Source: a virus (lineage: Duplodnaviria; Caudoviricetes). Taken from it: 64,000 nt of DNA. Below, one piece after another: positions 1 to 64,000 of this stretch; within the stretch, counting starts at the first letter, position 1, and every line of letters starts with the position of its first letter. The notes below the pieces were generated by a model. That model saw only the letters and a list, made by a program, of their open reading frames with translations. It had not been told where the DNA came from and ran no database searches. The translations under genes and the position numbers were made by a program. The stretch spans positions 1 to 64,000 of the IMG/VR virus record IMGVR_UViG_3300031994_000006; one strand, given 5' to 3'.

Positions 1-54
1 GGGAAGTCGAGCAGCGTCAATTTGATAAATTTAGACATATGATTCTATATTAAC

Positions 55-348
55 TTATTCATGTATTAATCTTTCAATTGTACAGAGATCCTCAGTCACG
101 CCGTAATCCAAACCGGAAGAAAAATAAACCCATGATTTTGGAACATGAGGCTTCTCCTTGAACCTCTCACTGATTTCAGCTTTTGAGATAAACTTCACAG
201 ATGCCAGGGGAACCAATACAGGACAGATCACGAACCTGCCTTCATACTCATTCCAGGAGCTCCTGGTAAGACGCAGGACCGCAGCCGGATTTGTCGTATG
301 GACCGCAGCCGGATTTGTCGTATTATTCCTTGACTTCTTCATATGCAA
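55..348 (-). CDS. hypothetical protein containing a 24-bp tandem duplication (TTNPAAV x2)
   Basis: ORF downstream of the sigma gene on the same strand. GGACCGCAGCCGGATTTGTCGTAT occurs at 276-299 and 300-323. Confidence 0.5.
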   Translation of the reverse strand: MHMKKSRNNTTNPAAVHTTNPAAVLRLTRSSWNEYEGRFVICPVLVPLASVKFISKAEISERFKEKPHVPKSWVYFSSGLDYGVTEDLCTIERLIHE

Positions 349-366
349 ATTAAATGCACGGCGGCC

Positions 367-1146
367 TTAAAGGTCACCGTACATCTTAGAATAAAGTTCC
401 TTGTGCTTTGTCTGCATGATCTCACGGAGCTCGTTACGTCCGGCCCAGAGCATGTTCTTCACGTTCTTGTAGCCGTACTTCTCCTTAATCTCGTCGACAT
501 GCAGGTTGTTCAGGTACTTCTCGACCATGCAGTTACGCATACGCTCATTCGGGAGCAGGCGCATCTCATTAACGGAAGTGTCATAGAACTCCTGCCATAC
601 CTCATTCATGGTCACGGAGCGCATCTCACCGGTGCCCTCGCCCAGGAACAGGTCGGGATCGCTGTCGTCATATGCGTCGGTGTTCATGCCGTCGGCATAG
701 ACGGTCTTGGGATACAGATCGGAGATGTCGTTGTCGACGACCAGGTCCTTGTCCTTGCCACGGGTTGCGACCTGCAGGCACTGGTTGCGGCAGATACGGT
801 AAATCCAGGTGGAGAGCTGTCCCTTGCCCTCACGGAACTTGCCCGGAGTGCCCTCGGGGCCCTGGATCTTCATGAAGACCTTCTCGAAGGTGACCAGGAC
901 AGCCTCCTCCGCATGCTCGTTATTGCCGAGTATGCCGAATGCGTAGTTGTGCAGGCCGCGCTTCATACGGTTCATGAGGGCCGTGAAGGTACGGTCACAC
1001 GGATTCTCGAGATACTCATTGCAGATTGCGGTGAGTGTATCCTTCTTCTTTTTATCGGTCAGCTCGACGGGAACGGGCTCGCCGATTACCGGAATGAATG
1101 TGGGCTTCTTGACCTCGGCCTGGGTGTTCTTGTTCATTGTTTCCAT
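367..1146 (-). CDS. phage RNA polymerase sigma factor, ECF/sigma-70 region 2 + region 4 type
   Basis: Region-2 pattern (AEEAVLVTFEKVF...QLSTWIYRICRNQC) and region-4-like C-terminus (LPNERMRNCMVEKYLNNL...VKNMLWAGRNEL). Confidence 0.8.
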   Translation of the reverse strand: METMNKNTQAEVKKPTFIPVIGEPVPVELTDKKKKDTLTAICNEYLENPCDRTFTALMNRMKRGLHNYAFGILGNNEHAEEAVLVTFEKVFMKIQGPEGTPGKFREGKGQLSTWIYRICRNQCLQVATRGKDKDLVVDNDISDLYPKTVYADGMNTDAYDDSDPDLFLGEGTGEMRSVTMNEVWQEFYDTSVNEMRLLPNERMRNCMVEKYLNNLHVDEIKEKYGYKNVKNMLWAGRNELREIMQTKHKELYSKMYGDL

Positions 1147-1221
1147 ATTTCCTTTAAAATTTAATGACTTAATACTGATGCGCCGGAGGCTGTTCAGAAG
1201 CTCACCGGCTTAATTACGATG

Positions 1222-1229
1222 CAAAGATA
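1222..1229 (-). promoter_or_regulatory. Bacteroidota housekeeping-sigma -7 element (TATCTTTG), candidate early promoter of the sigma gene
   Basis: Matches TAnnTTTG. The context TTCCGGTAAAAAGCGCTATCTTTGCATCGTAATT is nearly identical to that at 53298. Confidence 0.7.
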
Positions 1230-1274
1230 GCGCTTTTTACCGGAACAGAAAAATTTTCCGGCGTTTTTTCGCGA

Positions 1275-1679
1275 TTAAAGGTCTTTCTTTGCATTCTGTT
1301 CACGCGCATACCCTATCGACGCGCGTATGTTCATATTCATGTCGATATAGTTGCGCCAGATCTCGTCCCAGCCTTCCTCAAGTCCCTCAATCGAAGGCGC
1401 CTCTATGAAGTAGCATCCGCCGTCACGATTGTCAATCGTCCAGGCGTCGTCCGGATATCCGGTCATGACGCCTTTCAGGGGAACCCCCTCATCTATGTTT
1501 TCTCTGTAATGGATATAGAGCTTCAGTCCTGTCGCCGGATACTGGGTAATATACTCCTCAGCCACGTATTCCTCGACATCGGGATGGAAATCGGTGACGC
1601 TTGTGTTAATGAACATGCGGTATACCGGATCACCGGCCTTGACCTGTCTGAATGTCTTGAGAATTTGATTTGCTTCCAT
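1275..1679 (-). CDS. hypothetical protein
   Basis: 134-aa ORF with AT-rich leader and a TCGTTATAT motif upstream (1704-1712). Confidence 0.7.
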   Translation of the reverse strand: MEANQILKTFRQVKAGDPVYRMFINTSVTDFHPDVEEYVAEEYITQYPATGLKLYIHYRENIDEGVPLKGVMTGYPDDAWTIDNRDGGCYFIEAPSIEGLEEGWDEIWRNYIDMNMNIRASIGYAREQNAKKDL

Positions 1680-1721
1680 AATTTAAACCTTTAATACCAT
1701 ATAATATAACGAACGGGAAAG

Positions 1722-1759
1722 AAAAAAGTCACCGGAATTTGCGATTTCCGGTGACTTTT
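1722..1759 (-). terminator. intrinsic terminator
   Basis: AAAAGTCACCGGAA...TTCCGGTGACTTTT stem-loop downstream of the 1779..2294 gene. Confidence 0.75.
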
Positions 1760-1778
1760 AGCATATGGAAGCTCTCGG

Positions 1779-2294
1779 CTACTCAGCCTTTGCAGGAGCG
1801 GGTTCCTGTGTCTCCTCTGCGGGAGCGGGAGCAGGAGCCTCTGCAGGAGCCTCACCTTCCTGCGGAACGGGAGGAACAGGAGCGACCGACCAGAGCTTGG
1901 CCTGACCCTCGGGAGTCTTGATGGACTCCATGAAGCCGGCGATGACATTGTACGGCGCGAGAGACACGAGATTCAGGAACTCGTTCATCTGCTGCTCCGT
2001 CATCGGACGGTTCTCGAAGTTCTTCAGGATATCGAACAGCTGCCATACCTGGATATGGCGCTCGGGGATACCGAGCTCACGGTTGTAACCGAGGTTTCCG
2101 ATAGTCTCCTCAAGGGCCTTCTTCAGCTCGGGCTTGATAGTCACGAGCAGCTGCGGGCGGGGATCCATCTGAGGAACGGCCTGAGGCTGTCCCTGAGGCT
2201 CGTTGTACTCCTTGGTCTCGGGCTCCGGCATCTCGGCGTCGGTTCCCTTCACCTCCTGATCAACCTCAGGATTCTTAGTCACGTCTTTTGACAT
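1779..2294 (-). CDS. hypothetical protein with Pro/Ala/Glu-rich termini
   Basis: 171-aa ORF, typical codon usage, followed by a terminator, GCGTTTAAT upstream at 2360-2368. Confidence 0.75.
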   Translation of the reverse strand: MSKDVTKNPEVDQEVKGTDAEMPEPETKEYNEPQGQPQAVPQMDPRPQLLVTIKPELKKALEETIGNLGYNRELGIPERHIQVWQLFDILKNFENRPMTEQQMNEFLNLVSLAPYNVIAGFMESIKTPEGQAKLWSVAPVPPVPQEGEAPAEAPAPAPAEETQEPAPAKAE

Positions 2295-2384
2295 ACTTGG
2301 AAATTAACGTTAATTTTGTTTGTCGTTCGGCTGCGCCTGAGCGCATGCACCTCTTATATATTAAACGCTGAAGAGCGTTAATTG

Positions 2385-2900
2385 TCATTCCGGTTTCTTC
2401 CTTGACGCTATCATATCCGGCGATACATACCGGATCTTGTACAGAAACTTGATATCGAGTGTATTTATATCGTCAAATGAAGGCACACGCATCTGCAGTT
2501 CCATCGTAAGCCGGTGCTCAATCGCCTTGATAATATCAAGGAACGTCATATCAGACGTCCTGTTGCCCTCTATCCATACCGGCAGGATATGCCGTATCTT
2601 GAACGACGCCACGATGACGTACTCGTAATAGATGAGTATGACCTTAACATCAGAGCACTCATCCGTCCGGTCGGCGTCGAGCGGCGGATCGGCCATCGGA
2701 TCGAAGTTCTCAAAATCCTTGTAGATTATCAGGTACGGGTCATTAAGATAATTACCGGACTCTATAGTGAACTCGGATCTGGTCTGTTCAATCTTGAGAA
2801 GAGGATTCTCCTCCGTGTCCTTCTCAGTCTGTATCTTCGAATTGCCCTTCTTGATTTTAGGCTTCGGCGGTTTTTCAATAGTCTTCTTTCTTACAGGCAT
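2385..2900 (-). CDS. hypothetical protein
   Basis: 171-aa ORF with GCGTTTAAT 5 nt before the ATG. Confidence 0.7.
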   Translation of the reverse strand: MPVRKKTIEKPPKPKIKKGNSKIQTEKDTEENPLLKIEQTRSEFTIESGNYLNDPYLIIYKDFENFDPMADPPLDADRTDECSDVKVILIYYEYVIVASFKIRHILPVWIEGNRTSDMTFLDIIKAIEHRLTMELQMRVPSFDDINTLDIKFLYKIRYVSPDMIASRKKPE

Positions 2901-2963
2901 ATAAAATTAAACGCGTGCATATGAATTATGTCACATGCACGCATATCTATATTCAAGACTGAA

Positions 2964-3344
2964 TTAGTCTTCGGGATTATCAGTTGGCGTATCACCGCCG
3001 GACTCACCGCCGGACTCGTCACCGCCGGTTGAAGGATCATCAGGCGTGGGAGTGTCTCCTCCGGTTGAAGGATCCTCGGGCGTGGGCTCGTCACCGCCGG
3101 TTGAAGGATCCTCAGGTGTGGGAGTGTCACCGCCGCCGGGCTCGTCACCGCCGGGTATATTGTCCTCAACATCAGAGTCAAGGCCGAATTCGTTCGTAGA
3201 GTCACAGAACGAGAAATGTGGCCTGTCCACATTACCGCCGGTCAGGAAGTTCTCCTGAAGTATACGGCTCTTGAAAAGTCTAATAAACTTCATAGGTCGA
3301 ATAAAGTCCGTTATTTTTAAGCGGTTACATTGATCACAGGCCAC
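2964..3344 (-). CDS. protein with GGD(E/T)PTPEDPST repeats (true start probably MKFIRL, 3293)
   Basis: Tandem 36-nt repeats encode an acidic Pro/Gly linker. Lies downstream of the structural-like genes. Confidence 0.6.
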   Translation of the reverse strand: MACDQCNRLKITDFIRPMKFIRLFKSRILQENFLTGGNVDRPHFSFCDSTNEFGLDSDVEDNIPGGDEPGGGDTPTPEDPSTGGDEPTPEDPSTGGDTPTPDDPSTGGDESGGESGGDTPTDNPED

Positions 3345-4033
3345 TCGTCCTCATTGTAGGAACGGACATAGTCGGAAGGATCCGCGTGGTTGTCAAGGCA
3401 TCCGATAATAACCTGTCTGTCGTAATGGTCAGGCTGAAGTCCGAACGTATCAGTTCCGCCTGCATAGACCGTACCGTCAGGCATCGTGAGATTCTTGATA
3501 TTGATCTTCAGGCCGGTCTCCTTGCCGAAGCACTTGCCGAAATCCTCACCCTTTGTGTGATCGGCGCGGTAGTCCTCAAGCAGCATGAATCCCGCCCAGA
3601 TGCCGGCCGAGCCTGCAGGATCCTCCCATCCGTCGCAGACACAGTCCTCGATATTAATCGTGACGTTCTTCGACATGCTGTAGTTGGAGAACCTGATCGC
3701 GTTCGAAACCTGCTTGAAATAGCAGTTCTTGATTGTGATGACGGCATTATCGGCACAGTCGAAAATCAGGATACCGTTGTTCGTGATAGTACCCTCGATG
3801 CGGACGTTGTCGACGGTAATCCTCCGGGGCCTGTAGGTCTTCGTCCCGCTGTTGAGTCCGATCTCAATCGCATTGTAACGGGTACCGGCGCATGCGGCGT
3901 CCGTCAGGGTGACGTCCTTGACGATTACCTCATCATCGGCCTTGAGGTTGATTCCGCAGTTCTTGTTGACGGTAAGCTGCGACCTGTTATAGGGCGCGCT
4001 GTACACGACGTTCTCAAGCTTTACGATTTTCAT
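3317..4033 (-). CDS. putative parallel beta-helix (pectin-lyase-like) protein
   Basis: Repeated beta-strand patterns ITVDNVRI, ITIKNCYF, VTINIEDCVC, INIKNLTM. Confidence 0.5.
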   Translation of the reverse strand: MKIVKLENVVYSAPYNRSQLTVNKNCGINLKADDEVIVKDVTLTDAACAGTRYNAIEIGLNSGTKTYRPRRITVDNVRIEGTITNNGILIFDCADNAVITIKNCYFKQVSNAIRFSNYSMSKNVTINIEDCVCDGWEDPAGSAGIWAGFMLLEDYRADHTKGEDFGKCFGKETGLKINIKNLTMPDGTVYAGGTDTFGLQPDHYDRQVIIGCLDNHADPSDYVRSYNEDEWPVINVTA

Positions 4034-4081
4034 AGTATATTTCAGTCTGGTGTATTTTTCAATTAATGACCCGACTGCACA

Positions 4082-6832
4082 TTACTGTGCAATCAGGGTC
4101 ATGTTGGTATTCTCACCGGTGTGCTCGAAGTCGGTCGCGAAAACCGAGTTCGCCACGACTGAGACAGGCTGGGAGACAGACTCACCCTCTCCGGCCGTCA
4201 GCGCGACGTCCTGGGTCGTGTCATTCACCGTAACGGGATCCGTGCCGGAGGCGAGCGTCTGAACGGCGTTCTGCTCCTGTGCGGCGGCCTCGAGGGCGTC
4301 AACCCTTGCAATCAGGACCTGAAGCGCGGTCTTGAGACCCTCATTCTCAGCGGCGACCTTGTCGAAGTCGGCCTTCTTGACATAGTTTGCCGCGAGAGAC
4401 GCGTCGAGCGCGGCGACAGACTGCTCAAGGCCCTTGATGTCCTCGAACGCCTTGTTCAGGCCCGCGGAGACGACCTTCTCATTGTCGACGATGACCTTGT
4501 AGACGGCCTTGCCCTTAACGGCGTTCTCGCCGTTCTCGGTAAGTTCGTCATCGATGGTAATCTGAGTCTGATTCTGAGACAGGGCCTCAATCTGCTGGCC
4601 GATCTGGTTGACATGACCGGTAACATAGCTCTGGATGCTGGCATCCTCGGCGTCGATAGCGGTCGAAATGTCGTTCTTGGATGCGAACGAGTTGAAGTCG
4701 GGCAGCTCAGCCTTCGTGGCGAACAGCGTAAAGTCGGGCAGCTCAGCCTTCGCGGCGAACAGCGTGAAGTCAGGCAGCTCGTTCTTCATCGCGAATGAAG
4801 AATAGTCGATACCGTTAATCTGGTCGGCGATATAGGACTGGATGCTCGTGTCATATCCGGCAAGATCCGTGGCAAAGGCGGTCTTGGTGACATAGTTCTG
4901 CTCAAGATCGGCAGAATTCGTATAGTCACCGAGAGCGGTCGTCAGGGCGTCGCCGGTGATCAGGTTCGGGATGATCTCCTTAATGTCGTTGATTGACGAG
5001 TCAATCTCAAGGAACTTGGCGTCTGCGTAGTCCTTGGCCTGACCGACGGCATTGGCGACGGCCGCGGTGTCCTTGTTGTCAATCTCCTCCTTGGTGTAGG
5101 TACCATTGGCGACAGCCTCGACGGAAGCGGCAGATGCCTTGGTGACAATCTCCTCCTGGAGCGCATCGATAGAAGCGTCAATATCGGCGTCCTTGAGCTG
5201 CTGCTCGGCCTGGAACGCGGAGACGTCGGCCTTCAGCGCATAGGTATCGGCGGCAGTGCTGGAATCGGCAGAGATACGGGCCTCGAGCTGCGCAAGGGCG
5301 GTATCGACCTCGGCCTTGGTGTAATAGCCGGTCATGTCAACCCTCTTCTGGATGCCGAGACGCTCGAACGCGCCGGCCTCACCGGTCGGGTTGATATACT
5401 CGACGAACATGTCATCCTCATGCTCACCCTGATCGGCGACCAGATAGATGGTGGACGCGCTGATCTCCTCGATGGCGTCAAGAGACTCGACAACCTCGAA
5501 CTTGAACTTCGGAATCAGGCTCATCTCAGCGCGGAGATCCGATGCGAGCATCTGGACGTTGCCGAGAGTGGCGAAGTTGTTCTGCTGCAGGATAGGATTG
5601 ACGGCATCGGCCACCTTGGCGGCGAAGTTGTCCACCACGTCGTTCCACTGAGTACGCTCGGCAGCCGTGATGTGGGCGACCGTGTCATTGAAGTGGGCGG
5701 CGGCAGTCTGCAGATGAGCGGCGAAATCAGTGGCGGACGTGAAGTCTGCGGGGTTGATATCATCCGCACCGACCTTCTCGAACGCATTGTTGTGCCATAC
5801 GTACTCGGTATAGAGATTGCCCTCATGGGCGAGTCCGTTCTCCTTCGGGATCAGGTAGATCCTGTTGGCCATAGGATGCTCGATGTCGGTCAGGGCCTCA
5901 TGTACGCTGATGGCGAAACCGTCATAGTTCGCAAGGGCCTCGGCGATACTGGCGTCGATACGCGCGCCCTGTGCGGCCATGGCCTGTTTGGTGGCATACG
6001 TAGAGGCTGCGAACTCTGCGGGGAGGTACGTGGCCTCGATAGCCGCATAGTCGTTACCGGTCAGGAACTTCTGATCGGCCTCGTTCTTCGTATAGTAGCC
6101 GTCAAGCTGCGGGATGGCCTTCTCGCCGATGTTCGTCTCCGTGAATACGTCCGCGGGGATGTTCGACAGGGCGATGCTGACGTCGGCAAGATCCTGCTTC
6201 GTGGCGAAGTCCGCGCCCTCGAGCGTCTCGACACGGGTGTCAAGCGCACCAATCTGCTCGGCGGTCGCATAGGTCAGGTCGGCCTCGGACTTCCTGAGAT
6301 AGCGTGTGTCGGCGACAGAGGTCTTGAGGAAGTCCTCCATACCGTCAAGATTATTGACGTTCAGCTCAGAGAGTGCGACGGTAATCTTGCCGTCTACCTC
6401 AGCCTTGGTCGCATAGTTGCCGGCAGGCTGCTTCGCGTTCCAGAAAGCCTTCTCCTCAGCGGTCACGTGCACCTCCTCGTTGTTGATATGAGGAATGACG
6501 ACAGTGTTCTTGAGGTCGTTGAACGTGGTGGTCTTGATGTAGCCGGCCAGCGTAGTCGCCAGCGAGTCATTGTCCACGAAGTTCTCGAGGTTGATCGAGC
6601 CGTTCACGAAGATGTTCGAGAGACGGTTCCAACGATCGCGCTCGGCGGCCGTGATGTGAATGTCGCCGTTGGCCGTATGGTCACGAAGGACAGACGCATA
6701 GGCGATGAACGTCGAGACATCGTCCAGGTTGGTAGACGACAGGCTCGCTCCGAAAATGTTCTGGCGGTCACGCGGGGTAACGGTATTCACCTTACCAGTG
6801 ACAACAACCTTAACCTTATCGTTTTTTGCCAT
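4082..6832 (-). CDS. putative virion fibre/structural protein with HITAAERxxWN and YTKxExD repeats and coiled coil
   Basis: HITAAERDRWN, HVTAEEKAFWN and HITAAERTQWN; YYTKNEAD, YYTKAEVD and YTKEEID; ELPDFTLFA repeats; late-type promoter at 6884-6891. Confidence 0.65.
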   Translation of the reverse strand: MAKNDKVKVVVTGKVNTVTPRDRQNIFGASLSSTNLDDVSTFIAYASVLRDHTANGDIHITAAERDRWNRLSNIFVNGSINLENFVDNDSLATTLAGYIKTTTFNDLKNTVVIPHINNEEVHVTAEEKAFWNAKQPAGNYATKAEVDGKITVALSELNVNNLDGMEDFLKTSVADTRYLRKSEADLTYATAEQIGALDTRVETLEGADFATKQDLADVSIALSNIPADVFTETNIGEKAIPQLDGYYTKNEADQKFLTGNDYAAIEATYLPAEFAASTYATKQAMAAQGARIDASIAEALANYDGFAISVHEALTDIEHPMANRIYLIPKENGLAHEGNLYTEYVWHNNAFEKVGADDINPADFTSATDFAAHLQTAAAHFNDTVAHITAAERTQWNDVVDNFAAKVADAVNPILQQNNFATLGNVQMLASDLRAEMSLIPKFKFEVVESLDAIEEISASTIYLVADQGEHEDDMFVEYINPTGEAGAFERLGIQKRVDMTGYYTKAEVDTALAQLEARISADSSTAADTYALKADVSAFQAEQQLKDADIDASIDALQEEIVTKASAASVEAVANGTYTKEEIDNKDTAAVANAVGQAKDYADAKFLEIDSSINDIKEIIPNLITGDALTTALGDYTNSADLEQNYVTKTAFATDLAGYDTSIQSYIADQINGIDYSSFAMKNELPDFTLFAAKAELPDFTLFATKAELPDFNSFASKNDISTAIDAEDASIQSYVTGHVNQIGQQIEALSQNQTQITIDDELTENGENAVKGKAVYKVIVDNEKVVSAGLNKAFEDIKGLEQSVAALDASLAANYVKKADFDKVAAENEGLKTALQVLIARVDALEAAAQEQNAVQTLASGTDPVTVNDTTQDVALTAGEGESVSQPVSVVANSVFATDFEHTGENTNMTLIAQ

Positions 6833-6883
6833 AATTGTATGTCAGTTTTTACATTATTTTTCAGTCCTTTACAGGATCTGCAT

Positions 6884-6891
6884 TATTTATC
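6884..6891 (-). promoter_or_regulatory. late promoter GATAAATA (T4 TATAAATA-like)
   Basis: The same octamer precedes the portal, protease and other structural genes. Confidence 0.7.
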
Positions 6892-6916
6892 GGAGGCGGC
6901 TGTCGACCAAAAAGAA

Positions 6917-6938
6917 AAAGTCCCGGGAATCCCGGGAC
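6917..6938 (-). terminator. intrinsic terminator after helicase
   Basis: GTCCCGGGA-T-TCCCGGGAC stem followed by a T-run, directly after the TAG stop. Confidence 0.75.
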
Positions 6939-8738
6939 CTACTGCGTCATCCTCATACGCCCGACGAACTCGGGCGGCATCCATGAGGAATCCCTGTAAT
7001 ACAGATCCATAAAGCATCCGTCAAGGATATAGGTTATGCACCAGTCGGTCTTATGCCGGATGCCCCGGCCGAGCGCCTGAATGATCTTATTGGCGGTATC
7101 CGCCTGATACCATCCCGGTATCAGCTCAGACTTGGCCTGTACGAGCTTGTCCGCGAGCGACGCATAGGGTACCTTCATGATAATGATGAACCTGCACATG
7201 TCATCCGGGAAGTTGACGCCCTCGACGAGCGACGGCCCTGATATGATCTTGTCCGCCGACATCTTGAACTCGTCGAGCGCCCGGTGCTTGTCCCTCGCCT
7301 TCTCATATGATATCAGGCGGCGCTGCAGCGACGGATCGGCGAACTGCAGCAGTTTCTTCGAAAACTCGTAATTGCCCGTGTGTATCAGTCCGTGCTGGCC
7401 CTTGTGGTACTCGCATATCATACTGATGTAATTCATAAGCGCGGGGAAGTTCTGATCCTTCTCCTTCCAGCTCATTCGGCATCCCTGCATGATATAGATG
7501 GGCGAGTTCGTGAAGTCGAACGTGGACGGGATACGGCTGAACATGAAATCAGACTCCGCCGCGCCGATATTGACACGGAACATATCGGGGCTGCCGACGG
7601 TCGCGGACAGGAGCATCATCTCCTTACACCTTCCGGTAAAGAACATGTTGACCATTGGTCCCTCTTGCGTGCAGTTGAGCGTGAACTCCTCGGCCTTCTG
7701 TCCGTTGACTACGAGACTGTCAATGCCTATCTTCTTGATGGCGTCGTTGAAGAATGAGATCATCGACTGCAGGTTGGATACGGCCTGCAGGCCGAACGAC
7801 ACCTTCTTGGAGTCCTTGTCCTTCTCCACGTCAGTCTTATTAGCCTTGTCGGACATCCACTCGGCGATCTTCTCGCCGGCATGCTCCCAGAGGCACAGCG
7901 CATCCGTCAAATCGTTCAGGTATTCATACGCGAGTTCCTTTGTGGACGCGTTGAATATCCTCTTGGACAGCGATATCAATGTATCCGCCGATATGTCGAC
8001 ATCCGTCTCTATACAGTGCGACGTGGCATATTTCACGATAGGCTTGAACGTATTCTCATAGGTATACTGGCTGCAGACAGGCGCGCACAGCGACTGTATG
8101 ATTTCAGGTATCTTATGGCACTCGTCGCATATCGTGATATTCCTGATGTCGAACGGCGGTATCTTCTCCATCTCGTCGTACATCGGCTTGACGCGGTTTA
8201 TCTCATAAAAATAGAGCTGATATGTCATCAGGGTGACAGGCGATGACATGGCCATCCTCCTGTGCTGAATGGCCTCACACGACATAGCACACGGGAATCC
8301 GGCCGCACATGCGCTGTCCTTGTTGAGCAGCCTCATAGGCGACACCTTCTGCAGGCGGCACATACCGCTCTGGAACGGCAGGAAGTTCATCGTACAGGTA
8401 TACTGCGCATTTCCCTTCAGATATCCCCATCCGAGCCTGAATCTGTTAAAATCGTCAATATACTGATCGAGCAATGATATGTCGCTCACCAGGATATAGC
8501 TCCTCATACGGTAGTACTGATAGGCGACGCCTGCCGTCACAATGGCTATAATAGACTTACCGGAGCCCGTAGGGGCCTCGGTGACGTTAATCTTGGTAGT
8601 CTTATTGATTATACGATCCAGGGAGGCGATGATATTCTCAAGCTGGTATTCCCTGAACTGGAAACCTGTCCCGAGATGCTCGGCCGCCCATTCCCTGCAC
8701 TGCTGTTCTAATGTCTGTATATCAGTCTTTTTCTCCAC
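6939..8738 (-). CDS. DinG/XPD-family SF2 helicase
   Basis: Q-motif FREYQ, Walker A EAPTGSGKS, Cys cluster, DECH, EGVNFPDDMCRFIII, QALGRGIRH. Confidence 0.9.
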   Translation of the reverse strand: MEKKTDIQTLEQQCREWAAEHLGTGFQFREYQLENIIASLDRIINKTTKINVTEAPTGSGKSIIAIVTAGVAYQYYRMRSYILVSDISLLDQYIDDFNRFRLGWGYLKGNAQYTCTMNFLPFQSGMCRLQKVSPMRLLNKDSACAAGFPCAMSCEAIQHRRMAMSSPVTLMTYQLYFYEINRVKPMYDEMEKIPPFDIRNITICDECHKIPEIIQSLCAPVCSQYTYENTFKPIVKYATSHCIETDVDISADTLISLSKRIFNASTKELAYEYLNDLTDALCLWEHAGEKIAEWMSDKANKTDVEKDKDSKKVSFGLQAVSNLQSMISFFNDAIKKIGIDSLVVNGQKAEEFTLNCTQEGPMVNMFFTGRCKEMMLLSATVGSPDMFRVNIGAAESDFMFSRIPSTFDFTNSPIYIMQGCRMSWKEKDQNFPALMNYISMICEYHKGQHGLIHTGNYEFSKKLLQFADPSLQRRLISYEKARDKHRALDEFKMSADKIISGPSLVEGVNFPDDMCRFIIIMKVPYASLADKLVQAKSELIPGWYQADTANKIIQALGRGIRHKTDWCITYILDGCFMDLYYRDSSWMPPEFVGRMRMTQ

Positions 8739-8821
8739 GTTATAACACAGGATTATTATAAATCTCCTTTATGTTATACGCGCAACCGGCTGTTTGGCCT
8801 GATTCTGCCCGGCTGTTTGGC

Positions 8822-9901
8822 CTAATTCTGCCCGGTCATTTGGCCGACGTATTTGTTCAGTCCCTTCATGCCCTCGGACTTGCGCTTCTTGGAGAAAAGC
8901 CAGCAGAACGTCCTGAACACGGTCAGCATGTTCCTGTCCCCGTGGTACTCGGACGGCGCCATCTGCGCGCTGCAGTCCTGCAGTATCCCCTTCCTGGAGC
9001 ACTGCACCGCGAGGGCGTCTATGAGCGGCCTGTTGCCGCCGAACGTCGCCCTGAAGTTCATGACGAGGTTCTCGAACTGATCCCCGTGCATCGGGGTGAA
9101 CGTATAGCCGTTGTCCCTGACGGCCGATATGAAGGCGTCGACCACGGCCGCTATGTCCTTGGCCGTCGACGGATCCACACGCTCCTCCTTCGACCTGCGG
9201 AAGTTCTCTATGAAGTACGGGGTGTCGATCTTGTACGACTTGCCTCCTTCTTTGGTCAGGAACGTCAGCACGAATCCCTCGGCCTCGCCCGATTCCGTAT
9301 CGAGCAGGGGTATGGATGACGGTCCCTCCTGTCCGAACTTGTCGGTGAACGTCGCCGTGAACGGGGTATCGCTGTCCACGGGGTTGTGCGGGTCACAGTG
9401 CGCCTTGACGAGCTCTATGATCTCGTCCGTCTTGTCGCCGATGACGCCCTCGAATATGACGGGCACGGTCTCGGCCCCGAGACGCCTGGCCAGCTCCCGG
9501 CAGAACTCCATGTTGCCGCGGCCGTTCGACGTCGTCTCTATGTTGAGCAGGCACATATGGCCCTTCGGATACGTATTATAGTGAATGACGTGATGGGTGT
9601 TCGGCACGAGCACCTCGAAATTGACGATATGCACGTACTCCAGGATATCGGCCGCCTTCTTGCCGTTCTTGTGCAGGACGGAAAGCGGCTCATAGTATGC
9701 CGGATTCAGGAATATGTCAAGCCTTGACAGCGACTTGCCCGGGCCCGACTCGCCCTTCTTGCAGAAACGTGTCTTGCCGTTCTCCCTGACGAGCTGCATA
9801 GGCGTGCCGTCGAGCTTCAGCGTGATGCGGCACTGTGCCGTCCGCATCAGGTTCCTTATCTCTTCCTCATCGGAGGCTATCCTGTCGAACAAATGATCCA
9901 T
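8822..9901 (-). CDS. ligase-like nucleotidyltransferase-fold protein (KxDG motif)
   Basis: ITLKLDGTP motif I, NFEVL, VPVIFEG, EAEGFVL and SYKI motifs. The start is moved to MDHLF because the track's extra N-terminus spans a terminator hairpin (9911-9948). Confidence 0.6.
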   Translation of the reverse strand: MDHLFDRIASDEEEIRNLMRTAQCRITLKLDGTPMQLVRENGKTRFCKKGESGPGKSLSRLDIFLNPAYYEPLSVLHKNGKKAADILEYVHIVNFEVLVPNTHHVIHYNTYPKGHMCLLNIETTSNGRGNMEFCRELARRLGAETVPVIFEGVIGDKTDEIIELVKAHCDPHNPVDSDTPFTATFTDKFGQEGPSSIPLLDTESGEAEGFVLTFLTKEGGKSYKIDTPYFIENFRRSKEERVDPSTAKDIAAVVDAFISAVRDNGYTFTPMHGDQFENLVMNFRATFGGNRPLIDALAVQCSRKGILQDCSAQMAPSEYHGDRNMLTVFRTFCWLFSKKRKSEGMKGLNKYVGQMTGQN

Positions 9902-9910
9902 ATAGTATAC

Positions 9911-9948
9911 AAAAAAGTCTGTCAATGTATATATTGACAGACTTTTTC
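9911..9948 (-). terminator. intrinsic terminator
   Basis: AAAAAGTCTGTCAAT...ATTGACAGACTTTTT inverted repeat after the 9965..11662 gene. Confidence 0.75.
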
Positions 9949-9964
9949 TCATATGCTTTACGGA

Positions 9965-11662
9965 TTAGATGTCTCCGAACACATCCTCAGGATTGATGGT
10001 GTCCTCGGTCGCAATCTCGCCGTTCTTCATCTCAATCTGGTCCTCGTCGCCTGCATCCGCGCCGAGTCCGTCGGAACCGTCGTCCGAGCCGTCGATGTCG
10101 GCGGGCGGAACCTCGCCCTCGGCGGACTGATCGTCGTCGATAATCTCGCCGCCTATCTCCTCATTGAACTTCTCGGCCGGATAGTTGTACTCACGGGCGA
10201 TAATGTCCTGGACCTGCTTCGCATACGATGTGTCCTTCAGACGGACCTCCTCGCCTTCCGGATCGGTGGACGTCGCGGTCGGATCGATACCGTTGTCCGC
10301 ATCGGAGTCGGTCTCGGGAGCGGGCTGGTCCTGCTGCTGGTCATCGCCTCCGGCCGGAGCCTGGTCGGCGAACGCCTCATTCAGCTTGTTCTTGCGCATC
10401 TTCTGCCTGAGCGACTCGAACGGATTGCCTCCGCCGGGTGCGGGTGCCGCGGGTGCGGGTGCCGGAGCGGCCGGAGCGCCTCCGCCCATACCAGTCATGT
10501 CGCCTCCGCCCATGTCAGCGGGAGGAGTCTGGTCATCCTGCTGCTGGTCGTCCTGGTTGTCGTCGTCCTCGGCCGGTGCCGCATTGACCTTCTCGAGGAC
10601 ATCCTCGGGTATGCCGTTGTCGACGAGCGTCTTGATGAACTCGTCGGCATTGTTCACCTTGAACACGATACCGGTCAGGGTGGCGACGGTCGAGCCGACC
10701 TGCTCCTCGTCCTCGTTAAGTGCGTTCTTCTTCAGCCACGCCTTCTGGGACTCAAGTATCTCGATGAGCCTGACCTGCTTCTTCAGCTTGGTGCGGAGCT
10801 TGTCCTTCTCCACGACCTTGGACTCGTTGAGCGACTGATATACGGTCTTCCACCTCTTGAACGAGCGCTTGGACTCGATAAGCATCTGCTCAACGTCAAG
10901 TATCTGACACTCACTGAGCATCTTACCGTTGACCTTCACATTTCCGTACGGACCCCTGACAGGCTTCTCAACAGGCTTGGACGTAATCTGTTCGGCCTCG
11001 TTGATCATGTTCCTGAGATTCTCCTTCTTCTCACGACGGGACTCGAGCAGGGCCTTCATCCTGGCGACCTTGCCCTCGAACAGGTTATGCACTGCGTCGA
11101 ACTTCTTACAGATACGCTCGAGCAGGGCCTGATCACGGACCTCGTCTATAATAGAATGAGTAGCGGACTCAGAAAGATTCTGTGTACCCTTAGGCTTGCC
11201 ATTCTCATCAAGTATATAAGCCTCATCAGTCTCTTCAGGATCATCTACAGGCTCTTCAGGCTCTTCAGGCTCTTCAGGCTCTTCAGGATCGTCGAGCTCG
11301 GCAGGTACGTCGAACTCATCATCCTCACCGTCGCCGGATCCCTCAATGTCGACAGTACCGTCATCGACAGGCTCTACATCGACAGGGGCGTCCAGGTCAG
11401 TGTCGCCCGCGGGATCCGCGGCGTCCTCACCGGACTCATCAGACGTGAACTGAGTGGGATCCTCGATACCGTAGTCGGCAAGTACGGACTCCACAGTCCC
11501 GGCATCGATATTGAACAGTGTCATGATAGGATTGCCATCCGAGTCGTAAGAACCCTCGACAGTCGCGCCTGCGGCCTCGAAGTCGTCCGCAAGATCATTG
11601 AAGCTGCCCTGGAAACCGGCATCCTTCAGATCGGCGGTATTCATTATGAACACATCAGTCAT
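9965..11662 (-). CDS. acidic prohead core/scaffold-like protein with many L/I-x-E sites
   Basis: Very acidic, with LSE/LFE/LLE/INE/LIE/LNE/ILE motifs and a late promoter at 11702-11709. Confidence 0.55.
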   Translation of the reverse strand: MTDVFIMNTADLKDAGFQGSFNDLADDFEAAGATVEGSYDSDGNPIMTLFNIDAGTVESVLADYGIEDPTQFTSDESGEDAADPAGDTDLDAPVDVEPVDDGTVDIEGSGDGEDDEFDVPAELDDPEEPEEPEEPEEPVDDPEETDEAYILDENGKPKGTQNLSESATHSIIDEVRDQALLERICKKFDAVHNLFEGKVARMKALLESRREKKENLRNMINEAEQITSKPVEKPVRGPYGNVKVNGKMLSECQILDVEQMLIESKRSFKRWKTVYQSLNESKVVEKDKLRTKLKKQVRLIEILESQKAWLKKNALNEDEEQVGSTVATLTGIVFKVNNADEFIKTLVDNGIPEDVLEKVNAAPAEDDDNQDDQQQDDQTPPADMGGGDMTGMGGGAPAAPAPAPAAPAPGGGNPFESLRQKMRKNKLNEAFADQAPAGGDDQQQDQPAPETDSDADNGIDPTATSTDPEGEEVRLKDTSYAKQVQDIIAREYNYPAEKFNEEIGGEIIDDDQSAEGEVPPADIDGSDDGSDGLGADAGDEDQIEMKNGEIATEDTINPEDVFGDI

Positions 11663-11725
11663 ATCGGAAATTCCTTAATTTCTTTTAGTTGCGTTTCCCG
11701 TTATTTATCAATTAAGTATAACGGC

Positions 11726-12211
11726 TCAAATCAAAAGCGAACGCATGCCCGATTTGTCGTCTTTCCGGCCGTCCTGCCCCATACGCCGGTCCATCTCCTC
11801 GACCTCATAGCCGTAATGCCGCATAAGCGCCGCCAGGATATGCCGGTGACAGAACTGACCGGGTTTCTCCCAGCACAGGAACGCGACGCCCTTGTACTGG
11901 ACACCGCCGATCGGACGTGAGAACTCATCCTCCATCTGCCGGAAATAGCCGTCGCATGATCCGAACTTCCGGTTAAGCGTCTCAATCAGGGACTGAAGAT
12001 ACACACGCTTGTACTCTTCCTCGGATACGGTGCCTCCCTTGATGCCGGCGAGCAGCTCGGCGGACGGCGCAAGTATGTTCCTGGGGGTATACAGGAAATT
12101 CGGTATAGAGGTCGTCCTGAAATAGTCGGGAAACGATCTGCTTATACCGATACAGAGGATATCCTGGGGTATGTTACGGAAATTGCCGTAGTATGACGTA
12201 TACCATTTCAT
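11726..12211 (-). CDS. DUF488-like protein
   Basis: YTSYYGN, LAPSAELL and FLCWEKPGQFCHRHILA motifs. Confidence 0.7.
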   Translation of the reverse strand: MKWYTSYYGNFRNIPQDILCIGISRSFPDYFRTTSIPNFLYTPRNILAPSAELLAGIKGGTVSEEEYKRVYLQSLIETLNRKFGSCDGYFRQMEDEFSRPIGGVQYKGVAFLCWEKPGQFCHRHILAALMRHYGYEVEEMDRRMGQDGRKDDKSGMRSLLI

Positions 12212-13920
12212 TACAATTTAACGCCGAGCCTGTCAAGGTGTCCCCAGAGCGTGTTGCGCATAAGGTTGACTATGCCGTCATAGCTTGATGAACTGTATAT
12301 CTCGGTCAGATCATCCACGGCGTCGTTCCCGTTAAAACGGCCGTCGCTGTATTTGTCACGGAGATTCCTGATAATCCCGCCGTCAAGGTATTTCGTCACA
12401 TAGGGCTCCGTGTATTTCAGGATATACATCAGGTATTTCCAGGCCTTTCTCGCCTGTCCGGAATGAACCCTGACGTTAAGTTCATCGACTCCGGTATCGG
12501 AGAAATTCGAAAAACTCCTGAATACCGCCGTCATGATACTGACGGCCTTCGGCAGTACAAGCCTGTCGATACCCGTCTCGCTCAGTATCCGGTCAAGCTT
12601 CTCCACCTTGTAAACACAGGGCTTGCTGTCGGCGATTTCCTGCAGCCTCTCCGGTCCGATTTCCGTGAGGAACTTTGCCGCCTGATTCAGACGGGCATTT
12701 ATCTCACGGTCGTCTATTCCGTCTATGAATCCGGATACAGTCCTGGCAATCGGATCATTATCATCAAAGCTGTCAAAATCACCTGACGGAATTCCGCCGC
12801 CGTTACTGATACTGCCGTCCTTTCTGAAACATTCGGACACATGCCGGAATTCATGCTCAAGGTATCCGGCAATATTCTTCCAGACACCGTCACGGGTACC
12901 GTTCAGTTCAAAGTCATAGTCGATATTGACGAATATCACAATCCTGTCGGTTATACTGGTATCGACATACATCGGATTCTGTGAAATCTTCGGCTCGAAC
13001 TCCCTGACATTATAGTAAATCCTGTAACCGTCGCCGGATTTCGTACAAATCCTCCTGTCAGGCTGATATGAGTATTCTGTATCGATTTCACAGGATTTCC
13101 TGCTGTTTAAGGCACTGATCAACCGATCCGCCGTATCCTTTATGACATCATCGAACACCGTATCGACATGGCATATCTCGTACAGGGCGGATCCCCTGTC
13201 CGGAAATCTGCAGTTCTCATAGAGCGGGGACTCATAAAGACTTCGTACAGTACCGAAGAACCTTGTGACAGAAGAACTTTTCCAGACAGCCTCCTCGTCG
13301 ACCGATATGAATCCCCTGGACTTGTCGAAAAGGATCCTGAGGACGCGGTCCGATACAGACGGGCAGTCCTTTTGTATGTTGGAATAGGACGTCTTGAAAG
13401 CCTCGAAGTCGTTCTTCCTGATATCGTTCCTGGCCTCGGTCGCCGATATAGGACTGTCCTTATGCGGACCGTCCTGATACAGCAGGGGCGACATCTCGAG
13501 CTTCGGATCGATGACCTCGACGCCCTTGCGCCAGCCCTTGCTGCCTTTCCTGAAATTATTCACGAAATCCTCATAGGCGCCGTCCCCGTCCTTGCCTGAT
13601 CTCACCAGGATGAATCTGCCGTCATTCCTGTTGACTATGCCGTAGCATGCGCTGATGGGGCCTTTTCCCTTCTTGGCGGACGATACGACCTTGACACGGC
13701 TGTCATTGCTGTACACGGCCTTGATAAAGGCGATCATGACGTCCCTGTTCATATCCCCGCGTTCATTGTTCGACTTGATAATGGTCACGTCGAATCCGTC
13801 ATCGCCGTACTCAGAAGCCGCCCAGTCGGTAAACCTCTTGAGTATCAGGTAATGTCCGTCGGTATAAGGGCTGAACGAGCCCGGGAAAAGCATATGAACC
13901 TTCTTCATCGGATAAAACAA
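12211..13920 (-). CDS. cytidylyltransferase-like (HxGH class I) domain fused to an HExxH zinc-peptidase-like domain
   Basis: FPGSFSPYTDGH and ISATEAR motifs; C-terminal LEHEFRH...EINARLNQ; exact TATAAATA upstream. Confidence 0.65.
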   Translation of the reverse strand: MFYPMKKVHMLFPGSFSPYTDGHYLILKRFTDWAASEYGDDGFDVTIIKSNNERGDMNRDVMIAFIKAVYSNDSRVKVVSSAKKGKGPISACYGIVNRNDGRFILVRSGKDGDGAYEDFVNNFRKGSKGWRKGVEVIDPKLEMSPLLYQDGPHKDSPISATEARNDIRKNDFEAFKTSYSNIQKDCPSVSDRVLRILFDKSRGFISVDEEAVWKSSSVTRFFGTVRSLYESPLYENCRFPDRGSALYEICHVDTVFDDVIKDTADRLISALNSRKSCEIDTEYSYQPDRRICTKSGDGYRIYYNVREFEPKISQNPMYVDTSITDRIVIFVNIDYDFELNGTRDGVWKNIAGYLEHEFRHVSECFRKDGSISNGGGIPSGDFDSFDDNDPIARTVSGFIDGIDDREINARLNQAAKFLTEIGPERLQEIADSKPCVYKVEKLDRILSETGIDRLVLPKAVSIMTAVFRSFSNFSDTGVDELNVRVHSGQARKAWKYLMYILKYTEPYVTKYLDGGIIRNLRDKYSDGRFNGNDAVDDLTEIYSSSSYDGIVNLMRNTLWGHLDRLGVKL

Positions 13921-13953
13921 GGGGCCGGAACTGTTTCCGGCCCCTTATTTATA
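13921..13953 (-). promoter_or_regulatory. late promoter TATAAATA immediately followed by a terminator-like hairpin
   Basis: Minus strand reads TGA TATAAATA A GGGGCCGGAA ACAG TTCCGGCCCC TTGTTTT. Confidence 0.65.
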
Positions 13954-16900
13954 TCAGGCATTCATTATATCGGACTTCTCGACGCCGATAAAACTGTTGT
14001 CTCCGTACATGGCCTCGATCTTCGGTGCAGAGTCGTCACAGAACGATTTGCTGTTGATATAAAACCAGATGACCTTATGCTGATCAGGATCCCATCCTAT
14101 CTTCTCAGGTACCGGTATCTCGTCCTCGCCGTCGGTCATGAATATCGTCACGACCGGGAAGTCTGCACTTTCTTCGGAATCCCAGAGCCTGTGTGTCCGA
14201 TCCTTGATATCGAACAGTCTGCCCTCGAGCATTCCTATCATGGCGCCTCCGAAGTCCGTGCCGCCGGTCGCGTCGACCTGCTGGGGCTCCTCGACCTCGC
14301 CCTTCGGATATATCCTTCCGAAATAGGCGTTGGAGTTGCCGGCGAACGCGAACGTAATGATGTTCTTGACAGGCCAGCCGAGCTTGTCCTTCATCTCGCG
14401 TATCTCCTTGAAGAATACCTTGAGCAGCGGGAGATCGACTGAGCCGGACTCGTCGACCGCGATGCAGATGTTGCCCATGGACTTGCCGCCGCGGGGCTTC
14501 TGCTTCTTCTTCAGGTAATCAGGCATGTAGACCGTCCTGCGGTAGTTCCACCTGTCCTTCGGCGCCTTGAACGCGCCCCTGATAAAGTTGGCGAGCATCG
14601 TCTGCCAGTCGACGAACGTGGCGGTCGCCTCCTCGATGGCGTTCGATATGCCTGTGAAGAATCCCTCATGACTATTCTGATAATCCTGATCGCCGATGCC
14701 GCGCTTCTCAGCCATGTTCTCGCCGATATTCTTGGCAAAAGGATCATCCGATCCGGCTATAGTGCCTTTATACCTACCGTTTGAATGGGTGATTGTATCC
14801 TTCCAGAAATCCTGTGAGGCGTTCACGTCGGGGACACCTGCCTGTTCGGCAAGTTCCTGTGCCTTGGTATCATCGATAACATGAGGCTCGTATTCCTTCT
14901 TACTGTAGTCAGCGGCAGTTCCTCCGATTTTCTCAATATAATCATTGGGAGGAGGAGTACCTGTACCCGGATCTCCTGGAGTACCTCCTGGAGGACCATC
15001 AGGGCCATCAGGACCGCCAGGGCCGTCTCCTTTCGGAGGCTTATGCCTGTTAATCGGACCCGGAGTACCGCCGGGAGGAGTAGGACCGCCGCCGGGAGGA
15101 GTAGGACCGGGATCACTACCAGGACCGTCACCGGTACCGGGAGTACCTTCATCATCTGTTATCCATTCACCGCCGGGATCACCACCGGGATCACCGCCGT
15201 TCTGACTGTTCTGCTGAGCCTGCTGGGCATTCTTCTGGGCCTGCTGGGCATTCTTCTGGGCCTGATTGGCATTCTGCTGAGCCTGACTGCTTCCAGCCTG
15301 TTGTGCATTTGATGCGGCATTTTTACCGTTCTGCTGTCCCTGCTGGGCATTCTGCTGTGCAGATGCGGGAGTACCTTCAGTTCCACCAGACTGCCCGCCT
15401 TGACCATTCTGTCCGTTCTGACCGGACTGACCGCCTTGACCGGACTGACCGCCTTGACAGTTCTGCTGTCCCTGCTGGGCATTCTGCTGACCCTGCTGGG
15501 CATTCTGCTGTCCCTGCTGCGCGTTCTGCTGTCCCTGCTGGCTGTTTGACTGCTGACCGTTCTGCTGGGCCTGCTGACCGTTCTGCTGGGCCTGCTGACC
15601 GTTCTGCTGGGCCTGCTGCTGTCCTTGCTGACCTGACTGAGACTGACCGTTCTGTCCCTGCTGTTGCTGACCAGACTGCTGCTGACCTGCGGCCTTCTGA
15701 GCCTGCTGGTTAGCCTTCTGAGCCTGCTGGTTAGCCTTCTGGGCATTCTTGGTAGCCTGCTGTTCACCTTTCTGATCACCCTGCTGCTGGGCCTGCTGGG
15801 CCTGGTTCGCGGCCTGCTGGGCCTGATTCGCGGCCTGCTGTGCCTGGTTCGCAGCCTGCTGCGCCTTATCGGCGGCCTGCTGGGCCTTGTTGGCTCCCTT
15901 GGTGCCCTGTGCCTGATTCGCGGCTTGCTGAGCCTGATTCGCCGCAGACTGTGCCTGATTGGCGGCAGTCTGGGCGTCATTCGCGGCCTGCTGGGCCTCT
16001 GAAGTCTGTCCCTGCTGACCGTTCTGACCGTTCTGGCCGTTTTGCTGGTTCTCTATATCCCTGGCCTTCTGTGCAGCCTCCTGAGCCTTCTGAGAAGCGT
16101 TCTTCTCAGCTTCCCTGTCACCATTATTATTGGCTTCACGGGCCTGATTTGCGGCATCCTGAGCCTGATTGGCGGCATCCTGAGCCTGATTGGCGGCATC
16201 CTGAGCCTTATCGGCGGCATCCTGTTTTTCAGCGGCATCCTGTGCCCCGGATTCCTGAGCCTCATTCGCCTCACGCTGAGCCTCATTGGCGGACTGCTGG
16301 ACATTATTGGCGGACTGCTGAGCCTGATTCGCCGCCTGCTGCGCTATATCGGCCTCGGACGCGAGATCCAGATCACCCTGACGTTTATATCCGTCATTCT
16401 TTTCATTCTTGTTATTCTGGTTATCCTTACCGGACTGCTGGCCTCCCTGGCCTTTCTGTCCCTGCTGGCCTTTTCCAGATCCTGAGAGCCCAAGTTTCTT
16501 CCTCTTGGCTTCTACGCCATGTCTGTATGCATCACTGGTCTTGTCGACCTGCCATGTACCCTCAAAGATACCGTGCGACAATGCCAGGCATATGTCCTCG
16601 TTAATCGCCCGGCATTCCTCAGGCGTAAGTCCGGCAAGGCTGATATATGACTCATTATTGACATCACCGCTCTCGAATCCGGATATAAAGTCAGGATCGT
16701 GCTCGTCCGTATTATGGGCCTTGTCCCATTTATTGTATCCGGCACCGTCCTCGATACCTGCGGCGTACTCGGGATGGTCGGCCATCAGTGACGGATCGGG
16801 AGTATTGCCGCGGTATCCGTCGAAATATCCCTGATCATATATCTCCTGAATACCGTTCAGAGGCTTCTCAGGCGGCTCGACAGGCGGCCTCTCGACCTTC

Positions 16901-17988
16901 TTCTGGAGCCACGGTCCGAAATACTTCTCCCACGCGTCATTCTGGTTGAGCCATTCGAAAACCTTCTCCCACGGCTGCAGGGGAACATTCACCTCAATCT
17001 TATCATCTTCGGTCGCGCTTGAGAAATCCACTATAAAACGGCGGCTCTTCTCATCATATTCGCCTTCGGCGAAATATGTATGGGACTGTCCGTACAGGAA
17101 ATTATGGAAATTATCGTCAATCTTATAGTTAGGATTCTCGCTCTGCTTATGCGGATAGATGCCGCCGATTGTCTCCGTAATGTTCATGCCCTGCATCGCA
17201 TAGGCCTCGAGCATCGAGTTGATCTCAAGGTCCATCACGATATTGAGCTTCTCAGGGGTCACGCCCCAGTCGGCATGCTTGTTCGTGAAATGATCGCCCC
17301 TGACATGGTGTCCGTACATATTATGGTACAGCTCGTGCAGGATGACATAGAGCAGGTACGGGTTGGAGTCGACGTTCGCGGAGTCCTCGCCGAGATCACC
17401 GCATACGCCCGCCGCGGAGAACTCGCCCTTGTGCATGGCATAGGTATCTTCCGCAAGGCTGTCGTAAGAAGCTCCCTGCATCATCTTGCCCGCGATATCC
17501 TTGATCTCGTCCTTATCGTCGATTTTGACCGCGAACGTGCCCATCTCATCCTCATAGAAATCATAACCTTTTTCAGTATACATCCTCTTCCACAGCCTGT
17601 GCAGGTAATATACGTAGCCCGGCGCCATATAGAGGTTGCCGTAGCGGTCGACTGCCATCGTATTGAGTTCCGGATGATCGATGAACACGATACGCATGTT
17701 CTGAAGATACTCTCCGATTTTCGGATACATACCCCTTGGCGAGGCGAAAGCCACCATCTGGTTATTGATGTAGTTACGCATGAGCTTCATGTCGAACAGC
17801 ATCAGCGAGACGTACTTTTTCGGATCGGTTATCTTGTCGGCACCGCCCGCGGCGTCGACGGCCTCATAGTCGATGACGTTCTTGAAAAAATACTTCTTGC
17901 TGTTTATGCCGCTGATGCCGTTTCCATTCGCGGATCCGTCGGTCGTAGCAAGGCCCCTGGTCAGGGCTTCTGTCAGTTTCTTCATCAT
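13954..17988 (-). CDS. HExxH metallopeptidase-like (DUF2201-type) N-terminus + Q/N/A/G/P-rich linker + C-terminal VWA domain
   Basis: TMAVD...LY, ILHELYH...HHVR, NIVMDLEIN; MIDAS DESGS, GGTDF and FMTDG; adjacent to a MoxR ATPase. Confidence 0.8.
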   Translation of the reverse strand: MMKKLTEALTRGLATTDGSANGNGISGINSKKYFFKNVIDYEAVDAAGGADKITDPKKYVSLMLFDMKLMRNYINNQMVAFASPRGMYPKIGEYLQNMRIVFIDHPELNTMAVDRYGNLYMAPGYVYYLHRLWKRMYTEKGYDFYEDEMGTFAVKIDDKDEIKDIAGKMMQGASYDSLAEDTYAMHKGEFSAAGVCGDLGEDSANVDSNPYLLYVILHELYHNMYGHHVRGDHFTNKHADWGVTPEKLNIVMDLEINSMLEAYAMQGMNITETIGGIYPHKQSENPNYKIDDNFHNFLYGQSHTYFAEGEYDEKSRRFIVDFSSATEDDKIEVNVPLQPWEKVFEWLNQNDAWEKYFGPWLQKKVERPPVEPPEKPLNGIQEIYDQGYFDGYRGNTPDPSLMADHPEYAAGIEDGAGYNKWDKAHNTDEHDPDFISGFESGDVNNESYISLAGLTPEECRAINEDICLALSHGIFEGTWQVDKTSDAYRHGVEAKRKKLGLSGSGKGQQGQKGQGGQQSGKDNQNNKNEKNDGYKRQGDLDLASEADIAQQAANQAQQSANNVQQSANEAQREANEAQESGAQDAAEKQDAADKAQDAANQAQDAANQAQDAANQAREANNNGDREAEKNASQKAQEAAQKARDIENQQNGQNGQNGQQGQTSEAQQAANDAQTAANQAQSAANQAQQAANQAQGTKGANKAQQAADKAQQAANQAQQAANQAQQAANQAQQAQQQGDQKGEQQATKNAQKANQQAQKANQQAQKAAGQQQSGQQQQGQNGQSQSGQQGQQQAQQNGQQAQQNGQQAQQNGQQSNSQQGQQNAQQGQQNAQQGQQNAQQGQQNCQGGQSGQGGQSGQNGQNGQGGQSGGTEGTPASAQQNAQQGQQNGKNAASNAQQAGSSQAQQNANQAQKNAQQAQKNAQQAQQNSQNGGDPGGDPGGEWITDDEGTPGTGDGPGSDPGPTPPGGGPTPPGGTPGPINRHKPPKGDGPGGPDGPDGPPGGTPGDPGTGTPPPNDYIEKIGGTAADYSKKEYEPHVIDDTKAQELAEQAGVPDVNASQDFWKDTITHSNGRYKGTIAGSDDPFAKNIGENMAEKRGIGDQDYQNSHEGFFTGISNAIEEATATFVDWQTMLANFIRGAFKAPKDRWNYRRTVYMPDYLKKKQKPRGGKSMGNICIAVDESGSVDLPLLKVFFKEIREMKDKLGWPVKNIITFAFAGNSNAYFGRIYPKGEVEEPQQVDATGGTDFGGAMIGMLEGRLFDIKDRTHRLWDSEESADFPVVTIFMTDGEDEIPVPEKIGWDPDQHKVIWFYINSKSFCDDSAPKIEAMYGDNSFIGVEKSDIMNA

Positions 17989-18080
17989 GATTGAGAAAAT
18001 AGATTCCCGTTATTTATCGGTAAAAGAAAGATGCCCGACTGTCAATCGGGCATCTCTTGTAATATCCGGAAACGGACCTT

Positions 18081-20705
18081 CTACTGAGGCACGTCCTCAC
18101 TGTCGATACAGGCCTCCGTCTTGCTGTCATCGACCTTCTTTCCGGCCTGGAAGGCCTTGGCCTGCTCAAGCGGGTTCTTGAAGATCTTCTGGAACATCTG
18201 CTCAGTATCGCCCTTGAACACCTTCGAGACGAAATCCTCATAGGTCTTGCCGGCGATGGTCGCCGAATACCTCGCACAGATCTCGGTAATCGCGCGCAGG
18301 AACTTCTCATCGAACATCACCAGAGGCATGTCGGTGCCGAAGATATCCTGGTACTTCTTCTCGAGTATCGGGCAGATCTTCTCCTCGAACGCATACTTGT
18401 ACAGAAGAGCCCTCGCGGTCTGACCGAAAATCTCAAGCTGCTTGAAATAGTCACCCCAGAACTTATAGAAGTTCACGAACGCCTTGATCATCTTATCCCA
18501 CTGGGCAGGGGTGGACACCTGATCGAACTTCATCGGCGTGCAGGAATCCTCGAAGAGCCTGTCGATGAGCATCCTGATATTGCTATCCTGACGTCCCATC
18601 GCACCGTTGAGCTTGTTGGGCATCTTGACTTCCGGACGCTTCGGATCGATGCAGCCGTGCTTCCAGATGTTCTGGCACATGGCGTCAGTGAACAGGCCGG
18701 ATACATGGAAGTGATCGATGAACGCGCTCATGACGTTCATGCCGGCGGCGGAGCCGGAACCGATCTGGGACTTGGCCGAACGGATAATCTCGTCGTCGCT
18801 GAGCTTCGAATAGCGCTTCATCTCACCGGTCTTCGGATCGAACGAGTCGTCGCTCCAGTCGTCGCCGAACTTGTCACGGGACTTCGCGATAATCGCATTG
18901 GACACCTTCTCCCATGACGCGGGATTGGCCTTCAGAGTGGCGCGCTTCTTGGAGTTGACCTTGAGCTGATCGTCCGACAGGGTCTCGAACCATACGGAAG
19001 ATCCGCGCGACTCGATGAAGTCGATGATGTTCTGCTCGATCCTCGGGTCGTTGGACGCGGTACGCTCCCAGTTGCCGGTCTCCAGGTCGATGTTGTAGCC
19101 TTTCGCCCACATGAGCCAGTCACGGAGCTTCGGGACGAACGTACACTGCTTGAAGCGGCGCGCATAGGCGTCCTCCCATGCGGAGGTGCGCTCGTCGTTC
19201 ATGTCATAGGGACGGTTGGACGCGGACGAGATGATCCAGTGCGAGCCGAGCTTGTACTCGCCGAGCGCGTGCTCGTCGACGAGCTTCATGATGACGTTCA
19301 TCACAGGCTCCGACGCACGGAGGAGCTCATCGAAGAAGATGATGCCGCCGTCGGCGCTGAACGCGGAATCCTCGATGCTGATGCCCTTGTTCTGGAGGTC
19401 CTTGTAGTCGCTCGACTTCATGCGGTGGTTGGCCTGCATGTCGCGTACGGCATCCTCCGCGGGATCGCCGGAGAGCGTGGGCAGGTACATCGGGAGCCAT
19501 GTGGCCGGTACCTCCTTGGCGCCTTCGGTATCACCGGTCTCTTGATTCCTGTCGAATGCGGGAAGGAAAAAACTGTCCTCGGTCTTCGATGCGAGGGGCA
19601 CGTCAAGGATAGAGCTCTTCTGTCCGTACTGCATGTTGAACGTCGCGATGACCTGGTTGGTGATGGCGGTCTTACCGATGCCGGGCGCGCCCCAGATGAG
19701 GAGCGGCTGGATCTTCTCCGAGGAGACAGCCTTGGACTCCTGCTTGGCCGAACGCTGGGCGCGAGCCATAAGCGACTGCTTCAGCGTGGCGTTCTCGGGA
19801 TCGTCGAGCTCCTCGCGGGTCATTCCCATGCCCGCCAGGTACTTGCCGAGCGTCCTTTCGATGACGGAGGCGTTGTCGATGGCGAAATTACCGACCTTGA
19901 ACGTCTGGCGGAGCTGCAGTCCGAGCTCGGCTACGATGTCCCTGACGCCCCAGATAGGACGGTTGGTCGTCTGGAACTCGGACGCGCCGGGATTCTTGAG
20001 GTTGTCGTCGGCAAAGTTCGGAATCTCGGTAATCGCCTCATTGAGCTCCTTGAGCATTCCCTCCTTCGTCACGAAGAACTCCTCAAGCAGGCCTGAATTG
20101 ACGAGCTTGCGCATCGCCTTGTATCCGTACTGCTCGTTGACAGCCCTGAGGTACGAGTCCTTCAGGCTCTCCATCGTCGCGTCACCCTCGTCGGCGTTGT
20201 CGACGACGTCCCGCCAGAAGGCGTTGATCTCCTCAAGCTCCTCCGGGGTCTCCTGGAAGGCGCCGATATGGTTGCCGATGGAGATTCCGTTCTCCTCGGC
20301 GGCCTGGATGGCCTCTTCGGAAGGCAGGTACGTCACATCCTCAGGGAGCGAGCCTTCCTCTGCATACTGGCCGATCATAACGGCATTGACCACGGGGGCG
20401 GGCTCGCCGTTGACGAGCGTGCGGAGATATCCGCCGATCTGCTTGAACATAGAGCCGAGCTTGCCGAGTCCCGACTTGACGGCGTCCATCGCACCGCCGA
20501 GCTTCCGCCTGACCTTGTCGAAGTCCATCTCATTAATCTGGACGCACTCCATAGGGATGCCATGCTCCAGGACTCCGTTGTCGAACTTCATGCTACATGT
20601 ACGATCATCCTCATTCAGGCTCTGTACGACGCCGTGAAGGCGGACCTTCCTGCCGCGGAACGTATGATCGATGTGTCCTTCGAGACACAGTTCACGTATA
20701 TCCAA
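18081..20705 (-). CDS. MoxR-like AAA+ ATPase with a long N-terminal extension
   Basis: PLLIWGAPGIGKT Walker A, GIIFFDELLRA Walker B, WIISSASNR, ARRF and NPASWEKVS. Confidence 0.85.
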   Translation of the reverse strand: MDIRELCLEGHIDHTFRGRKVRLHGVVQSLNEDDRTCSMKFDNGVLEHGIPMECVQINEMDFDKVRRKLGGAMDAVKSGLGKLGSMFKQIGGYLRTLVNGEPAPVVNAVMIGQYAEEGSLPEDVTYLPSEEAIQAAEENGISIGNHIGAFQETPEELEEINAFWRDVVDNADEGDATMESLKDSYLRAVNEQYGYKAMRKLVNSGLLEEFFVTKEGMLKELNEAITEIPNFADDNLKNPGASEFQTTNRPIWGVRDIVAELGLQLRQTFKVGNFAIDNASVIERTLGKYLAGMGMTREELDDPENATLKQSLMARAQRSAKQESKAVSSEKIQPLLIWGAPGIGKTAITNQVIATFNMQYGQKSSILDVPLASKTEDSFFLPAFDRNQETGDTEGAKEVPATWLPMYLPTLSGDPAEDAVRDMQANHRMKSSDYKDLQNKGISIEDSAFSADGGIIFFDELLRASEPVMNVIMKLVDEHALGEYKLGSHWIISSASNRPYDMNDERTSAWEDAYARRFKQCTFVPKLRDWLMWAKGYNIDLETGNWERTASNDPRIEQNIIDFIESRGSSVWFETLSDDQLKVNSKKRATLKANPASWEKVSNAIIAKSRDKFGDDWSDDSFDPKTGEMKRYSKLSDDEIIRSAKSQIGSGSAAGMNVMSAFIDHFHVSGLFTDAMCQNIWKHGCIDPKRPEVKMPNKLNGAMGRQDSNIRMLIDRLFEDSCTPMKFDQVSTPAQWDKMIKAFVNFYKFWGDYFKQLEIFGQTARALLYKYAFEEKICPILEKKYQDIFGTDMPLVMFDEKFLRAITEICARYSATIAGKTYEDFVSKVFKGDTEQMFQKIFKNPLEQAKAFQAGKKVDDSKTEACIDSEDVPQ

Positions 20706-20736
20706 AATAGTAGGTTCCTTTTATTTTTATACGCCG

Positions 20737-20774
20737 TATTTATCAAACAGCCGGAAAAGCCGGATTGATAAATA
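20737..20774. promoter_or_regulatory. back-to-back divergent late promoters (GATAAATA on each strand)
   Basis: GTATTTATCAA...TTGATAAATAC between the divergent genes at 20705 and 20802. Confidence 0.7.
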
Positions 20775-20801
20775 CCCGGAACAACCTAATATATCCCGGA
20801 A

Positions 20802-21671
20802 ATGAGGACGATTAAGATAGACGAGGCCGCCAAGAACGGTAAGAGAAAGCGCGTCGAACGCGATCCGGAGGCCACCAGGGCCCGCATAAGGAAGAACGGC
20901 GGCGAGGCCCGCAAGCGCCGGGCCGACGACGAGAAATGGAAGAACGTCGAACGCGCCTATATCAACGGGCGCCGTAATAATCCCGACAAGAAGGACGATG
21001 ATGAAATCGACGAGTGCGGCACGACCGCCCAGCAGCTGACCGAGGCCGGACGCGGCTATCGCGGAAACAACAAGGAGCGCCGTCCTCAGGCTTCCAAGAC
21101 ACGCCGTCAGAAGGAGACGCCGGAAGGCAATGCCCGCAAGAAGAGGGGCGCGTCCAAGGACGGCAAGACCGACAAGAAATGGAACAGGATGAAAAAGGAA
21201 ATCATGAATAAGAACAGTGACAAGGCGGTGAACGAGGATATACAGGTCCTCAAGCCCGACTATGCGACCCAGCTCGCGGGCCGGTGCAGCATGCAGACGC
21301 GCGTGTTCGTGCAGCAGCTCGTCAAATGGCTGCAGGGCGTGTTCAACAACGAGAAAGTGAAGAACATGAGGCCCTCGGACTTCATCAAGCAGTTCCGCGA
21401 GAGGACCCTCAAGGGAATCATGGCACGTCTGGACGCCAATTCTCCCAAGGCCCTCCAGGAGGACTATGACAGGTATGTCAAGAAGAATATGAGGCTGTTC
21501 GAGGCGGTCGACGACAAGGCGCTCGACGCCATGACCGAGACCCAGCACATGATCCGCGACATGCTGCTCGCCATCCGCAATTTCTGCGTGCCCTCGATGA
21601 CGGTCAAGACACTCGTCGAGCTGCTCGGATACTGGACGCCTGTCGGATACGGAGGCGTAAACGAGGCGTGA
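20802..21671 (+). CDS. basic, putative internal head/DNA-binding protein
   Basis: K/R-rich N-half, IDE/LTE/VNE/LFE motifs, late promoter. Confidence 0.6.
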   Translation: MRTIKIDEAAKNGKRKRVERDPEATRARIRKNGGEARKRRADDEKWKNVERAYINGRRNNPDKKDDDEIDECGTTAQQLTEAGRGYRGNNKERRPQASKTRRQKETPEGNARKKRGASKDGKTDKKWNRMKKEIMNKNSDKAVNEDIQVLKPDYATQLAGRCSMQTRVFVQQLVKWLQGVFNNEKVKNMRPSDFIKQFRERTLKGIMARLDANSPKALQEDYDRYVKKNMRLFEAVDDKALDAMTETQHMIRDMLLAIRNFCVPSMTVKTLVELLGYWTPVGYGGVNEA

Positions 21672-21673
21672 TA

Positions 21674-21705
21674 AAAAATCCCCGGGAATTCCCGGGGATT
21701 TTATT
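21674..21705. terminator. bidirectional terminator
   Basis: AAAATCCCCGGGAATTCCCGGGGATTTT between convergent genes. Confidence 0.8.
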
Positions 21706-21710
21706 TTGTA

Positions 21711-22940
21711 TTACAGTGAAAAATAATCCTGTTCGCCGTTACCGAAATTGCGATCCCAGATCTTGTCAGGCGTTATATCAAAGGAACCGCAAATATCGAC
21801 CATCTTAGTAAACAGGGCCATGAGCTCTGCATTACATTTCAGTTCAATCTTATAGCTGCTGAGTATATCCTCAGGCTCCTCAAACCATGAATAATCATAC
21901 GGATTATTGGTACCGTAATTTCGATATGACTTATAGCCGATCATTGATACCATATCCGCCGGATTACCGTCTTCCGCGAGCATGGTCGCGAGCATGATAA
22001 GACATTCCCATTTGGTGGCGTATTCAGGCTCAAAATCACACTCATTGATCATATTATAGGCCTTATAGAAGATCTCGGCTGCAGGTTCTGAAATCATATA
22101 ATAATCCATAAAGGCCTGAATCGGTGAACCCTTTACGGCCTCGATACCGGAACCCTCTGCGGTATCGGCGACAAACTCCTGTTTTCTCGCTCGATTGCCG
22201 GCCCTGAAGGCCTCGCCCATAATCCTCTTGCCCGTCGACGTATACGACATCGGATCGTGTCCGTTGCCGGCGATGGTCTCGAGCTTCTTAATGACGGAGA
22301 GCAGCTTATCCTTCTTCATCATGTAAGCGTACAGGATCTTGCCCAGTCCGAGCTGCTTGCCGGTCTTGTCACCCGTCCAGACCTTGGAGTCCGCAAGGGC
22401 GTCCTTGTGCCTGTTGATCTTGTTCACGACTATGTCGGCCGCCTCGATGCACCCTTTGACGGAATTACAGACGGCTATCGCGAGCTGGTGTCCCTTCGGC
22501 GCGGACGCGTCCTTGCCGTAGATCAGCCTGACGAGATCCTTGTGCGCCCTGCGGAGGGTGAACACGTTGTTCTCGAGCCGCGGCTCCAGCTTCCTGAGCA
22601 TGCCGAGTGTCCATTTGGCGTCAGCGCCCCACATGGTCTTCTCGGCGCCGCCCTGCAGGTCGAAGAAATGGACGAGCTGCCTGATGGGATAGTACGGGCT
22701 GGTGCGATCGCGGCCCTCGTTTGACACGAGCGTCCTCACGAACTGGTTAAGTGAAGTCTCGTCCGAGTAGTCGACATCCTTGAGGATATCCGCATTGAAC
22801 CTGCCCTTGATCGGCTTTCCGTCGACCTTGGTACGAGGACGCCTTTTCCTCGGCGTTTTCTCCATATCGTAGATTGAAGCCTCCAGGATCAGGCTGTATA
22901 CTTTGTCAAGTGTTACCATAAAAAATAAAACCGGAGTCAA
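21711..22940 (-). CDS. putative internal head protein with one EAFRAGNRARK tag and an appended cargo module
   Basis: MGEAFRAGNRARKQE at 22176-22214; AATAAATA upstream at 22951-22958. Confidence 0.7.
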   Translation of the reverse strand: MTPVLFFMVTLDKVYSLILEASIYDMEKTPRKRRPRTKVDGKPIKGRFNADILKDVDYSDETSLNQFVRTLVSNEGRDRTSPYYPIRQLVHFFDLQGGAEKTMWGADAKWTLGMLRKLEPRLENNVFTLRRAHKDLVRLIYGKDASAPKGHQLAIAVCNSVKGCIEAADIVVNKINRHKDALADSKVWTGDKTGKQLGLGKILYAYMMKKDKLLSVIKKLETIAGNGHDPMSYTSTGKRIMGEAFRAGNRARKQEFVADTAEGSGIEAVKGSPIQAFMDYYMISEPAAEIFYKAYNMINECDFEPEYATKWECLIMLATMLAEDGNPADMVSMIGYKSYRNYGTNNPYDYSWFEEPEDILSSYKIELKCNAELMALFTKMVDICGSFDITPDKIWDRNFGNGEQDYFSL

Positions 22941-23407
22941 ATTCCGATTTTATTTATTAGCTTATAGATCTCAATCTTATTCTTAACGGCATACTCGATA
23001 CTCCGAATGTTGTCTATCGTCGAATCCATGAACTTGACCTGATCTTCCATCAGCGATATACGTTCCCTGAGGTCATTCAGCTGTGCCTCGATCTGGTTAT
23101 TGATCTGGACGTCCGACGTGTACCGTATCTGCGACACCGTCTTATACTGATTATACAGGGACGCGTACTGGACCTTGTAGTACCTCGTCAGCTTGCCGAG
23201 TGTCCGCAGTACCAGATGATAGTACTCAATAGCGTCCTGATGGACGGAATACACGTTATTGAGCATCCTGTCGATACCGGGCATGTCCTTCAACATCCCG
23301 TTCAGCTCCTTGACACGTCCTGTCCAGGTCTCCTGCACGGCAGTGAGCTTCTCCTCAAGAGAAGTCTCCTGCTGTGCGGATACACTGCTGTCGGCCTGCT
23401 CAAACAT
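22937..23407 (-). CDS. uvsY: UvsY-like recombination mediator
   Basis: Helical 156-aa protein directly downstream of UvsX, with C-terminus IDNIRSIEYAVKNKIE resembling UvsY. Confidence 0.6.
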   Translation of the reverse strand: MFEQADSSVSAQQETSLEEKLTAVQETWTGRVKELNGMLKDMPGIDRMLNNVYSVHQDAIEYYHLVLRTLGKLTRYYKVQYASLYNQYKTVSQIRYTSDVQINNQIEAQLNDLRERISLMEDQVKFMDSTIDNIRSIEYAVKNKIEIYKLINKIGI

Positions 23408-23409
23408 GA

Positions 23410-24678
23410 CTACTCGCCGGTTTCAGTTTCAGGCTCGTCGATGAGCTCGTCGCCGAGTTCGCTGAGGTCATCGAACGACGACTGATCGGGCAGCTCGAAC
23501 TCAGGCTTGATGATGTTGTCGTTGATGTAATGCAGGTACTCGTCCGTAAACACCCTCGGCGAGAAGAACTGATCGGGCGACACCTGACAGCCGAGATGCT
23601 TTACAACAATGCCGACACCTTTAGTCAAAGTCTTCTTAGGCCATGCATACAGGACTCCGTTTTCAGGATGCTCGAATCTGTACGGCTGACACTCCAGCTG
23701 CTCGTCCGGCTTGAGCTTCATGAACTCGGCCTCCGTCAGGCACTTGCCCTGCATGACGCCGGCATTCTCCCAGTTCATGTATTCCTGGAGTCCCGTATAC
23801 GGGTTCGGTGCCTTGAAGTACGGAATTGCGAACGTGGACACCTTCTTGATGCAGAACCTCGACTTGTCGATGGTCGCCTTGACGAGCACGCCGGCCTTCT
23901 TGACGTTCGCATGCTTCTCGGCCTCTTTGTCGTTCTCCTTGTCGACGAGCTTCGACGTGGACAGCATCACCGTGATGGAGCCCGCGTACTGCAGTCCAGA
24001 ACCGGACGCCAGCTTCTGGCCGGGGACGTACGCGCCGATATCGGCATAGGTATGGGACACGGCTATCGTCGGTATCTGCAGCTTGGACAGGGGCACCGCG
24101 TTCACCCTGAACAGGGCCTTGACCTCCTTGGCCTTCGTGAAGTCCGCCTTCTGGTTGCCGGTCATGATATCGGCCTTCTCCTTGTCGGACGTCAGGTTGC
24201 CGATAGAGTCGATGACGAGGATGATCTTCGGGCGCTCGCCTCCTGCGTCGACCTTCTTCTGAAACTCGTCGCACATGTTGGCGATGAATCCGGCCGTCTC
24301 GGATATGGTATTGACCTGGCGGATGATGAAGTTGTCAGGATCACATCCGAGCCTCGCCACGAAGTCCCTGTCGATGGCGCCCTCTGAGTCGAGGTAGACG
24401 GGCGTATATCCCATCTTCTGCGCCTCACGGCAGATAGAGCATGCCAGGTACGACTTGCCGGTGCCGGACGGACCCGCGAGCGTCGTCACCCTGCCCGACG
24501 GGATGCCCTTGAATATATCGCCGGACAGTGTCGCGTTCAGGATGTAGTTGCCCGTCGGAATCCATTCGTCAATCTTGGAGAATGTGGACTTGCTCAGTAT
24601 CTCCACACTGTTGTCAATCTTGCTGAGCGTTCCGAAAATGTCAATCTTCGACTTGGCTTCTGTACTTTTCTTTCCCAT
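23410..24678 (-). CDS. uvsX: UvsX/RecA-like recombinase
   Basis: IPTGNYILNATLSG, AGPSGTGKS, YLDSEGA, VIDSIGNL and SGSGLQYAGS. Confidence 0.92.
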   Translation of the reverse strand: MGKKSTEAKSKIDIFGTLSKIDNSVEILSKSTFSKIDEWIPTGNYILNATLSGDIFKGIPSGRVTTLAGPSGTGKSYLACSICREAQKMGYTPVYLDSEGAIDRDFVARLGCDPDNFIIRQVNTISETAGFIANMCDEFQKKVDAGGERPKIILVIDSIGNLTSDKEKADIMTGNQKADFTKAKEVKALFRVNAVPLSKLQIPTIAVSHTYADIGAYVPGQKLASGSGLQYAGSITVMLSTSKLVDKENDKEAEKHANVKKAGVLVKATIDKSRFCIKKVSTFAIPYFKAPNPYTGLQEYMNWENAGVMQGKCLTEAEFMKLKPDEQLECQPYRFEHPENGVLYAWPKKTLTKGVGIVVKHLGCQVSPDQFFSPRVFTDEYLHYINDNIIKPEFELPDQSSFDDLSELGDELIDEPETETGE

Positions 24679-24703
24679 GTCTTTATCTGTTGTTTATTCT
24701 GTA

Positions 24704-26599
24704 TCAGATACCGAGCTCCTTCTGCCTCCTGACGGCCTCGGAGTACGGAATCATCGCGTTTTCGTATATACCGCGGGAAGTCTTCTTGAACGGATACCCG
24801 CCGTTGATCCACCTCTGTTTGTCCTGTATCCAGACGACATCGTACCTGTCCTGATCCGTCGACGGCAGGACACACTCGTCAATCCTGGAGCTGACGACCT
24901 CATGCACCTTCCTCATCTTGGGCGCGTCGTACTCACGGTCCCTGTTGACGTTGTTGCTCTCGTACCCTGTGACGTCGTCGGTCTCGGTCTTGATGCGGAC
25001 GCAGAGCCTGTCCCTGATGTCCTCGAACCTGATATCGGGCTCGCGGTCGAAGTAGTACGACAGGCCGCACGCCTTCTGGTACCTGCGGTGGTCGAGCCCG
25101 TACCGGATGCTGTACGCGTTTATCGTGGCGCCGAGTATGACGTCGTCGTACGCCTTGAACACCTTCTCCCAGTCATAGTGCCTGTAGTCCTTGAACCGCC
25201 TGGTCACGGTCCTCGACATGATGAGGAATGAGCCCTGTCCGTAGAATCTCATCTTGCTCCAGAAACAGGCCTCCAGCTCGCCCGTCCACATCACGCTGTC
25301 GTCATGCAGGTTCGCTATAAAATCGCGCGTCAGCGGGACGTTAATCCACGTGGACGTGTTCGTGCGGACGATATAGTCGTATTTCATGCCCTTCTCATCG
25401 AGCATGTCAAAAACGGCCATCGTCTTCGAATATGTGTTCTCAATGGCGTCGCCCGCGTCGACGCGGATCTTGTGCTCTTCGGGATAGACGCCTGCCGGCA
25501 GCCTGTCGGTCGCGGCGGTATAGAACCAGAACTCGGTGTTCGGCACCTCGCCCCTGATTACCGGACCGGCCCACGTGTCGAGTATGGCCTTCTCCATATC
25601 GGCATACTGCGGGTTGTTACAGGTCATCGACAGTATGACGACCTTCCTGTTGAGCACCGGCAGCACCGGCATCACGGTCCTGTAGTCGAAGTGCGGGAAT
25701 ATGTACTGCCTGGGGAACGCGAGCACGTCGACCGTATGGTCCGGCGTATTGAACAGGACGTTCGCCTTGCCGCGCTCGCCGGGCCTGAGAGAGGGGAACT
25801 TGTCGAAACACTCGACGCACTGATCGGTCAGGGCGTCGGCGTCCTTGAAATAGGTCCGGCTACTCCAGCAACGGAGCTTCTTCCTGATATCCGCCCTGAG
25901 CCATGACAGATGATGCATCTTCAGTTCCTTCCACGGGAACTCGTACGGCTCCACAAGCAGATGATGCACCTTCTGCGACTGCTTGCCGTCAGGCGTCTGT
26001 GTCATGACCGGATTGCCCTTGTCGTCATAGACATAAACCTTAGGCACCTCATACCGGCGCGTCGGATCGGACGGCTTTGGGAAATCGAGGCACTGCCATT
26101 TGAACCTGTACTTACAGGATGACACGAACGGGACGTACATGCCGTCCTTGAACGGATATACGAGCTGTGTATTATAGTCCTTGTAGTAGTTGACGTACCT
26201 GCAGTACGTGACCTCGAGATTCTCCTCGTCAATCTTCTTGAGCGCGTTCTCGAATGACGTACGGCTGTAGAACTCATCGGAGTCTATGACAAGGCAGTGT
26301 GTACATCCGGCGGCCTGCAGGTGATCGATGAGCATATTGCGCTTGTCGGTCTCCTGTATGCGTGCGAACTTCTTAAGGTCGGTTTCGACGAATACGATTT
26401 CGTTGACGTCCCCACGGTCCTTGAGCTCCTTTATGAAATGCAGGTCGGAAGGATCGATGGGATCGCCGTGATATGAGACAGACTGGACGCCGGCGACCAC
26501 ATAATCGATGAGTCCCTTGAGTTCCCATAGTATGTTGGGTATATGCTCCATGCCTTCGAAACACACGATGGCAAGTCCGAGCTTCTTGATGTTCTTCAA
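24704..26599 (-). CDS. two-domain glycosyltransferase (GT-A DxD domain + GT31/galactosyltransferase-like domain)
   Basis: LVIDSDEFY in the N-domain; YDYIVRTNTSTWIN, GQGSFLIMS and YDDVILG in the C-domain. Confidence 0.65.
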   Translation of the reverse strand: MKNIKKLGLAIVCFEGMEHIPNILWELKGLIDYVVAGVQSVSYHGDPIDPSDLHFIKELKDRGDVNEIVFVETDLKKFARIQETDKRNMLIDHLQAAGCTHCLVIDSDEFYSRTSFENALKKIDEENLEVTYCRYVNYYKDYNTQLVYPFKDGMYVPFVSSCKYRFKWQCLDFPKPSDPTRRYEVPKVYVYDDKGNPVMTQTPDGKQSQKVHHLLVEPYEFPWKELKMHHLSWLRADIRKKLRCWSSRTYFKDADALTDQCVECFDKFPSLRPGERGKANVLFNTPDHTVDVLAFPRQYIFPHFDYRTVMPVLPVLNRKVVILSMTCNNPQYADMEKAILDTWAGPVIRGEVPNTEFWFYTAATDRLPAGVYPEEHKIRVDAGDAIENTYSKTMAVFDMLDEKGMKYDYIVRTNTSTWINVPLTRDFIANLHDDSVMWTGELEACFWSKMRFYGQGSFLIMSRTVTRRFKDYRHYDWEKVFKAYDDVILGATINAYSIRYGLDHRRYQKACGLSYYFDREPDIRFEDIRDRLCVRIKTETDDVTGYESNNVNRDREYDAPKMRKVHEVVSSRIDECVLPSTDQDRYDVVWIQDKQRWINGGYPFKKTSRGIYENAMIPYSEAVRRQKELGI

Positions 26600-26844
26600 T
26601 TCAGGTACCTTTGATTTAGGCTATATATCAGCCCTTTTCATTTAAACGCTTTTATACATGATAAGTCATGTTTTTAGCATAATAATAAGCCTTTATGCTA
26701 ATTATAACAAAATCCGTGAAATTTTAGCTTAATTTCATGTGACCTTCTCTCACGCGCGCGATTCTATTTTTGTTAATAGGAGATTCTGAAAAGGGGTTGA
26801 TAGAAGTGATTCACTTATTCTGTAATTTATTGATCAACCGGCCT

Positions 26845-26932
26845 TATGCATGTGCATGTACGTGCGTAAGCACGTGTACATACGCGATCATGCGCAACGC
26901 GCAGATATGCGCATATACGGCATGCGCGCGTG
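26845..26932. repeat. alternating purine-pyrimidine tract
   Basis: TATGCATGTGCATGTACGTGCGTA... is in phase over 42 nt with one mismatch, and further RY blocks run to 26932. Confidence 0.8.
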
Positions 26933-26952
26933 AGACCTGATAAATAACCGGT

Positions 26953-27522
26953 ATGGACAGGAATTTCGACTTTGATCCCATCAAGATAAAGCTGATTGAC
27001 TCAGAGGACAAACTGACGCCGGAGATTCTCAGGTGGCAGCATGCCGACGGTATCAGCGGCATGCCGGACCTTCACAGGCTCGTCCGGCAGGAGGGCGTCA
27101 GTTTCTGGACGTACTGGGACCGTGACAGGTTCGTCGCAGCCGATATCGCGGCGGTTATAGACAACAGCGTATGGTTCACCTACTGGATAGCCGTGATGCC
27201 TGAGTTCAGGTCGATGGGATACGGCACGAAGGTTATCAGTCTCATCGCCGAAAGGGCGTCCGACTTCGGCCTGCCGTACATGCTGCTGTTTGATGATCCG
27301 AATCAGCCTGGGATAAAGCCTGAAGAGAAAGAGACGAGAATCCGTCGCAGGAATTTCTATAAAAAGCTGAATTTCAGGATTTTAGATGACAAGAAAATCC
27401 GTCTGTCCGGAAAGGACGTATTCACACCGGCCGTTATCGGACACATAACTATTCCCAAAATATACGAAACCGTTGAATCTGCCAAGAAACTGATGTGGGA
27501 AGACCGTTTTTGGCAGGATTAG
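26953..27522 (+). CDS. GNAT-family acetyltransferase
   Basis: IAVMPEFRSMGYGT motif A and RRRNFYKKLNF; GATAAATA 6 nt upstream (26939-26946). Confidence 0.8.
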   Translation: MDRNFDFDPIKIKLIDSEDKLTPEILRWQHADGISGMPDLHRLVRQEGVSFWTYWDRDRFVAADIAAVIDNSVWFTYWIAVMPEFRSMGYGTKVISLIAERASDFGLPYMLLFDDPNQPGIKPEEKETRIRRRNFYKKLNFRILDDKKIRLSGKDVFTPAVIGHITIPKIYETVESAKKLMWEDRFWQD

Positions 27523-27596
27523 GCGGTAATAAATACACAAACTGAGGTCGGGACCCTGTCCCGGTTAATAAAAAAGAAACCCAGAGGGAGAGAATA

Positions 27597-27860
27597 ATGG
27601 CAAATCCGAATGAAGACGTCAAATGCTATAAGTCCGTTTCATGCATCATAAGCATGCTGATTATCGCGTTTGTGTTCTGCGCCATCCTGTACGATCTTGT
27701 ATGGTCGAAGCCACAGATAAGCCATGATATATCGGCGATACGGACGGAAGTGAGTAATCTTAACAGTCAGATACACAAGATAGACTCAATGAATCAGGAG
27801 GTGCACCAGAAATTCCTGGAGATCGCCGGCGCCGGCGCAGCCACCTACAAAGAAAAATAA
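27597..27860 (+). CDS. small membrane-anchored coiled-coil protein
   Basis: N-terminal hydrophobic helix; AATAAATA upstream at 27528-27535. Confidence 0.65.
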   Translation: MANPNEDVKCYKSVSCIISMLIIAFVFCAILYDLVWSKPQISHDISAIRTEVSNLNSQIHKIDSMNQEVHQKFLEIAGAGAATYKEK

Positions 27861-28097
27861 GTGAATCACATTATGGCACAGCAGACTCAGGAAGAATACC
27901 GGAACGAGATAAAGGTCCAGAACTCGCTTCCGTTCAAGACGGACAATAAAATCGACAAGTTCGGACCGTATATCGAGGCGGTGGAGCCGGGACAGCAGCC
28001 TACAGGCCAGGCCAAGACCGATTTCGACGAATTCTATGCATCGGAGCGCGGTACTACGGTCGACAAGGCATCCACTATGGACAACTACAACGGATAG
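27861..28097 (+). CDS. hypothetical protein
   Basis: ORF followed by a terminator at 28119-28148. Confidence 0.6.
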   Translation: MNHIMAQQTQEEYRNEIKVQNSLPFKTDNKIDKFGPYIEAVEPGQQPTGQAKTDFDEFYASERGTTVDKASTMDNYNG

Positions 28098-28139
28098 GGG
28101 ATATCCGAAGAGAATACAAAGGCGGGGAATTTCCCGCCT

Positions 28140-28643
28140 TTATTTTTTCTCCTCAGGCTTGAGCATTTTCTCGAACATGTCTGTATAGCGCTCGCGCAGC
28201 CTCCTGTTGAATTCTCTCTCGTCATCCTCCACGCGTCTCTTGAAGGCCTTCGTATCGATTCTCGTGTCACCGGACGCCTCGACGGCGTCGAGGAAGTCTA
28301 TTATCGTCTGTATGTTCTTCTCATGGAACTCGACCTCTGCGGCGGTGATTTCCTTGAGCAGTATGAGATCCTCCATCAGATTCACGTGTATTTTACTCGA
28401 TTCCTCGACGGCCTTGACCTTGATAGAGAGCTCGGTCACATCGTTCTTGAGTCCCTCGAGTATGAATATATCACCTCCTACCGGGATGATGAAGCGCGCC
28501 ATCAGGAAATAGAATGCGCCGATGATCACGGCGGCTATAACGCCGTGACGCAGCCATTTCGGCATGGCCAGAAAATGAGTCGCGAAAAGCTCGAACAGCT
28601 TCAGCTGAGTGCCCTCCGCGATCTGTATACCACCGTGCGGCAT
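28140..28643 (-). CDS. single-TM coiled-coil protein (holin-like possible)
   Basis: VIAAVIIGAFYFLMARFII TM segment; late promoter at 28671-28678. Confidence 0.6.
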   Translation of the reverse strand: MPHGGIQIAEGTQLKLFELFATHFLAMPKWLRHGVIAAVIIGAFYFLMARFIIPVGGDIFILEGLKNDVTELSIKVKAVEESSKIHVNLMEDLILLKEITAAEVEFHEKNIQTIIDFLDAVEASGDTRIDTKAFKRRVEDDEREFNRRLRERYTDMFEKMLKPEEKK

Positions 28644-28722
28644 TTGCCTGATTTGCTCATACTCTTTCCTTATTTATCGGCAAAACAAAAGGACCGGTCT
28701 GTTAACCGGTCCTTTTGTTTTA

Positions 28723-29364
28723 TTATTTTTGGAAAGACTCCATAATTCTTTTGGACAGCATCTCAGCCTCCTTGCGGTTACGGGGCTTACGTATCCTCAT
28801 AAACTTCTCATTGAGACTCCTGTGCCTTGTCCTGTCCCTCGCGGACTCAAAGAACGGGTTATTGCCGGTCTGCTGCTGGTCACCGGGATTACCGACTTCC
28901 TGATCTACCTTGAACGGATCGCCTGCGGGCTCTCCGCCTTCGTCGGGAACGGTATCTCCGCCCTCCGGAGCGGGCTCTCCTCCCTCATCGGGATTTCCGT
29001 CGCTTCCGTCGTCCTCCAGGGTATCGTCGTCGTCGAGATCAGCTCCGTCAAGCTCGAAGTCGAAGTCTCCGTCGCTTCCGCCGTCGTCGAAGTCTCCGTT
29101 GCCGTCGCCTTCCCCGCCGTCAGGCCCGCTTCCTTCAGGTGCCGCGTACTTGTTAAGGAACTCCTCGCGGACCACGTCGAGCAGGATGGCCTTGGCGTTC
29201 TCGTCACACTGGTCATAGAAAGCCTGCATCACACGGCGCACGTCATCGGTCTTGAACATGGTATTAATTTCCCTGCTGAACTCGTCAGCGGGGTCGACCG
29301 ACTCATTGAGCACGAGTACGTTCTCCGAGTACTTATTGATCTCGTATATCTTCTTGCGTGCCAT
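28723..29364 (-). CDS. acidic prohead core-like protein
   Basis: Downstream of the protease, acidic, with LNES/FFES/IMES sites. Confidence 0.55.
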   Translation of the reverse strand: MARKKIYEINKYSENVLVLNESVDPADEFSREINTMFKTDDVRRVMQAFYDQCDENAKAILLDVVREEFLNKYAAPEGSGPDGGEGDGNGDFDDGGSDGDFDFELDGADLDDDDTLEDDGSDGNPDEGGEPAPEGGDTVPDEGGEPAGDPFKVDQEVGNPGDQQQTGNNPFFESARDRTRHRSLNEKFMRIRKPRNRKEAEMLSKRIMESFQK

Positions 29365-29385
29365 ATTATAGTATCGCTGTCATTT

Positions 29386-31686
29386 TTATTCTTCTGTCAT
29401 CATAGACTCGATGAGGTTGATGAAACCCTGTCCGTACGGCGTGCCGTCGTTCCGGACATCCGTCTGCATGGCCTCGTTGAATCCCTCGATCTCCTCGCGG
29501 GCGGACTCGAGGTCGCGCTGGCGGTGACGGAGTCCGGTACGCGCCCAGAACTCGTCGACGTCCGCCTTGGACTCGAGTATGTAGCAGGCCGCCATTTCGT
29601 CAATCGATTTCCTGACCGCCTCGGGCGCCGCATTGTAGAGATCGATGTCAGCCTTGTCCGCGAGCCTGATGTAGTTCTTCTCAGAGAGCGCCCTGTCGGT
29701 AAGGGGACGCTGCCAGAGCGCATTGATCTGACGGATGTCGAAAATCCTCTGCTCCCAAATCCAGTCGGCACAGAGCTGCTTGTCATCGTCATTGAGCTGC
29801 GCGAACTTGTTGAACTCCTGCTCGGACAGTGAGACGCTGAACGGGTACTTCGCGATTATGGACTCGCGGACGGATTGCCTGCGTCCGTGGGACTCGAGGA
29901 CCAAGTTGTATCGGTCCATAATCCTCCTGGTGCCCTCACAGACGTCATTCTTCTTGCGCTCGAGATCACCACACGCCTCATCGATGTCGCACGTGCAGTC
30001 CTTACCGCACTTGCCACACTTCGGACACTTACAGTCATCGTCATCGCATTCCTCAGACTCAGTCACCTTGCCGGCGCTGTCATGACGCTCGACCTTGTCG
30101 TTCTTGCCGGTAGCATTGGAGTCGATTTCGTCCTTGTCGCCGTCAGTCTCTTCCTTCTTCTCTTTCTCACGGGCCTGCTTGCCGATATTGTCGGCCTCTG
30201 AGCCGAGCTTACCGTCCTTCACGGCATTGGGCTTGGTATCGGCCTCCTCAAGAGGCTCCTCCGACTCCTCAATTTTCTTCTCCTTCTCACGGGCCTGCTT
30301 GCCGATATTGTCGGCCTCCGAGCCGAGCTTGCCGTCCTTGACCGCGTTGGGCTTGGTCCTTTCAGACTCATCGACCTCCTCGGTGCCGTCCTTCTTCTCG
30401 GGTGCGGCGCATCCCTCATTGGTCTCGTCGCCGCCGTCAGGATCCTCCTCTGATATGTCGATTTTGGGATCGTAGTCGGGATTCTCCTCATCCTTCACAT
30501 CATCCTCGTCGGTCGACTCATAGAGCTTCTTAAGCTCCTTCTTCAGTTCGGTCATGGCCTTCTTGTCATCCCAGACCTTGGTGTATCCTGTATTCTGCAA
30601 GGCCTCGTAGAGTGAGAGGGACTCTCCCTTCATACAGGACCTGTAGACGCTGTTCGCGATTTTCTGTATGTCCATGGATTCGTTAAACGGGTTTTCGTTT
30701 CCGATTGCGGGACCGCCGCCCGCCGCACCGGGATCGGCTCCGGGACCGTCGGCCTTCGTCGAGTATTCAGGCTGGATGTCCTGGATGGCGTCCGTACCCT
30801 GCTCCTTGTACTCGGGGACGATGTCGATGATGTCTTCGGCATTGTGCTGCACGGGCTCCTCGGCCGGCTCCTCGCCTCCCGTCTCACCTGACATGTCGCC
30901 CTCAGGCTGCTGAGGCTGCTGATCAAGCCCGAGCTCAGCGGCCTTTTCAGGGGTGACGTTCACCTGGACGTCCTCGCTCATCGGCCTGTAGAGCTCCTCT
31001 TTGTTGACCTTGATGCCGTTGATATCGACTGTAATCTTCGGAGTCTCGTCGGACTCGAGGATCTGGAATGAGCCGGCGTCCATACCGAGGCTCTCAGCCT
31101 TGTTGAGGTCCGTGGCGCCTTTCTGCGCCGCGACCGACTCGTTCATAAACGAGGTCAGGCTTGTCCTGAGGGACTCATTCACACGGTCGAGCTTACACTG
31201 CTCGAAACCGGGCACGCTGACGATGTCATATGTGAATATCTGCTGTATCGCGACATGTGAGTCCTTACCGACCGAACCTGCAGCACGGGACGATACAAAA
31301 AGCGGACATCCGGCATCGACGATGGCCTTCATCGTCTTGCCGTTCGGGGTGTCGAGCAGCTCGAGCGTACCCATGACGCACTTCTTCTCCTTGTCCCACC
31401 AGAGGTCCGTTATCTTATGGGAGGCCTCCTTGAGCGAAATCTCGAATCTTCCGTCGGGATGGTCGAGCTCTCCGAGGATACAGCCCTCCTTCTTGATCTT
31501 GTCACGGAGATAAGCCAGGTGTGGAAGCACCTCGGACTCGTCGTATATACGTCCGTTACGGTTGACGTCGGTACCGTTCGCAGGGGTGAATATGCCTGTA
31601 TACTTATAGGACTTTCCGCCGCCCTCGGCCTTCACCTCGTTCAGCGGGGTAAGCGACCTGTTACGGACTATAAGTTTCTTGCTCAT
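29386..31686 (-). CDS. gp21: prohead core protease (T4 gp21-like, U9/S77) fused to a long acidic scaffold-like tail
   Basis: NRNGRIY, LGELDHP, SHKITDL, LDTPNGK, VSSRAAGSV and YDIVSVPG; late promoter at 31722-31729. Confidence 0.92.
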   Translation of the reverse strand: MSKKLIVRNRSLTPLNEVKAEGGGKSYKYTGIFTPANGTDVNRNGRIYDESEVLPHLAYLRDKIKKEGCILGELDHPDGRFEISLKEASHKITDLWWDKEKKCVMGTLELLDTPNGKTMKAIVDAGCPLFVSSRAAGSVGKDSHVAIQQIFTYDIVSVPGFEQCKLDRVNESLRTSLTSFMNESVAAQKGATDLNKAESLGMDAGSFQILESDETPKITVDINGIKVNKEELYRPMSEDVQVNVTPEKAAELGLDQQPQQPEGDMSGETGGEEPAEEPVQHNAEDIIDIVPEYKEQGTDAIQDIQPEYSTKADGPGADPGAAGGGPAIGNENPFNESMDIQKIANSVYRSCMKGESLSLYEALQNTGYTKVWDDKKAMTELKKELKKLYESTDEDDVKDEENPDYDPKIDISEEDPDGGDETNEGCAAPEKKDGTEEVDESERTKPNAVKDGKLGSEADNIGKQAREKEKKIEESEEPLEEADTKPNAVKDGKLGSEADNIGKQAREKEKKEETDGDKDEIDSNATGKNDKVERHDSAGKVTESEECDDDDCKCPKCGKCGKDCTCDIDEACGDLERKKNDVCEGTRRIMDRYNLVLESHGRRQSVRESIIAKYPFSVSLSEQEFNKFAQLNDDDKQLCADWIWEQRIFDIRQINALWQRPLTDRALSEKNYIRLADKADIDLYNAAPEAVRKSIDEMAACYILESKADVDEFWARTGLRHRQRDLESAREEIEGFNEAMQTDVRNDGTPYGQGFINLIESMMTEE

Positions 31687-31748
31687 GTCAATTCAGTATC
31701 TGAAGTGATTTTTTACTGGTTTATTTATCAAATACGGATCTCCGCCGA

Positions 31749-34700
31749 TTATTTAAGTCCGTTCGGCCGGGCCTTGGTAATGAACTCATCGGGCGACGTT
31801 ATCGTATGTGCCTCGACCGCGTCCTGCATCAGCCTGAAGAACATTATGCTTTCCTTCGGGATGACGAACGGGCAGTCCGTGAGATACGAGACCTCATCGG
31901 AAATCTCACCGGGTTCAGGCGTCTCCTGGTCCTGTGAGTTCCTCTTTCCCCTGACGGACGGCTCATGCGGATCGCTCAGGTCCCTTGACTCGAGCAGCCG
32001 ATCGACCGTCGACGGACTGTCCTTCCATTTGACGTACGCCTTGGGCGCCAGCCTCTGCCGGATCCTTGCCCTACTGCCGGCGAATGCCTCCTTTAGCATC
32101 CTCGCGAAGTCGGACAGCCTGTCCGTATTGACAAGCCATACCCTGTCTGAGAATTCCGTAAAGTCCTGCCATGTAGGATCCCTGGTGACGATTTCACCTT
32201 CAAACGTGTTCCTCAGGGTCGTCTCATCCGTGAACCATTCAGGATATTCATACTGGAAGTTATATCTGACCGTATAGTGTTCCCTGCCGCTGAGCGCGAA
32301 CTTCACCATCCTCACCCATACCTTATCGCCGAGCACATACAGCCTGAGTGACCACTCCTGCACGAACTGTTTCATATTCCCGCGCCCCTCGGCCGACCTC
32401 TTACTGCCTTCCGGCATAAGCCTGAAGATGTCTATGAAGTTCATGTCTTTCGGCATATGGCCGCTCTCATAGCCCATGACGCCGCGGACGAACGAATTCT
32501 CAATATACACGACGCCCGCAAGATGCCTGGTCCTACGATCCTGCGGATTCTCGACAACGACCCATTTGTCGTCCTCGAGCATCTTCTTGATCATGGCCGT
32601 GAGCATCTCCGCGGCCGACTTGCCGTCTGTATGGAAAGGACTGTCGAAGTCGAACGCCGACTCTTTCTTCCTGGCCTGATTACCGGCCCTGAACGCCTCG
32701 TTTACATTGCCGAAGGCCCTGTCGATACATTCCCTGAATTTCGCGGTATTCTCCGGATTGAGCAGCATCGTCGGATATCCGTGTTCGACCATAAGATGGG
32801 TTTCAAGATTGATTTCCGAGAACATATCCAGATACGCGTTCGGTTCTTCATTGCGTTCAAGGCTGTCACAGAAATAGTCCCATGAAGTACTCATCGATTC
32901 ATCATAGGACTCGGTCGAGATCCACAGCCTGGCCCATCCGCCGTAGACGCTGACGTTATTCGGCGAATCACAGTCGAACTCAAATGTAATCCTCTCATCC
33001 AGGCCGTTGTATTCGACGGTCGGGGAATACACACCGAGCTTAATCGACTTGTCATCGAGATGTGAATAGTCAAGAAGCTCGGTATTATCGGGATACCTGT
33101 TCGTTATATCCTTGAAAAGCCTGAGAACGTCTTCGGCGTTACGGCATCCGAGAGATACCGACTCGACTGTATCCTGTACAGACTCCTTCTTCCTCGCCCT
33201 GTTGCCGGCGCGGAACGCCTCGATTACCTGACCGGCAAGATGACGCTTTGTCATCCATTCCTTTACATTAATACAGTTTTCATTTTCGCCTCCGGGTTTT
33301 TGGATTTTAATTCCGAGCCGTTTGATGAAAGGCATGAGACTCTCCGGGATATCCCAGATACAGTCACATTTGACAGTCAGATCAGCCGGTAAAAAAGTCA
33401 GTCCTTCACATCCTTTGATAAACAAATCACCTTCAATAGTCAGTCCCTGAGGCAAAGATCTCAGATTGGTGCAGTTTTCAAGATGCAGGCAGTCTCCGAC
33501 CGTCATTCCTTGCGGTAATGACGTCAGTTCGGTACAGTTCTCGAGAAACAGATTGCCTTTGAAATCGGTTAAACTTGGAGGAATGCTTGTCAATTTTGTA
33601 TAATCAAGAGATAAATCGCCTCCGACGACAAGATCGGCGGGCAATGAGGTTATCGGACAGTCTGAAAGTTCCAAATTCTCTCCTACGTACAGACCGGCGG
33701 GCAATGATTTTAATTTACTGCAGCCGCTGAGGCCTAACGATCCTCCGACCTTCAGTCCCTGGGGCAGTGAAGTCAGGCTAATACAGTCATAGAGAAGCAG
33801 ACTGCCGAAAACCTCGAAATCAGAAGGCAAAGAACTCAGATTGCTGCAACCGGTCAAATCCAGGAAATCAGACGTCAGTCCTTCCGGCAGTGAAATTATG
33901 TCATCGCAATAAGTAAGATTCCATTCATCACTGTCAAGATAAATCCTGTTATTCCTGATTTCAGCTTCAACACCGGTCTGTTCCTCAAATTGTTCAATCC
34001 GCGCTTTAAGAAGGTCGACTGTCTGTACAGCATTCTGAACGGATTCTTTCTTCCTGGCCCTATTGCCGGCGCGGAACGCCTCGCTGACGGGCCATTCGAT
34101 GCCGCATATGTCCCTGAGGATTCCCATGCGGTACTGGCCGAACGTCATGCCGTTCGACATTTTAGAGTCGTTGGCAAGTTCGTCCAGGTACATCTCCCAG
34201 TCATAATGCACGAATCCCATGTCGTCGACGTGCAGTATCCAGAAAGCCCCGTGGGGATCGCCCTCTATCGGCCAGAGGATTCCCTGCCACTGTGTGACGT
34301 CGTCGTCGAACGTCACCATATAGGTATCGACCTTCCCGGGATCCGAGACCGTCTCACACCAGTAGAACAGCCATCCCTGCGGCTCGGGGACCGCGTCCGG
34401 ATCCGGCAGCTTGTATCCCCTGATATCGTCACTGTCCTCCCATGAGCATATACGTCCGTCGCCGAATACGTCGACCTTATTCACAGTATAGCCCTTTTGC
34501 ATCATCAGGGAGATGACCGATGCCATATAGCTGCCGGATGACACCTGATTGACCGCACCGACGGCGGATTCCTTCTTCCTTGCCCTGTTGCCGGCCCTGA
34601 AGGCCTCGTCGGTCCTCGGGACACGTATCATGGCATCCATGACATTGAAGTCCGTACTGCGTCCCCTGTTGGGCCTGAAGCCGAATCTCCTGTAGAACTT

Positions 34701-34967
34701 CTGCAGCCTGCCGACCGATGTGGCGCCCATTGACTTGTCAGGTGTCAAAGTCAATGTCCAGCCCTGTCTGTCCGCCAATCCGGCCAGATCCTTCATGAAT
34801 CTGGTACCGGCGCCCTTGCCGCGTTCCCTGGCCGCGATACGGCTGATCTTCAGATAATTACGGGAAAGGCTGAGCGAGAGCTCGCTCAGTCCGTATTCCT
34901 CCATCAGTCCGGGATCATTGATACAGATGCCCTTGTCCGAGAGCTTGTCGATAAGACTGTCTATCAT
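31749..34967 (-). CDS. modular polyprotein: GNAT domain + tag-delimited cargo modules including an LRR module
   Basis: RGKGAGT...FYRRFGF GNAT; tags at 34569-34607, 34044-34082, 33183-33221, 32661-32699, degenerate at 32058-32090; LxLxxCxxLxSLPxGLxV repeats; lies between portal and protease. Confidence 0.8.
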   Translation of the reverse strand: MIDSLIDKLSDKGICINDPGLMEEYGLSELSLSLSRNYLKISRIAARERGKGAGTRFMKDLAGLADRQGWTLTLTPDKSMGATSVGRLQKFYRRFGFRPNRGRSTDFNVMDAMIRVPRTDEAFRAGNRARKKESAVGAVNQVSSGSYMASVISLMMQKGYTVNKVDVFGDGRICSWEDSDDIRGYKLPDPDAVPEPQGWLFYWCETVSDPGKVDTYMVTFDDDVTQWQGILWPIEGDPHGAFWILHVDDMGFVHYDWEMYLDELANDSKMSNGMTFGQYRMGILRDICGIEWPVSEAFRAGNRARKKESVQNAVQTVDLLKARIEQFEEQTGVEAEIRNNRIYLDSDEWNLTYCDDIISLPEGLTSDFLDLTGCSNLSSLPSDFEVFGSLLLYDCISLTSLPQGLKVGGSLGLSGCSKLKSLPAGLYVGENLELSDCPITSLPADLVVGGDLSLDYTKLTSIPPSLTDFKGNLFLENCTELTSLPQGMTVGDCLHLENCTNLRSLPQGLTIEGDLFIKGCEGLTFLPADLTVKCDCIWDIPESLMPFIKRLGIKIQKPGGENENCINVKEWMTKRHLAGQVIEAFRAGNRARKKESVQDTVESVSLGCRNAEDVLRLFKDITNRYPDNTELLDYSHLDDKSIKLGVYSPTVEYNGLDERITFEFDCDSPNNVSVYGGWARLWISTESYDESMSTSWDYFCDSLERNEEPNAYLDMFSEINLETHLMVEHGYPTMLLNPENTAKFRECIDRAFGNVNEAFRAGNQARKKESAFDFDSPFHTDGKSAAEMLTAMIKKMLEDDKWVVVENPQDRRTRHLAGVVYIENSFVRGVMGYESGHMPKDMNFIDIFRLMPEGSKRSAEGRGNMKQFVQEWSLRLYVLGDKVWVRMVKFALSGREHYTVRYNFQYEYPEWFTDETTLRNTFEGEIVTRDPTWQDFTEFSDRVWLVNTDRLSDFARMLKEAFAGSRARIRQRLAPKAYVKWKDSPSTVDRLLESRDLSDPHEPSVRGKRNSQDQETPEPGEISDEVSYLTDCPFVIPKESIMFFRLMQDAVEAHTITSPDEFITKARPNGLK

Positions 34968-34987
34968 ACCGGTCCGTCATTCATCAT

Positions 34988-36856
34988 TTACATAGGCGCC
35001 GCAGGCGCGGGTGCGGCACCGGCCATCGGATCAGGCGCAGGCGCGGCCCCGGCCATCGGGTCCATACCTGACATCGGGTCCATACCTCCTGCCATAGGAT
35101 CACCGCCCATCATCGGATCCATGCCTCCCGCCATCGGGTCACCTCCCGCCATCGGGTCCATACCGCCTCCCATTCCGGGATCCATGCCTCCGCCGGGTGC
35201 TCCGCCCTGTCCGGCGACCTGCTGGGCCGCGAGTATCTGTATGTCAATGGCCTCCTTCTTCTCCTGCAGCAGGTAGTTCTCGTTCGTCTTGAGGTCCTCC
35301 TTGGTGAGTCCCATGTACTTCTCAATGAGGAACTTGACGCTGAACGCGGGTGTGCCGTCCGCCTTCTTGAGTCCCATAAGCGAGCTGACGGCGGTCGCGC
35401 CCTGCTGTGCGGTCGCGCGTTCCTTGGCGAGCTCGAACTGGTTGTCGTTGTTGTATTTCAGGCCGATGGAGTTCGGTATGACGCTGTTGAGCGCGAAGAG
35501 AGGCTGCTTCAGGCAGAACTGTATCCAGGTCGCCTTAAGCAGTATCTCCTTGAACACTGACTGTATGCGCTTGATGAATCTCGCGAACGCGGCCTCTTCT
35601 CGCGTTATCATGGCGTCTCCGTTCGCGGGGTTGTTCGGCGCGGCCTGCGGGTCGAGCAGGAACCTGTTCGCCGGGATCTTCGACTCCAGGATGAACCTGC
35701 GCCACCAGTACTTGAGCTCGTCGGTCGAATTGAGGTTGTATCCCTCGACGCCTATCTCCTCGATTTCCGTCTGAATGCCGGCCATGCTCGGGAAAATGTA
35801 CGTCTTGTTGAACGAGAACTTCGGCTGGCCATTGACGGTCATTGTACCGTCGATGTCGTTGATCTGTGTGTCCTCGTTGTAGTACGCCTTCAGCTCATTG
35901 AGCCTCTGCCGCTGACGGTCAGGCGTCTGGTCGCCGACCGGCACCACGATCTTGATCCTCTTCTGGGCGTTCTGGATGTTCCAGATGATGCGGCTGTTCT
36001 CCAGCTGCCTGAGCATGTTGAACGTCCTGGTGAGCGACTCGAGGTACGATATACGGCTCGTGAAGTTACCCTTAGCCCATGAGATATAGATGATGTGCGA
36101 ATCCGGTATGATGCGCTGCTTCTCGGCGTCGTCACGGTACTGGTACCATATCTTGATGTCCTGCCCGGTCGACTCGTCCTTCACGATGTCCGGCTCGAGC
36201 GTCGTCGGATCAAGCTCCTTGAAGCCGATGATGTCCTTGGCCTGATAGGAGTCTTCGTCATAGTCGAACAGTATCTCGAACGCCAGGAAGCCGTCACAGA
36301 GGAACTTCTTCATGTACTCCCATGCATCGTTGGAGTTTCCCCATCCGAACATGTCATACACGCGCTTGTACGACTCGTCAAGCAGCTTCAGTATCTTCTC
36401 AGACTCCTCGGTCTTCTTCAGCCGGCGCTTCAGGCCGTCCGTGTCGAGGTACGCGAAGAAGTTGTTCTGGTCATATACGACGGCATCGTCCGCTATAGTC
36501 TCGAGTATGAAGTTGATCTCGCCGTTCTGGGCGAAGTCCCTCAGATACTGGCGACGCAGCGGATAGTCACGGTCGAAGAAGCAGACATAGTCCGAGTTGA
36601 TGCGGGTGATATCCTGCGTCTTGGCATAAAGCGAGTCGTAGAAATCCGTGGATACGGTACGGTTGTACATCGTATCGCTGTCACGGTTGGTCTCGGTCGT
36701 ACCGTGCGACAGTGACGACTTGATAAGGGAACGGTCCCAATCGAGACTGATGCTCGACAGGGTCATCGTATTGCTCTTCTTTATGCGGCCCTTGAACTCC
36801 TTCTCGGCGTATTCGCCGGGCGAGTAGCTCCTGAGCAGGTAGTTTTCTTGAGGCAT
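34988..36856 (-). CDS. gp20: portal vertex protein (T4 gp20-like)
   Basis: ISYLESLTRTFNMLRQLENSRIIWNIQNAQKR, EIEEIG, ELKYWWRRF...KIPANRF and ITREEAAFARFIKRIQ; GMDPM tail; late promoter at 36882-36889. Confidence 0.9.
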   Translation of the reverse strand: MPQENYLLRSYSPGEYAEKEFKGRIKKSNTMTLSSISLDWDRSLIKSSLSHGTTETNRDSDTMYNRTVSTDFYDSLYAKTQDITRINSDYVCFFDRDYPLRRQYLRDFAQNGEINFILETIADDAVVYDQNNFFAYLDTDGLKRRLKKTEESEKILKLLDESYKRVYDMFGWGNSNDAWEYMKKFLCDGFLAFEILFDYDEDSYQAKDIIGFKELDPTTLEPDIVKDESTGQDIKIWYQYRDDAEKQRIIPDSHIIYISWAKGNFTSRISYLESLTRTFNMLRQLENSRIIWNIQNAQKRIKIVVPVGDQTPDRQRQRLNELKAYYNEDTQINDIDGTMTVNGQPKFSFNKTYIFPSMAGIQTEIEEIGVEGYNLNSTDELKYWWRRFILESKIPANRFLLDPQAAPNNPANGDAMITREEAAFARFIKRIQSVFKEILLKATWIQFCLKQPLFALNSVIPNSIGLKYNNDNQFELAKERATAQQGATAVSSLMGLKKADGTPAFSVKFLIEKYMGLTKEDLKTNENYLLQEKKEAIDIQILAAQQVAGQGGAPGGGMDPGMGGGMDPMAGGDPMAGGMDPMMGGDPMAGGMDPMSGMDPMAGAAPAPDPMAGAAPAPAAPM

Positions 36857-36930
36857 ATTAGAACTGTATAATCTTCAGCCGTATTTATCGGCTTAATATA
36901 TAAAGCTGAAAACATAACCGTTAAAGCGAA

Positions 36931-37143
36931 ATGCCAGTTCCAATTACATCGACAAGGGTCTATACCGCGGTAAAGGCCCAGGAGATCAACGACGGGGCGA
37001 AGGGACCTGTCAATGCGGTGGATCTCGAGGAGTCACCGACCGAGTTCAACCCGCCCGTGAACGAGTCCGTCAACCCGGACGACCTCGCAACGCCGCTCGA
37101 ACAGGAAAAGAAGACGGGACGCAAGTCCGCGGCGAAGAAATAG
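36931..37143 (+). CDS. hypothetical protein
   Basis: Short ORF followed by a terminator at 37142-37164. Confidence 0.6.
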   Translation: MPVPITSTRVYTAVKAQEINDGAKGPVNAVDLEESPTEFNPPVNESVNPDDLATPLEQEKKTGRKSAAKK

Positions 37144-37176
37144 GGGACCTGAGGTTCCCTTTTTCGTTTAATAGAC

Positions 37177-37650
37177 ATGAACGGATTGAGTGCGATTGAG
37201 AAACTTGAGCGGGATCTCTTCATAAAGGAGATGTGCGCTCGCCAGCCGTACGGCGTCAGGGTATATTACTGGGGGCCTGAGGAGGAGATGTGGTGTAACG
37301 ACCTCATCGACTGTATTGAGCTGTTCCCGAACGGCGAGGCGGAGTTCTCGATAGGTCAGTACGGCCTGCGGGCAGGGCAGTTCAAGCCCATACTCCGTAC
37401 GCTCGACTCCATGACGGCCGAGGAGCGCCTGGAAATGGGCGAGTATATCAAGAAGGACTATATTTCGCCGTTCGGCGAGATTAAGGACTCCGGTGCAGAC
37501 AACCTGCTGTTGTCCTCAATCAACGGGGCGAAGAACCTTATGCACTGGCTTTACCTGAATAATTTCGATATCAACAACCTGATACCGAGGGGACTTGCCT
37601 ATAACAAGGACTATCCCCTTCCTGATAAAAGGCCTGATCCGGCTACTTAG
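37177..37650 (+). CDS. conserved hypothetical Bacteroidota-phage-type protein
   Basis: CARQPYGV...KPILRTLDSMT...WLYLNNFDINNLIPRGLA pattern; TCGTTTAAT 4 nt before the ATG. Confidence 0.7.
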   Translation: MNGLSAIEKLERDLFIKEMCARQPYGVRVYYWGPEEEMWCNDLIDCIELFPNGEAEFSIGQYGLRAGQFKPILRTLDSMTAEERLEMGEYIKKDYISPFGEIKDSGADNLLLSSINGAKNLMHWLYLNNFDINNLIPRGLAYNKDYPLPDKRPDPAT

Positions 37651-38326
37651 TCGAGGCTTCTTTCTGCAGCTTTGATATCGTGCCTCCTCTGAGTCCGTTC
37701 CCGAATTCGAGGAACGGGATATATTTCCATTGCCAATAGTCCACGAACCTCACTCTCGACATGTTCTTTGTGAAGTACTTACGGAAGGCCATGGATCCCG
37801 TGCTCATCCTATACTTGGAACAGATTGTCTTGATGAACTTCCATCCCTCATCCGGCTGAAGCGCCGCAAGCGTCCTCTTGGAATAGACCGGAAGCTTGGC
37901 GGCCACGAGCTGTTCCATCTCGCGCTCCCAGAATGCCGGATCGATATCGGCGCACTCCTGCAGGACCGCGGCCCTCTTGTACGGCGTCAACAGGTTCAGG
38001 TTTATGCCGAACGCATATGTGTCGCCGGCGGCGCCGGGATCACGCCCCGTGCCGGTCACCAGCACAACGGGGCATATGTCGTGCACCATGCCGTCAGGCG
38101 TGACCGGCAGTCCCTGATGCCTGAATACGTAGACGCATCCGGGCATCAGTCCGGTGTGCAGTCTGTTTATACCCGGCTCACCTTCCCAGAAATCAAGGTC
38201 GGACGCCCTCGCAGGACCGTGCTCGTTCTTGTCGAGCAGATCCCTGATAATCGTCTTCTGTGCAAGCTCCGGGTATCTCGTGCTGTTCACGGGATCAGCG
38301 AGCATCTTCAGGAAATCCTTTCTCAT
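37643..38326 (-). CDS. DNA end protector protein (T4 gp2-like)
   Basis: PGCVYVF, DICPVVLV, FGINLNLL...RAAVL, FRKY and WKYIPFL resemble gp2 motifs. Confidence 0.6.
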   Translation of the reverse strand: MRKDFLKMLADPVNSTRYPELAQKTIIRDLLDKNEHGPARASDLDFWEGEPGINRLHTGLMPGCVYVFRHQGLPVTPDGMVHDICPVVLVTGTGRDPGAAGDTYAFGINLNLLTPYKRAAVLQECADIDPAFWEREMEQLVAAKLPVYSKRTLAALQPDEGWKFIKTICSKYRMSTGSMAFRKYFTKNMSRVRFVDYWQWKYIPFLEFGNGLRGGTISKLQKEASTK

Positions 38327-41300
38327 ACCTTTCCGAATTCGTCTTTATGGAATATCTCACCGGGTTTCTTCTTGACGGCGTCCTTTGCATTGTCATAGGC
38401 GTCCTTGACATCCTCCTTGGCATCGTCAACGGCTTTCTTCACGTCATTTACTGTATCATTGACGGCCTTGCCGGCCTCCTTCGCCGTATTCCTGGCGGAT
38501 TCCTCCGCATCCTTGACGGCGTCGCCGACGGCCTTCACGCCGGCCTTGCCCTCGTCATACAGCGCCTTGCCCTGTCTCTTCAGATCCTTATACGTGTCGG
38601 TCGCCCTTTCAACCGCCTGTTTCATCTCACGGTTGGCGGACTCCTTGAAGTACTCGATGATCATCTGACGGCTCGGGAGCTGTACGGCCCTCAGCGCGGC
38701 ATATGACTTCTTGTACCGCTCCTGTTCCTTGAGCAGCCTGGTGTTGTCTGCCTTGACAATATTGGAGAAGCCGTCGGCCAGATCGGGCACGCAGAGGTTG
38801 AGCTTCTGAAGCTGTGTCATGAACTCGTCCTTGACCATCATGAGCGCGAGCGTGACCGGTATGACGGCCGAGTTGTTCTCAGAGCTCATGTTGACGTATA
38901 TGATCATCGGCAGTATGGCGATACCCCTGATGGCCAGTCCTATCACGACGAGCAGCTTGACCTTCGGGATGCTCGTCACGTATATGGGAATGTAAATGCA
39001 CGGCAGGGGTATCGGCACGCCGGCTATCACCAGTCCGGTCGCCAGGAATCCGACGGTCATCAGCGTGGCGATGCCGCAATACCTCACCCAATACTTGAGC
39101 TCGGTTATCTCGACCGACGACGCGCCTGACAGATTCCCGGATACGGGCCTGTCGGGACATCTGCCGAGGTCGTCCTCACCGGCCCCCTGTGCCGGCTGTG
39201 CGGCCGGCGTATTGTCAAGCTCCTCGCCGAGCGCGCCGGATCCCTTGTCGGCCGAGCCCTCGCCGGCGGCGGCGCCTCCGCCTGTCCACGTCTCGGGGGC
39301 CTCGGGGGCCTCGGGCTCCTCCAGTGAGACTGACGTATCCAGGTTGACGACCGGACATCCGACGGTCCAGTCATCCGGATCCGCGTCACGGCCCTTCGAA
39401 CCGAGGTTCTTCCTCATCAGGTCCTTCAGGTCATCGACGTTCTGGAAGGTGTAGAGATCATAGTGTATGCCGTCGAGCTCGAAATCCTTCTTCTCCGGCC
39501 ATTCGGCATAGCCGCGGGCCATGCCGTTCTTCTTCATGAACCTGCCGACGGCGTCCTGCCTGCCGGCGAACTCGGGAGGCGTCCTGACCTCGGGCGGCCC
39601 TGATATGCCGGCGGTCTCAGGCATCTCTATGTCATCCTCGCCGAGATCCGTACCGATGAACACCTCCGGACATCCGGGAGGGTTCCAGTCCGTCTGGGCC
39701 CGAAGGTATTCCTCAGGATCCTCGGCGTCGTATCCGGACTGCTCGTCGCCGGCCTCCGGTATGCACGGCACGGACTGCGTCCACAGCCTGCCTCTCGCAA
39801 CGTCGGCGAGATATGTGAGATCCGGGCCGACGTGATTCTCGAAATACGCGTTCCTTGCCCTGACATAGAGATCCTCGAGCAGCCTGAACTCCTCAAGCAG
39901 CACCTTGTTCCCGACCTTCACCTCATGATCGCGGCCCTCGTCGTCCGTCTCAGTACGCTTCTCGATGAATCCCTTCATCATCCCGCGGAACTCCTTCATC
40001 ATGGAACCGTCGGATACGGACGAGTCCGCCACGGGCTCCGCGAGTTCAAGCAGCTCATTACACCTGTCACGGCCGGGATCGGACTTCACACGGGGTATGA
40101 GCAGTACCGGCTCCTCCGTCTTCTCCACGCGGTCGATGCAGAACTCGCATACGAACATGGCGTCGGCCATGATACGGTCGCGTACCCTCATGTTCTCTGA
40201 GCCGAGCGCCAGAAGGGCGGAATGCTCGCCCTCCGTCTTCTTGATATTGTCGGCGGAACACAGCCGCTCGAGCCTCTTCTGTTCAAGTTCCCTCTGTTTC
40301 TCATACCTTTTCAGGATGAGATTCATCGTCAGCGGATAGACGACCGCGTTCGCGACAGCGAACTCGGCCAGCGAGTAGACGAGCGGATCCGTCACCAGTG
40401 AGAAAGGCGTGTTTATGTCCTGGAACTTGGTCTGAAGCTCCTCCGTGAACTCGAGCGCGGCCTTCTCGAACTCCGCCTGGTTCTGAGCCGACATGGCCTT
40501 CTCCCATGACGATACGCGGATGGACGGCAGCGGATCATTGACGACGGAGTTCATAAGCTCCTCGCCTGCCGCGACCTGTTCCTCACCGGACAGTCCCGTC
40601 CTGACGGTCCCGGACGTGGATGATCCGGCGGATGATCCTCCCGCGGGATGCACGGCCTCCTCGACCTTCTTCATGCCGCCGGGGCACATTATGTCAAGGT
40701 CGCTGCCGGCAAGGCCCGAGCCGCTCTCGCAGTACTCGATACAGTCAATAATGATATGCCTTGAGTTGACGGTCTTGAACAGCCTGCCGAATCCTCCGTC
40801 CTTCGGATCCTTACGGACCACGCCGGACTTGAAAATGGATTTCATCGGCTTCATCCTGCGTTCCTGACGGCACCGGCCTATGATGGTATCGGGGCCGACG
40901 GGATCGCCGGGCCTGACCTTCCATATGCCGGGTTCGAACGGCACAGGCGCCGTGTCGGCGGCGAACTCCACGATGGCGATGCGGCACTGGTCGCCCCTTG
41001 ACTGTCCGGGCTCCGGCAGCCTGGGCTGACGGTATATCGCGGATACGTCGGTCAGGAAGGTGTGGCCGTCACCGCCTCCGCCGTGCGGCAGAGGAGACTC
41101 AGGATCGCCTATAAGCTCGTTTATGAGCTCGTCAAGGCCTTTGTTTATCTCTTCAGGAGAAGCGGAAGGATCGATTGCCTCGGGAAGCCCGGGGATGACG
41201 GATTCAGGCTCGGTCCTGTTATACCTTACGGGTATATCGCAGAATCCGAGCTCGTCTATCCTGACGATATCGGCGGACGAGTCGGGCACCGTCGCCATGA

Positions 41301-41388
41301 GCCTCGTCAGCGCGTCGGCCAGGTCCTCGCCGCGGCGTATGAACTCCCGCCTTGCGGCATCCCTTTCATTATCCGTAATCTGCGGCAT
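38323..41388 (-). CDS. large hypothetical protein with a hydrophobic multi-TM segment and an amphipathic C-terminal repeat
   Basis: 1021-aa ORF; hydrophobic IATLMTVGFLATGLVIAGVPIPLPCIYIP...VVIGLAIRGIAILPMII; A/K/D 11-mer-like tail. Confidence 0.7.
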   Translation of the reverse strand: MPQITDNERDAARREFIRRGEDLADALTRLMATVPDSSADIVRIDELGFCDIPVRYNRTEPESVIPGLPEAIDPSASPEEINKGLDELINELIGDPESPLPHGGGGDGHTFLTDVSAIYRQPRLPEPGQSRGDQCRIAIVEFAADTAPVPFEPGIWKVRPGDPVGPDTIIGRCRQERRMKPMKSIFKSGVVRKDPKDGGFGRLFKTVNSRHIIIDCIEYCESGSGLAGSDLDIMCPGGMKKVEEAVHPAGGSSAGSSTSGTVRTGLSGEEQVAAGEELMNSVVNDPLPSIRVSSWEKAMSAQNQAEFEKAALEFTEELQTKFQDINTPFSLVTDPLVYSLAEFAVANAVVYPLTMNLILKRYEKQRELEQKRLERLCSADNIKKTEGEHSALLALGSENMRVRDRIMADAMFVCEFCIDRVEKTEEPVLLIPRVKSDPGRDRCNELLELAEPVADSSVSDGSMMKEFRGMMKGFIEKRTETDDEGRDHEVKVGNKVLLEEFRLLEDLYVRARNAYFENHVGPDLTYLADVARGRLWTQSVPCIPEAGDEQSGYDAEDPEEYLRAQTDWNPPGCPEVFIGTDLGEDDIEMPETAGISGPPEVRTPPEFAGRQDAVGRFMKKNGMARGYAEWPEKKDFELDGIHYDLYTFQNVDDLKDLMRKNLGSKGRDADPDDWTVGCPVVNLDTSVSLEEPEAPEAPETWTGGGAAAGEGSADKGSGALGEELDNTPAAQPAQGAGEDDLGRCPDRPVSGNLSGASSVEITELKYWVRYCGIATLMTVGFLATGLVIAGVPIPLPCIYIPIYVTSIPKVKLLVVIGLAIRGIAILPMIIYVNMSSENNSAVIPVTLALMMVKDEFMTQLQKLNLCVPDLADGFSNIVKADNTRLLKEQERYKKSYAALRAVQLPSRQMIIEYFKESANREMKQAVERATDTYKDLKRQGKALYDEGKAGVKAVGDAVKDAEESARNTAKEAGKAVNDTVNDVKKAVDDAKEDVKDAYDNAKDAVKKKPGEIFHKDEFGKV

Positions 41389-42871
41389 TGAAAAGCCTCC
41401 TTCCTCCGTTTATGTTGTCTATGAAATCCTCGAGCTCGCCCCATGAATTGCCCTGGAACTTGAGGTTGACGAGCCTTGAGCCGTCCCTCCACGTACTGGT
41501 GTTGATGATGGGGAACCTGGGATCGTATCCGAGCGACGGATCCTTGACCGCCTGTATAAGGTGCATCTTGGTCCTCTCGACCTCGCTCGGTATGAGCGAC
41601 TTGTCGGAGAACGCGGCCCATCCGGCGGCCGGATCATAGAGCACGCCGCCGGCGCCGGACGGCAGCGAGCCGACCAGGTCCCTGACGGGCACGCCCGGCC
41701 TCGGGACCTGCACCCATGAGGCGTCCAGCACCTGCTTGTACGGCTTGACAGGCTCGACGTTCATGTCGTCAGGGGTCCTCTTGACGACCTCCCTCACGAG
41801 ATCGTCGTCCTCCAGGTACATGTCGCCCACGCCGTTCCAGTCGACGGACGCGTCGATCTCGCCCTCGGCCGCGGCCTCTTCCCTGAAAGACCTCGCCTTC
41901 CAGAAACTGCCGGACAGCCATTCGGAGTCGTCCATGGCGTTATGGATGCGCTCGACCTCATGGGGCGTCCTGACGCCGTGCAGATGCTGCGTTATCTGCA
42001 CCGTGCCCGTGATGCCGAAGTCCGCGGCCATCTTCCTCTGACCGCAGTCCGTTATCGGATCGGACACGAGTCCGCGGGCCTGCTCATGGTTCGTCTTCCA
42101 GTTCTCCGCGAGCCTGCCCAGCAGCGCGACGGTCAGCAGCAGGACCTCGATAAGGTCCCAGAGCGCGGACATCGTCTCATTCAGCGTCACCTCGTCTCCG
42201 GTCTCGGTGCCCTCCTCGGTCGTCAGGTTCCTCGACAGCGCGTACAGGCCGGCCTCGGCGGCGGAAGAAGAGTCCGGCGATCCCATCACCGCGTTCCTGT
42301 CGAACATCTCGGGATCGTCCTTGAACGTCTGCCTGCCCTTCTTGAAGAACTGCCTGAGGGTCTTCCACTCGTCGGAAATCTGCCTGGCTCCCTGGAGCGC
42401 GGCCTGGCGTCCCTGGAAGCACAGCTGCCTGCAGTTGTCGAGGATGGGCATCACCTCGAGGGCGAACATGGCGTTCACGAGTGTCTCGCCCTCCTTCAGG
42501 TACAGCTCGGGCTGGCGTTTGAGCCAGTCCTTCAGCGCGGCCTTGTACGCGGCCTTCTCCTCGCCCTTCGCCTCACTGTACATCTTGTAGTACCTGACGG
42601 CGTCGGTGCACTGGGCCCACGCCTGCTCGACCGTGATACCGGTGGCCTTGTAGAACTCCTCGAGCACGATCTGGCGGGCGGCCTCCTCAAGCGACTTGAG
42701 GGTGTCGGCCGCCAGTTCCTCGAGCGAGGGTGCCATCGAGTCCTTGACATAGCGGATCTCCTCCCTGAGCGCGGCCTTCAGCCCGAGCCATTTCTCCCGG
42801 GCTATCATCTTCACGCTCTTGAGGCTCACCCTGTCCTTGTCTATCGGACGTGTCTTAGGGGATGCAGGCAT
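41369..42871 (-). CDS. hypothetical protein (probably late)
   Basis: 500-aa ORF; GATAGATA 4 nt upstream of the ATG. Confidence 0.7.
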   Translation of the reverse strand: MPASPKTRPIDKDRVSLKSVKMIAREKWLGLKAALREEIRYVKDSMAPSLEELAADTLKSLEEAARQIVLEEFYKATGITVEQAWAQCTDAVRYYKMYSEAKGEEKAAYKAALKDWLKRQPELYLKEGETLVNAMFALEVMPILDNCRQLCFQGRQAALQGARQISDEWKTLRQFFKKGRQTFKDDPEMFDRNAVMGSPDSSSAAEAGLYALSRNLTTEEGTETGDEVTLNETMSALWDLIEVLLLTVALLGRLAENWKTNHEQARGLVSDPITDCGQRKMAADFGITGTVQITQHLHGVRTPHEVERIHNAMDDSEWLSGSFWKARSFREEAAAEGEIDASVDWNGVGDMYLEDDDLVREVVKRTPDDMNVEPVKPYKQVLDASWVQVPRPGVPVRDLVGSLPSGAGGVLYDPAAGWAAFSDKSLIPSEVERTKMHLIQAVKDPSLGYDPRFPIINTSTWRDGSRLVNLKFQGNSWGELEDFIDNINGGRRLFNAADYG

Positions 42872-42888
42872 GGATTATCTATCGGCCG

Positions 42889-43602
42889 TCAGATTATTAT
42901 CTCCTTTTCGAAGTCGGGGATCTCCGGGAATCCGCTTGTATCCTTCTCCTTGATGTAGCATGTCCTGGTCACCCAGTAGGCGTCGCACAGGTCGTCGACA
43001 CACTCTATCCAGGCGGTCTTGGCGATGAGCCTCCTGTTACGGACCGCCTGTGTGAACGGGTGCCCGGACGGCCCGTTCTGTCCGAACCTCTCAATCATGG
43101 GATCCTTGAGCGACCTGAACGCCTTGCCGGCGCATCCGGCCACGGACTTCATCGTCGTCGGACTGTACGTGAACAGGTCGTCGGCCAGGCCGAGCCTCAT
43201 GAGCCCGGCGAGGAACACCCCCTTGTATGTGGCGAGGTTCGTCACGGCGTCGCCCTTGGAGCCGAACGACAGGCCCTCCGACGCGACATAGAGCAGGTCG
43301 CCGTCGTTCTTGCGGGCCGACAGCCATCCGTTGATTATGTCGGCGAGGTCCATCGCCCTTCTGATATGGGCCTTGACGGTCTCGGTCGAGCCCTCCGCGA
43401 CGTGCGACACGGGCTCGAGATTCCTGCTGCGGCAGCTGACGCCGCATCCGGCGTACTTGGCGGCCGCCGGCTTCTTGATATCCTGCGGCCAGCAGATGAA
43501 GTCGTAGCTGACGCCCGCGACGGCGTCTATTGTGGCAAGGCAGCATGCGGGCTTGGCGACTGAGAAGTCGAAGCCGGCTATCATGAACTTTCCTTTCGGC
43601 AT
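42889..43602 (-). CDS. RuvC-like Holliday junction resolvase
   Basis: IAGFDFS, VASEGLSFGS, YSPTTMKSVAG and DDLCDAYW acidic motifs. Confidence 0.8.
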   Translation of the reverse strand: MPKGKFMIAGFDFSVAKPACCLATIDAVAGVSYDFICWPQDIKKPAAAKYAGCGVSCRSRNLEPVSHVAEGSTETVKAHIRRAMDLADIINGWLSARKNDGDLLYVASEGLSFGSKGDAVTNLATYKGVFLAGLMRLGLADDLFTYSPTTMKSVAGCAGKAFRSLKDPMIERFGQNGPSGHPFTQAVRNRRLIAKTAWIECVDDLCDAYWVTRTCYIKEKDTSGFPEIPDFEKEIII

Positions 43603-43619
43603 ACGGTAAAATGTGTTTT

Positions 43620-44096
43620 TCAGAAGGGCAGGCCGTCGCCGAGGTCGAGCAGCGACTTCTGTACGGGCCTGTACTCGGGCAGGACGATAGTCTCACATGA
43701 ATAAGGGAACGAGCGGTCGCCCATCTCCTCCCATATGGGATCGGAGTCCTTCGCGGACCAGAGCCCTGAGACGGCGAGTCCCCGGGGCGTCGCGTCCTTG
43801 ACGGCCTGTATGAGCGGCCTCGGACACTGTCTTCCGCTGTACCATCCGGCGGACGCCGTATTGTTCGTATAGACGGTGCATGTGTCGCCCTCGTTGACGG
43901 GACGGAGCGATCCTATCTTCGACAGCCCCCATGCGACGGCGGCTATCTCGCAGTTGTACTGATCCGGCAGGACGTCCGAGTCCGGGTATACCGGGCCGTT
44001 CCACTGACGGAAGCCGTATGCTATGCGCCTGCCCTCCTTGTCAATGACGATGCACAGCGAGTTGTTGTCACGTCCCTTTGCGTAAATCCTGAACAT
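43620..44096 (-). CDS. RNase HI-fold protein, probably catalytically inactive
   Basis: MFRIYAKG / YNCEIAAVAWGL / CTVYTNN align with IYTDG / NxxELxA / VYTDS. The start is set at MFRIY; the track's extension is the RY tract. Confidence 0.5.
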   Translation of the reverse strand: MFRIYAKGRDNNSLCIVIDKEGRRIAYGFRQWNGPVYPDSDVLPDQYNCEIAAVAWGLSKIGSLRPVNEGDTCTVYTNNTASAGWYSGRQCPRPLIQAVKDATPRGLAVSGLWSAKDSDPIWEEMGDRSFPYSCETIVLPEYRPVQKSLLDLGDGLPF

Positions 44097-44239
44097 AAAA
44101 TATCGAAACCTGTTGTTTTTGGCCGGATATTTATCCTGGTTTTCCGGACGGGCCGGATCTGTCCCGTCATACATTAAACGCATGAACATCATGTGTGTCA
44201 CGCGCACGCGCGAGCCTAACCTTGACTTTTCTGAACCTT

Positions 44240-44291
44240 CACGTGTGCATGCACATGCATACACGTGCACACGCATGCGCACACGTGCACA
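44240..44291. repeat. 52-nt perfect alternating pyrimidine-purine tract
   Basis: CACGTGTGCATGCACATGCATACACGTGCACACGCATGCGCACACGTGCACA. Confidence 0.9.
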
Positions 44292-44735
44292 ATCCATCGC
44301 CCAACCACCGGGCGATGCCCTAAACTGGTAAAGTGGAACACTCCTACCTCACCCTCCCGAAATCCCCCATCGGGGTGGACTGATGTTTAATCAGTTCATC
44401 TGATTTATCAATTTCCCCGAGCGCGCGCCCACGCGTAGGGTTTGTAATTTATTGGAAATCAAATAGTTAGGATGTAAGATTTTTCTATTTTGCAATATCT
44501 AAAGTTTGCAAATAAAATAGTTAAAAAAATCTAATTTTATGAAAATCTGTGAAAATATATAAAAATTCGTTAATTCAATAAGCTTTTTAAATACTTTTGC
44601 AAACAACTGCAAATTCAAATGGAAGGTAATCCGGCTCCGGATATGCCGTTCAAGGCTTTCAGGCGTTATATGATAGATATGACGGCCCGTCATAGGGCCT
44701 GTTGACCTATTGAAATTATACTGATTGACTAATTT

Positions 44736-46385
44736 ATGATTTATGCTGACATAACAGACGACGGAAAGTTCCTCACCCTTACAGGGATGACGATGACGGA
44801 GCTCAAGCAGCTTCAGATTTCGTTTACCAAGGAACTTGACGATGCATGGCTGATAAAGAAGAAGACCCCCTGGGCCGCGTTCGAGACGAAGTTCATGAAC
44901 GACTACGGCATGATACCGGCCGGACTGTGGCTTGAGCTCGTCAAGATAAGCCGCAGGTGGTCGCTTCCGCTCGATTTCAGCCCGAAGGCTGTCAGCATGC
45001 TCGTGGATCAGTCCGTCAGCGAGCAGGTGTTCAAGAACTACTGCAGCATGCTGTTCGAGGACGCCAGAGACGGCGAGGGCCATCCGGTCACGCTCCGCGA
45101 CTATCAGATAGACGGCGTGTTCAATCTCGTCAAATACCGCAAGGCCTGCCTGGAGATCACCACCTCAGGCGGCAAGACTCTCATGGCCTACATCCTCTTC
45201 AGGTTCCTCCGTGACGTAATGAACGTCAAGAGGCTCCTGTATATCGTGCCTAACAAGAACCTGGCGACGCAGTCGGCCGAGGCGTTCGACAAATATGAGA
45301 AGTGGACGCACAGCGACCATTCATGGACGAGCGTGGCCCTCGCGTCCGGTACCAAGAAGAAGGATCGCAGGTTTTCGAGTGAGTGTACGGTGCTGTTCGC
45401 GACGTTCCAGACGCTCAACAATAAGGACATGCAGTTCTTCCAGTCGTTCGACGCCGTATTCGTCGACGAGTGTCATCATGCACAGGCGAACTCCATTAAG
45501 AAGATATTGACGATGTGCACCGGCGCCAGTTATGTGTTCGGCATGACCGGCACGTTCCCAAAAGAGGACTCACATGACAGATTCCTTATCGAGTCCTTCA
45601 TAGGCCCGCACGTGTTCACGCTCGAGTCGTTCCAGCTCATACAGGAAATCGGCGGCGCCTGCCCGGTGGTCGTCGTGGAGGAGCTGCTCGACTGGGCGTC
45701 GACAGATGACAAGAAGGCCCTGTACGAGATCAGGAAGACCGCGGCCGGCCAGGACCTCGGCACCAAGCTCCTTCGTCAGGAGCAGGACTTCGTCAACGGC
45801 AATCCCGACCGCCTGTACTATATCTGCAACCAGGCCATCAAGGCGAAGGGCAACTGCATGATACTGTTCGGCGACGTCAACATCGGCAAATACGGTCATA
45901 AGGTGTGTGAATACATCAAGGACAACTCGGACAAGAACGTCTACTATGCAGATGGCTCTACACCTGTCCGTAACCGTGAGATCTATAATGACCTGCTTGA
46001 GAACGATGTCTCCGGCAATACGATTATCGTGGCGTCCATCTATACATACGGAGAGGGTATCGACCTGCACAACCTGTACTCCATATTCCTCGTGAATTCC
46101 CTGAAGAGCGAGAAGCAGCTGCGCCAGATACTCGGCCGCGGCATGCGACTCTATACGAATCCGGAAACCGGCGAGGAGAAGAAGATGGTCGTGCTGTTCG
46201 ACTTCGTGGACGACCTGAGGTACGGCAAGAAGGACGACTCGCCCTGGAGGACCAACAACTACCTCTGGCGGCATCATGAGGAAAGGCATCAGATCTACGT
46301 CGACCATAAGTTCCCGGTATACCAGCGCGAGGTCAAGCTGGGATACCAGGCGGCCAGGTCCGCCAAGGGAATAGATATGTCATGA
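44736..46385 (+). CDS. uvsW: UvsW-like SF2 helicase
   Basis: LRDYQ, TTSGGKT, VDECH, GMTGT, GEGID, QILGRGMR, LFDFVDD, NYLWRHHEER. Confidence 0.9.
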   Translation: MIYADITDDGKFLTLTGMTMTELKQLQISFTKELDDAWLIKKKTPWAAFETKFMNDYGMIPAGLWLELVKISRRWSLPLDFSPKAVSMLVDQSVSEQVFKNYCSMLFEDARDGEGHPVTLRDYQIDGVFNLVKYRKACLEITTSGGKTLMAYILFRFLRDVMNVKRLLYIVPNKNLATQSAEAFDKYEKWTHSDHSWTSVALASGTKKKDRRFSSECTVLFATFQTLNNKDMQFFQSFDAVFVDECHHAQANSIKKILTMCTGASYVFGMTGTFPKEDSHDRFLIESFIGPHVFTLESFQLIQEIGGACPVVVVEELLDWASTDDKKALYEIRKTAAGQDLGTKLLRQEQDFVNGNPDRLYYICNQAIKAKGNCMILFGDVNIGKYGHKVCEYIKDNSDKNVYYADGSTPVRNREIYNDLLENDVSGNTIIVASIYTYGEGIDLHNLYSIFLVNSLKSEKQLRQILGRGMRLYTNPETGEEKKMVVLFDFVDDLRYGKKDDSPWRTNNYLWRHHEERHQIYVDHKFPVYQREVKLGYQAARSAKGIDMS

Positions 46386-49300
46386 AGATCGATTTTGACA
46401 TTAAGAAAACCGTTAAGGAGGCCTTCAGGGCCGGCAACCGGGCCCGTAAGAAGGAGGCCGTCGCCGATACCGTCGAATCAGTCGACAAACTGCAGCAACA
46501 GATTGACAGATTCAGGGAGCAGACCGGATATAAACTTGAAATCAGGAACGGCAGGCCCTATTATGATAACTTTATAGATCTTGAGAACTGTACCGATCTG
46601 ACGGAACTGCCTGACGGCCTGACGGTCAAGAACTATCTCTGTATCAACGGATGTACCGGACTGATGAAGCTGCCGGACAATATGACCGTCGGCCGCGATT
46701 TCTATCTTAATGACTGTGTTAACCTGACATCGCTGCCTCACGGCCTTACCGTCAAAGGCAGTATGTATCTCAAGAACTGTAACGGCCTGACTTCATTTCC
46801 GGCGGATTTGACTATTACCGGATTTTCGATTTACAGGGTTCCTGAGAGCCTTTTCCCGTTTTTCGAGAGCATCGGTGTCGAGGTCCGGTTTATCGGCGGT
46901 ATCCATACGATAGACGCGAAAGACTGGATGGACAGGCGTCATATGGTCAATGAGGCGTTCAAGGCCGGCAACAGGGCCCGTAAGAAGGAGTCCGTTCATG
47001 ATTCGGTATCTGACATACACGATGACGAACCTGTGACGGATGCCGCCGCGGCCGCTGATTTCCTCCGCAATCTCAATAAGAGATTCCCGGGCGTCACCAG
47101 GTTCAAGGATGACCGGTATGAGTCCACATATGTCGAGTTCGCCGTATGGGACGTGAATCATCAGGATACCATGTGGTTCTCGTTCTGGAGGGATTCAGCT
47201 AACCTGGCGGCAGACAGCTGCCTGGATCCTGCCGTTACGCTGATGATATGGTCGGAGGCCGTCGTCAAGGGCGTGCGCGGCCACTGGAAAGGCTATAATG
47301 ACAAGGAGGCTATCCGTGAGAACTATGTCAAAATGCTGCAGGAGTCCGGACTCCCTATCGACATGGCCGACGTCGAGGCACGCCGCAAGCCGAGGCTCAG
47401 GCTGACCAGCAATTCTCTGGCGAGGCTTGCCGCATATGTCGCCCGTCAGGCCGAGATGCAGATCATGGCGCCGCTGGGCAAGGCGTTCCAGCTCGAGGAG
47501 GCGTTCAAGGCAGGTAACAGGGCGAGGAAGAAGGAGTCCGCCCAGGATACGGTCAAGTCCGCCGACGCATACTTCAATTCGGAAAGCATTGACGAGCTTG
47601 ACTCGTTCATCCGGATGGTATGGAAATCCGTATGCGGCGATACCGATATCGACGCGCCTTGTATGGACAATGATCATTATGACAGCGAGGCCGGGATATG
47701 GTGGGGACCGCTGAAATTCCATCTTGAATCCGGGAATATAAAATACCGTATATGTTTCCTGAAGACCGCCGATATACAGGCGTTTAACAAGGCGTTCAAC
47801 AAGGCCGGCGAATCGAATGACGAGTTTGGTCAGGAATGCCCTGCCAAATGGGCGTTCGACATGCATGTCCAGATCGGCGATGAGATGGCGTCTGTCAGAC
47901 TCTACAGGATCGAGCCGTATTCAAAGTACAGCAATACGAATGTGGTGACCTATCCGGTAGGGGTGCCGCAGCTGACAGAGGCATTCAGCGTCCTCAGGCT
48001 GATTTATTCACGAGGTATCCATACCAGGGAGCATGAGGCCGGATGGAGTACGCCGGGCAAGCAGGGCAGTTACTTCTACGCATGCAGCAGATTCTCCGTA
48101 CAGACATGGAGGAATCATATCCTGCCTATCGATGATCATGAGCAGCTGCAGAAGTATTTCACGGATACGGCCAGGGCCGTGTACTTCCGGGAATGCGACA
48201 GGTCGGTGGACGAGGCCTTTAAGGCCGGCAACCGCGCCCGTAAGAAGGAGTCCGTACAGGATGCCGTAGAGGCCCTGTCGTCATTGGAGTTCTATGTCCC
48301 GGCTATGAACGACATCCCCAAGACGGTGCTTGAGAAGGGATCCCCGGCGATTGAGTCGCTGTTCACCCGGAACGGATTCGGCATTCATGAGAAGAGCACA
48401 TACTTACATCCGAAGGAGGCCCTGTGGACCGTCAATATAGACGGCAGCCCGCGTAAGCATATATCGGTCGCATATGTGCAAAGGGGATCCGCAGGATGGG
48501 TGATGTTCCTGAAGATCGGATTCACCGTCATCAAGTGTCTGGTCATAAACAGTCCTGAATGGCTGGGATTCCTGAAGGATCTGACCAGTAAGGCCGATTT
48601 GTTCAGGCTGTATTTCTGGATGACCGGAGACGGCGGCGCCACGCAGGAGATGCGCGACCTGAAGCACAGATATATCGAACGCAGCAAGCCTGTCTACGGA
48701 AATGCTGTGAACCTGACGGAATTCTATGATGCTATATTGCTGCCGTTGATAGATCATTACGGTATCAATATGCCGGACTGTTGTATGTTCGCCGATACAG
48801 TCACGCCGGTTGACATGCTCAGGAAAACCCAGACATACGCCGACATCAGGGAATATATCTCAAAACTGGACGTCAATAATCTCGGCGAGGCCTTCAGGGC
48901 CGGCAACAGGGCCCGTAAGAAGGAGTCCGCCGCCGATACGGTCCAAGAGGTCGACAAGGATCTGAAGGATGAGGATATCGACAGGATTATTGACGATCTG
49001 TGCGGGAAATACCCGGATGTCGCGCATAAGAAGAACTATTATCATGCCTTCAACGGCGACGTCCTGGAGATATACGACGACGATGCGGACGACAATGCCG
49101 TACTGGTGTTCGAGTACCCGAGTGAGAAGGACGACGGAACCGTAAGGGTCCTCGTCTCTTCGTACAGGAGAGTCTATGCACAGGGATCCGAGGAGCAGAT
49201 TGACAAATCCTATAAAATCATCTGCGACAGGCTTATCGACGACAACGTCGATTCCGGGACGGTCACGGCCGACGACGACGGCTGTATGATATTCGAGCTG

Positions 49301-49870
49301 ACACCCGGGAACATCGCCGCGATATACAGGTACGCCGAGCTGTGTAACAGCCTGACGGAGGCATTCAGGGCCGGTAACAATGCACGTAAGAAGGAATCCG
49401 CACAGGATGCGGCCGAATCCGTCGACGGCATACCGTACCCTGATGATATCGGGAATCCCGTCAAAGTCGCCGAGTGCCTGATGAAGGTTGCGGAAACGGC
49501 CCTCGGTCGACCGGGACTGGCGGAGGCGACCGAAATAGAGGTAAACTTCCTGAATCATGAGAACGACGACAATATCGTCGCGTCCGTCGATACGACCATC
49601 AGCGGTGTGACACTGATACTGATAGTCAGGGGATTCAGTAAGGTGCGCGGCGACATACCCGTCAGCCCGTCCGGCGGCATATGCGTCGGCGGCATTATGG
49701 CGCCCAGGAAAGGGGATCCGCGTGAAGTCGGCCCTTCCGATCCGTCGTTCCGGCCGGGATTCAGGACGTCTACCGTCAGTTTCTGGCCGGTGTCCGACAT
49801 GGAGTGCTGGAAGTCGCTCGTCGGTAAATATGAGGAGGATCTCAGGGCCGTGACGGCGGCCTCAAAGTGA
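46382..49870 (+). CDS. modular polyprotein with six EAF[RK]AGN[RN]ARKKE tags
   Basis: Tags at 46418, 46952, 47498, 48212, 48887 and 49358; the first module is LRR; AATAGATA 4 nt upstream. Confidence 0.85.
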   Translation: MKIDFDIKKTVKEAFRAGNRARKKEAVADTVESVDKLQQQIDRFREQTGYKLEIRNGRPYYDNFIDLENCTDLTELPDGLTVKNYLCINGCTGLMKLPDNMTVGRDFYLNDCVNLTSLPHGLTVKGSMYLKNCNGLTSFPADLTITGFSIYRVPESLFPFFESIGVEVRFIGGIHTIDAKDWMDRRHMVNEAFKAGNRARKKESVHDSVSDIHDDEPVTDAAAAADFLRNLNKRFPGVTRFKDDRYESTYVEFAVWDVNHQDTMWFSFWRDSANLAADSCLDPAVTLMIWSEAVVKGVRGHWKGYNDKEAIRENYVKMLQESGLPIDMADVEARRKPRLRLTSNSLARLAAYVARQAEMQIMAPLGKAFQLEEAFKAGNRARKKESAQDTVKSADAYFNSESIDELDSFIRMVWKSVCGDTDIDAPCMDNDHYDSEAGIWWGPLKFHLESGNIKYRICFLKTADIQAFNKAFNKAGESNDEFGQECPAKWAFDMHVQIGDEMASVRLYRIEPYSKYSNTNVVTYPVGVPQLTEAFSVLRLIYSRGIHTREHEAGWSTPGKQGSYFYACSRFSVQTWRNHILPIDDHEQLQKYFTDTARAVYFRECDRSVDEAFKAGNRARKKESVQDAVEALSSLEFYVPAMNDIPKTVLEKGSPAIESLFTRNGFGIHEKSTYLHPKEALWTVNIDGSPRKHISVAYVQRGSAGWVMFLKIGFTVIKCLVINSPEWLGFLKDLTSKADLFRLYFWMTGDGGATQEMRDLKHRYIERSKPVYGNAVNLTEFYDAILLPLIDHYGINMPDCCMFADTVTPVDMLRKTQTYADIREYISKLDVNNLGEAFRAGNRARKKESAADTVQEVDKDLKDEDIDRIIDDLCGKYPDVAHKKNYYHAFNGDVLEIYDDDADDNAVLVFEYPSEKDDGTVRVLVSSYRRVYAQGSEEQIDKSYKIICDRLIDDNVDSGTVTADDDGCMIFELTPGNIAAIYRYAELCNSLTEAFRAGNNARKKESAQDAAESVDGIPYPDDIGNPVKVAECLMKVAETALGRPGLAEATEIEVNFLNHENDDNIVASVDTTISGVTLILIVRGFSKVRGDIPVSPSGGICVGGIMAPRKGDPREVGPSDPSFRPGFRTSTVSFWPVSDMECWKSLVGKYEEDLRAVTAASK

Positions 49871-49884
49871 ACAGTTGACCGAAA

Positions 49885-50538
49885 ATGACAATCAAGGAAG
49901 AGAAGAAGGAACTTGAGGCGCTGCTCAGGACGTCGGCGCCGCAGGCGCCTGCGGGAGGACAGCAGGTCCAGTACGGGCCGGACGTCGATCCGATGGAGGA
50001 GCTCGAGCCCGAGCCGCTGTTCGAGATTGACTATGACAAGATACAGAGGCAGCTCGCCAGGAAGGCGCGCGAGTCCGTGAAGAGGATAGTCAGGTCGGTC
50101 ATCCGCAACCCGGAGTATGCGAACAGCGAGTTCGTACAGGACAAGATATCACAGGACGCCGAACAGCTCGGCAACCTGTACATGGAACAGTATCAGATCA
50201 ACCAGGTCAAGAGGTCGCTGATAGACACCATAGGAAAGGGTAACAACGCGCCCCGTATGTACGAGGTGTTCACCCAGGTGTCGAAGACGTACTCTGACAT
50301 ATCGAAGCAGATATCGGACTTTCAGATCTCGATGAAGGACAACTACGCGAAGATCAAGTTCGACATGATGGGCGAGGACGTCCCCAAGGTCAACGCGCTC
50401 GGTACCGCACAGGCCCCGCAGCTCGAGGACGGACAGGAGAAGGACCGGCACATCTTCATAGGCACCAAGGGCCTTGCCGACATGCTCAAGCAGGATAAGG
50501 TGAGGGCCCTTGAGACCGCCGAATACAAGGAGGCCTGA
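49885..50538 (+). CDS. terminase small subunit (T4 gp16-like)
   Basis: PRMYEVFTQV and C-terminal IFIGTKGLADML match gp16 PRAYEV and FVGST motifs. Confidence 0.7.
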   Translation: MTIKEEKKELEALLRTSAPQAPAGGQQVQYGPDVDPMEELEPEPLFEIDYDKIQRQLARKARESVKRIVRSVIRNPEYANSEFVQDKISQDAEQLGNLYMEQYQINQVKRSLIDTIGKGNNAPRMYEVFTQVSKTYSDISKQISDFQISMKDNYAKIKFDMMGEDVPKVNALGTAQAPQLEDGQEKDRHIFIGTKGLADMLKQDKVRALETAEYKEA

Positions 50539-50582
50539 TCCGTCAGGGTCGGCCGCCTCCTTAAAATGAACTTATTGGAACA

Positions 50583-50978
50583 ATGGGAGGCACCGGAGGT
50601 ATTCCGCTCCGCCGCAGGGTCCGCCCCGGCGGCATGAAGAGGATTAACAGAATGCTCGAGGAAATCGACAGGGACTGCGAGCCCTGTCTGGGGGATATCC
50701 CCGTGGACACGGAGGCCTTGAGGCAGACCAGATGGCTGTGCGGACTCATGCCTGCCGACCAGCTGCCGAGGGTGAGGGTCGAGTCGAACGGACACGGTGG
50801 CGTGTCCGCGTGGTGGGAGAAGCCGGGCTATAAGGTCGGCATCGACCTCGGGGACGAGACCTGCTCCTGGTATATCGAGGATCACGGCAAGATGAAGGCA
50901 TCTGAGTCCTTCGTGCCTTATGAAAAGTCTCCGTTCACCCGGATAACGGGCATGATCGAGAACCTGTCCCGTATGTGA
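50583..50978 (+). CDS. hypothetical protein (start may be MKRINR)
   Basis: ORF filling the gap between terminase and methylase. Confidence 0.55.
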   Translation: MGGTGGIPLRRRVRPGGMKRINRMLEEIDRDCEPCLGDIPVDTEALRQTRWLCGLMPADQLPRVRVESNGHGGVSAWWEKPGYKVGIDLGDETCSWYIEDHGKMKASESFVPYEKSPFTRITGMIENLSRM

Positions 50979-51007
50979 CTTCGGACGGCCCCCGGCGTTA
51001 AATTGTT

Positions 51008-51967
51008 ATGCCGAACATATACAAAGAACTGAGGGCCCCCCTTATCAAATGGTCGGGCAGCAAGCGGAAGCAGGCGCCGTACATCGTCAGTCTGTTCCCG
51101 AGAAGGATCAGCACCTATTATGAATGCTTCCTCGGCGGGGGATCGGTCCTGCACGAGGTCATGAACCGTGTCCTTGACGGCACCATGCGCGTCAGCAGAC
51201 TCGTCGGCTCCGATCTCAACAGCGACCTTATCGGTATATGGAGCCTTTTCAAGAAGGACCGTAACAGGCTGTTCGACTATTACGTCAGTGAGCATGAGGA
51301 ACTCAAGCGCCGCGGTGAGCCGGACATCACGCCGGACACCCGCGAGCAGTGCAACAAGTGCCAGCACTTCTACTATGAGGAACGTGAGCGTTTCAACAGG
51401 ATGGCCAAGACCGATCCGGAGCGTCCCATGCTGTTCTTCTGGCTGATGCGCACGTCGTTCAACGGACTGGTGCGCTATAACGGCAAGGGCGAGTTCAACT
51501 CGCCGTTCCATGTCGGCGGCAGGTTCGGCATCACGCCCGACATGCTCCGTCCCGTGTTCGACGAATGGGCGCGCTGCATCGGTTCGCTCAACGTCACCTT
51601 CGTCAATGACTCGTATGACAACGTCGTCGCTGCCGCCAGGCAGGGGGACCTGGTCTATATGGATCCGCCGTACGCCAATGTCGGCCCCATGTACTTCGCC
51701 GAGGGATTCGATCAGGATCACATGTTCGACGTGATGAGGTCGCTGACCGCAAGGGGCGTGAAGTTCGCTCTCAGCTATGACGGGAAGACAGGCGACAAGG
51801 ACACGACCGTCGCCATACCCCGTGACACATATCTTACTCATGAATACGTCTATTCGGGACAGTCGAGCTTCCGCAAGCTCGACCGTATCGATGTGACGGA
51901 GGTTCATGAGTCTCTCTATCTTAACTACACACCTGAGAAAAGACCGCAACAGACAAAACTTATCTGA
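51008..51967 (+). CDS. dam: DNA adenine methyltransferase (Dam/D12 class)
   Basis: KWSGSKR, YYECFLGGGSV, FNGLVRYN and YMDPPY. Confidence 0.92.
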   Translation: MPNIYKELRAPLIKWSGSKRKQAPYIVSLFPRRISTYYECFLGGGSVLHEVMNRVLDGTMRVSRLVGSDLNSDLIGIWSLFKKDRNRLFDYYVSEHEELKRRGEPDITPDTREQCNKCQHFYYEERERFNRMAKTDPERPMLFFWLMRTSFNGLVRYNGKGEFNSPFHVGGRFGITPDMLRPVFDEWARCIGSLNVTFVNDSYDNVVAAARQGDLVYMDPPYANVGPMYFAEGFDQDHMFDVMRSLTARGVKFALSYDGKTGDKDTTVAIPRDTYLTHEYVYSGQSSFRKLDRIDVTEVHESLYLNYTPEKRPQQTKLI

Positions 51968-53224
51968 ATGGATCAGAAGGACAGACACTGCATCATCTGC
52001 GGACGTGACGACGATCACGTCGATTTTATGATTGAGGGCGAGGACGGCTGCATCTGCGGCGAATGCGCCCGTGAGGCCGCCAAGGTGGCCGAGGCCAACG
52101 ACAGGGTCGAGAAGGCCAGGGCGAGCGAGGGCTCGCATGCCGGCACGGAATTCAAGTGCCCGAAACCCAAGGAGATTGTGAGTTTCCTCAATGAGTATGT
52201 CATCGGGCAGACCGAGGCCAAGAAGGCCATAGCCACCGCCGTTTATAACCATTATAAGAGACTCAACCGTATCGGCGCCGGTACCAAGGTCGAGATTGAG
52301 AAGTCCAATATGATCATGCTCGGTCCGTCCGGCTGCGGCAAGACGCTCCTGGCGAAGACCGTCGCCCGGATGCTCAATGTCCCGTTCGCCATCGCGGACG
52401 CGACGGTGCTGACCGAGGCCGGATATGTCGGCGAGGACGTCGAGAGCATCCTGAGCCGCCTGCTCCAGGCCGCAGACTATAATAAGGACATGTGCGAGCG
52501 CGGCATCGTATTCATCGACGAGATCGACAAGATAGCCAGGAAGGGCGGCGACAACCCGTCAATCACCCGAGACGTGTCCGGTGAGGGCGTCCAGCAGGGA
52601 CTGCTCAAGCTGCTCGAGGGCAGTGTGGTCAACGTGCAGCCCGAGGGAGGCCGCAAGCATCCGGATCAGGAGTTCGTGCAGATTGACACCAAAAACATCC
52701 TGTTCATCTGCGGCGGCGCGTTCGAGGGCATCGAGCGCCGCATAGCGCAGCGTCTGAACATGAGGACCGTCGGCTATACCGCCGCGCTCAACCGCGAGAA
52801 GATAGACTCGGACGACTATATCCAGTACGCGACGCATCAGGATCTGAGGACGTTCGGCCTCATCCCTGAGATACTCGGCCGCCTGCCGGTCCTGACCAGG
52901 CTCAGGCCGCTCGACGAGGCCGCCATACGCAGGATACTGACTGAGCCGAAGAATGCGCTCGTCCGCCAGTACGAGGAGCTGCTCAGGGAGGACGGCTGCA
53001 TGTTGCACATCACGAGCAAGGCGCTCGACCTGATCGCGCAGACCGCGGTCGACTGTGGCCTCGGCGCCAGGGGCCTTCGGACCGTGATGGAGGAGGTGCT
53101 CGGCGACGTGATGTACGACCCGGACTCGTATACCGGAGTCGCCGGACTGATACGCATCGACTCGGCGTTCGTCAGGTCGAGGCTTGACAAGTCGCCCATC
53201 AAGAGACTTAAGGACGCCGCCTGA
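51968..53224 (+). CDS. clpX: ATP-dependent Clp protease ATP-binding subunit ClpX
   Basis: Zn finger CIICGR...[44 protein letters not shown] loop, GARGLR. Confidence 0.95.
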
Positions 53225-53297
53225 TGCCGTAACCTCCAATAAACGCTGAATCCTGCGGAAAAATGTTGCAGGATTTTTTTATTCCGGAAAAAACCCT

Positions 53298-53305
53298 TAT
53301 CTTTG
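53298..53305 (+). promoter_or_regulatory. Bacteroidota -7 promoter element TATCTTTG (early promoter)
   Basis: TTCCGGAAAAAACCCTTATCTTTGCGTTGTAATT, paralogous to the site at 1222. Confidence 0.7.
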
Positions 53306-53330
53306 CGTTGTAATTTAAAAGAACAGAAAT

Positions 53331-53681
53331 ATGGGAACTGAAAAGAAAAGGAAATTTAAGGTCACCTACCATAAGTACGGTGTGAGCCAGGAAATGAATC
53401 TCGTCGATCAGTCGGAATTCGAGCAGATCTACAAGCCGACGGTCATGAGGATGCGCGAGCTGAGTGAGGAGATCAATTCACTTAACAAGAAGAAGGACGC
53501 CGACCTGATCAGGGAAAAGCTGAAGGAAATCGGACAGCTGAAAATCCTGGTAGACAGTGTATACGGCTCGTTCTTTACTTCAGGGTCACCGCTCGGCCTG
53601 GCGATGGAGACAGGCGTCATGGAGCTTCCCGCCGCACAGGGCGGATCCTCTGAAGTGTGTTTTAATGAGATATTCGACTAA
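53331..53681 (+). CDS. hypothetical early protein
   Basis: ORF behind the host-type promoter. Confidence 0.7.
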   Translation: MGTEKKRKFKVTYHKYGVSQEMNLVDQSEFEQIYKPTVMRMRELSEEINSLNKKKDADLIREKLKEIGQLKILVDSVYGSFFTSGSPLGLAMETGVMELPAAQGGSSEVCFNEIFD

Positions 53682-53704
53682 TTCCTAAATTTATATATAC
53701 GACT

Positions 53705-53869
53705 ATGGCTATTTTCGGAGCAGAGGATTTCGGTTTTGACGGATCAGGCGGCGGAGGCGAAGGCTGCGGCTGCGCTGCGTTCGCTTTCATACTCGCACTG
53801 GTGTTCTTCCCGGTTATCGCGCCTTTCGTCCTTATATGGGGAATCTGGCGCATAGTGAGAGGTTCGTGA
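53705..53869 (+). CDS. 54-aa membrane peptide (not in the ORF track)
   Basis: MAIFGAEDFGFDGSGGGGEGCGCAAFAFILALVFFPVIAPFVLIWGIWRIVRGS; followed by a terminator at 53898-53928. Confidence 0.6.
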   Translation: MAIFGAEDFGFDGSGGGGEGCGCAAFAFILALVFFPVIAPFVLIWGIWRIVRGS

Positions 53870-53943
53870 TTTATATTATTGATTTTATTGATTTGACAGG
53901 CCCGGATGATATGGCATCCGGGCCTTTTACGCGTTTAATCATT

Positions 53944-54375
53944 ATGAATGAACAGACAGATTTCAAATTGCCGTATGATCCTAATGAAGAGCTGAAGAGG
54001 CTCCTTAAGCAGGATATTGACGACCGTGATACCGATCCGAAGTCGGATCACCGTATATGGACGACGACCCACAGGACAGTCAGTATGTGCGGATTCGACT
54101 ATTCCGAATTTATCAAAGGTATCAGGGAGGAGATGGACGGCATACGCGCCGAATATCCGCATATGAACCTGAATGACGACGACTTCAGGCTGTCGACCGA
54201 TGTCGGATGGTGCTACGAGGATTCATTCGGCGAGATTTCCATACAGGCCGATGTCGTAGAACGGGAAGATCAGTGGATCGGCAGGCTCCGTAATAATGCG
54301 GAGTCTGAGAAACGAGAGCTTGAGCAGCTGAAGAGGCTGTCGGATAAACTCGGATACAAAATCGAAAAGAAATAG
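53944..54375 (+). CDS. hypothetical protein
   Basis: Start MNEQTD lies 4 nt after GCGTTTAAT (53931-53939). Confidence 0.7.
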   Translation: MNEQTDFKLPYDPNEELKRLLKQDIDDRDTDPKSDHRIWTTTHRTVSMCGFDYSEFIKGIREEMDGIRAEYPHMNLNDDDFRLSTDVGWCYEDSFGEISIQADVVEREDQWIGRLRNNAESEKRELEQLKRLSDKLGYKIEKK

Positions 54376-54378
54376 CAT

Positions 54379-54654
54379 ATGACCGGAATTATTATCCTTA
54401 TGGTAGCAGTCGCGATCCTGATTATCGCCAGTATAATCATAGACAGCTATAGGAAACGCAAGGTATGGTGCCTGATGAGCGGCAGTTCGACCACAGGCTA
54501 TGCGCTGCACGGGGTGTTCTCCTCGCCGAAGGCCGCCGAGGGACATATCAAGGATCACGGACGTCAGGGTGAATGGGCCATCGTCGAGGCGACGGTCGAC
54601 GTCTTCGGGTCCGGCGATCACGTCAAGTTCGTAAAGCACTCGTCCGGCCTGTAA
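54379..54654 (+). CDS. small membrane-anchored protein
   Basis: N-terminal TM helix. Confidence 0.65.
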   Translation: MTGIIILMVAVAILIIASIIIDSYRKRKVWCLMSGSSTTGYALHGVFSSPKAAEGHIKDHGRQGEWAIVEATVDVFGSGDHVKFVKHSSGL

Positions 54655-54686
54655 AGCAATATATAGACAAACATAACCAGTAAAAT

Positions 54687-55373
54687 ATGAAGATTTCAGC
54701 AGTATCGGACCTTCACGGCCTGATCAAGTTCAATATCATGCCGGCAGACGTCCTGTTCATTGCGGGCGATATCATGCCGCTTGAGATACAGACGCGTATA
54801 CCGCAGTCGAAGGAGTGGATCAAGAACGCCTTCATTCCCGCGATGGAGGCTCTGCCGGCCGAGCAGATAATCCTTGTGGCCGGCAACCATGACTTTGTGT
54901 TCGAGCGGACTCCGCTGGACGAGATCAAGTCCTGGTTCAAGGATACCAAGATTACGTATCTCTTCAATGAGACGTGTCAGGTAGAGGCCGGGGGCCGTAC
55001 GTTTACCGTATTCGGCACACCTTACTGCCATATATTCGGTAACTGGGCGTTCATGCCGGAGCCTGAGGTACAGGTCAAGGCGTTCGCCGGAATCCCGGAA
55101 CACTGTGACATCCTCGTTTGTCATGACGCGCCCTATGGCGTGAGTGACGTTATCCTGCAGGACATCTTCTGGCGCAAGGAGGGTGAACATATCGGTAATC
55201 CTGAGCTTGCCGATGCCGTCAGGGCCAAGCAGCCGCGCCTGCTCCTGCACGGACACCTGCACTCCACCAATCATGAGAAGGAGATGCTCGGCGGTACCGA
55301 GGTGTACAATGTGTCAATCAAGGACGAGCACTACTGTCACACCTATCCGTCGTTCCATATGAGATTCGAATAG
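54687..55373 (+). CDS. calcineurin-like metallophosphoesterase
   Basis: SDLHG, AGDI, AGNHD, CHDAP and HGHLH. Confidence 0.9.
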   Translation: MKISAVSDLHGLIKFNIMPADVLFIAGDIMPLEIQTRIPQSKEWIKNAFIPAMEALPAEQIILVAGNHDFVFERTPLDEIKSWFKDTKITYLFNETCQVEAGGRTFTVFGTPYCHIFGNWAFMPEPEVQVKAFAGIPEHCDILVCHDAPYGVSDVILQDIFWRKEGEHIGNPELADAVRAKQPRLLLHGHLHSTNHEKEMLGGTEVYNVSIKDEHYCHTYPSFHMRFE

Positions 55374-55376
55374 TCT

Positions 55377-55565
55377 ATGGTGCCCTGGGAGAAGTACTAC
55401 GTCAAATGCCCGGACTGCGGACACTCGTTTCTACCGTGGAACGCGCTGATGGTAACCGACTTCCCCGGCGGCGTCAAGCAGGTCCGGATTTGGTGTCCGT
55501 CATGTAAAAAGGATCACCTTCAGTCTGAATATGGAAAAGGGAAACCAGAGGACGTCTGTGACTGA
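55377..55565 (+). CDS. small zinc-ribbon protein
   Basis: CPDC...CPSC. Confidence 0.55.
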   Translation: MVPWEKYYVKCPDCGHSFLPWNALMVTDFPGGVKQVRIWCPSCKKDHLQSEYGKGKPEDVCD

Positions 55566-55713
55566 GACGTCGGGATTCTGCTGTTATACGGATTGCCTGT
55601 CCAACTATGAGGGAACGTGCAGGCACGGTCTGACGGCGGGATACGGCAGGGATAATTGTCCGATGTATTTAAACAGATATAGTTATGAAGAAGACAACAA
55701 CAGAAACGATTGA
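55531..55713 (+). CDS. small Cys-rich protein
   Basis: CCYTDC...C...C; overlaps both neighbours in an operon. Confidence 0.4.
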   Translation: MEKGNQRTSVTETSGFCCYTDCLSNYEGTCRHGLTAGYGRDNCPMYLNRYSYEEDNNRND

Positions 55714-56017
55714 TTCCGAGATGAAATCGGCCATACATGACGCATCGCTTATGCCGGCACAGGAGGCCTACAACCGTGTGTCGAAGGCCAAGTCCGACCG
55801 AATCTCCGATCTTGTCAGGACGGAGCTCCGTGAGTGTGGTGATTATATTCAGAAGGCCGTCAAACAGGAGAGTTACAAGACAGAATTGCCGAAGGCCATC
55901 AATCAGCGCACGGTCGAATGCCTGAAGGAACTCGGCTATGACGTACAGGTCATTCAGGAGAAGTGCATCGACGGGGTCAGTAAGACTATAATCTCATGGG
56001 ATTTCAGAAGGGTATGA
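55685..56017 (+). CDS. hypothetical protein
   Basis: ATGA overlap with the DHFR start. Confidence 0.65.
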   Translation: MKKTTTETIDSEMKSAIHDASLMPAQEAYNRVSKAKSDRISDLVRTELRECGDYIQKAVKQESYKTELPKAINQRTVECLKELGYDVQVIQEKCIDGVSKTIISWDFRRV

Positions 56018-56589
56018 GACCGAAGGTAAGGATAATCGCAGCCGTCGGACGTGACGGCCTGATAGGCGCGTCGAACGGGCTTGTGTTCAGGTGCAAGGAG
56101 GATATGGCCCGGTTCAAGAGGCTTACGAGCCTTCATGATTCATGCTGCCTGATGGGCGCCAATACGGCACTGTCCCTGCCGTTCGAGGATCATGTCCTGC
56201 CCGGACGCGACTGCTTTGTAATCACGTCGAGGAGATCCGGCAACTTCACCGCGGCCAAGGCCGTCATATCGTCGGTGGATGAGGCGATCTATCATATCTT
56301 CTACGAGCCGAATTCGATACTGTTCGGCGGTTACAGGTGGATTAACGTCATAGGAGGCGCATCCGTATACAAGCAGATGATAGACTGGGTCGATGAGCTG
56401 TGGCTGACGGAGTCCGAGCATTACCTGTACCGTGCCGGCATGGAGGATACGGCGTATTTCCCTGAGATACCCGAGTTGTTCCATACGGGATCGATAGAAT
56501 ACAAGAACAGCCCGTCGTTCGATATCAACGGGGATCCGCTCAGATGCGGCTTTACGTTCACGACCTATTACCGGAACTATACCCTATAG
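56014..56589 (+). CDS. folA: dihydrofolate reductase
   Basis: IIAAVGRDGLIG, EDMARFK, LMGANT, LPGR, VIGGASVY, ELWLT and DTAYFP. Confidence 0.85.
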   Translation: MRPKVRIIAAVGRDGLIGASNGLVFRCKEDMARFKRLTSLHDSCCLMGANTALSLPFEDHVLPGRDCFVITSRRSGNFTAAKAVISSVDEAIYHIFYEPNSILFGGYRWINVIGGASVYKQMIDWVDELWLTESEHYLYRAGMEDTAYFPEIPELFHTGSIEYKNSPSFDINGDPLRCGFTFTTYYRNYTL

Positions 56590-56657
56590 GGTATAAACTA
56601 TATCCGAAAGGATATAATCATACCCGAAAGGGTATAAACTATATTCGATATAATATA
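56575..56657 (+). repeat. array of four ~21-nt units; three are clear hairpins and the fourth is degenerate
   Basis: AACTATACCC-TATA-GGGTATA / AACTATATCC-GAAA-GGATATA / ATCATACCC-GAAA-GGGTATA / AACTATATTC-GATA-TAATATA. Confidence 0.85.
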
Positions 56658-56670
56658 AAACAACAGACAT

Positions 56671-58191
56671 ATGAGTGAACATACTACAGTAAATCCCGTA
56701 TTCTTTGCAAGCAAGGACATGCAACTTGAGTACTGCGCGAGCGTCGTCAGGCTCGGTCCTGTGACGCCGGTGCCCGATTCCGACCATCTCGGCGTGACTG
56801 AGGTCGAGGGACAGCCCATCGTGGTCGACCGCTTCTCCACCAAGGAGGGCGACGTTATGGTATACTGCATGAACGAGACCATGCTTAACCTGAAGTTCCT
56901 GGCCGTGAACAACCAGTTCGATATATCCGAACGTGCGCAGAACGCGAACGCCAAAGAGGTATGTGCCCTGTATGACGATGACGGATCCGATGAGGCGAAG
57001 GCGAAGGCCAAGGCGATGTGCGGCTTCTTCAACAAGCACGGACGCGTCAAGATGGTCAAGCTCCGCGGCCAGTATTCGATGGGATTCCTGACGTCGCTCG
57101 AGTCTATTGTGAAGTGGCATCCGGAGATTACGCCGGACGTCCTGGACGACGCGGCCGCCCGTGCCCCGTTCAATTTCGATACCGTGTGCGGCGATCTGTT
57201 CCTCAAGGTGTACATGCCTCCTGCCCCGGAGGTCCGTCATCACGGCGGTTCCGGTCCCGTCAACGGCAAGCCGAGGTTCAAGCAGTATATCGACGGTACG
57301 GTCCCGTTCCACTATCATACGGATCCGCTCAACAAGTCGATGGCCGACATCTATCCGGATCAGGACATCGTCGTGACGCCCAAGCTGCACGGCACGAGCG
57401 CTATCTACGGACATGTACAGATTAACAAGAAGGCCAGGAAGACCATTATCTCGAGGATCTGCTCATACAGGCTCAGGACCGGCCGCTGGCAGACCTTCTC
57501 TGAGAAGATGCTCTATAAGAGACATGTCGCCAAGAAGGGCGTCGGACACGGCTATATCGCCTGCAGCCGTAAGATTGTGCTGAACGCGCATGAGGGAGTG
57601 CATCCCCGCGGCGAGTACGGCTGGATACTCGACAACCTCATCAAGGCCGTCAAGCTGCCCGAGGGCATGATCGTATACGGTGAGATTACCGGATACAAGC
57701 CCGGCGCGACGTCCATGATACAGAAGGGCTATGCCTACGGCTCCAAGTCCGGCAGGTGCACGTTCTGGCCGTACCGCATCGTGACGCCTGAGGGTGAGTG
57801 GACGATGGACAGGGTCGTCAAAAAGGCCGCTGAGTGGAAGAAGGCCCTTCCGGATGACAGGAAGGATCTTGTCGGCGTACTTCCGGTCCTCTATAAGGGC
57901 AAGGCCGGCGACATGTATCCTGAATGGAAGCCGGCGGCCGGCGAGAACGCGCTTCTGGAATGGCGTGATCATTTCCTGCATGCCGTCATGAACGACAAGG
58001 ACCGTCTCGGCATGGAGCTCAAGGAGCCGCTTAACGGCGGCAAGGAGTACCGTGAAGGCGTCGTATTCAGGGTAGGCGACAAGAAAATCGCATACAAGCA
58101 GAAATGCCTCAATTTCTCCGCCACCGAAACCAAGCGCGTCGACAAGGGTGAGATTGACGATGAGATGCTCGAGGGTTACGCGGAGGCGTGA
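56671..58191 (+). CDS. RNA ligase, Rnl2/DRB0094-like, with N-terminal OB-fold
   Basis: VTPVPDSDHL, KLRGQYSMG, TPKLHGTS, VYGEI, REGVV and YKQK. Confidence 0.85.
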   Translation: MSEHTTVNPVFFASKDMQLEYCASVVRLGPVTPVPDSDHLGVTEVEGQPIVVDRFSTKEGDVMVYCMNETMLNLKFLAVNNQFDISERAQNANAKEVCALYDDDGSDEAKAKAKAMCGFFNKHGRVKMVKLRGQYSMGFLTSLESIVKWHPEITPDVLDDAAARAPFNFDTVCGDLFLKVYMPPAPEVRHHGGSGPVNGKPRFKQYIDGTVPFHYHTDPLNKSMADIYPDQDIVVTPKLHGTSAIYGHVQINKKARKTIISRICSYRLRTGRWQTFSEKMLYKRHVAKKGVGHGYIACSRKIVLNAHEGVHPRGEYGWILDNLIKAVKLPEGMIVYGEITGYKPGATSMIQKGYAYGSKSGRCTFWPYRIVTPEGEWTMDRVVKKAAEWKKALPDDRKDLVGVLPVLYKGKAGDMYPEWKPAAGENALLEWRDHFLHAVMNDKDRLGMELKEPLNGGKEYREGVVFRVGDKKIAYKQKCLNFSATETKRVDKGEIDDEMLEGYAEA

Positions 58192-58220
58192 CCCTTTTCT
58201 TTTCCCGGCGTTATAATCAT

Positions 58221-58712
58221 ATGGAAACAGAGAGAATTATACCGGGAACGCCTATACTGTTCCTGAATGAAATCGACACGCTGAAGTCCGACCGGATGCT
58301 TATGTCCGAGGATACGAGGTACACGCCGTCCGCGATGTCGGCGCTGAATTACGTAGTCAAGTCGGTACCAGGTGTCCTGATTGTCGTGATGACGTCGAGG
58401 CCTGATACGGGTACGCTGGTACATGACGTGGAGAAGGATATGGGACTTGCCGGATTCAACGGGGAAATATATGACTGTATATCCAAGTTCCGCAGGGTAG
58501 GCGAGCCTGTGATGAAGTTCGGCAGGCTCATCGAGAACTGGCTTGATCAGAGATTCCAGCCGGATGACAGGATGAATTTCGCAATCTGCTCGGAATCGGC
58601 GGAGATGCTCTGGCACAGGCATTCCAAGTGGGTGCCTGTCAACGGATACTACGGCATGCTGGCCGTACAGGCGCAGATGGCCGTGGACATATTGACAAAT
58701 ACAGAAGGATAA
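58221..58712 (+). CDS. degenerate HAD-like (RNA-repair HAD type) protein
   Basis: ILFLNEIDTL / LIVVMTSR / IENWL...FAICSE resemble FLDIDGVL / IVISSSWR / YVILDD but lack the catalytic Asp residues. Confidence 0.4.
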   Translation: METERIIPGTPILFLNEIDTLKSDRMLMSEDTRYTPSAMSALNYVVKSVPGVLIVVMTSRPDTGTLVHDVEKDMGLAGFNGEIYDCISKFRRVGEPVMKFGRLIENWLDQRFQPDDRMNFAICSESAEMLWHRHSKWVPVNGYYGMLAVQAQMAVDILTNTEG

Positions 58713-58716
58713 TAAG

Positions 58717-59154
58717 ATGACAAAGAGAGAATACACCGGCTGTATATTCGCGTTCATGTTCGGTGAATGGGCCGTGTTGATGGAGCAGGTTCCTGCTGAC
58801 GGATGGACATTGCCGTCCAGTTCATGTGATCCCCTGGAAGACATCAGGGGCAAGCTTCAGGAGCTGATGGCCGACTGCTTCGGTATGTGTGTGCCGGCGA
58901 CGGACTTCAGCCGGTCGAGGGCCGTGTCCGGATGGATGACCGCTTTCGTCGATCCGACAGGCAAGGACGACGGCCCGGAGGTCATATTCGATGAGCTGTG
59001 TATCACAAAGCTGAGATGGCTGCCTGTCTCCAAGCTGCACAGGTTCACGGACTCTGATACTGCCGAACTCGTCAAGGCCGAGCTGCGTGCACAGGGCTTC
59101 TGGCGCAATCTGTATCATATAATCAAGTCAAAGATTAGGAAGCCTGTATTATGA
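58717..59154 (+). CDS. hypothetical protein, possibly degenerate Nudix fold
   Basis: WTLPS...E...LQEL and LRWLPV spacing; the Nudix box is not intact. Confidence 0.45.
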   Translation: MTKREYTGCIFAFMFGEWAVLMEQVPADGWTLPSSSCDPLEDIRGKLQELMADCFGMCVPATDFSRSRAVSGWMTAFVDPTGKDDGPEVIFDELCITKLRWLPVSKLHRFTDSDTAELVKAELRAQGFWRNLYHIIKSKIRKPVL

Positions 59155-59834
59155 ATGTACCTACACAGTTCAAGGACGGATCCAGGATATGGTTCACGTC
59201 GGATACGCATTACGGACATTCCAATATAATCGGATATACGAACCGTCCGTTCAGTGACGTGGACGAGATGGACGCGACATTGGTTGCCAACTGGAACAGG
59301 GCCGTCGGCAAGGATGATCTTGTATTCCATCTCGGTGACTTCTGCTTCGGTACGCCGGGTGACTGGAGGAGCATCCGCGAGCGGCTGAACGGTCATATCG
59401 TTCTGATCCTCGGCAACCATGACATGAAGATGTACGGCAAGAAACCGGAGCTCTTCAGGGATCTGTTCGAATACACATCCCCTCAGATGATGATCAGGAT
59501 TGAGAATCGCAGGGTAATCCTGAATCATTGTCCGCTGCTGTGCTACTCAGGGGCTTTCAAGAATGAGCGGGATGCTACGTGGCAGCTGTTCGGGCATGTG
59601 CACTCGGGACCGCTGAACGACAAGGGCCTTGATATACCGAGGCTCGTACACTGCTTTCCGTATCAGTACGACGTCGGCGTCGACAACAACGGGTTCGCCC
59701 CGATATCATGGAGGGACATCTGTGACAGGATTGACGAGCGGCTGCGTGAGCATGATTTCGAGCTGGGACAGAAGGTAGTTCAGGATTACCTGGAAGACAG
59801 GTCTATACAAAGGCATCATTACGGTCTTATTTGA
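59151..59834 (+). CDS. calcineurin-like metallophosphoesterase
   Basis: FTSDTHYGH, HLGDF, LGNHD, NHCP, FGHVH and DVGVD. Confidence 0.9.
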   Translation: MNVPTQFKDGSRIWFTSDTHYGHSNIIGYTNRPFSDVDEMDATLVANWNRAVGKDDLVFHLGDFCFGTPGDWRSIRERLNGHIVLILGNHDMKMYGKKPELFRDLFEYTSPQMMIRIENRRVILNHCPLLCYSGAFKNERDATWQLFGHVHSGPLNDKGLDIPRLVHCFPYQYDVGVDNNGFAPISWRDICDRIDERLREHDFELGQKVVQDYLEDRSIQRHHYGLI

Positions 59835-59866
59835 TATATAGGATTATAGACAATATTGACTTTATT

Positions 59867-60223
59867 ATGAGTAATAATAGCAGCAATGATACAATAGGAT
59901 GCGGATGCGGCGGATGGATATTCGGCCTTGTAATGACTCTGATCATCATGGCCTTCGGCGGATGCACCGAGACGAGGAAGTTCTCGGATCCCTCGACGGA
60001 TCCCCCGATGACCGTGGTCGCCGAGCCTTACGGCATTTTCAATGAGAAGGACAAGCGTGTCGACGGCGTCGTATACGAGCTGAGCGTCGGACACCTGGTC
60101 TGGTCGGTCATCCTGTGCGAGACGCTGATCACGCCGGCGTATTTCATCGGCTGGAACCTGTATCAGCCGGTCGAGTACATACCGCCCCGGAAACCGCAGT
60201 ATGATGAAAATACCGATAAATAA
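59867..60223 (+). CDS. membrane/lipoprotein-like protein
   Basis: GCGC + TM helix + AFGGC lipobox-like sequence; second TM WSVILCETLITPAYFIGWNL. Confidence 0.6.
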   Translation: MSNNSSNDTIGCGCGGWIFGLVMTLIIMAFGGCTETRKFSDPSTDPPMTVVAEPYGIFNEKDKRVDGVVYELSVGHLVWSVILCETLITPAYFIGWNLYQPVEYIPPRKPQYDENTDK

Positions 60224-60251
60224 GCCTGAGAAATCAGGCTTGTTTTATTTT

Positions 60252-61361
60252 ATGGCGATATATGGAAGCAGTTATTACGGCGGATCATCGACAACCGCGG
60301 CTGTTAATACAAATGATTACAGTCTGTTAACCAAATCGGTCCTTGATGGATATAATCTTACGATTAGTGATCCGAGTAATTTAGTGGGCAGCTACAGGCT
60401 CATTACAAAAAGCCTGTGGAATGCTATCGGCCATTCAAATTTATCTCTGAGGACCAATCCCAGCAGTTCACAGGTGCTCAGGGTCTGTGATCTTGATAAA
60501 ATCACGACTACGCCTGCGGCCGCGCCGTCAGACAGCGTCGCCAATTCATCCTGGACGTCATACGGAATAGGTAATTATGAATACCCGAGTGCCACATGCA
60601 AGTTCATTCTTTTCGAGGACCAATGGAATAACTCCGGAAGTTATTCAACCGGACTGATGCATGCCAAGTATCTTGATTATACAGATTCACTTGGCGGCGG
60701 CGGTTATATCGAAGAGGCCTATTATGAATTTTGGCTGAGACTTGAGGAATTCGCCTGTAATCATACATTTTCCGCAGTATACGGTACACTCAATTCGGCA
60801 TACGGCCAGAATCCCTATATTACAGGAGGCGTTTATAAAAACGGAAAATTTCCGTATTATGAATATACATTCGACCTTGAGTCGACTCAACAAGAACGTT
60901 CCCTGTATAGACTTACAGACAATGAGGGTGATAAACTGACATACTGGGCCAGTAATTCAGATCATCCCAGGGGCGGTCAGATCGGCTGTATCATAGTATG
61001 TCAATGGAGTTCAATCGTCAGTATCAATGACAATCATTTCAAGAATTTCAAGCTTTGGGGAGGCTGGAGAACCGGTACAGGCTGGACTACTTATACACAG
61101 CAGACTACGAATAAGTATTATAACGGAGGAGGAACAGGAGCCTACAATTACGGTAATTCGAGTTCGGGCGTACTTATAGACTGTACGCAGATAAATTCAA
61201 CCAGTCTGAACGCGCCTTGGAATCTCGGATGCTATGTGGATATGCATCCGAATAAATCATATGTTGGTTATGATGGCATTGAAGGGCCTGTCGTCATAGC
61301 ATTTATACCGAATTTTCCAATGACGAAGAATTATCTTTGTCTGTTCCATAAGAATATGTAG
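60252..61361 (+). CDS. AT-rich, Ser/Thr/Asn/Tyr/Gly-rich late protein (possible virion accessory or adhesin)
   Basis: Start MAIYGSS follows GATAAATA (60215-60222) and a hairpin; lower GC than its neighbours. Confidence 0.65.
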   Translation: MAIYGSSYYGGSSTTAAVNTNDYSLLTKSVLDGYNLTISDPSNLVGSYRLITKSLWNAIGHSNLSLRTNPSSSQVLRVCDLDKITTTPAAAPSDSVANSSWTSYGIGNYEYPSATCKFILFEDQWNNSGSYSTGLMHAKYLDYTDSLGGGGYIEEAYYEFWLRLEEFACNHTFSAVYGTLNSAYGQNPYITGGVYKNGKFPYYEYTFDLESTQQERSLYRLTDNEGDKLTYWASNSDHPRGGQIGCIIVCQWSSIVSINDNHFKNFKLWGGWRTGTGWTTYTQQTTNKYYNGGGTGAYNYGNSSSGVLIDCTQINSTSLNAPWNLGCYVDMHPNKSYVGYDGIEGPVVIAFIPNFPMTKNYLCLFHKNM

Positions 61362-61421
61362 TGACCTTTGCCGTTCTGTGCGTTATACATACAGGTATTA
61401 ACATTTAAACAGTATTCATAT

Positions 61422-61718
61422 ATGGCAAGCGGAAAGACAAATGGTACGGCTGAGAGCCCGGTTTTCGTCAAGTGCGACTATTCGTATATCCTCGGCGAGC
61501 ATACATGCGTCAGCGGCCAGTCGGTATTCAAGAAGGAATCCGGCGATCAGGTTGACGAGCAGACGATGAAGGTCTGTGTGGCCCGTGAGCATGCAGGCGG
61601 CAATTCCGTCAGATTCAAGGAGTTCGATTTCGGTTTCATCAGCGAGGCCGAGTTCAGGGAGATTGAGGATACATACAAGAAAGAGGCCGCAGAGGCCGAA
61701 GATCCGTATAATACATGA
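61422..61718 (+). CDS. hypothetical protein
   Basis: Start MASGKT; GCGTTATAC upstream at 61380. Confidence 0.6.
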   Translation: MASGKTNGTAESPVFVKCDYSYILGEHTCVSGQSVFKKESGDQVDEQTMKVCVAREHAGGNSVRFKEFDFGFISEAEFREIEDTYKKEAAEAEDPYNT

Positions 61719-62182
61719 AGAAATATCTGGAAAAGCACGGCCTGACCGTGATTGTGAACTCATTGCTTCCGTTCAGCGGATTCAAGTATATGAACCTGTT
61801 CGGCTGGATCTGGACACAGATGGAGAATTTCGTCATGACCGATGACGATGCCAACCATGAGAAGACCCATACACGGCAGGCGAGGGATTTCATCCCCGAG
61901 TTCCTGAGGGATCACCTGCCCGTATGGCTGACGGACTTCTTCGGGTACCTGATTTTCTATATATGGTACGGCATTGAATATGTGATCAAGCTGATCGCGT
62001 CGGTATTCATGAAGTCCCCGAGGGGCGTCAGGAAATGGGTGTACCGGTCGGTGTCGTTCGAGCAGGAGGCCTACTACAACAGCTGGGATCCCAATTACCT
62101 GAAAAACCGCAGGCGGTTCGCATGGACGGCATTCATATTCACGATGTTCAAGGTAAACGACATACCAGAGGTCCGGAATTAG
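61715..62182 (+). CDS. HExxH-containing conserved Bacteroidota-phage protein
   Basis: NHEKTHTRQ...YRSVSFEQEAY. Confidence 0.65.
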   Translation: MKKYLEKHGLTVIVNSLLPFSGFKYMNLFGWIWTQMENFVMTDDDANHEKTHTRQARDFIPEFLRDHLPVWLTDFFGYLIFYIWYGIEYVIKLIASVFMKSPRGVRKWVYRSVSFEQEAYYNSWDPNYLKNRRRFAWTAFIFTMFKVNDIPEVRN

Positions 62183-62218
62183 TTCCGGGCCTTTTTCATT
62201 TCCGCGCGTTTAATGTAT

Positions 62219-63766
62219 ATGGAAGGATTGTATAAGAAAAACAGGACAGACATACAGGAGTATTCGTTCGATGACATACGCGCCGGCAAGGACGGCGCGC
62301 TGCTCATATATGAGTACGTGAGGGGAAGCACCGCGTACGGGCTCGCCGATCCGGACAGCGACGTCGATACCGGAGGCGTCTATATGGAGCCGGTCCGTCA
62401 GCTGTTCAGCATTGATCTGTGCGCAAGGCAGGACGAGGTGCATGACGAGAGGCACGATACGGTCTGGTTCTCACTCGACAAGTTCTTCAGGCTGCTGCTC
62501 AAGGCCAACCCCACGGTTCTCGAGGCATTGTTCATACCGAAGGAACACGTCATATACGAGCATCCTATCATGACCGAGATCAAGGAGCATGCCGGCATGT
62601 TCCTGACCAAGCAGTGCTTCGGCTCGTTCATCAACTACTCGTCCAACCAGATACAGCGGGCCAGGAGCCTCGGCAAGAAGATCGTCAGCAAGTACGACGG
62701 TCCCCGTCCGACCGTGCTCGACATGTGCTGGGTGCCGCAGGACAACGGATCCAAGAAGGTCAAGGTCTGGCTTGAGGAGAACGGCCTGCTGCAGAAGTTC
62801 TGCGGCATGGTCAACATCCCGCATATGAGGGACACCTACGGCCTGTACTATGATTTCGCGTCGCATCTGAGGTATGTGTACGGTATCAGGAACTTCTGGC
62901 AGTTCATGCAGGATTTCAGGAACGTCAAGAAGGCCGAGGCCGCCGGTGAGGGATATCAGGAGCCGGCCCGGTGCCGGCTGTACCTGTTCATCGAAAGGCA
63001 CTTCCTTAACGCGTACGGCCTGCGCATGGTCGACGGGCAGCTCGGGGATATCGACGCCCGGAAGATCTGGGACGAGCATCTCGGCAGGCCCGGCCTGTGC
63101 TATAAGGGCATCGTGCATGAGGAGGAGGACGGGACCGACGGGGGACGCGAGTCGACATGCGTCCGCCTGTCAAGTGTCCCCAAGGGCGAGGAGAAGCTCG
63201 CCGTCATGACGTTCAGCAAGGATCAGTGGATGACCGAGTGCCGCGAGTGGCGCGAGTATCAGGAATTCAAGGCCAACCGCAATGAGAAGCGGTTCAACCT
63301 GGCCAAGGCCGACGAGTTCGACCGCAAGAACGTCATGCACTGCATGCGCCTGCTGCACATGGGGCTCGAGATAGCCCGCGGCGAGGGATTCCACGTCGAC
63401 CGCAGGGGACGCGACGCCGAGCAGCTCAGGGCTATCCGGCGGGGCGAGGCGACGTATGACGAGATCATGCGGGAGATACAGTCGAACCGTGACGAGATGA
63501 TGCTCATCATGCAGGAGTCGAAACTGCCGGATCAGTTCGACTACGAGGCCGTTCAGGAATTCCTGAGGGAAATCCGCAAGAAGCAGATGATGAAATGGAT
63601 CGGCGTTGAATCAGGCGCCGGCAACGGCAGTGCCGACGACCTGGAGATGGCATGGTCGCGGGGTGTCGAGCAGCTTCGTGAGATTGTCGACCGTCATGTC
63701 AGTGACGATATATACCAGGCCATACGCAGGGATTTCGCAAACGAGACCGGAAAGGACATACTCTGA
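62219..63766 (+). CDS. nucleotidyltransferase (YcgL / T4 NrdC.11-like)
   Basis: RGSTAYGL..PDSDVD, LLKANPTVLE and KNVMHCMRLL; start 4 nt after GCGTTTAAT. Confidence 0.85.
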   Translation: MEGLYKKNRTDIQEYSFDDIRAGKDGALLIYEYVRGSTAYGLADPDSDVDTGGVYMEPVRQLFSIDLCARQDEVHDERHDTVWFSLDKFFRLLLKANPTVLEALFIPKEHVIYEHPIMTEIKEHAGMFLTKQCFGSFINYSSNQIQRARSLGKKIVSKYDGPRPTVLDMCWVPQDNGSKKVKVWLEENGLLQKFCGMVNIPHMRDTYGLYYDFASHLRYVYGIRNFWQFMQDFRNVKKAEAAGEGYQEPARCRLYLFIERHFLNAYGLRMVDGQLGDIDARKIWDEHLGRPGLCYKGIVHEEEDGTDGGRESTCVRLSSVPKGEEKLAVMTFSKDQWMTECREWREYQEFKANRNEKRFNLAKADEFDRKNVMHCMRLLHMGLEIARGEGFHVDRRGRDAEQLRAIRRGEATYDEIMREIQSNRDEMMLIMQESKLPDQFDYEAVQEFLREIRKKQMMKWIGVESGAGNGSADDLEMAWSRGVEQLREIVDRHVSDDIYQAIRRDFANETGKDIL

Positions 63767-64000
63767 TGCTGAGGGATTTTCTGTACCGGCTTCTGTGCCG
63801 GCATGTATACATATTCGACCGTAACGTATATGGCGACGAGATCAACCGGACCGGGTACAGGTCATGGTGGAGATGCTGCAAGTGCGGCGCATATAAAGGA
63901 AGTGAGAGGCTTTATCAGCCAGATAAAGAGGACTGAATATGAAAGGACTGTTGATAACGCTCCCGGCATCCGTGAAATGGGAGGATTATGAGAAAGAGCT

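Follow-up and report, generated by a model that had tools for sequence, protein, structure and literature searches.

A repeated peptide tag in predicted head-cargo polyproteins of a T4-type phage and its counterpart at the N terminus of a Prevotellaceae zinc protease

The window analyzed here is a stretch of 64,000 nucleotides from a phage genome that consists of one 207,794-bp contig (54% GC). The phage is large and uncultured and, judged by its genes, T4-type and related to the Prevotella Lak phages. Three genes of the window encode proteins in which a conserved peptide, the tag, follows directly on a glutamate (Glu). The tagged genes and their neighbors are listed below, each tag being given from P3 (two residues before that Glu) to position +18.

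46371..46377, + strand: late-promoter heptamer, one-mismatch variant, 4 nt before the ATG of the 46382 gene
46382..49870, + strand: six-module tagged polyprotein with a 13-aa leader, module 1 being an LRR; the orthologue P0004 lacks module 1, with the break exactly at the tag
46382..46420, + strand: 13-aa leader ending Val-Lys-Glu, predicted by analogy with the T4 CTS (PMC7411985) to be a capsid-targeting propeptide
46412..46474, + strand: tag 1 of the 46382 gene
46946..47008, + strand: tag 2 of the 46382 gene
47492..47554, + strand: tag 3 of the 46382 gene
48206..48268, + strand: tag 4 of the 46382 gene
48881..48943, + strand: tag 5 of the 46382 gene
49352..49414, + strand: tag 6 of the 46382 gene
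49885..50538, + strand: probable small terminase (weak matches, E 0.005 in Pfam and 0.001 in PHROG)
51968..53224 of the window: phage-encoded ClpX
36882..36888, - strand: late-promoter heptamer of the portal gene
34988..36856, - strand: T4-like portal protein, whose best named matches are Lak phages (44 to 46% identity)
31749..34967, - strand: polyprotein in the portal-protease interval, with an untagged N-terminal GNAT-like module and five tagged modules, one of them an LRR
34551..34613, - strand: tag of the 31749 gene
34026..34088, - strand: tag of the 31749 gene
33165..33227, - strand: tag of the 31749 gene
32643..32705, - strand: tag of the 31749 gene
32034..32096, - strand: degenerate tag of the 31749 gene, with the cut-site half intact
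31722..31728, - strand: late-promoter heptamer of the protease gene
29386..31686, - strand: T4-type prohead protease (S77) fused to an acidic scaffold, the predicted cutter
22951..22957, - strand: late-promoter heptamer, perfect, of the 21711 gene
21711..22919, - strand: two-module gene consisting of a 13-aa leader, a basic untagged domain, a tag, and an acidic domain; likely start at ATG 22919
22158..22220, - strand: tag of the 21711 gene

An earlier note on this DNA had reported 12 tag copies, and all are present, with the Glu at aa 13, 191, 373, 611, 836, and 993 of 46382..49870 (+), at aa 121, 296, 583, 757, and 960 (the degenerate copy) of 31749..34967 (-), and at aa 243 of 21711..22940 (-). 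The residue triplets that it gave before the tags are likewise accurate, 11 of the 12 having an aliphatic residue two before the Glu. The conserved stretch extends about 19 residues past the Glu, longer than the 12 originally described. The tally of 11 (+1) copies in three genes holds for the window, while the entire genome contains 43 copies spread over 13 genes, six of which have 2 to 10 tags each; together the tagged genes sum to 8,992 aa, or 13% of the ~208-kb genome. The 21711 gene most likely begins at ATG 22919 instead of 22940, which would give it a 13-aa leader of a class known from other tagged genes; orthologues of this gene were found in the related loci L003 and L016.

Several features of the tag DNA bear on what is being conserved. 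The 41 strict copies are 41 distinct DNA sequences, each in frame within a long open reading frame, and their identity at codon positions 1, 2, and 3 is 0.89, 0.93, and 0.58. No out-of-frame DNA copy of the tag was found. On these grounds selection acts on the tag peptide, as the earlier note had argued from synonymous codon variation, and the repeat is not a product of chance. An alternative explanation is that the repeat is the joint of a DNA recombination cassette in which the peptide is incidental. The same-codon rate among copies (0.56) does slightly exceed that expected from codon usage (0.47), but all 41 DNA copies differ, their third positions vary, and all are in frame.

The tag is confined to a narrow group. 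A metagenome scan for relatives recovered 24 related loci, and a tag profile search over 1.84 billion representatives yielded only 43 clusters; the tag therefore appears restricted to one phage clade plus a family of host zinc proteases described below. Tag and gene searches of IMG/VR, GenBank phages, and three Lak genomes, sets from which near relatives are possibly absent, returned no tag copies. Literature searches for the tag string or for such a system found no paper, and searches on phage polyproteins and on host mimicry found nothing matching.

The tags mark off 42 modules of 112 to 382 aa (median, 190), of which 38 are net negative; the first 11 residues of the tag carry a charge of +5. 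The modules fall into 28 families in the genome and 61 across all relatives. This fits their earlier description as mostly unrelated, except that module 1 of the 46382 gene and module 2 of the 31749 gene are LRR paralogues; such paralogues, varying in repeat number, account for 12 of the 42 genome modules. Pfam, PHROG, NCBIfam, and PADLOC searches left nearly all modules without a match, the recognized ones being the LRRs and one GNAT-like domain (that of the 31749 gene, which matches phrog_10691 at aa 21 to 129 with E 2.9e-18). Apart from these, no anti-defense or enzymatic match was obtained with Pfam, PHROG, or PADLOC. Structure prediction for module 1 of the 46382 gene with its flanking tags gave an LRR core with pLDDT above 90 and helical tags at 50 to 65, and Foldseek returned LRR matches, all weak. 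Because the tags lie as such low-confidence helices outside the core, the motif does not appear to be part of one repeated fold; that reading, which the earlier note had named as fatal to its own proposal, is also at odds with the 28 module families.

Comparison with relatives indicates that modules are exchanged as units, orthologues differing by entire modules. Besides P0004, whose counterpart of the 46382 gene is complete but for module 1, L012 is without two modules of the 183344 gene of this genome, and L009 is without the first module of L008; in the last two comparisons the point where the sequence changes from one partner to the other lies within the tag. Because these crossovers fall inside tag DNA, the tag also serves as a recombination joint, a finding that agrees with the DNA-cassette explanation as well.

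On the upstream side of the tag, a simple rule governs one position. P3 is Leu, Val, Met, or Ile in 37 of the 43 tag sites, compared with 25% before other Glu residues (p ~1e-16); in two of the six remaining sites it is Phe or Thr. When relatives are included, 97 of 110 tag sites have an aliphatic P3, and the adjacent upstream positions, P2 and P4 to P8, vary freely. The predicted cutter matches prohead proteases (PF03420, E 1.9e-12; phrog_207, E 1.2e-38) and has the His/Ser/Asp motifs. Its own protease-scaffold gene ranks first in the genome for density of sites in which aliphatic-x-Glu is followed by Ala or Ser, and the capsid protein contains four such sites, including Glu68-Ala. The proteases of T4, phiKZ, and SPN3US cleave after Glu within a three-residue motif (PMC5694885).

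The ends of the tagged proteins are equally regular. A leader of 9 to 14 aa that ends in Glu stands directly before the first tag in 10 of the 13 genes, and the revised start at 22919 provides one more; the leaders of tagged genes fall into two classes. Single-module genes consist of a leader and a tag before the module, and none of the 13 genes ends in a tag. Given this arrangement, with the leader abutting the first tag and no tag at the end of any gene, the tag belongs to the N terminus of the module that follows it. In T4, internal proteins enter the core by means of a leader of 10 to 20 aa that is later removed (PMC7411985).

Late expression is suggested by a promoter heptamer found before the portal, protease, capsid, and sheath genes and several tagged genes, both here and in relatives. 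The heptamer or a one-mismatch variant precedes 22 of 162 genes overall, several tagged genes among them. The earlier note had assigned late-type promoters to two of the three tagged genes of the window, and the 21711 gene does have a perfect heptamer of its own, the only one of the three to do so. The 31749 gene is probably also driven by the portal promoter, and the 46382 gene has the one-mismatch variant, at the same spacing as in the tagged genes 69653 and 102922 (genome coordinates).

We considered whether the proteins might remain uncut, as modules strung like beads in which the tag is a helical element for spacing or docking. AlphaFold models leader, Glu, and tag as one continuous low-confidence helix, as such a role would have it, and the cut site would need unwinding. 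Uncut proteins would, however, leave unexplained the strong P3 rule next to free P2 and P4 to P8, single-module genes with a leader and a tag but no trailing tag, and a host protein that begins exactly at the predicted P1' Ala; we regard this possibility as improbable. Instead, it is likely that the tagged polyproteins are packaged in the head and cut by the prohead protease. The earlier proposal of protease-cut head cargo thus gains comparative support, from the P3 preference, the scaffold and capsid sites, the leaders, the late promoters, module exchange, and the start of the host protein.

We propose, with moderate confidence, the more specific model that these head-packaged polyproteins are cut into modules that retain a tag, which is read after cleavage and which a host protein copies. 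In this model, the products of the 13 tagged genes would be carried inside the head of a T4-type phage that infects Prevotella-like hosts. Their late-made precursors would enter the prohead core through the short N-terminal leader, following the logic of the T4 CTS, and the prohead protease would cut after aliphatic-x-Glu at each joint, freeing ~42 mostly acidic modules, each with the same basic N-terminal tag. Because one leader would suffice for packaging and yet each module has its own tag, the tag would function after the cut. Most likely it holds the piece in the DNA-filled head and passes it out with the DNA; alternatively, it may address the piece within the infected cell. Retention in and ejection from the DNA-filled head is preferred because of the basic charge of the tag on acidic bodies. 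Other candidate readers are an exosite of the protease, the phage ClpX, and a host factor. In parallel, tag DNA serves as the crossover point at which, as comparison of relatives shows, modules are added, dropped, and duplicated.

The retained residues might instead be no more than an extended recognition site of the prohead protease that doubles as a recombination joint, lacking any role after the cut, in which case the host copy would imitate the cleavage product and target the prohead protease itself. Such an explanation has the merit that a single constraint accounts for both halves of the motif, and the phage tag does always adjoin a protease-type site. Nevertheless, the scaffold and capsid sites are tagless yet must be cut, the T4 and SPN3US proteases need only the three-residue motif (PMC5694885), and 19 conserved residues exceed what such a site requires. 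We therefore consider an extended recognition site unlikely, and we favor a tag that is read after cleavage.

Independent information on the tag comes from bacterial proteins. Four of the 43 clusters in the profile search begin with Met plus the tag. They belong to a host family of ~385-aa proteins in which an HExxH motif and a downstream Glu are invariant. In the 28 homologues that start with Met plus the tag, the sequence after Met begins at exactly the predicted P1' Ala of the phage cut. Because the Met would be removed under the usual Met-aminopeptidase rule, the host protein would expose a free N-terminal Ala, as in the predicted phage product. Host tags match the best phage tag at mostly 16 to 20 of 21 positions, and where the tags vary, host and phage share both the variable positions and the alternative residues. 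Within the host family, conservation is highest in the tag (aa 2 to 13), at 83%, compared with 68% in the catalytic core and 35 to 39% just downstream of the tag; across the deepest split of the family, the tag is 84% conserved versus 41%. A model of the host protein (pLDDT 81.6) leaves aa 1 to 22, the tag, unstructured. A fold search with this model found a zincin fold (Z 10.0, rmsd 4.5, 211 residues aligned to 5zum), whereas Foldseek gave nothing under E 0.001. By motif and modeled fold, the host protein is a gluzincin metallopeptidase; Pfam, NCBIfam, and PADLOC contain no family for it.

The host genes are chromosomal and lie mostly on a low-GC island adjoining comM, together with two AAA ATPase genes. 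The protease and its neighbors have no PADLOC or NCBIfam match, save an AAA gene with a weak match to IetA, in libraries that cover known systems only. One host gene is in a Prevotellaceae MAG, where a profile search found no other tag copy, and of 401 genomes of that genus only this one has the tag, as a single copy in a gene of a low-GC island. Because of its variant residues, the host tag escaped an exact-pattern search of GTDB genomes, and the profile recovered it. A paralogue 81% identical to the host protease carries a different N terminus, and other family members, on a different island, have unrelated N termini swapped between near-identical cores. The Leu-Gly-Leu and Ser-Phe-Thr types of N terminus were not traced to a phage by pattern, tblastn, Lak profile, or motif-word searches, which had no positive control. 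Six pattern hits for other host N termini were rejected as single chance matches.

Had the host gene merely captured phage DNA, as the DNA-cassette explanation would have it, tag DNA should be shared. Host tag DNA matches the best phage copy at only 44 to 49 of 63 nt, with codons that differ from the phage modal ones and between host clades, and the peptide is kept. Moreover, no homology of any phage module to the zinc protease was found, so the host gene is not simply captured cargo. The DNA-cassette explanation is thus largely refuted already, and we give it very little credence.

The direction of copying could also be reversed or shared, with the peptide being a Prevotella signal for a host factor, such as an unfoldase or a partner of the zinc protease, that the phage copies on all its cargo to use or swamp that factor. 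Compatible with such an origin, a quick version of the host-family tree has the tag in two deep clades separated by synonymous divergence; in addition, two AAA ATPases are encoded on the host island, and the phage has a ClpX. A general host signal is nevertheless hard to reconcile with a tag that is present as one copy in 1 of 401 genomes, in a gene of a low-GC island, and the host N terminus is swapped between near-identical cores, as expected of a tracker, while the phage keeps 43 copies fixed. This origin strikes us as quite unlikely. The sequence comparisons suggest, rather, that the host copies the cargo label of the phage.

That the host zinc protease uses the tag against the phage is plausible but tentative. 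As a decoy or stowaway in anti-phage defense, the Prevotellaceae protease with the tag as its free N terminus would probably engage the same reader. Equally tentatively, it may turn on the phage a genome-wide cargo code of leader, protease site, and retained tag that is in too broad use to be altered, riding into progeny heads or binding the tag reader and so triggering defense, and the other N termini may be copies of the tags of other phages. An indirect case can be made that the phage pairs with a Prevotella-like host, from its Lak-like portal and from its ClpX, which is 57 to 58% identical to those of two Prevotella MAGs. No Cas1 was found in these two MAGs, so no spacer link between them and the phage is available.

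For the selection, retention, and ejection of internal proteins by myoviruses, the signal known from T4 is only the leader, which is discarded. The 19-residue tag, kept on 42 unrelated cargo pieces, is a candidate signal for retention, ejection, or addressing that lends itself to direct testing, and it could offer a portable means of loading several proteins by way of a single gene. The unassigned modules, 12 being variable LRRs, form a library of candidate counter-defense proteins. Should the Prevotella protease indeed make use of this tag, it would represent a form of anti-phage mimicry for which we found no description, and the variable host N termini would become probes with which to find the cargo codes that uncultured gut phages use.

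Among known systems, the closest in operation are the T4 internal proteins IPI to IPIII and Alt, whose capsid targeting sequence is removed by the prohead protease gp21 (PMC7411985, PMC3012670, PMC12373910). Shared with them are a T4-type portal, an S77 protease, a short Glu-ending leader, cutting after Glu and late promoters (both predicted here), and hypervariable accessory cargo. Each T4 internal protein, however, is one small protein on its own, and the leader that these proteins have in common is discarded, whereas here up to 10 modules are chained and a 19-aa tag is retained after the predicted cut; no Pfam or PHROG match to IPI to IPIII or Alt was found. Taken on its genes, the phage system resembles the T4 internal proteins in its predicted operation but falls outside that group, given the lack of homology, the chained modules, and the retained tag. 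SPN3US and phiKZ are also large phages with many head proteins that the prohead protease processes at Glu, several sites to a precursor, as is predicted here; their ejection proteins are cut at Ala/Ser-x-Glu. The cuts there remove propeptides, and the part of PMC5694885 that covers them describes neither a retained repeated tag nor a chain of unrelated modules. Polyvalent proteins (Iyer et al. 2017, PMC5512222) likewise join unrelated domains in one polypeptide, 2 to 15 of them compared with 2 to 10 modules here, and in that account are proposed to be packaged, injected, and processed, the cutting being attributed to their own metallopeptidase. They differ in having recognizable enzyme domains, and the relevant part of PMC5512222 describes no uniform junction tag. 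Characteristic polyvalent domains include MPTase, ArdC-N, ART, and methylase-helicase; Pfam and PHROG searches here recognized only the GNAT-like module, which matches a 3,925-position PHROG family, and the LRRs, with no peptidase match.

The host protease resembles the gluzincins DPP III, oligoendopeptidase F, and M1 aminopeptidase in its HExxH motif with downstream Glu and in its fold. Zincins are known in defense from Lit and CapP, and what activates Lit is a phage peptide supplied in trans. No earlier description of a host protein bearing such a tag turned up in the literature searched, and the host-side mimic could represent a new principle of defense: unlike Lit, the host protease carries the phage peptide as its own swappable N terminus.

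The tag joints of the phage genome retain a trace of recombination at one site, where a truncated tag is followed by a repeat of the residues upstream of it:
L031:17650-17710 (phage stretch; genome about 189650-189710), minus strand: partial joint duplication, 20 aa
The duplication was left behind when a crossover took place out of register at the tag.

Short leaders are also found on genes that lack the tag:
window:13954-20705, minus strand, and window:20802-21671, plus strand: late-promoter genes with short leaders
L027:8896-10854 (phage stretch; genome 100896..102854), minus strand: 652-aa gene, leader of the class seen in tagged genes
The untagged genes in the window probably encode additional head-internal proteins. 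Their products comprise a 1,344-aa protein, an 874-aa ATPase-like protein, and a 289-aa protein, with leaders that end in aliphatic-x-Glu. Elsewhere, the late promoter lies very near the start codon:
window:46371-46384; genome 69642 and 103634: late-promoter heptamer 4 nt 5' of ATG
With only 4 nt intervening, the late mRNAs would be nearly leaderless.

One variable gene (363 to 391 aa) always lies 3' of the tag-bearing protease on the host comM island, and the host protease also has alleles with a diverged tag:
L046:9224-10318 and L040:11194-12285, plus strand: variable gene
L043:5103-6293, plus strand: protease allele with a strongly diverged tag, as in proteins P0053 and P0055
The variable gene had no family match, its Atlas clusters are Bacteroidota, and it is possibly a partner effector of the protease. 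The diverged-tag alleles have cores close to those of tag-bearing alleles; their tags have either decayed or match a phage variant not yet seen. A second Prevotella island (L047, L062, and L064) carries the protease family with other N termini, together with DUF2779, Sel1 repeats, LRR, ligase, and RecA-like ATPase genes.

The phage also encodes its own ClpX:
window:51968-53224, plus strand: ClpX, scoring above the NCBIfam cutoff
This protein, 57 to 58% identical to Prevotella ClpX, is a candidate tag reader or hijacker of a host protease.
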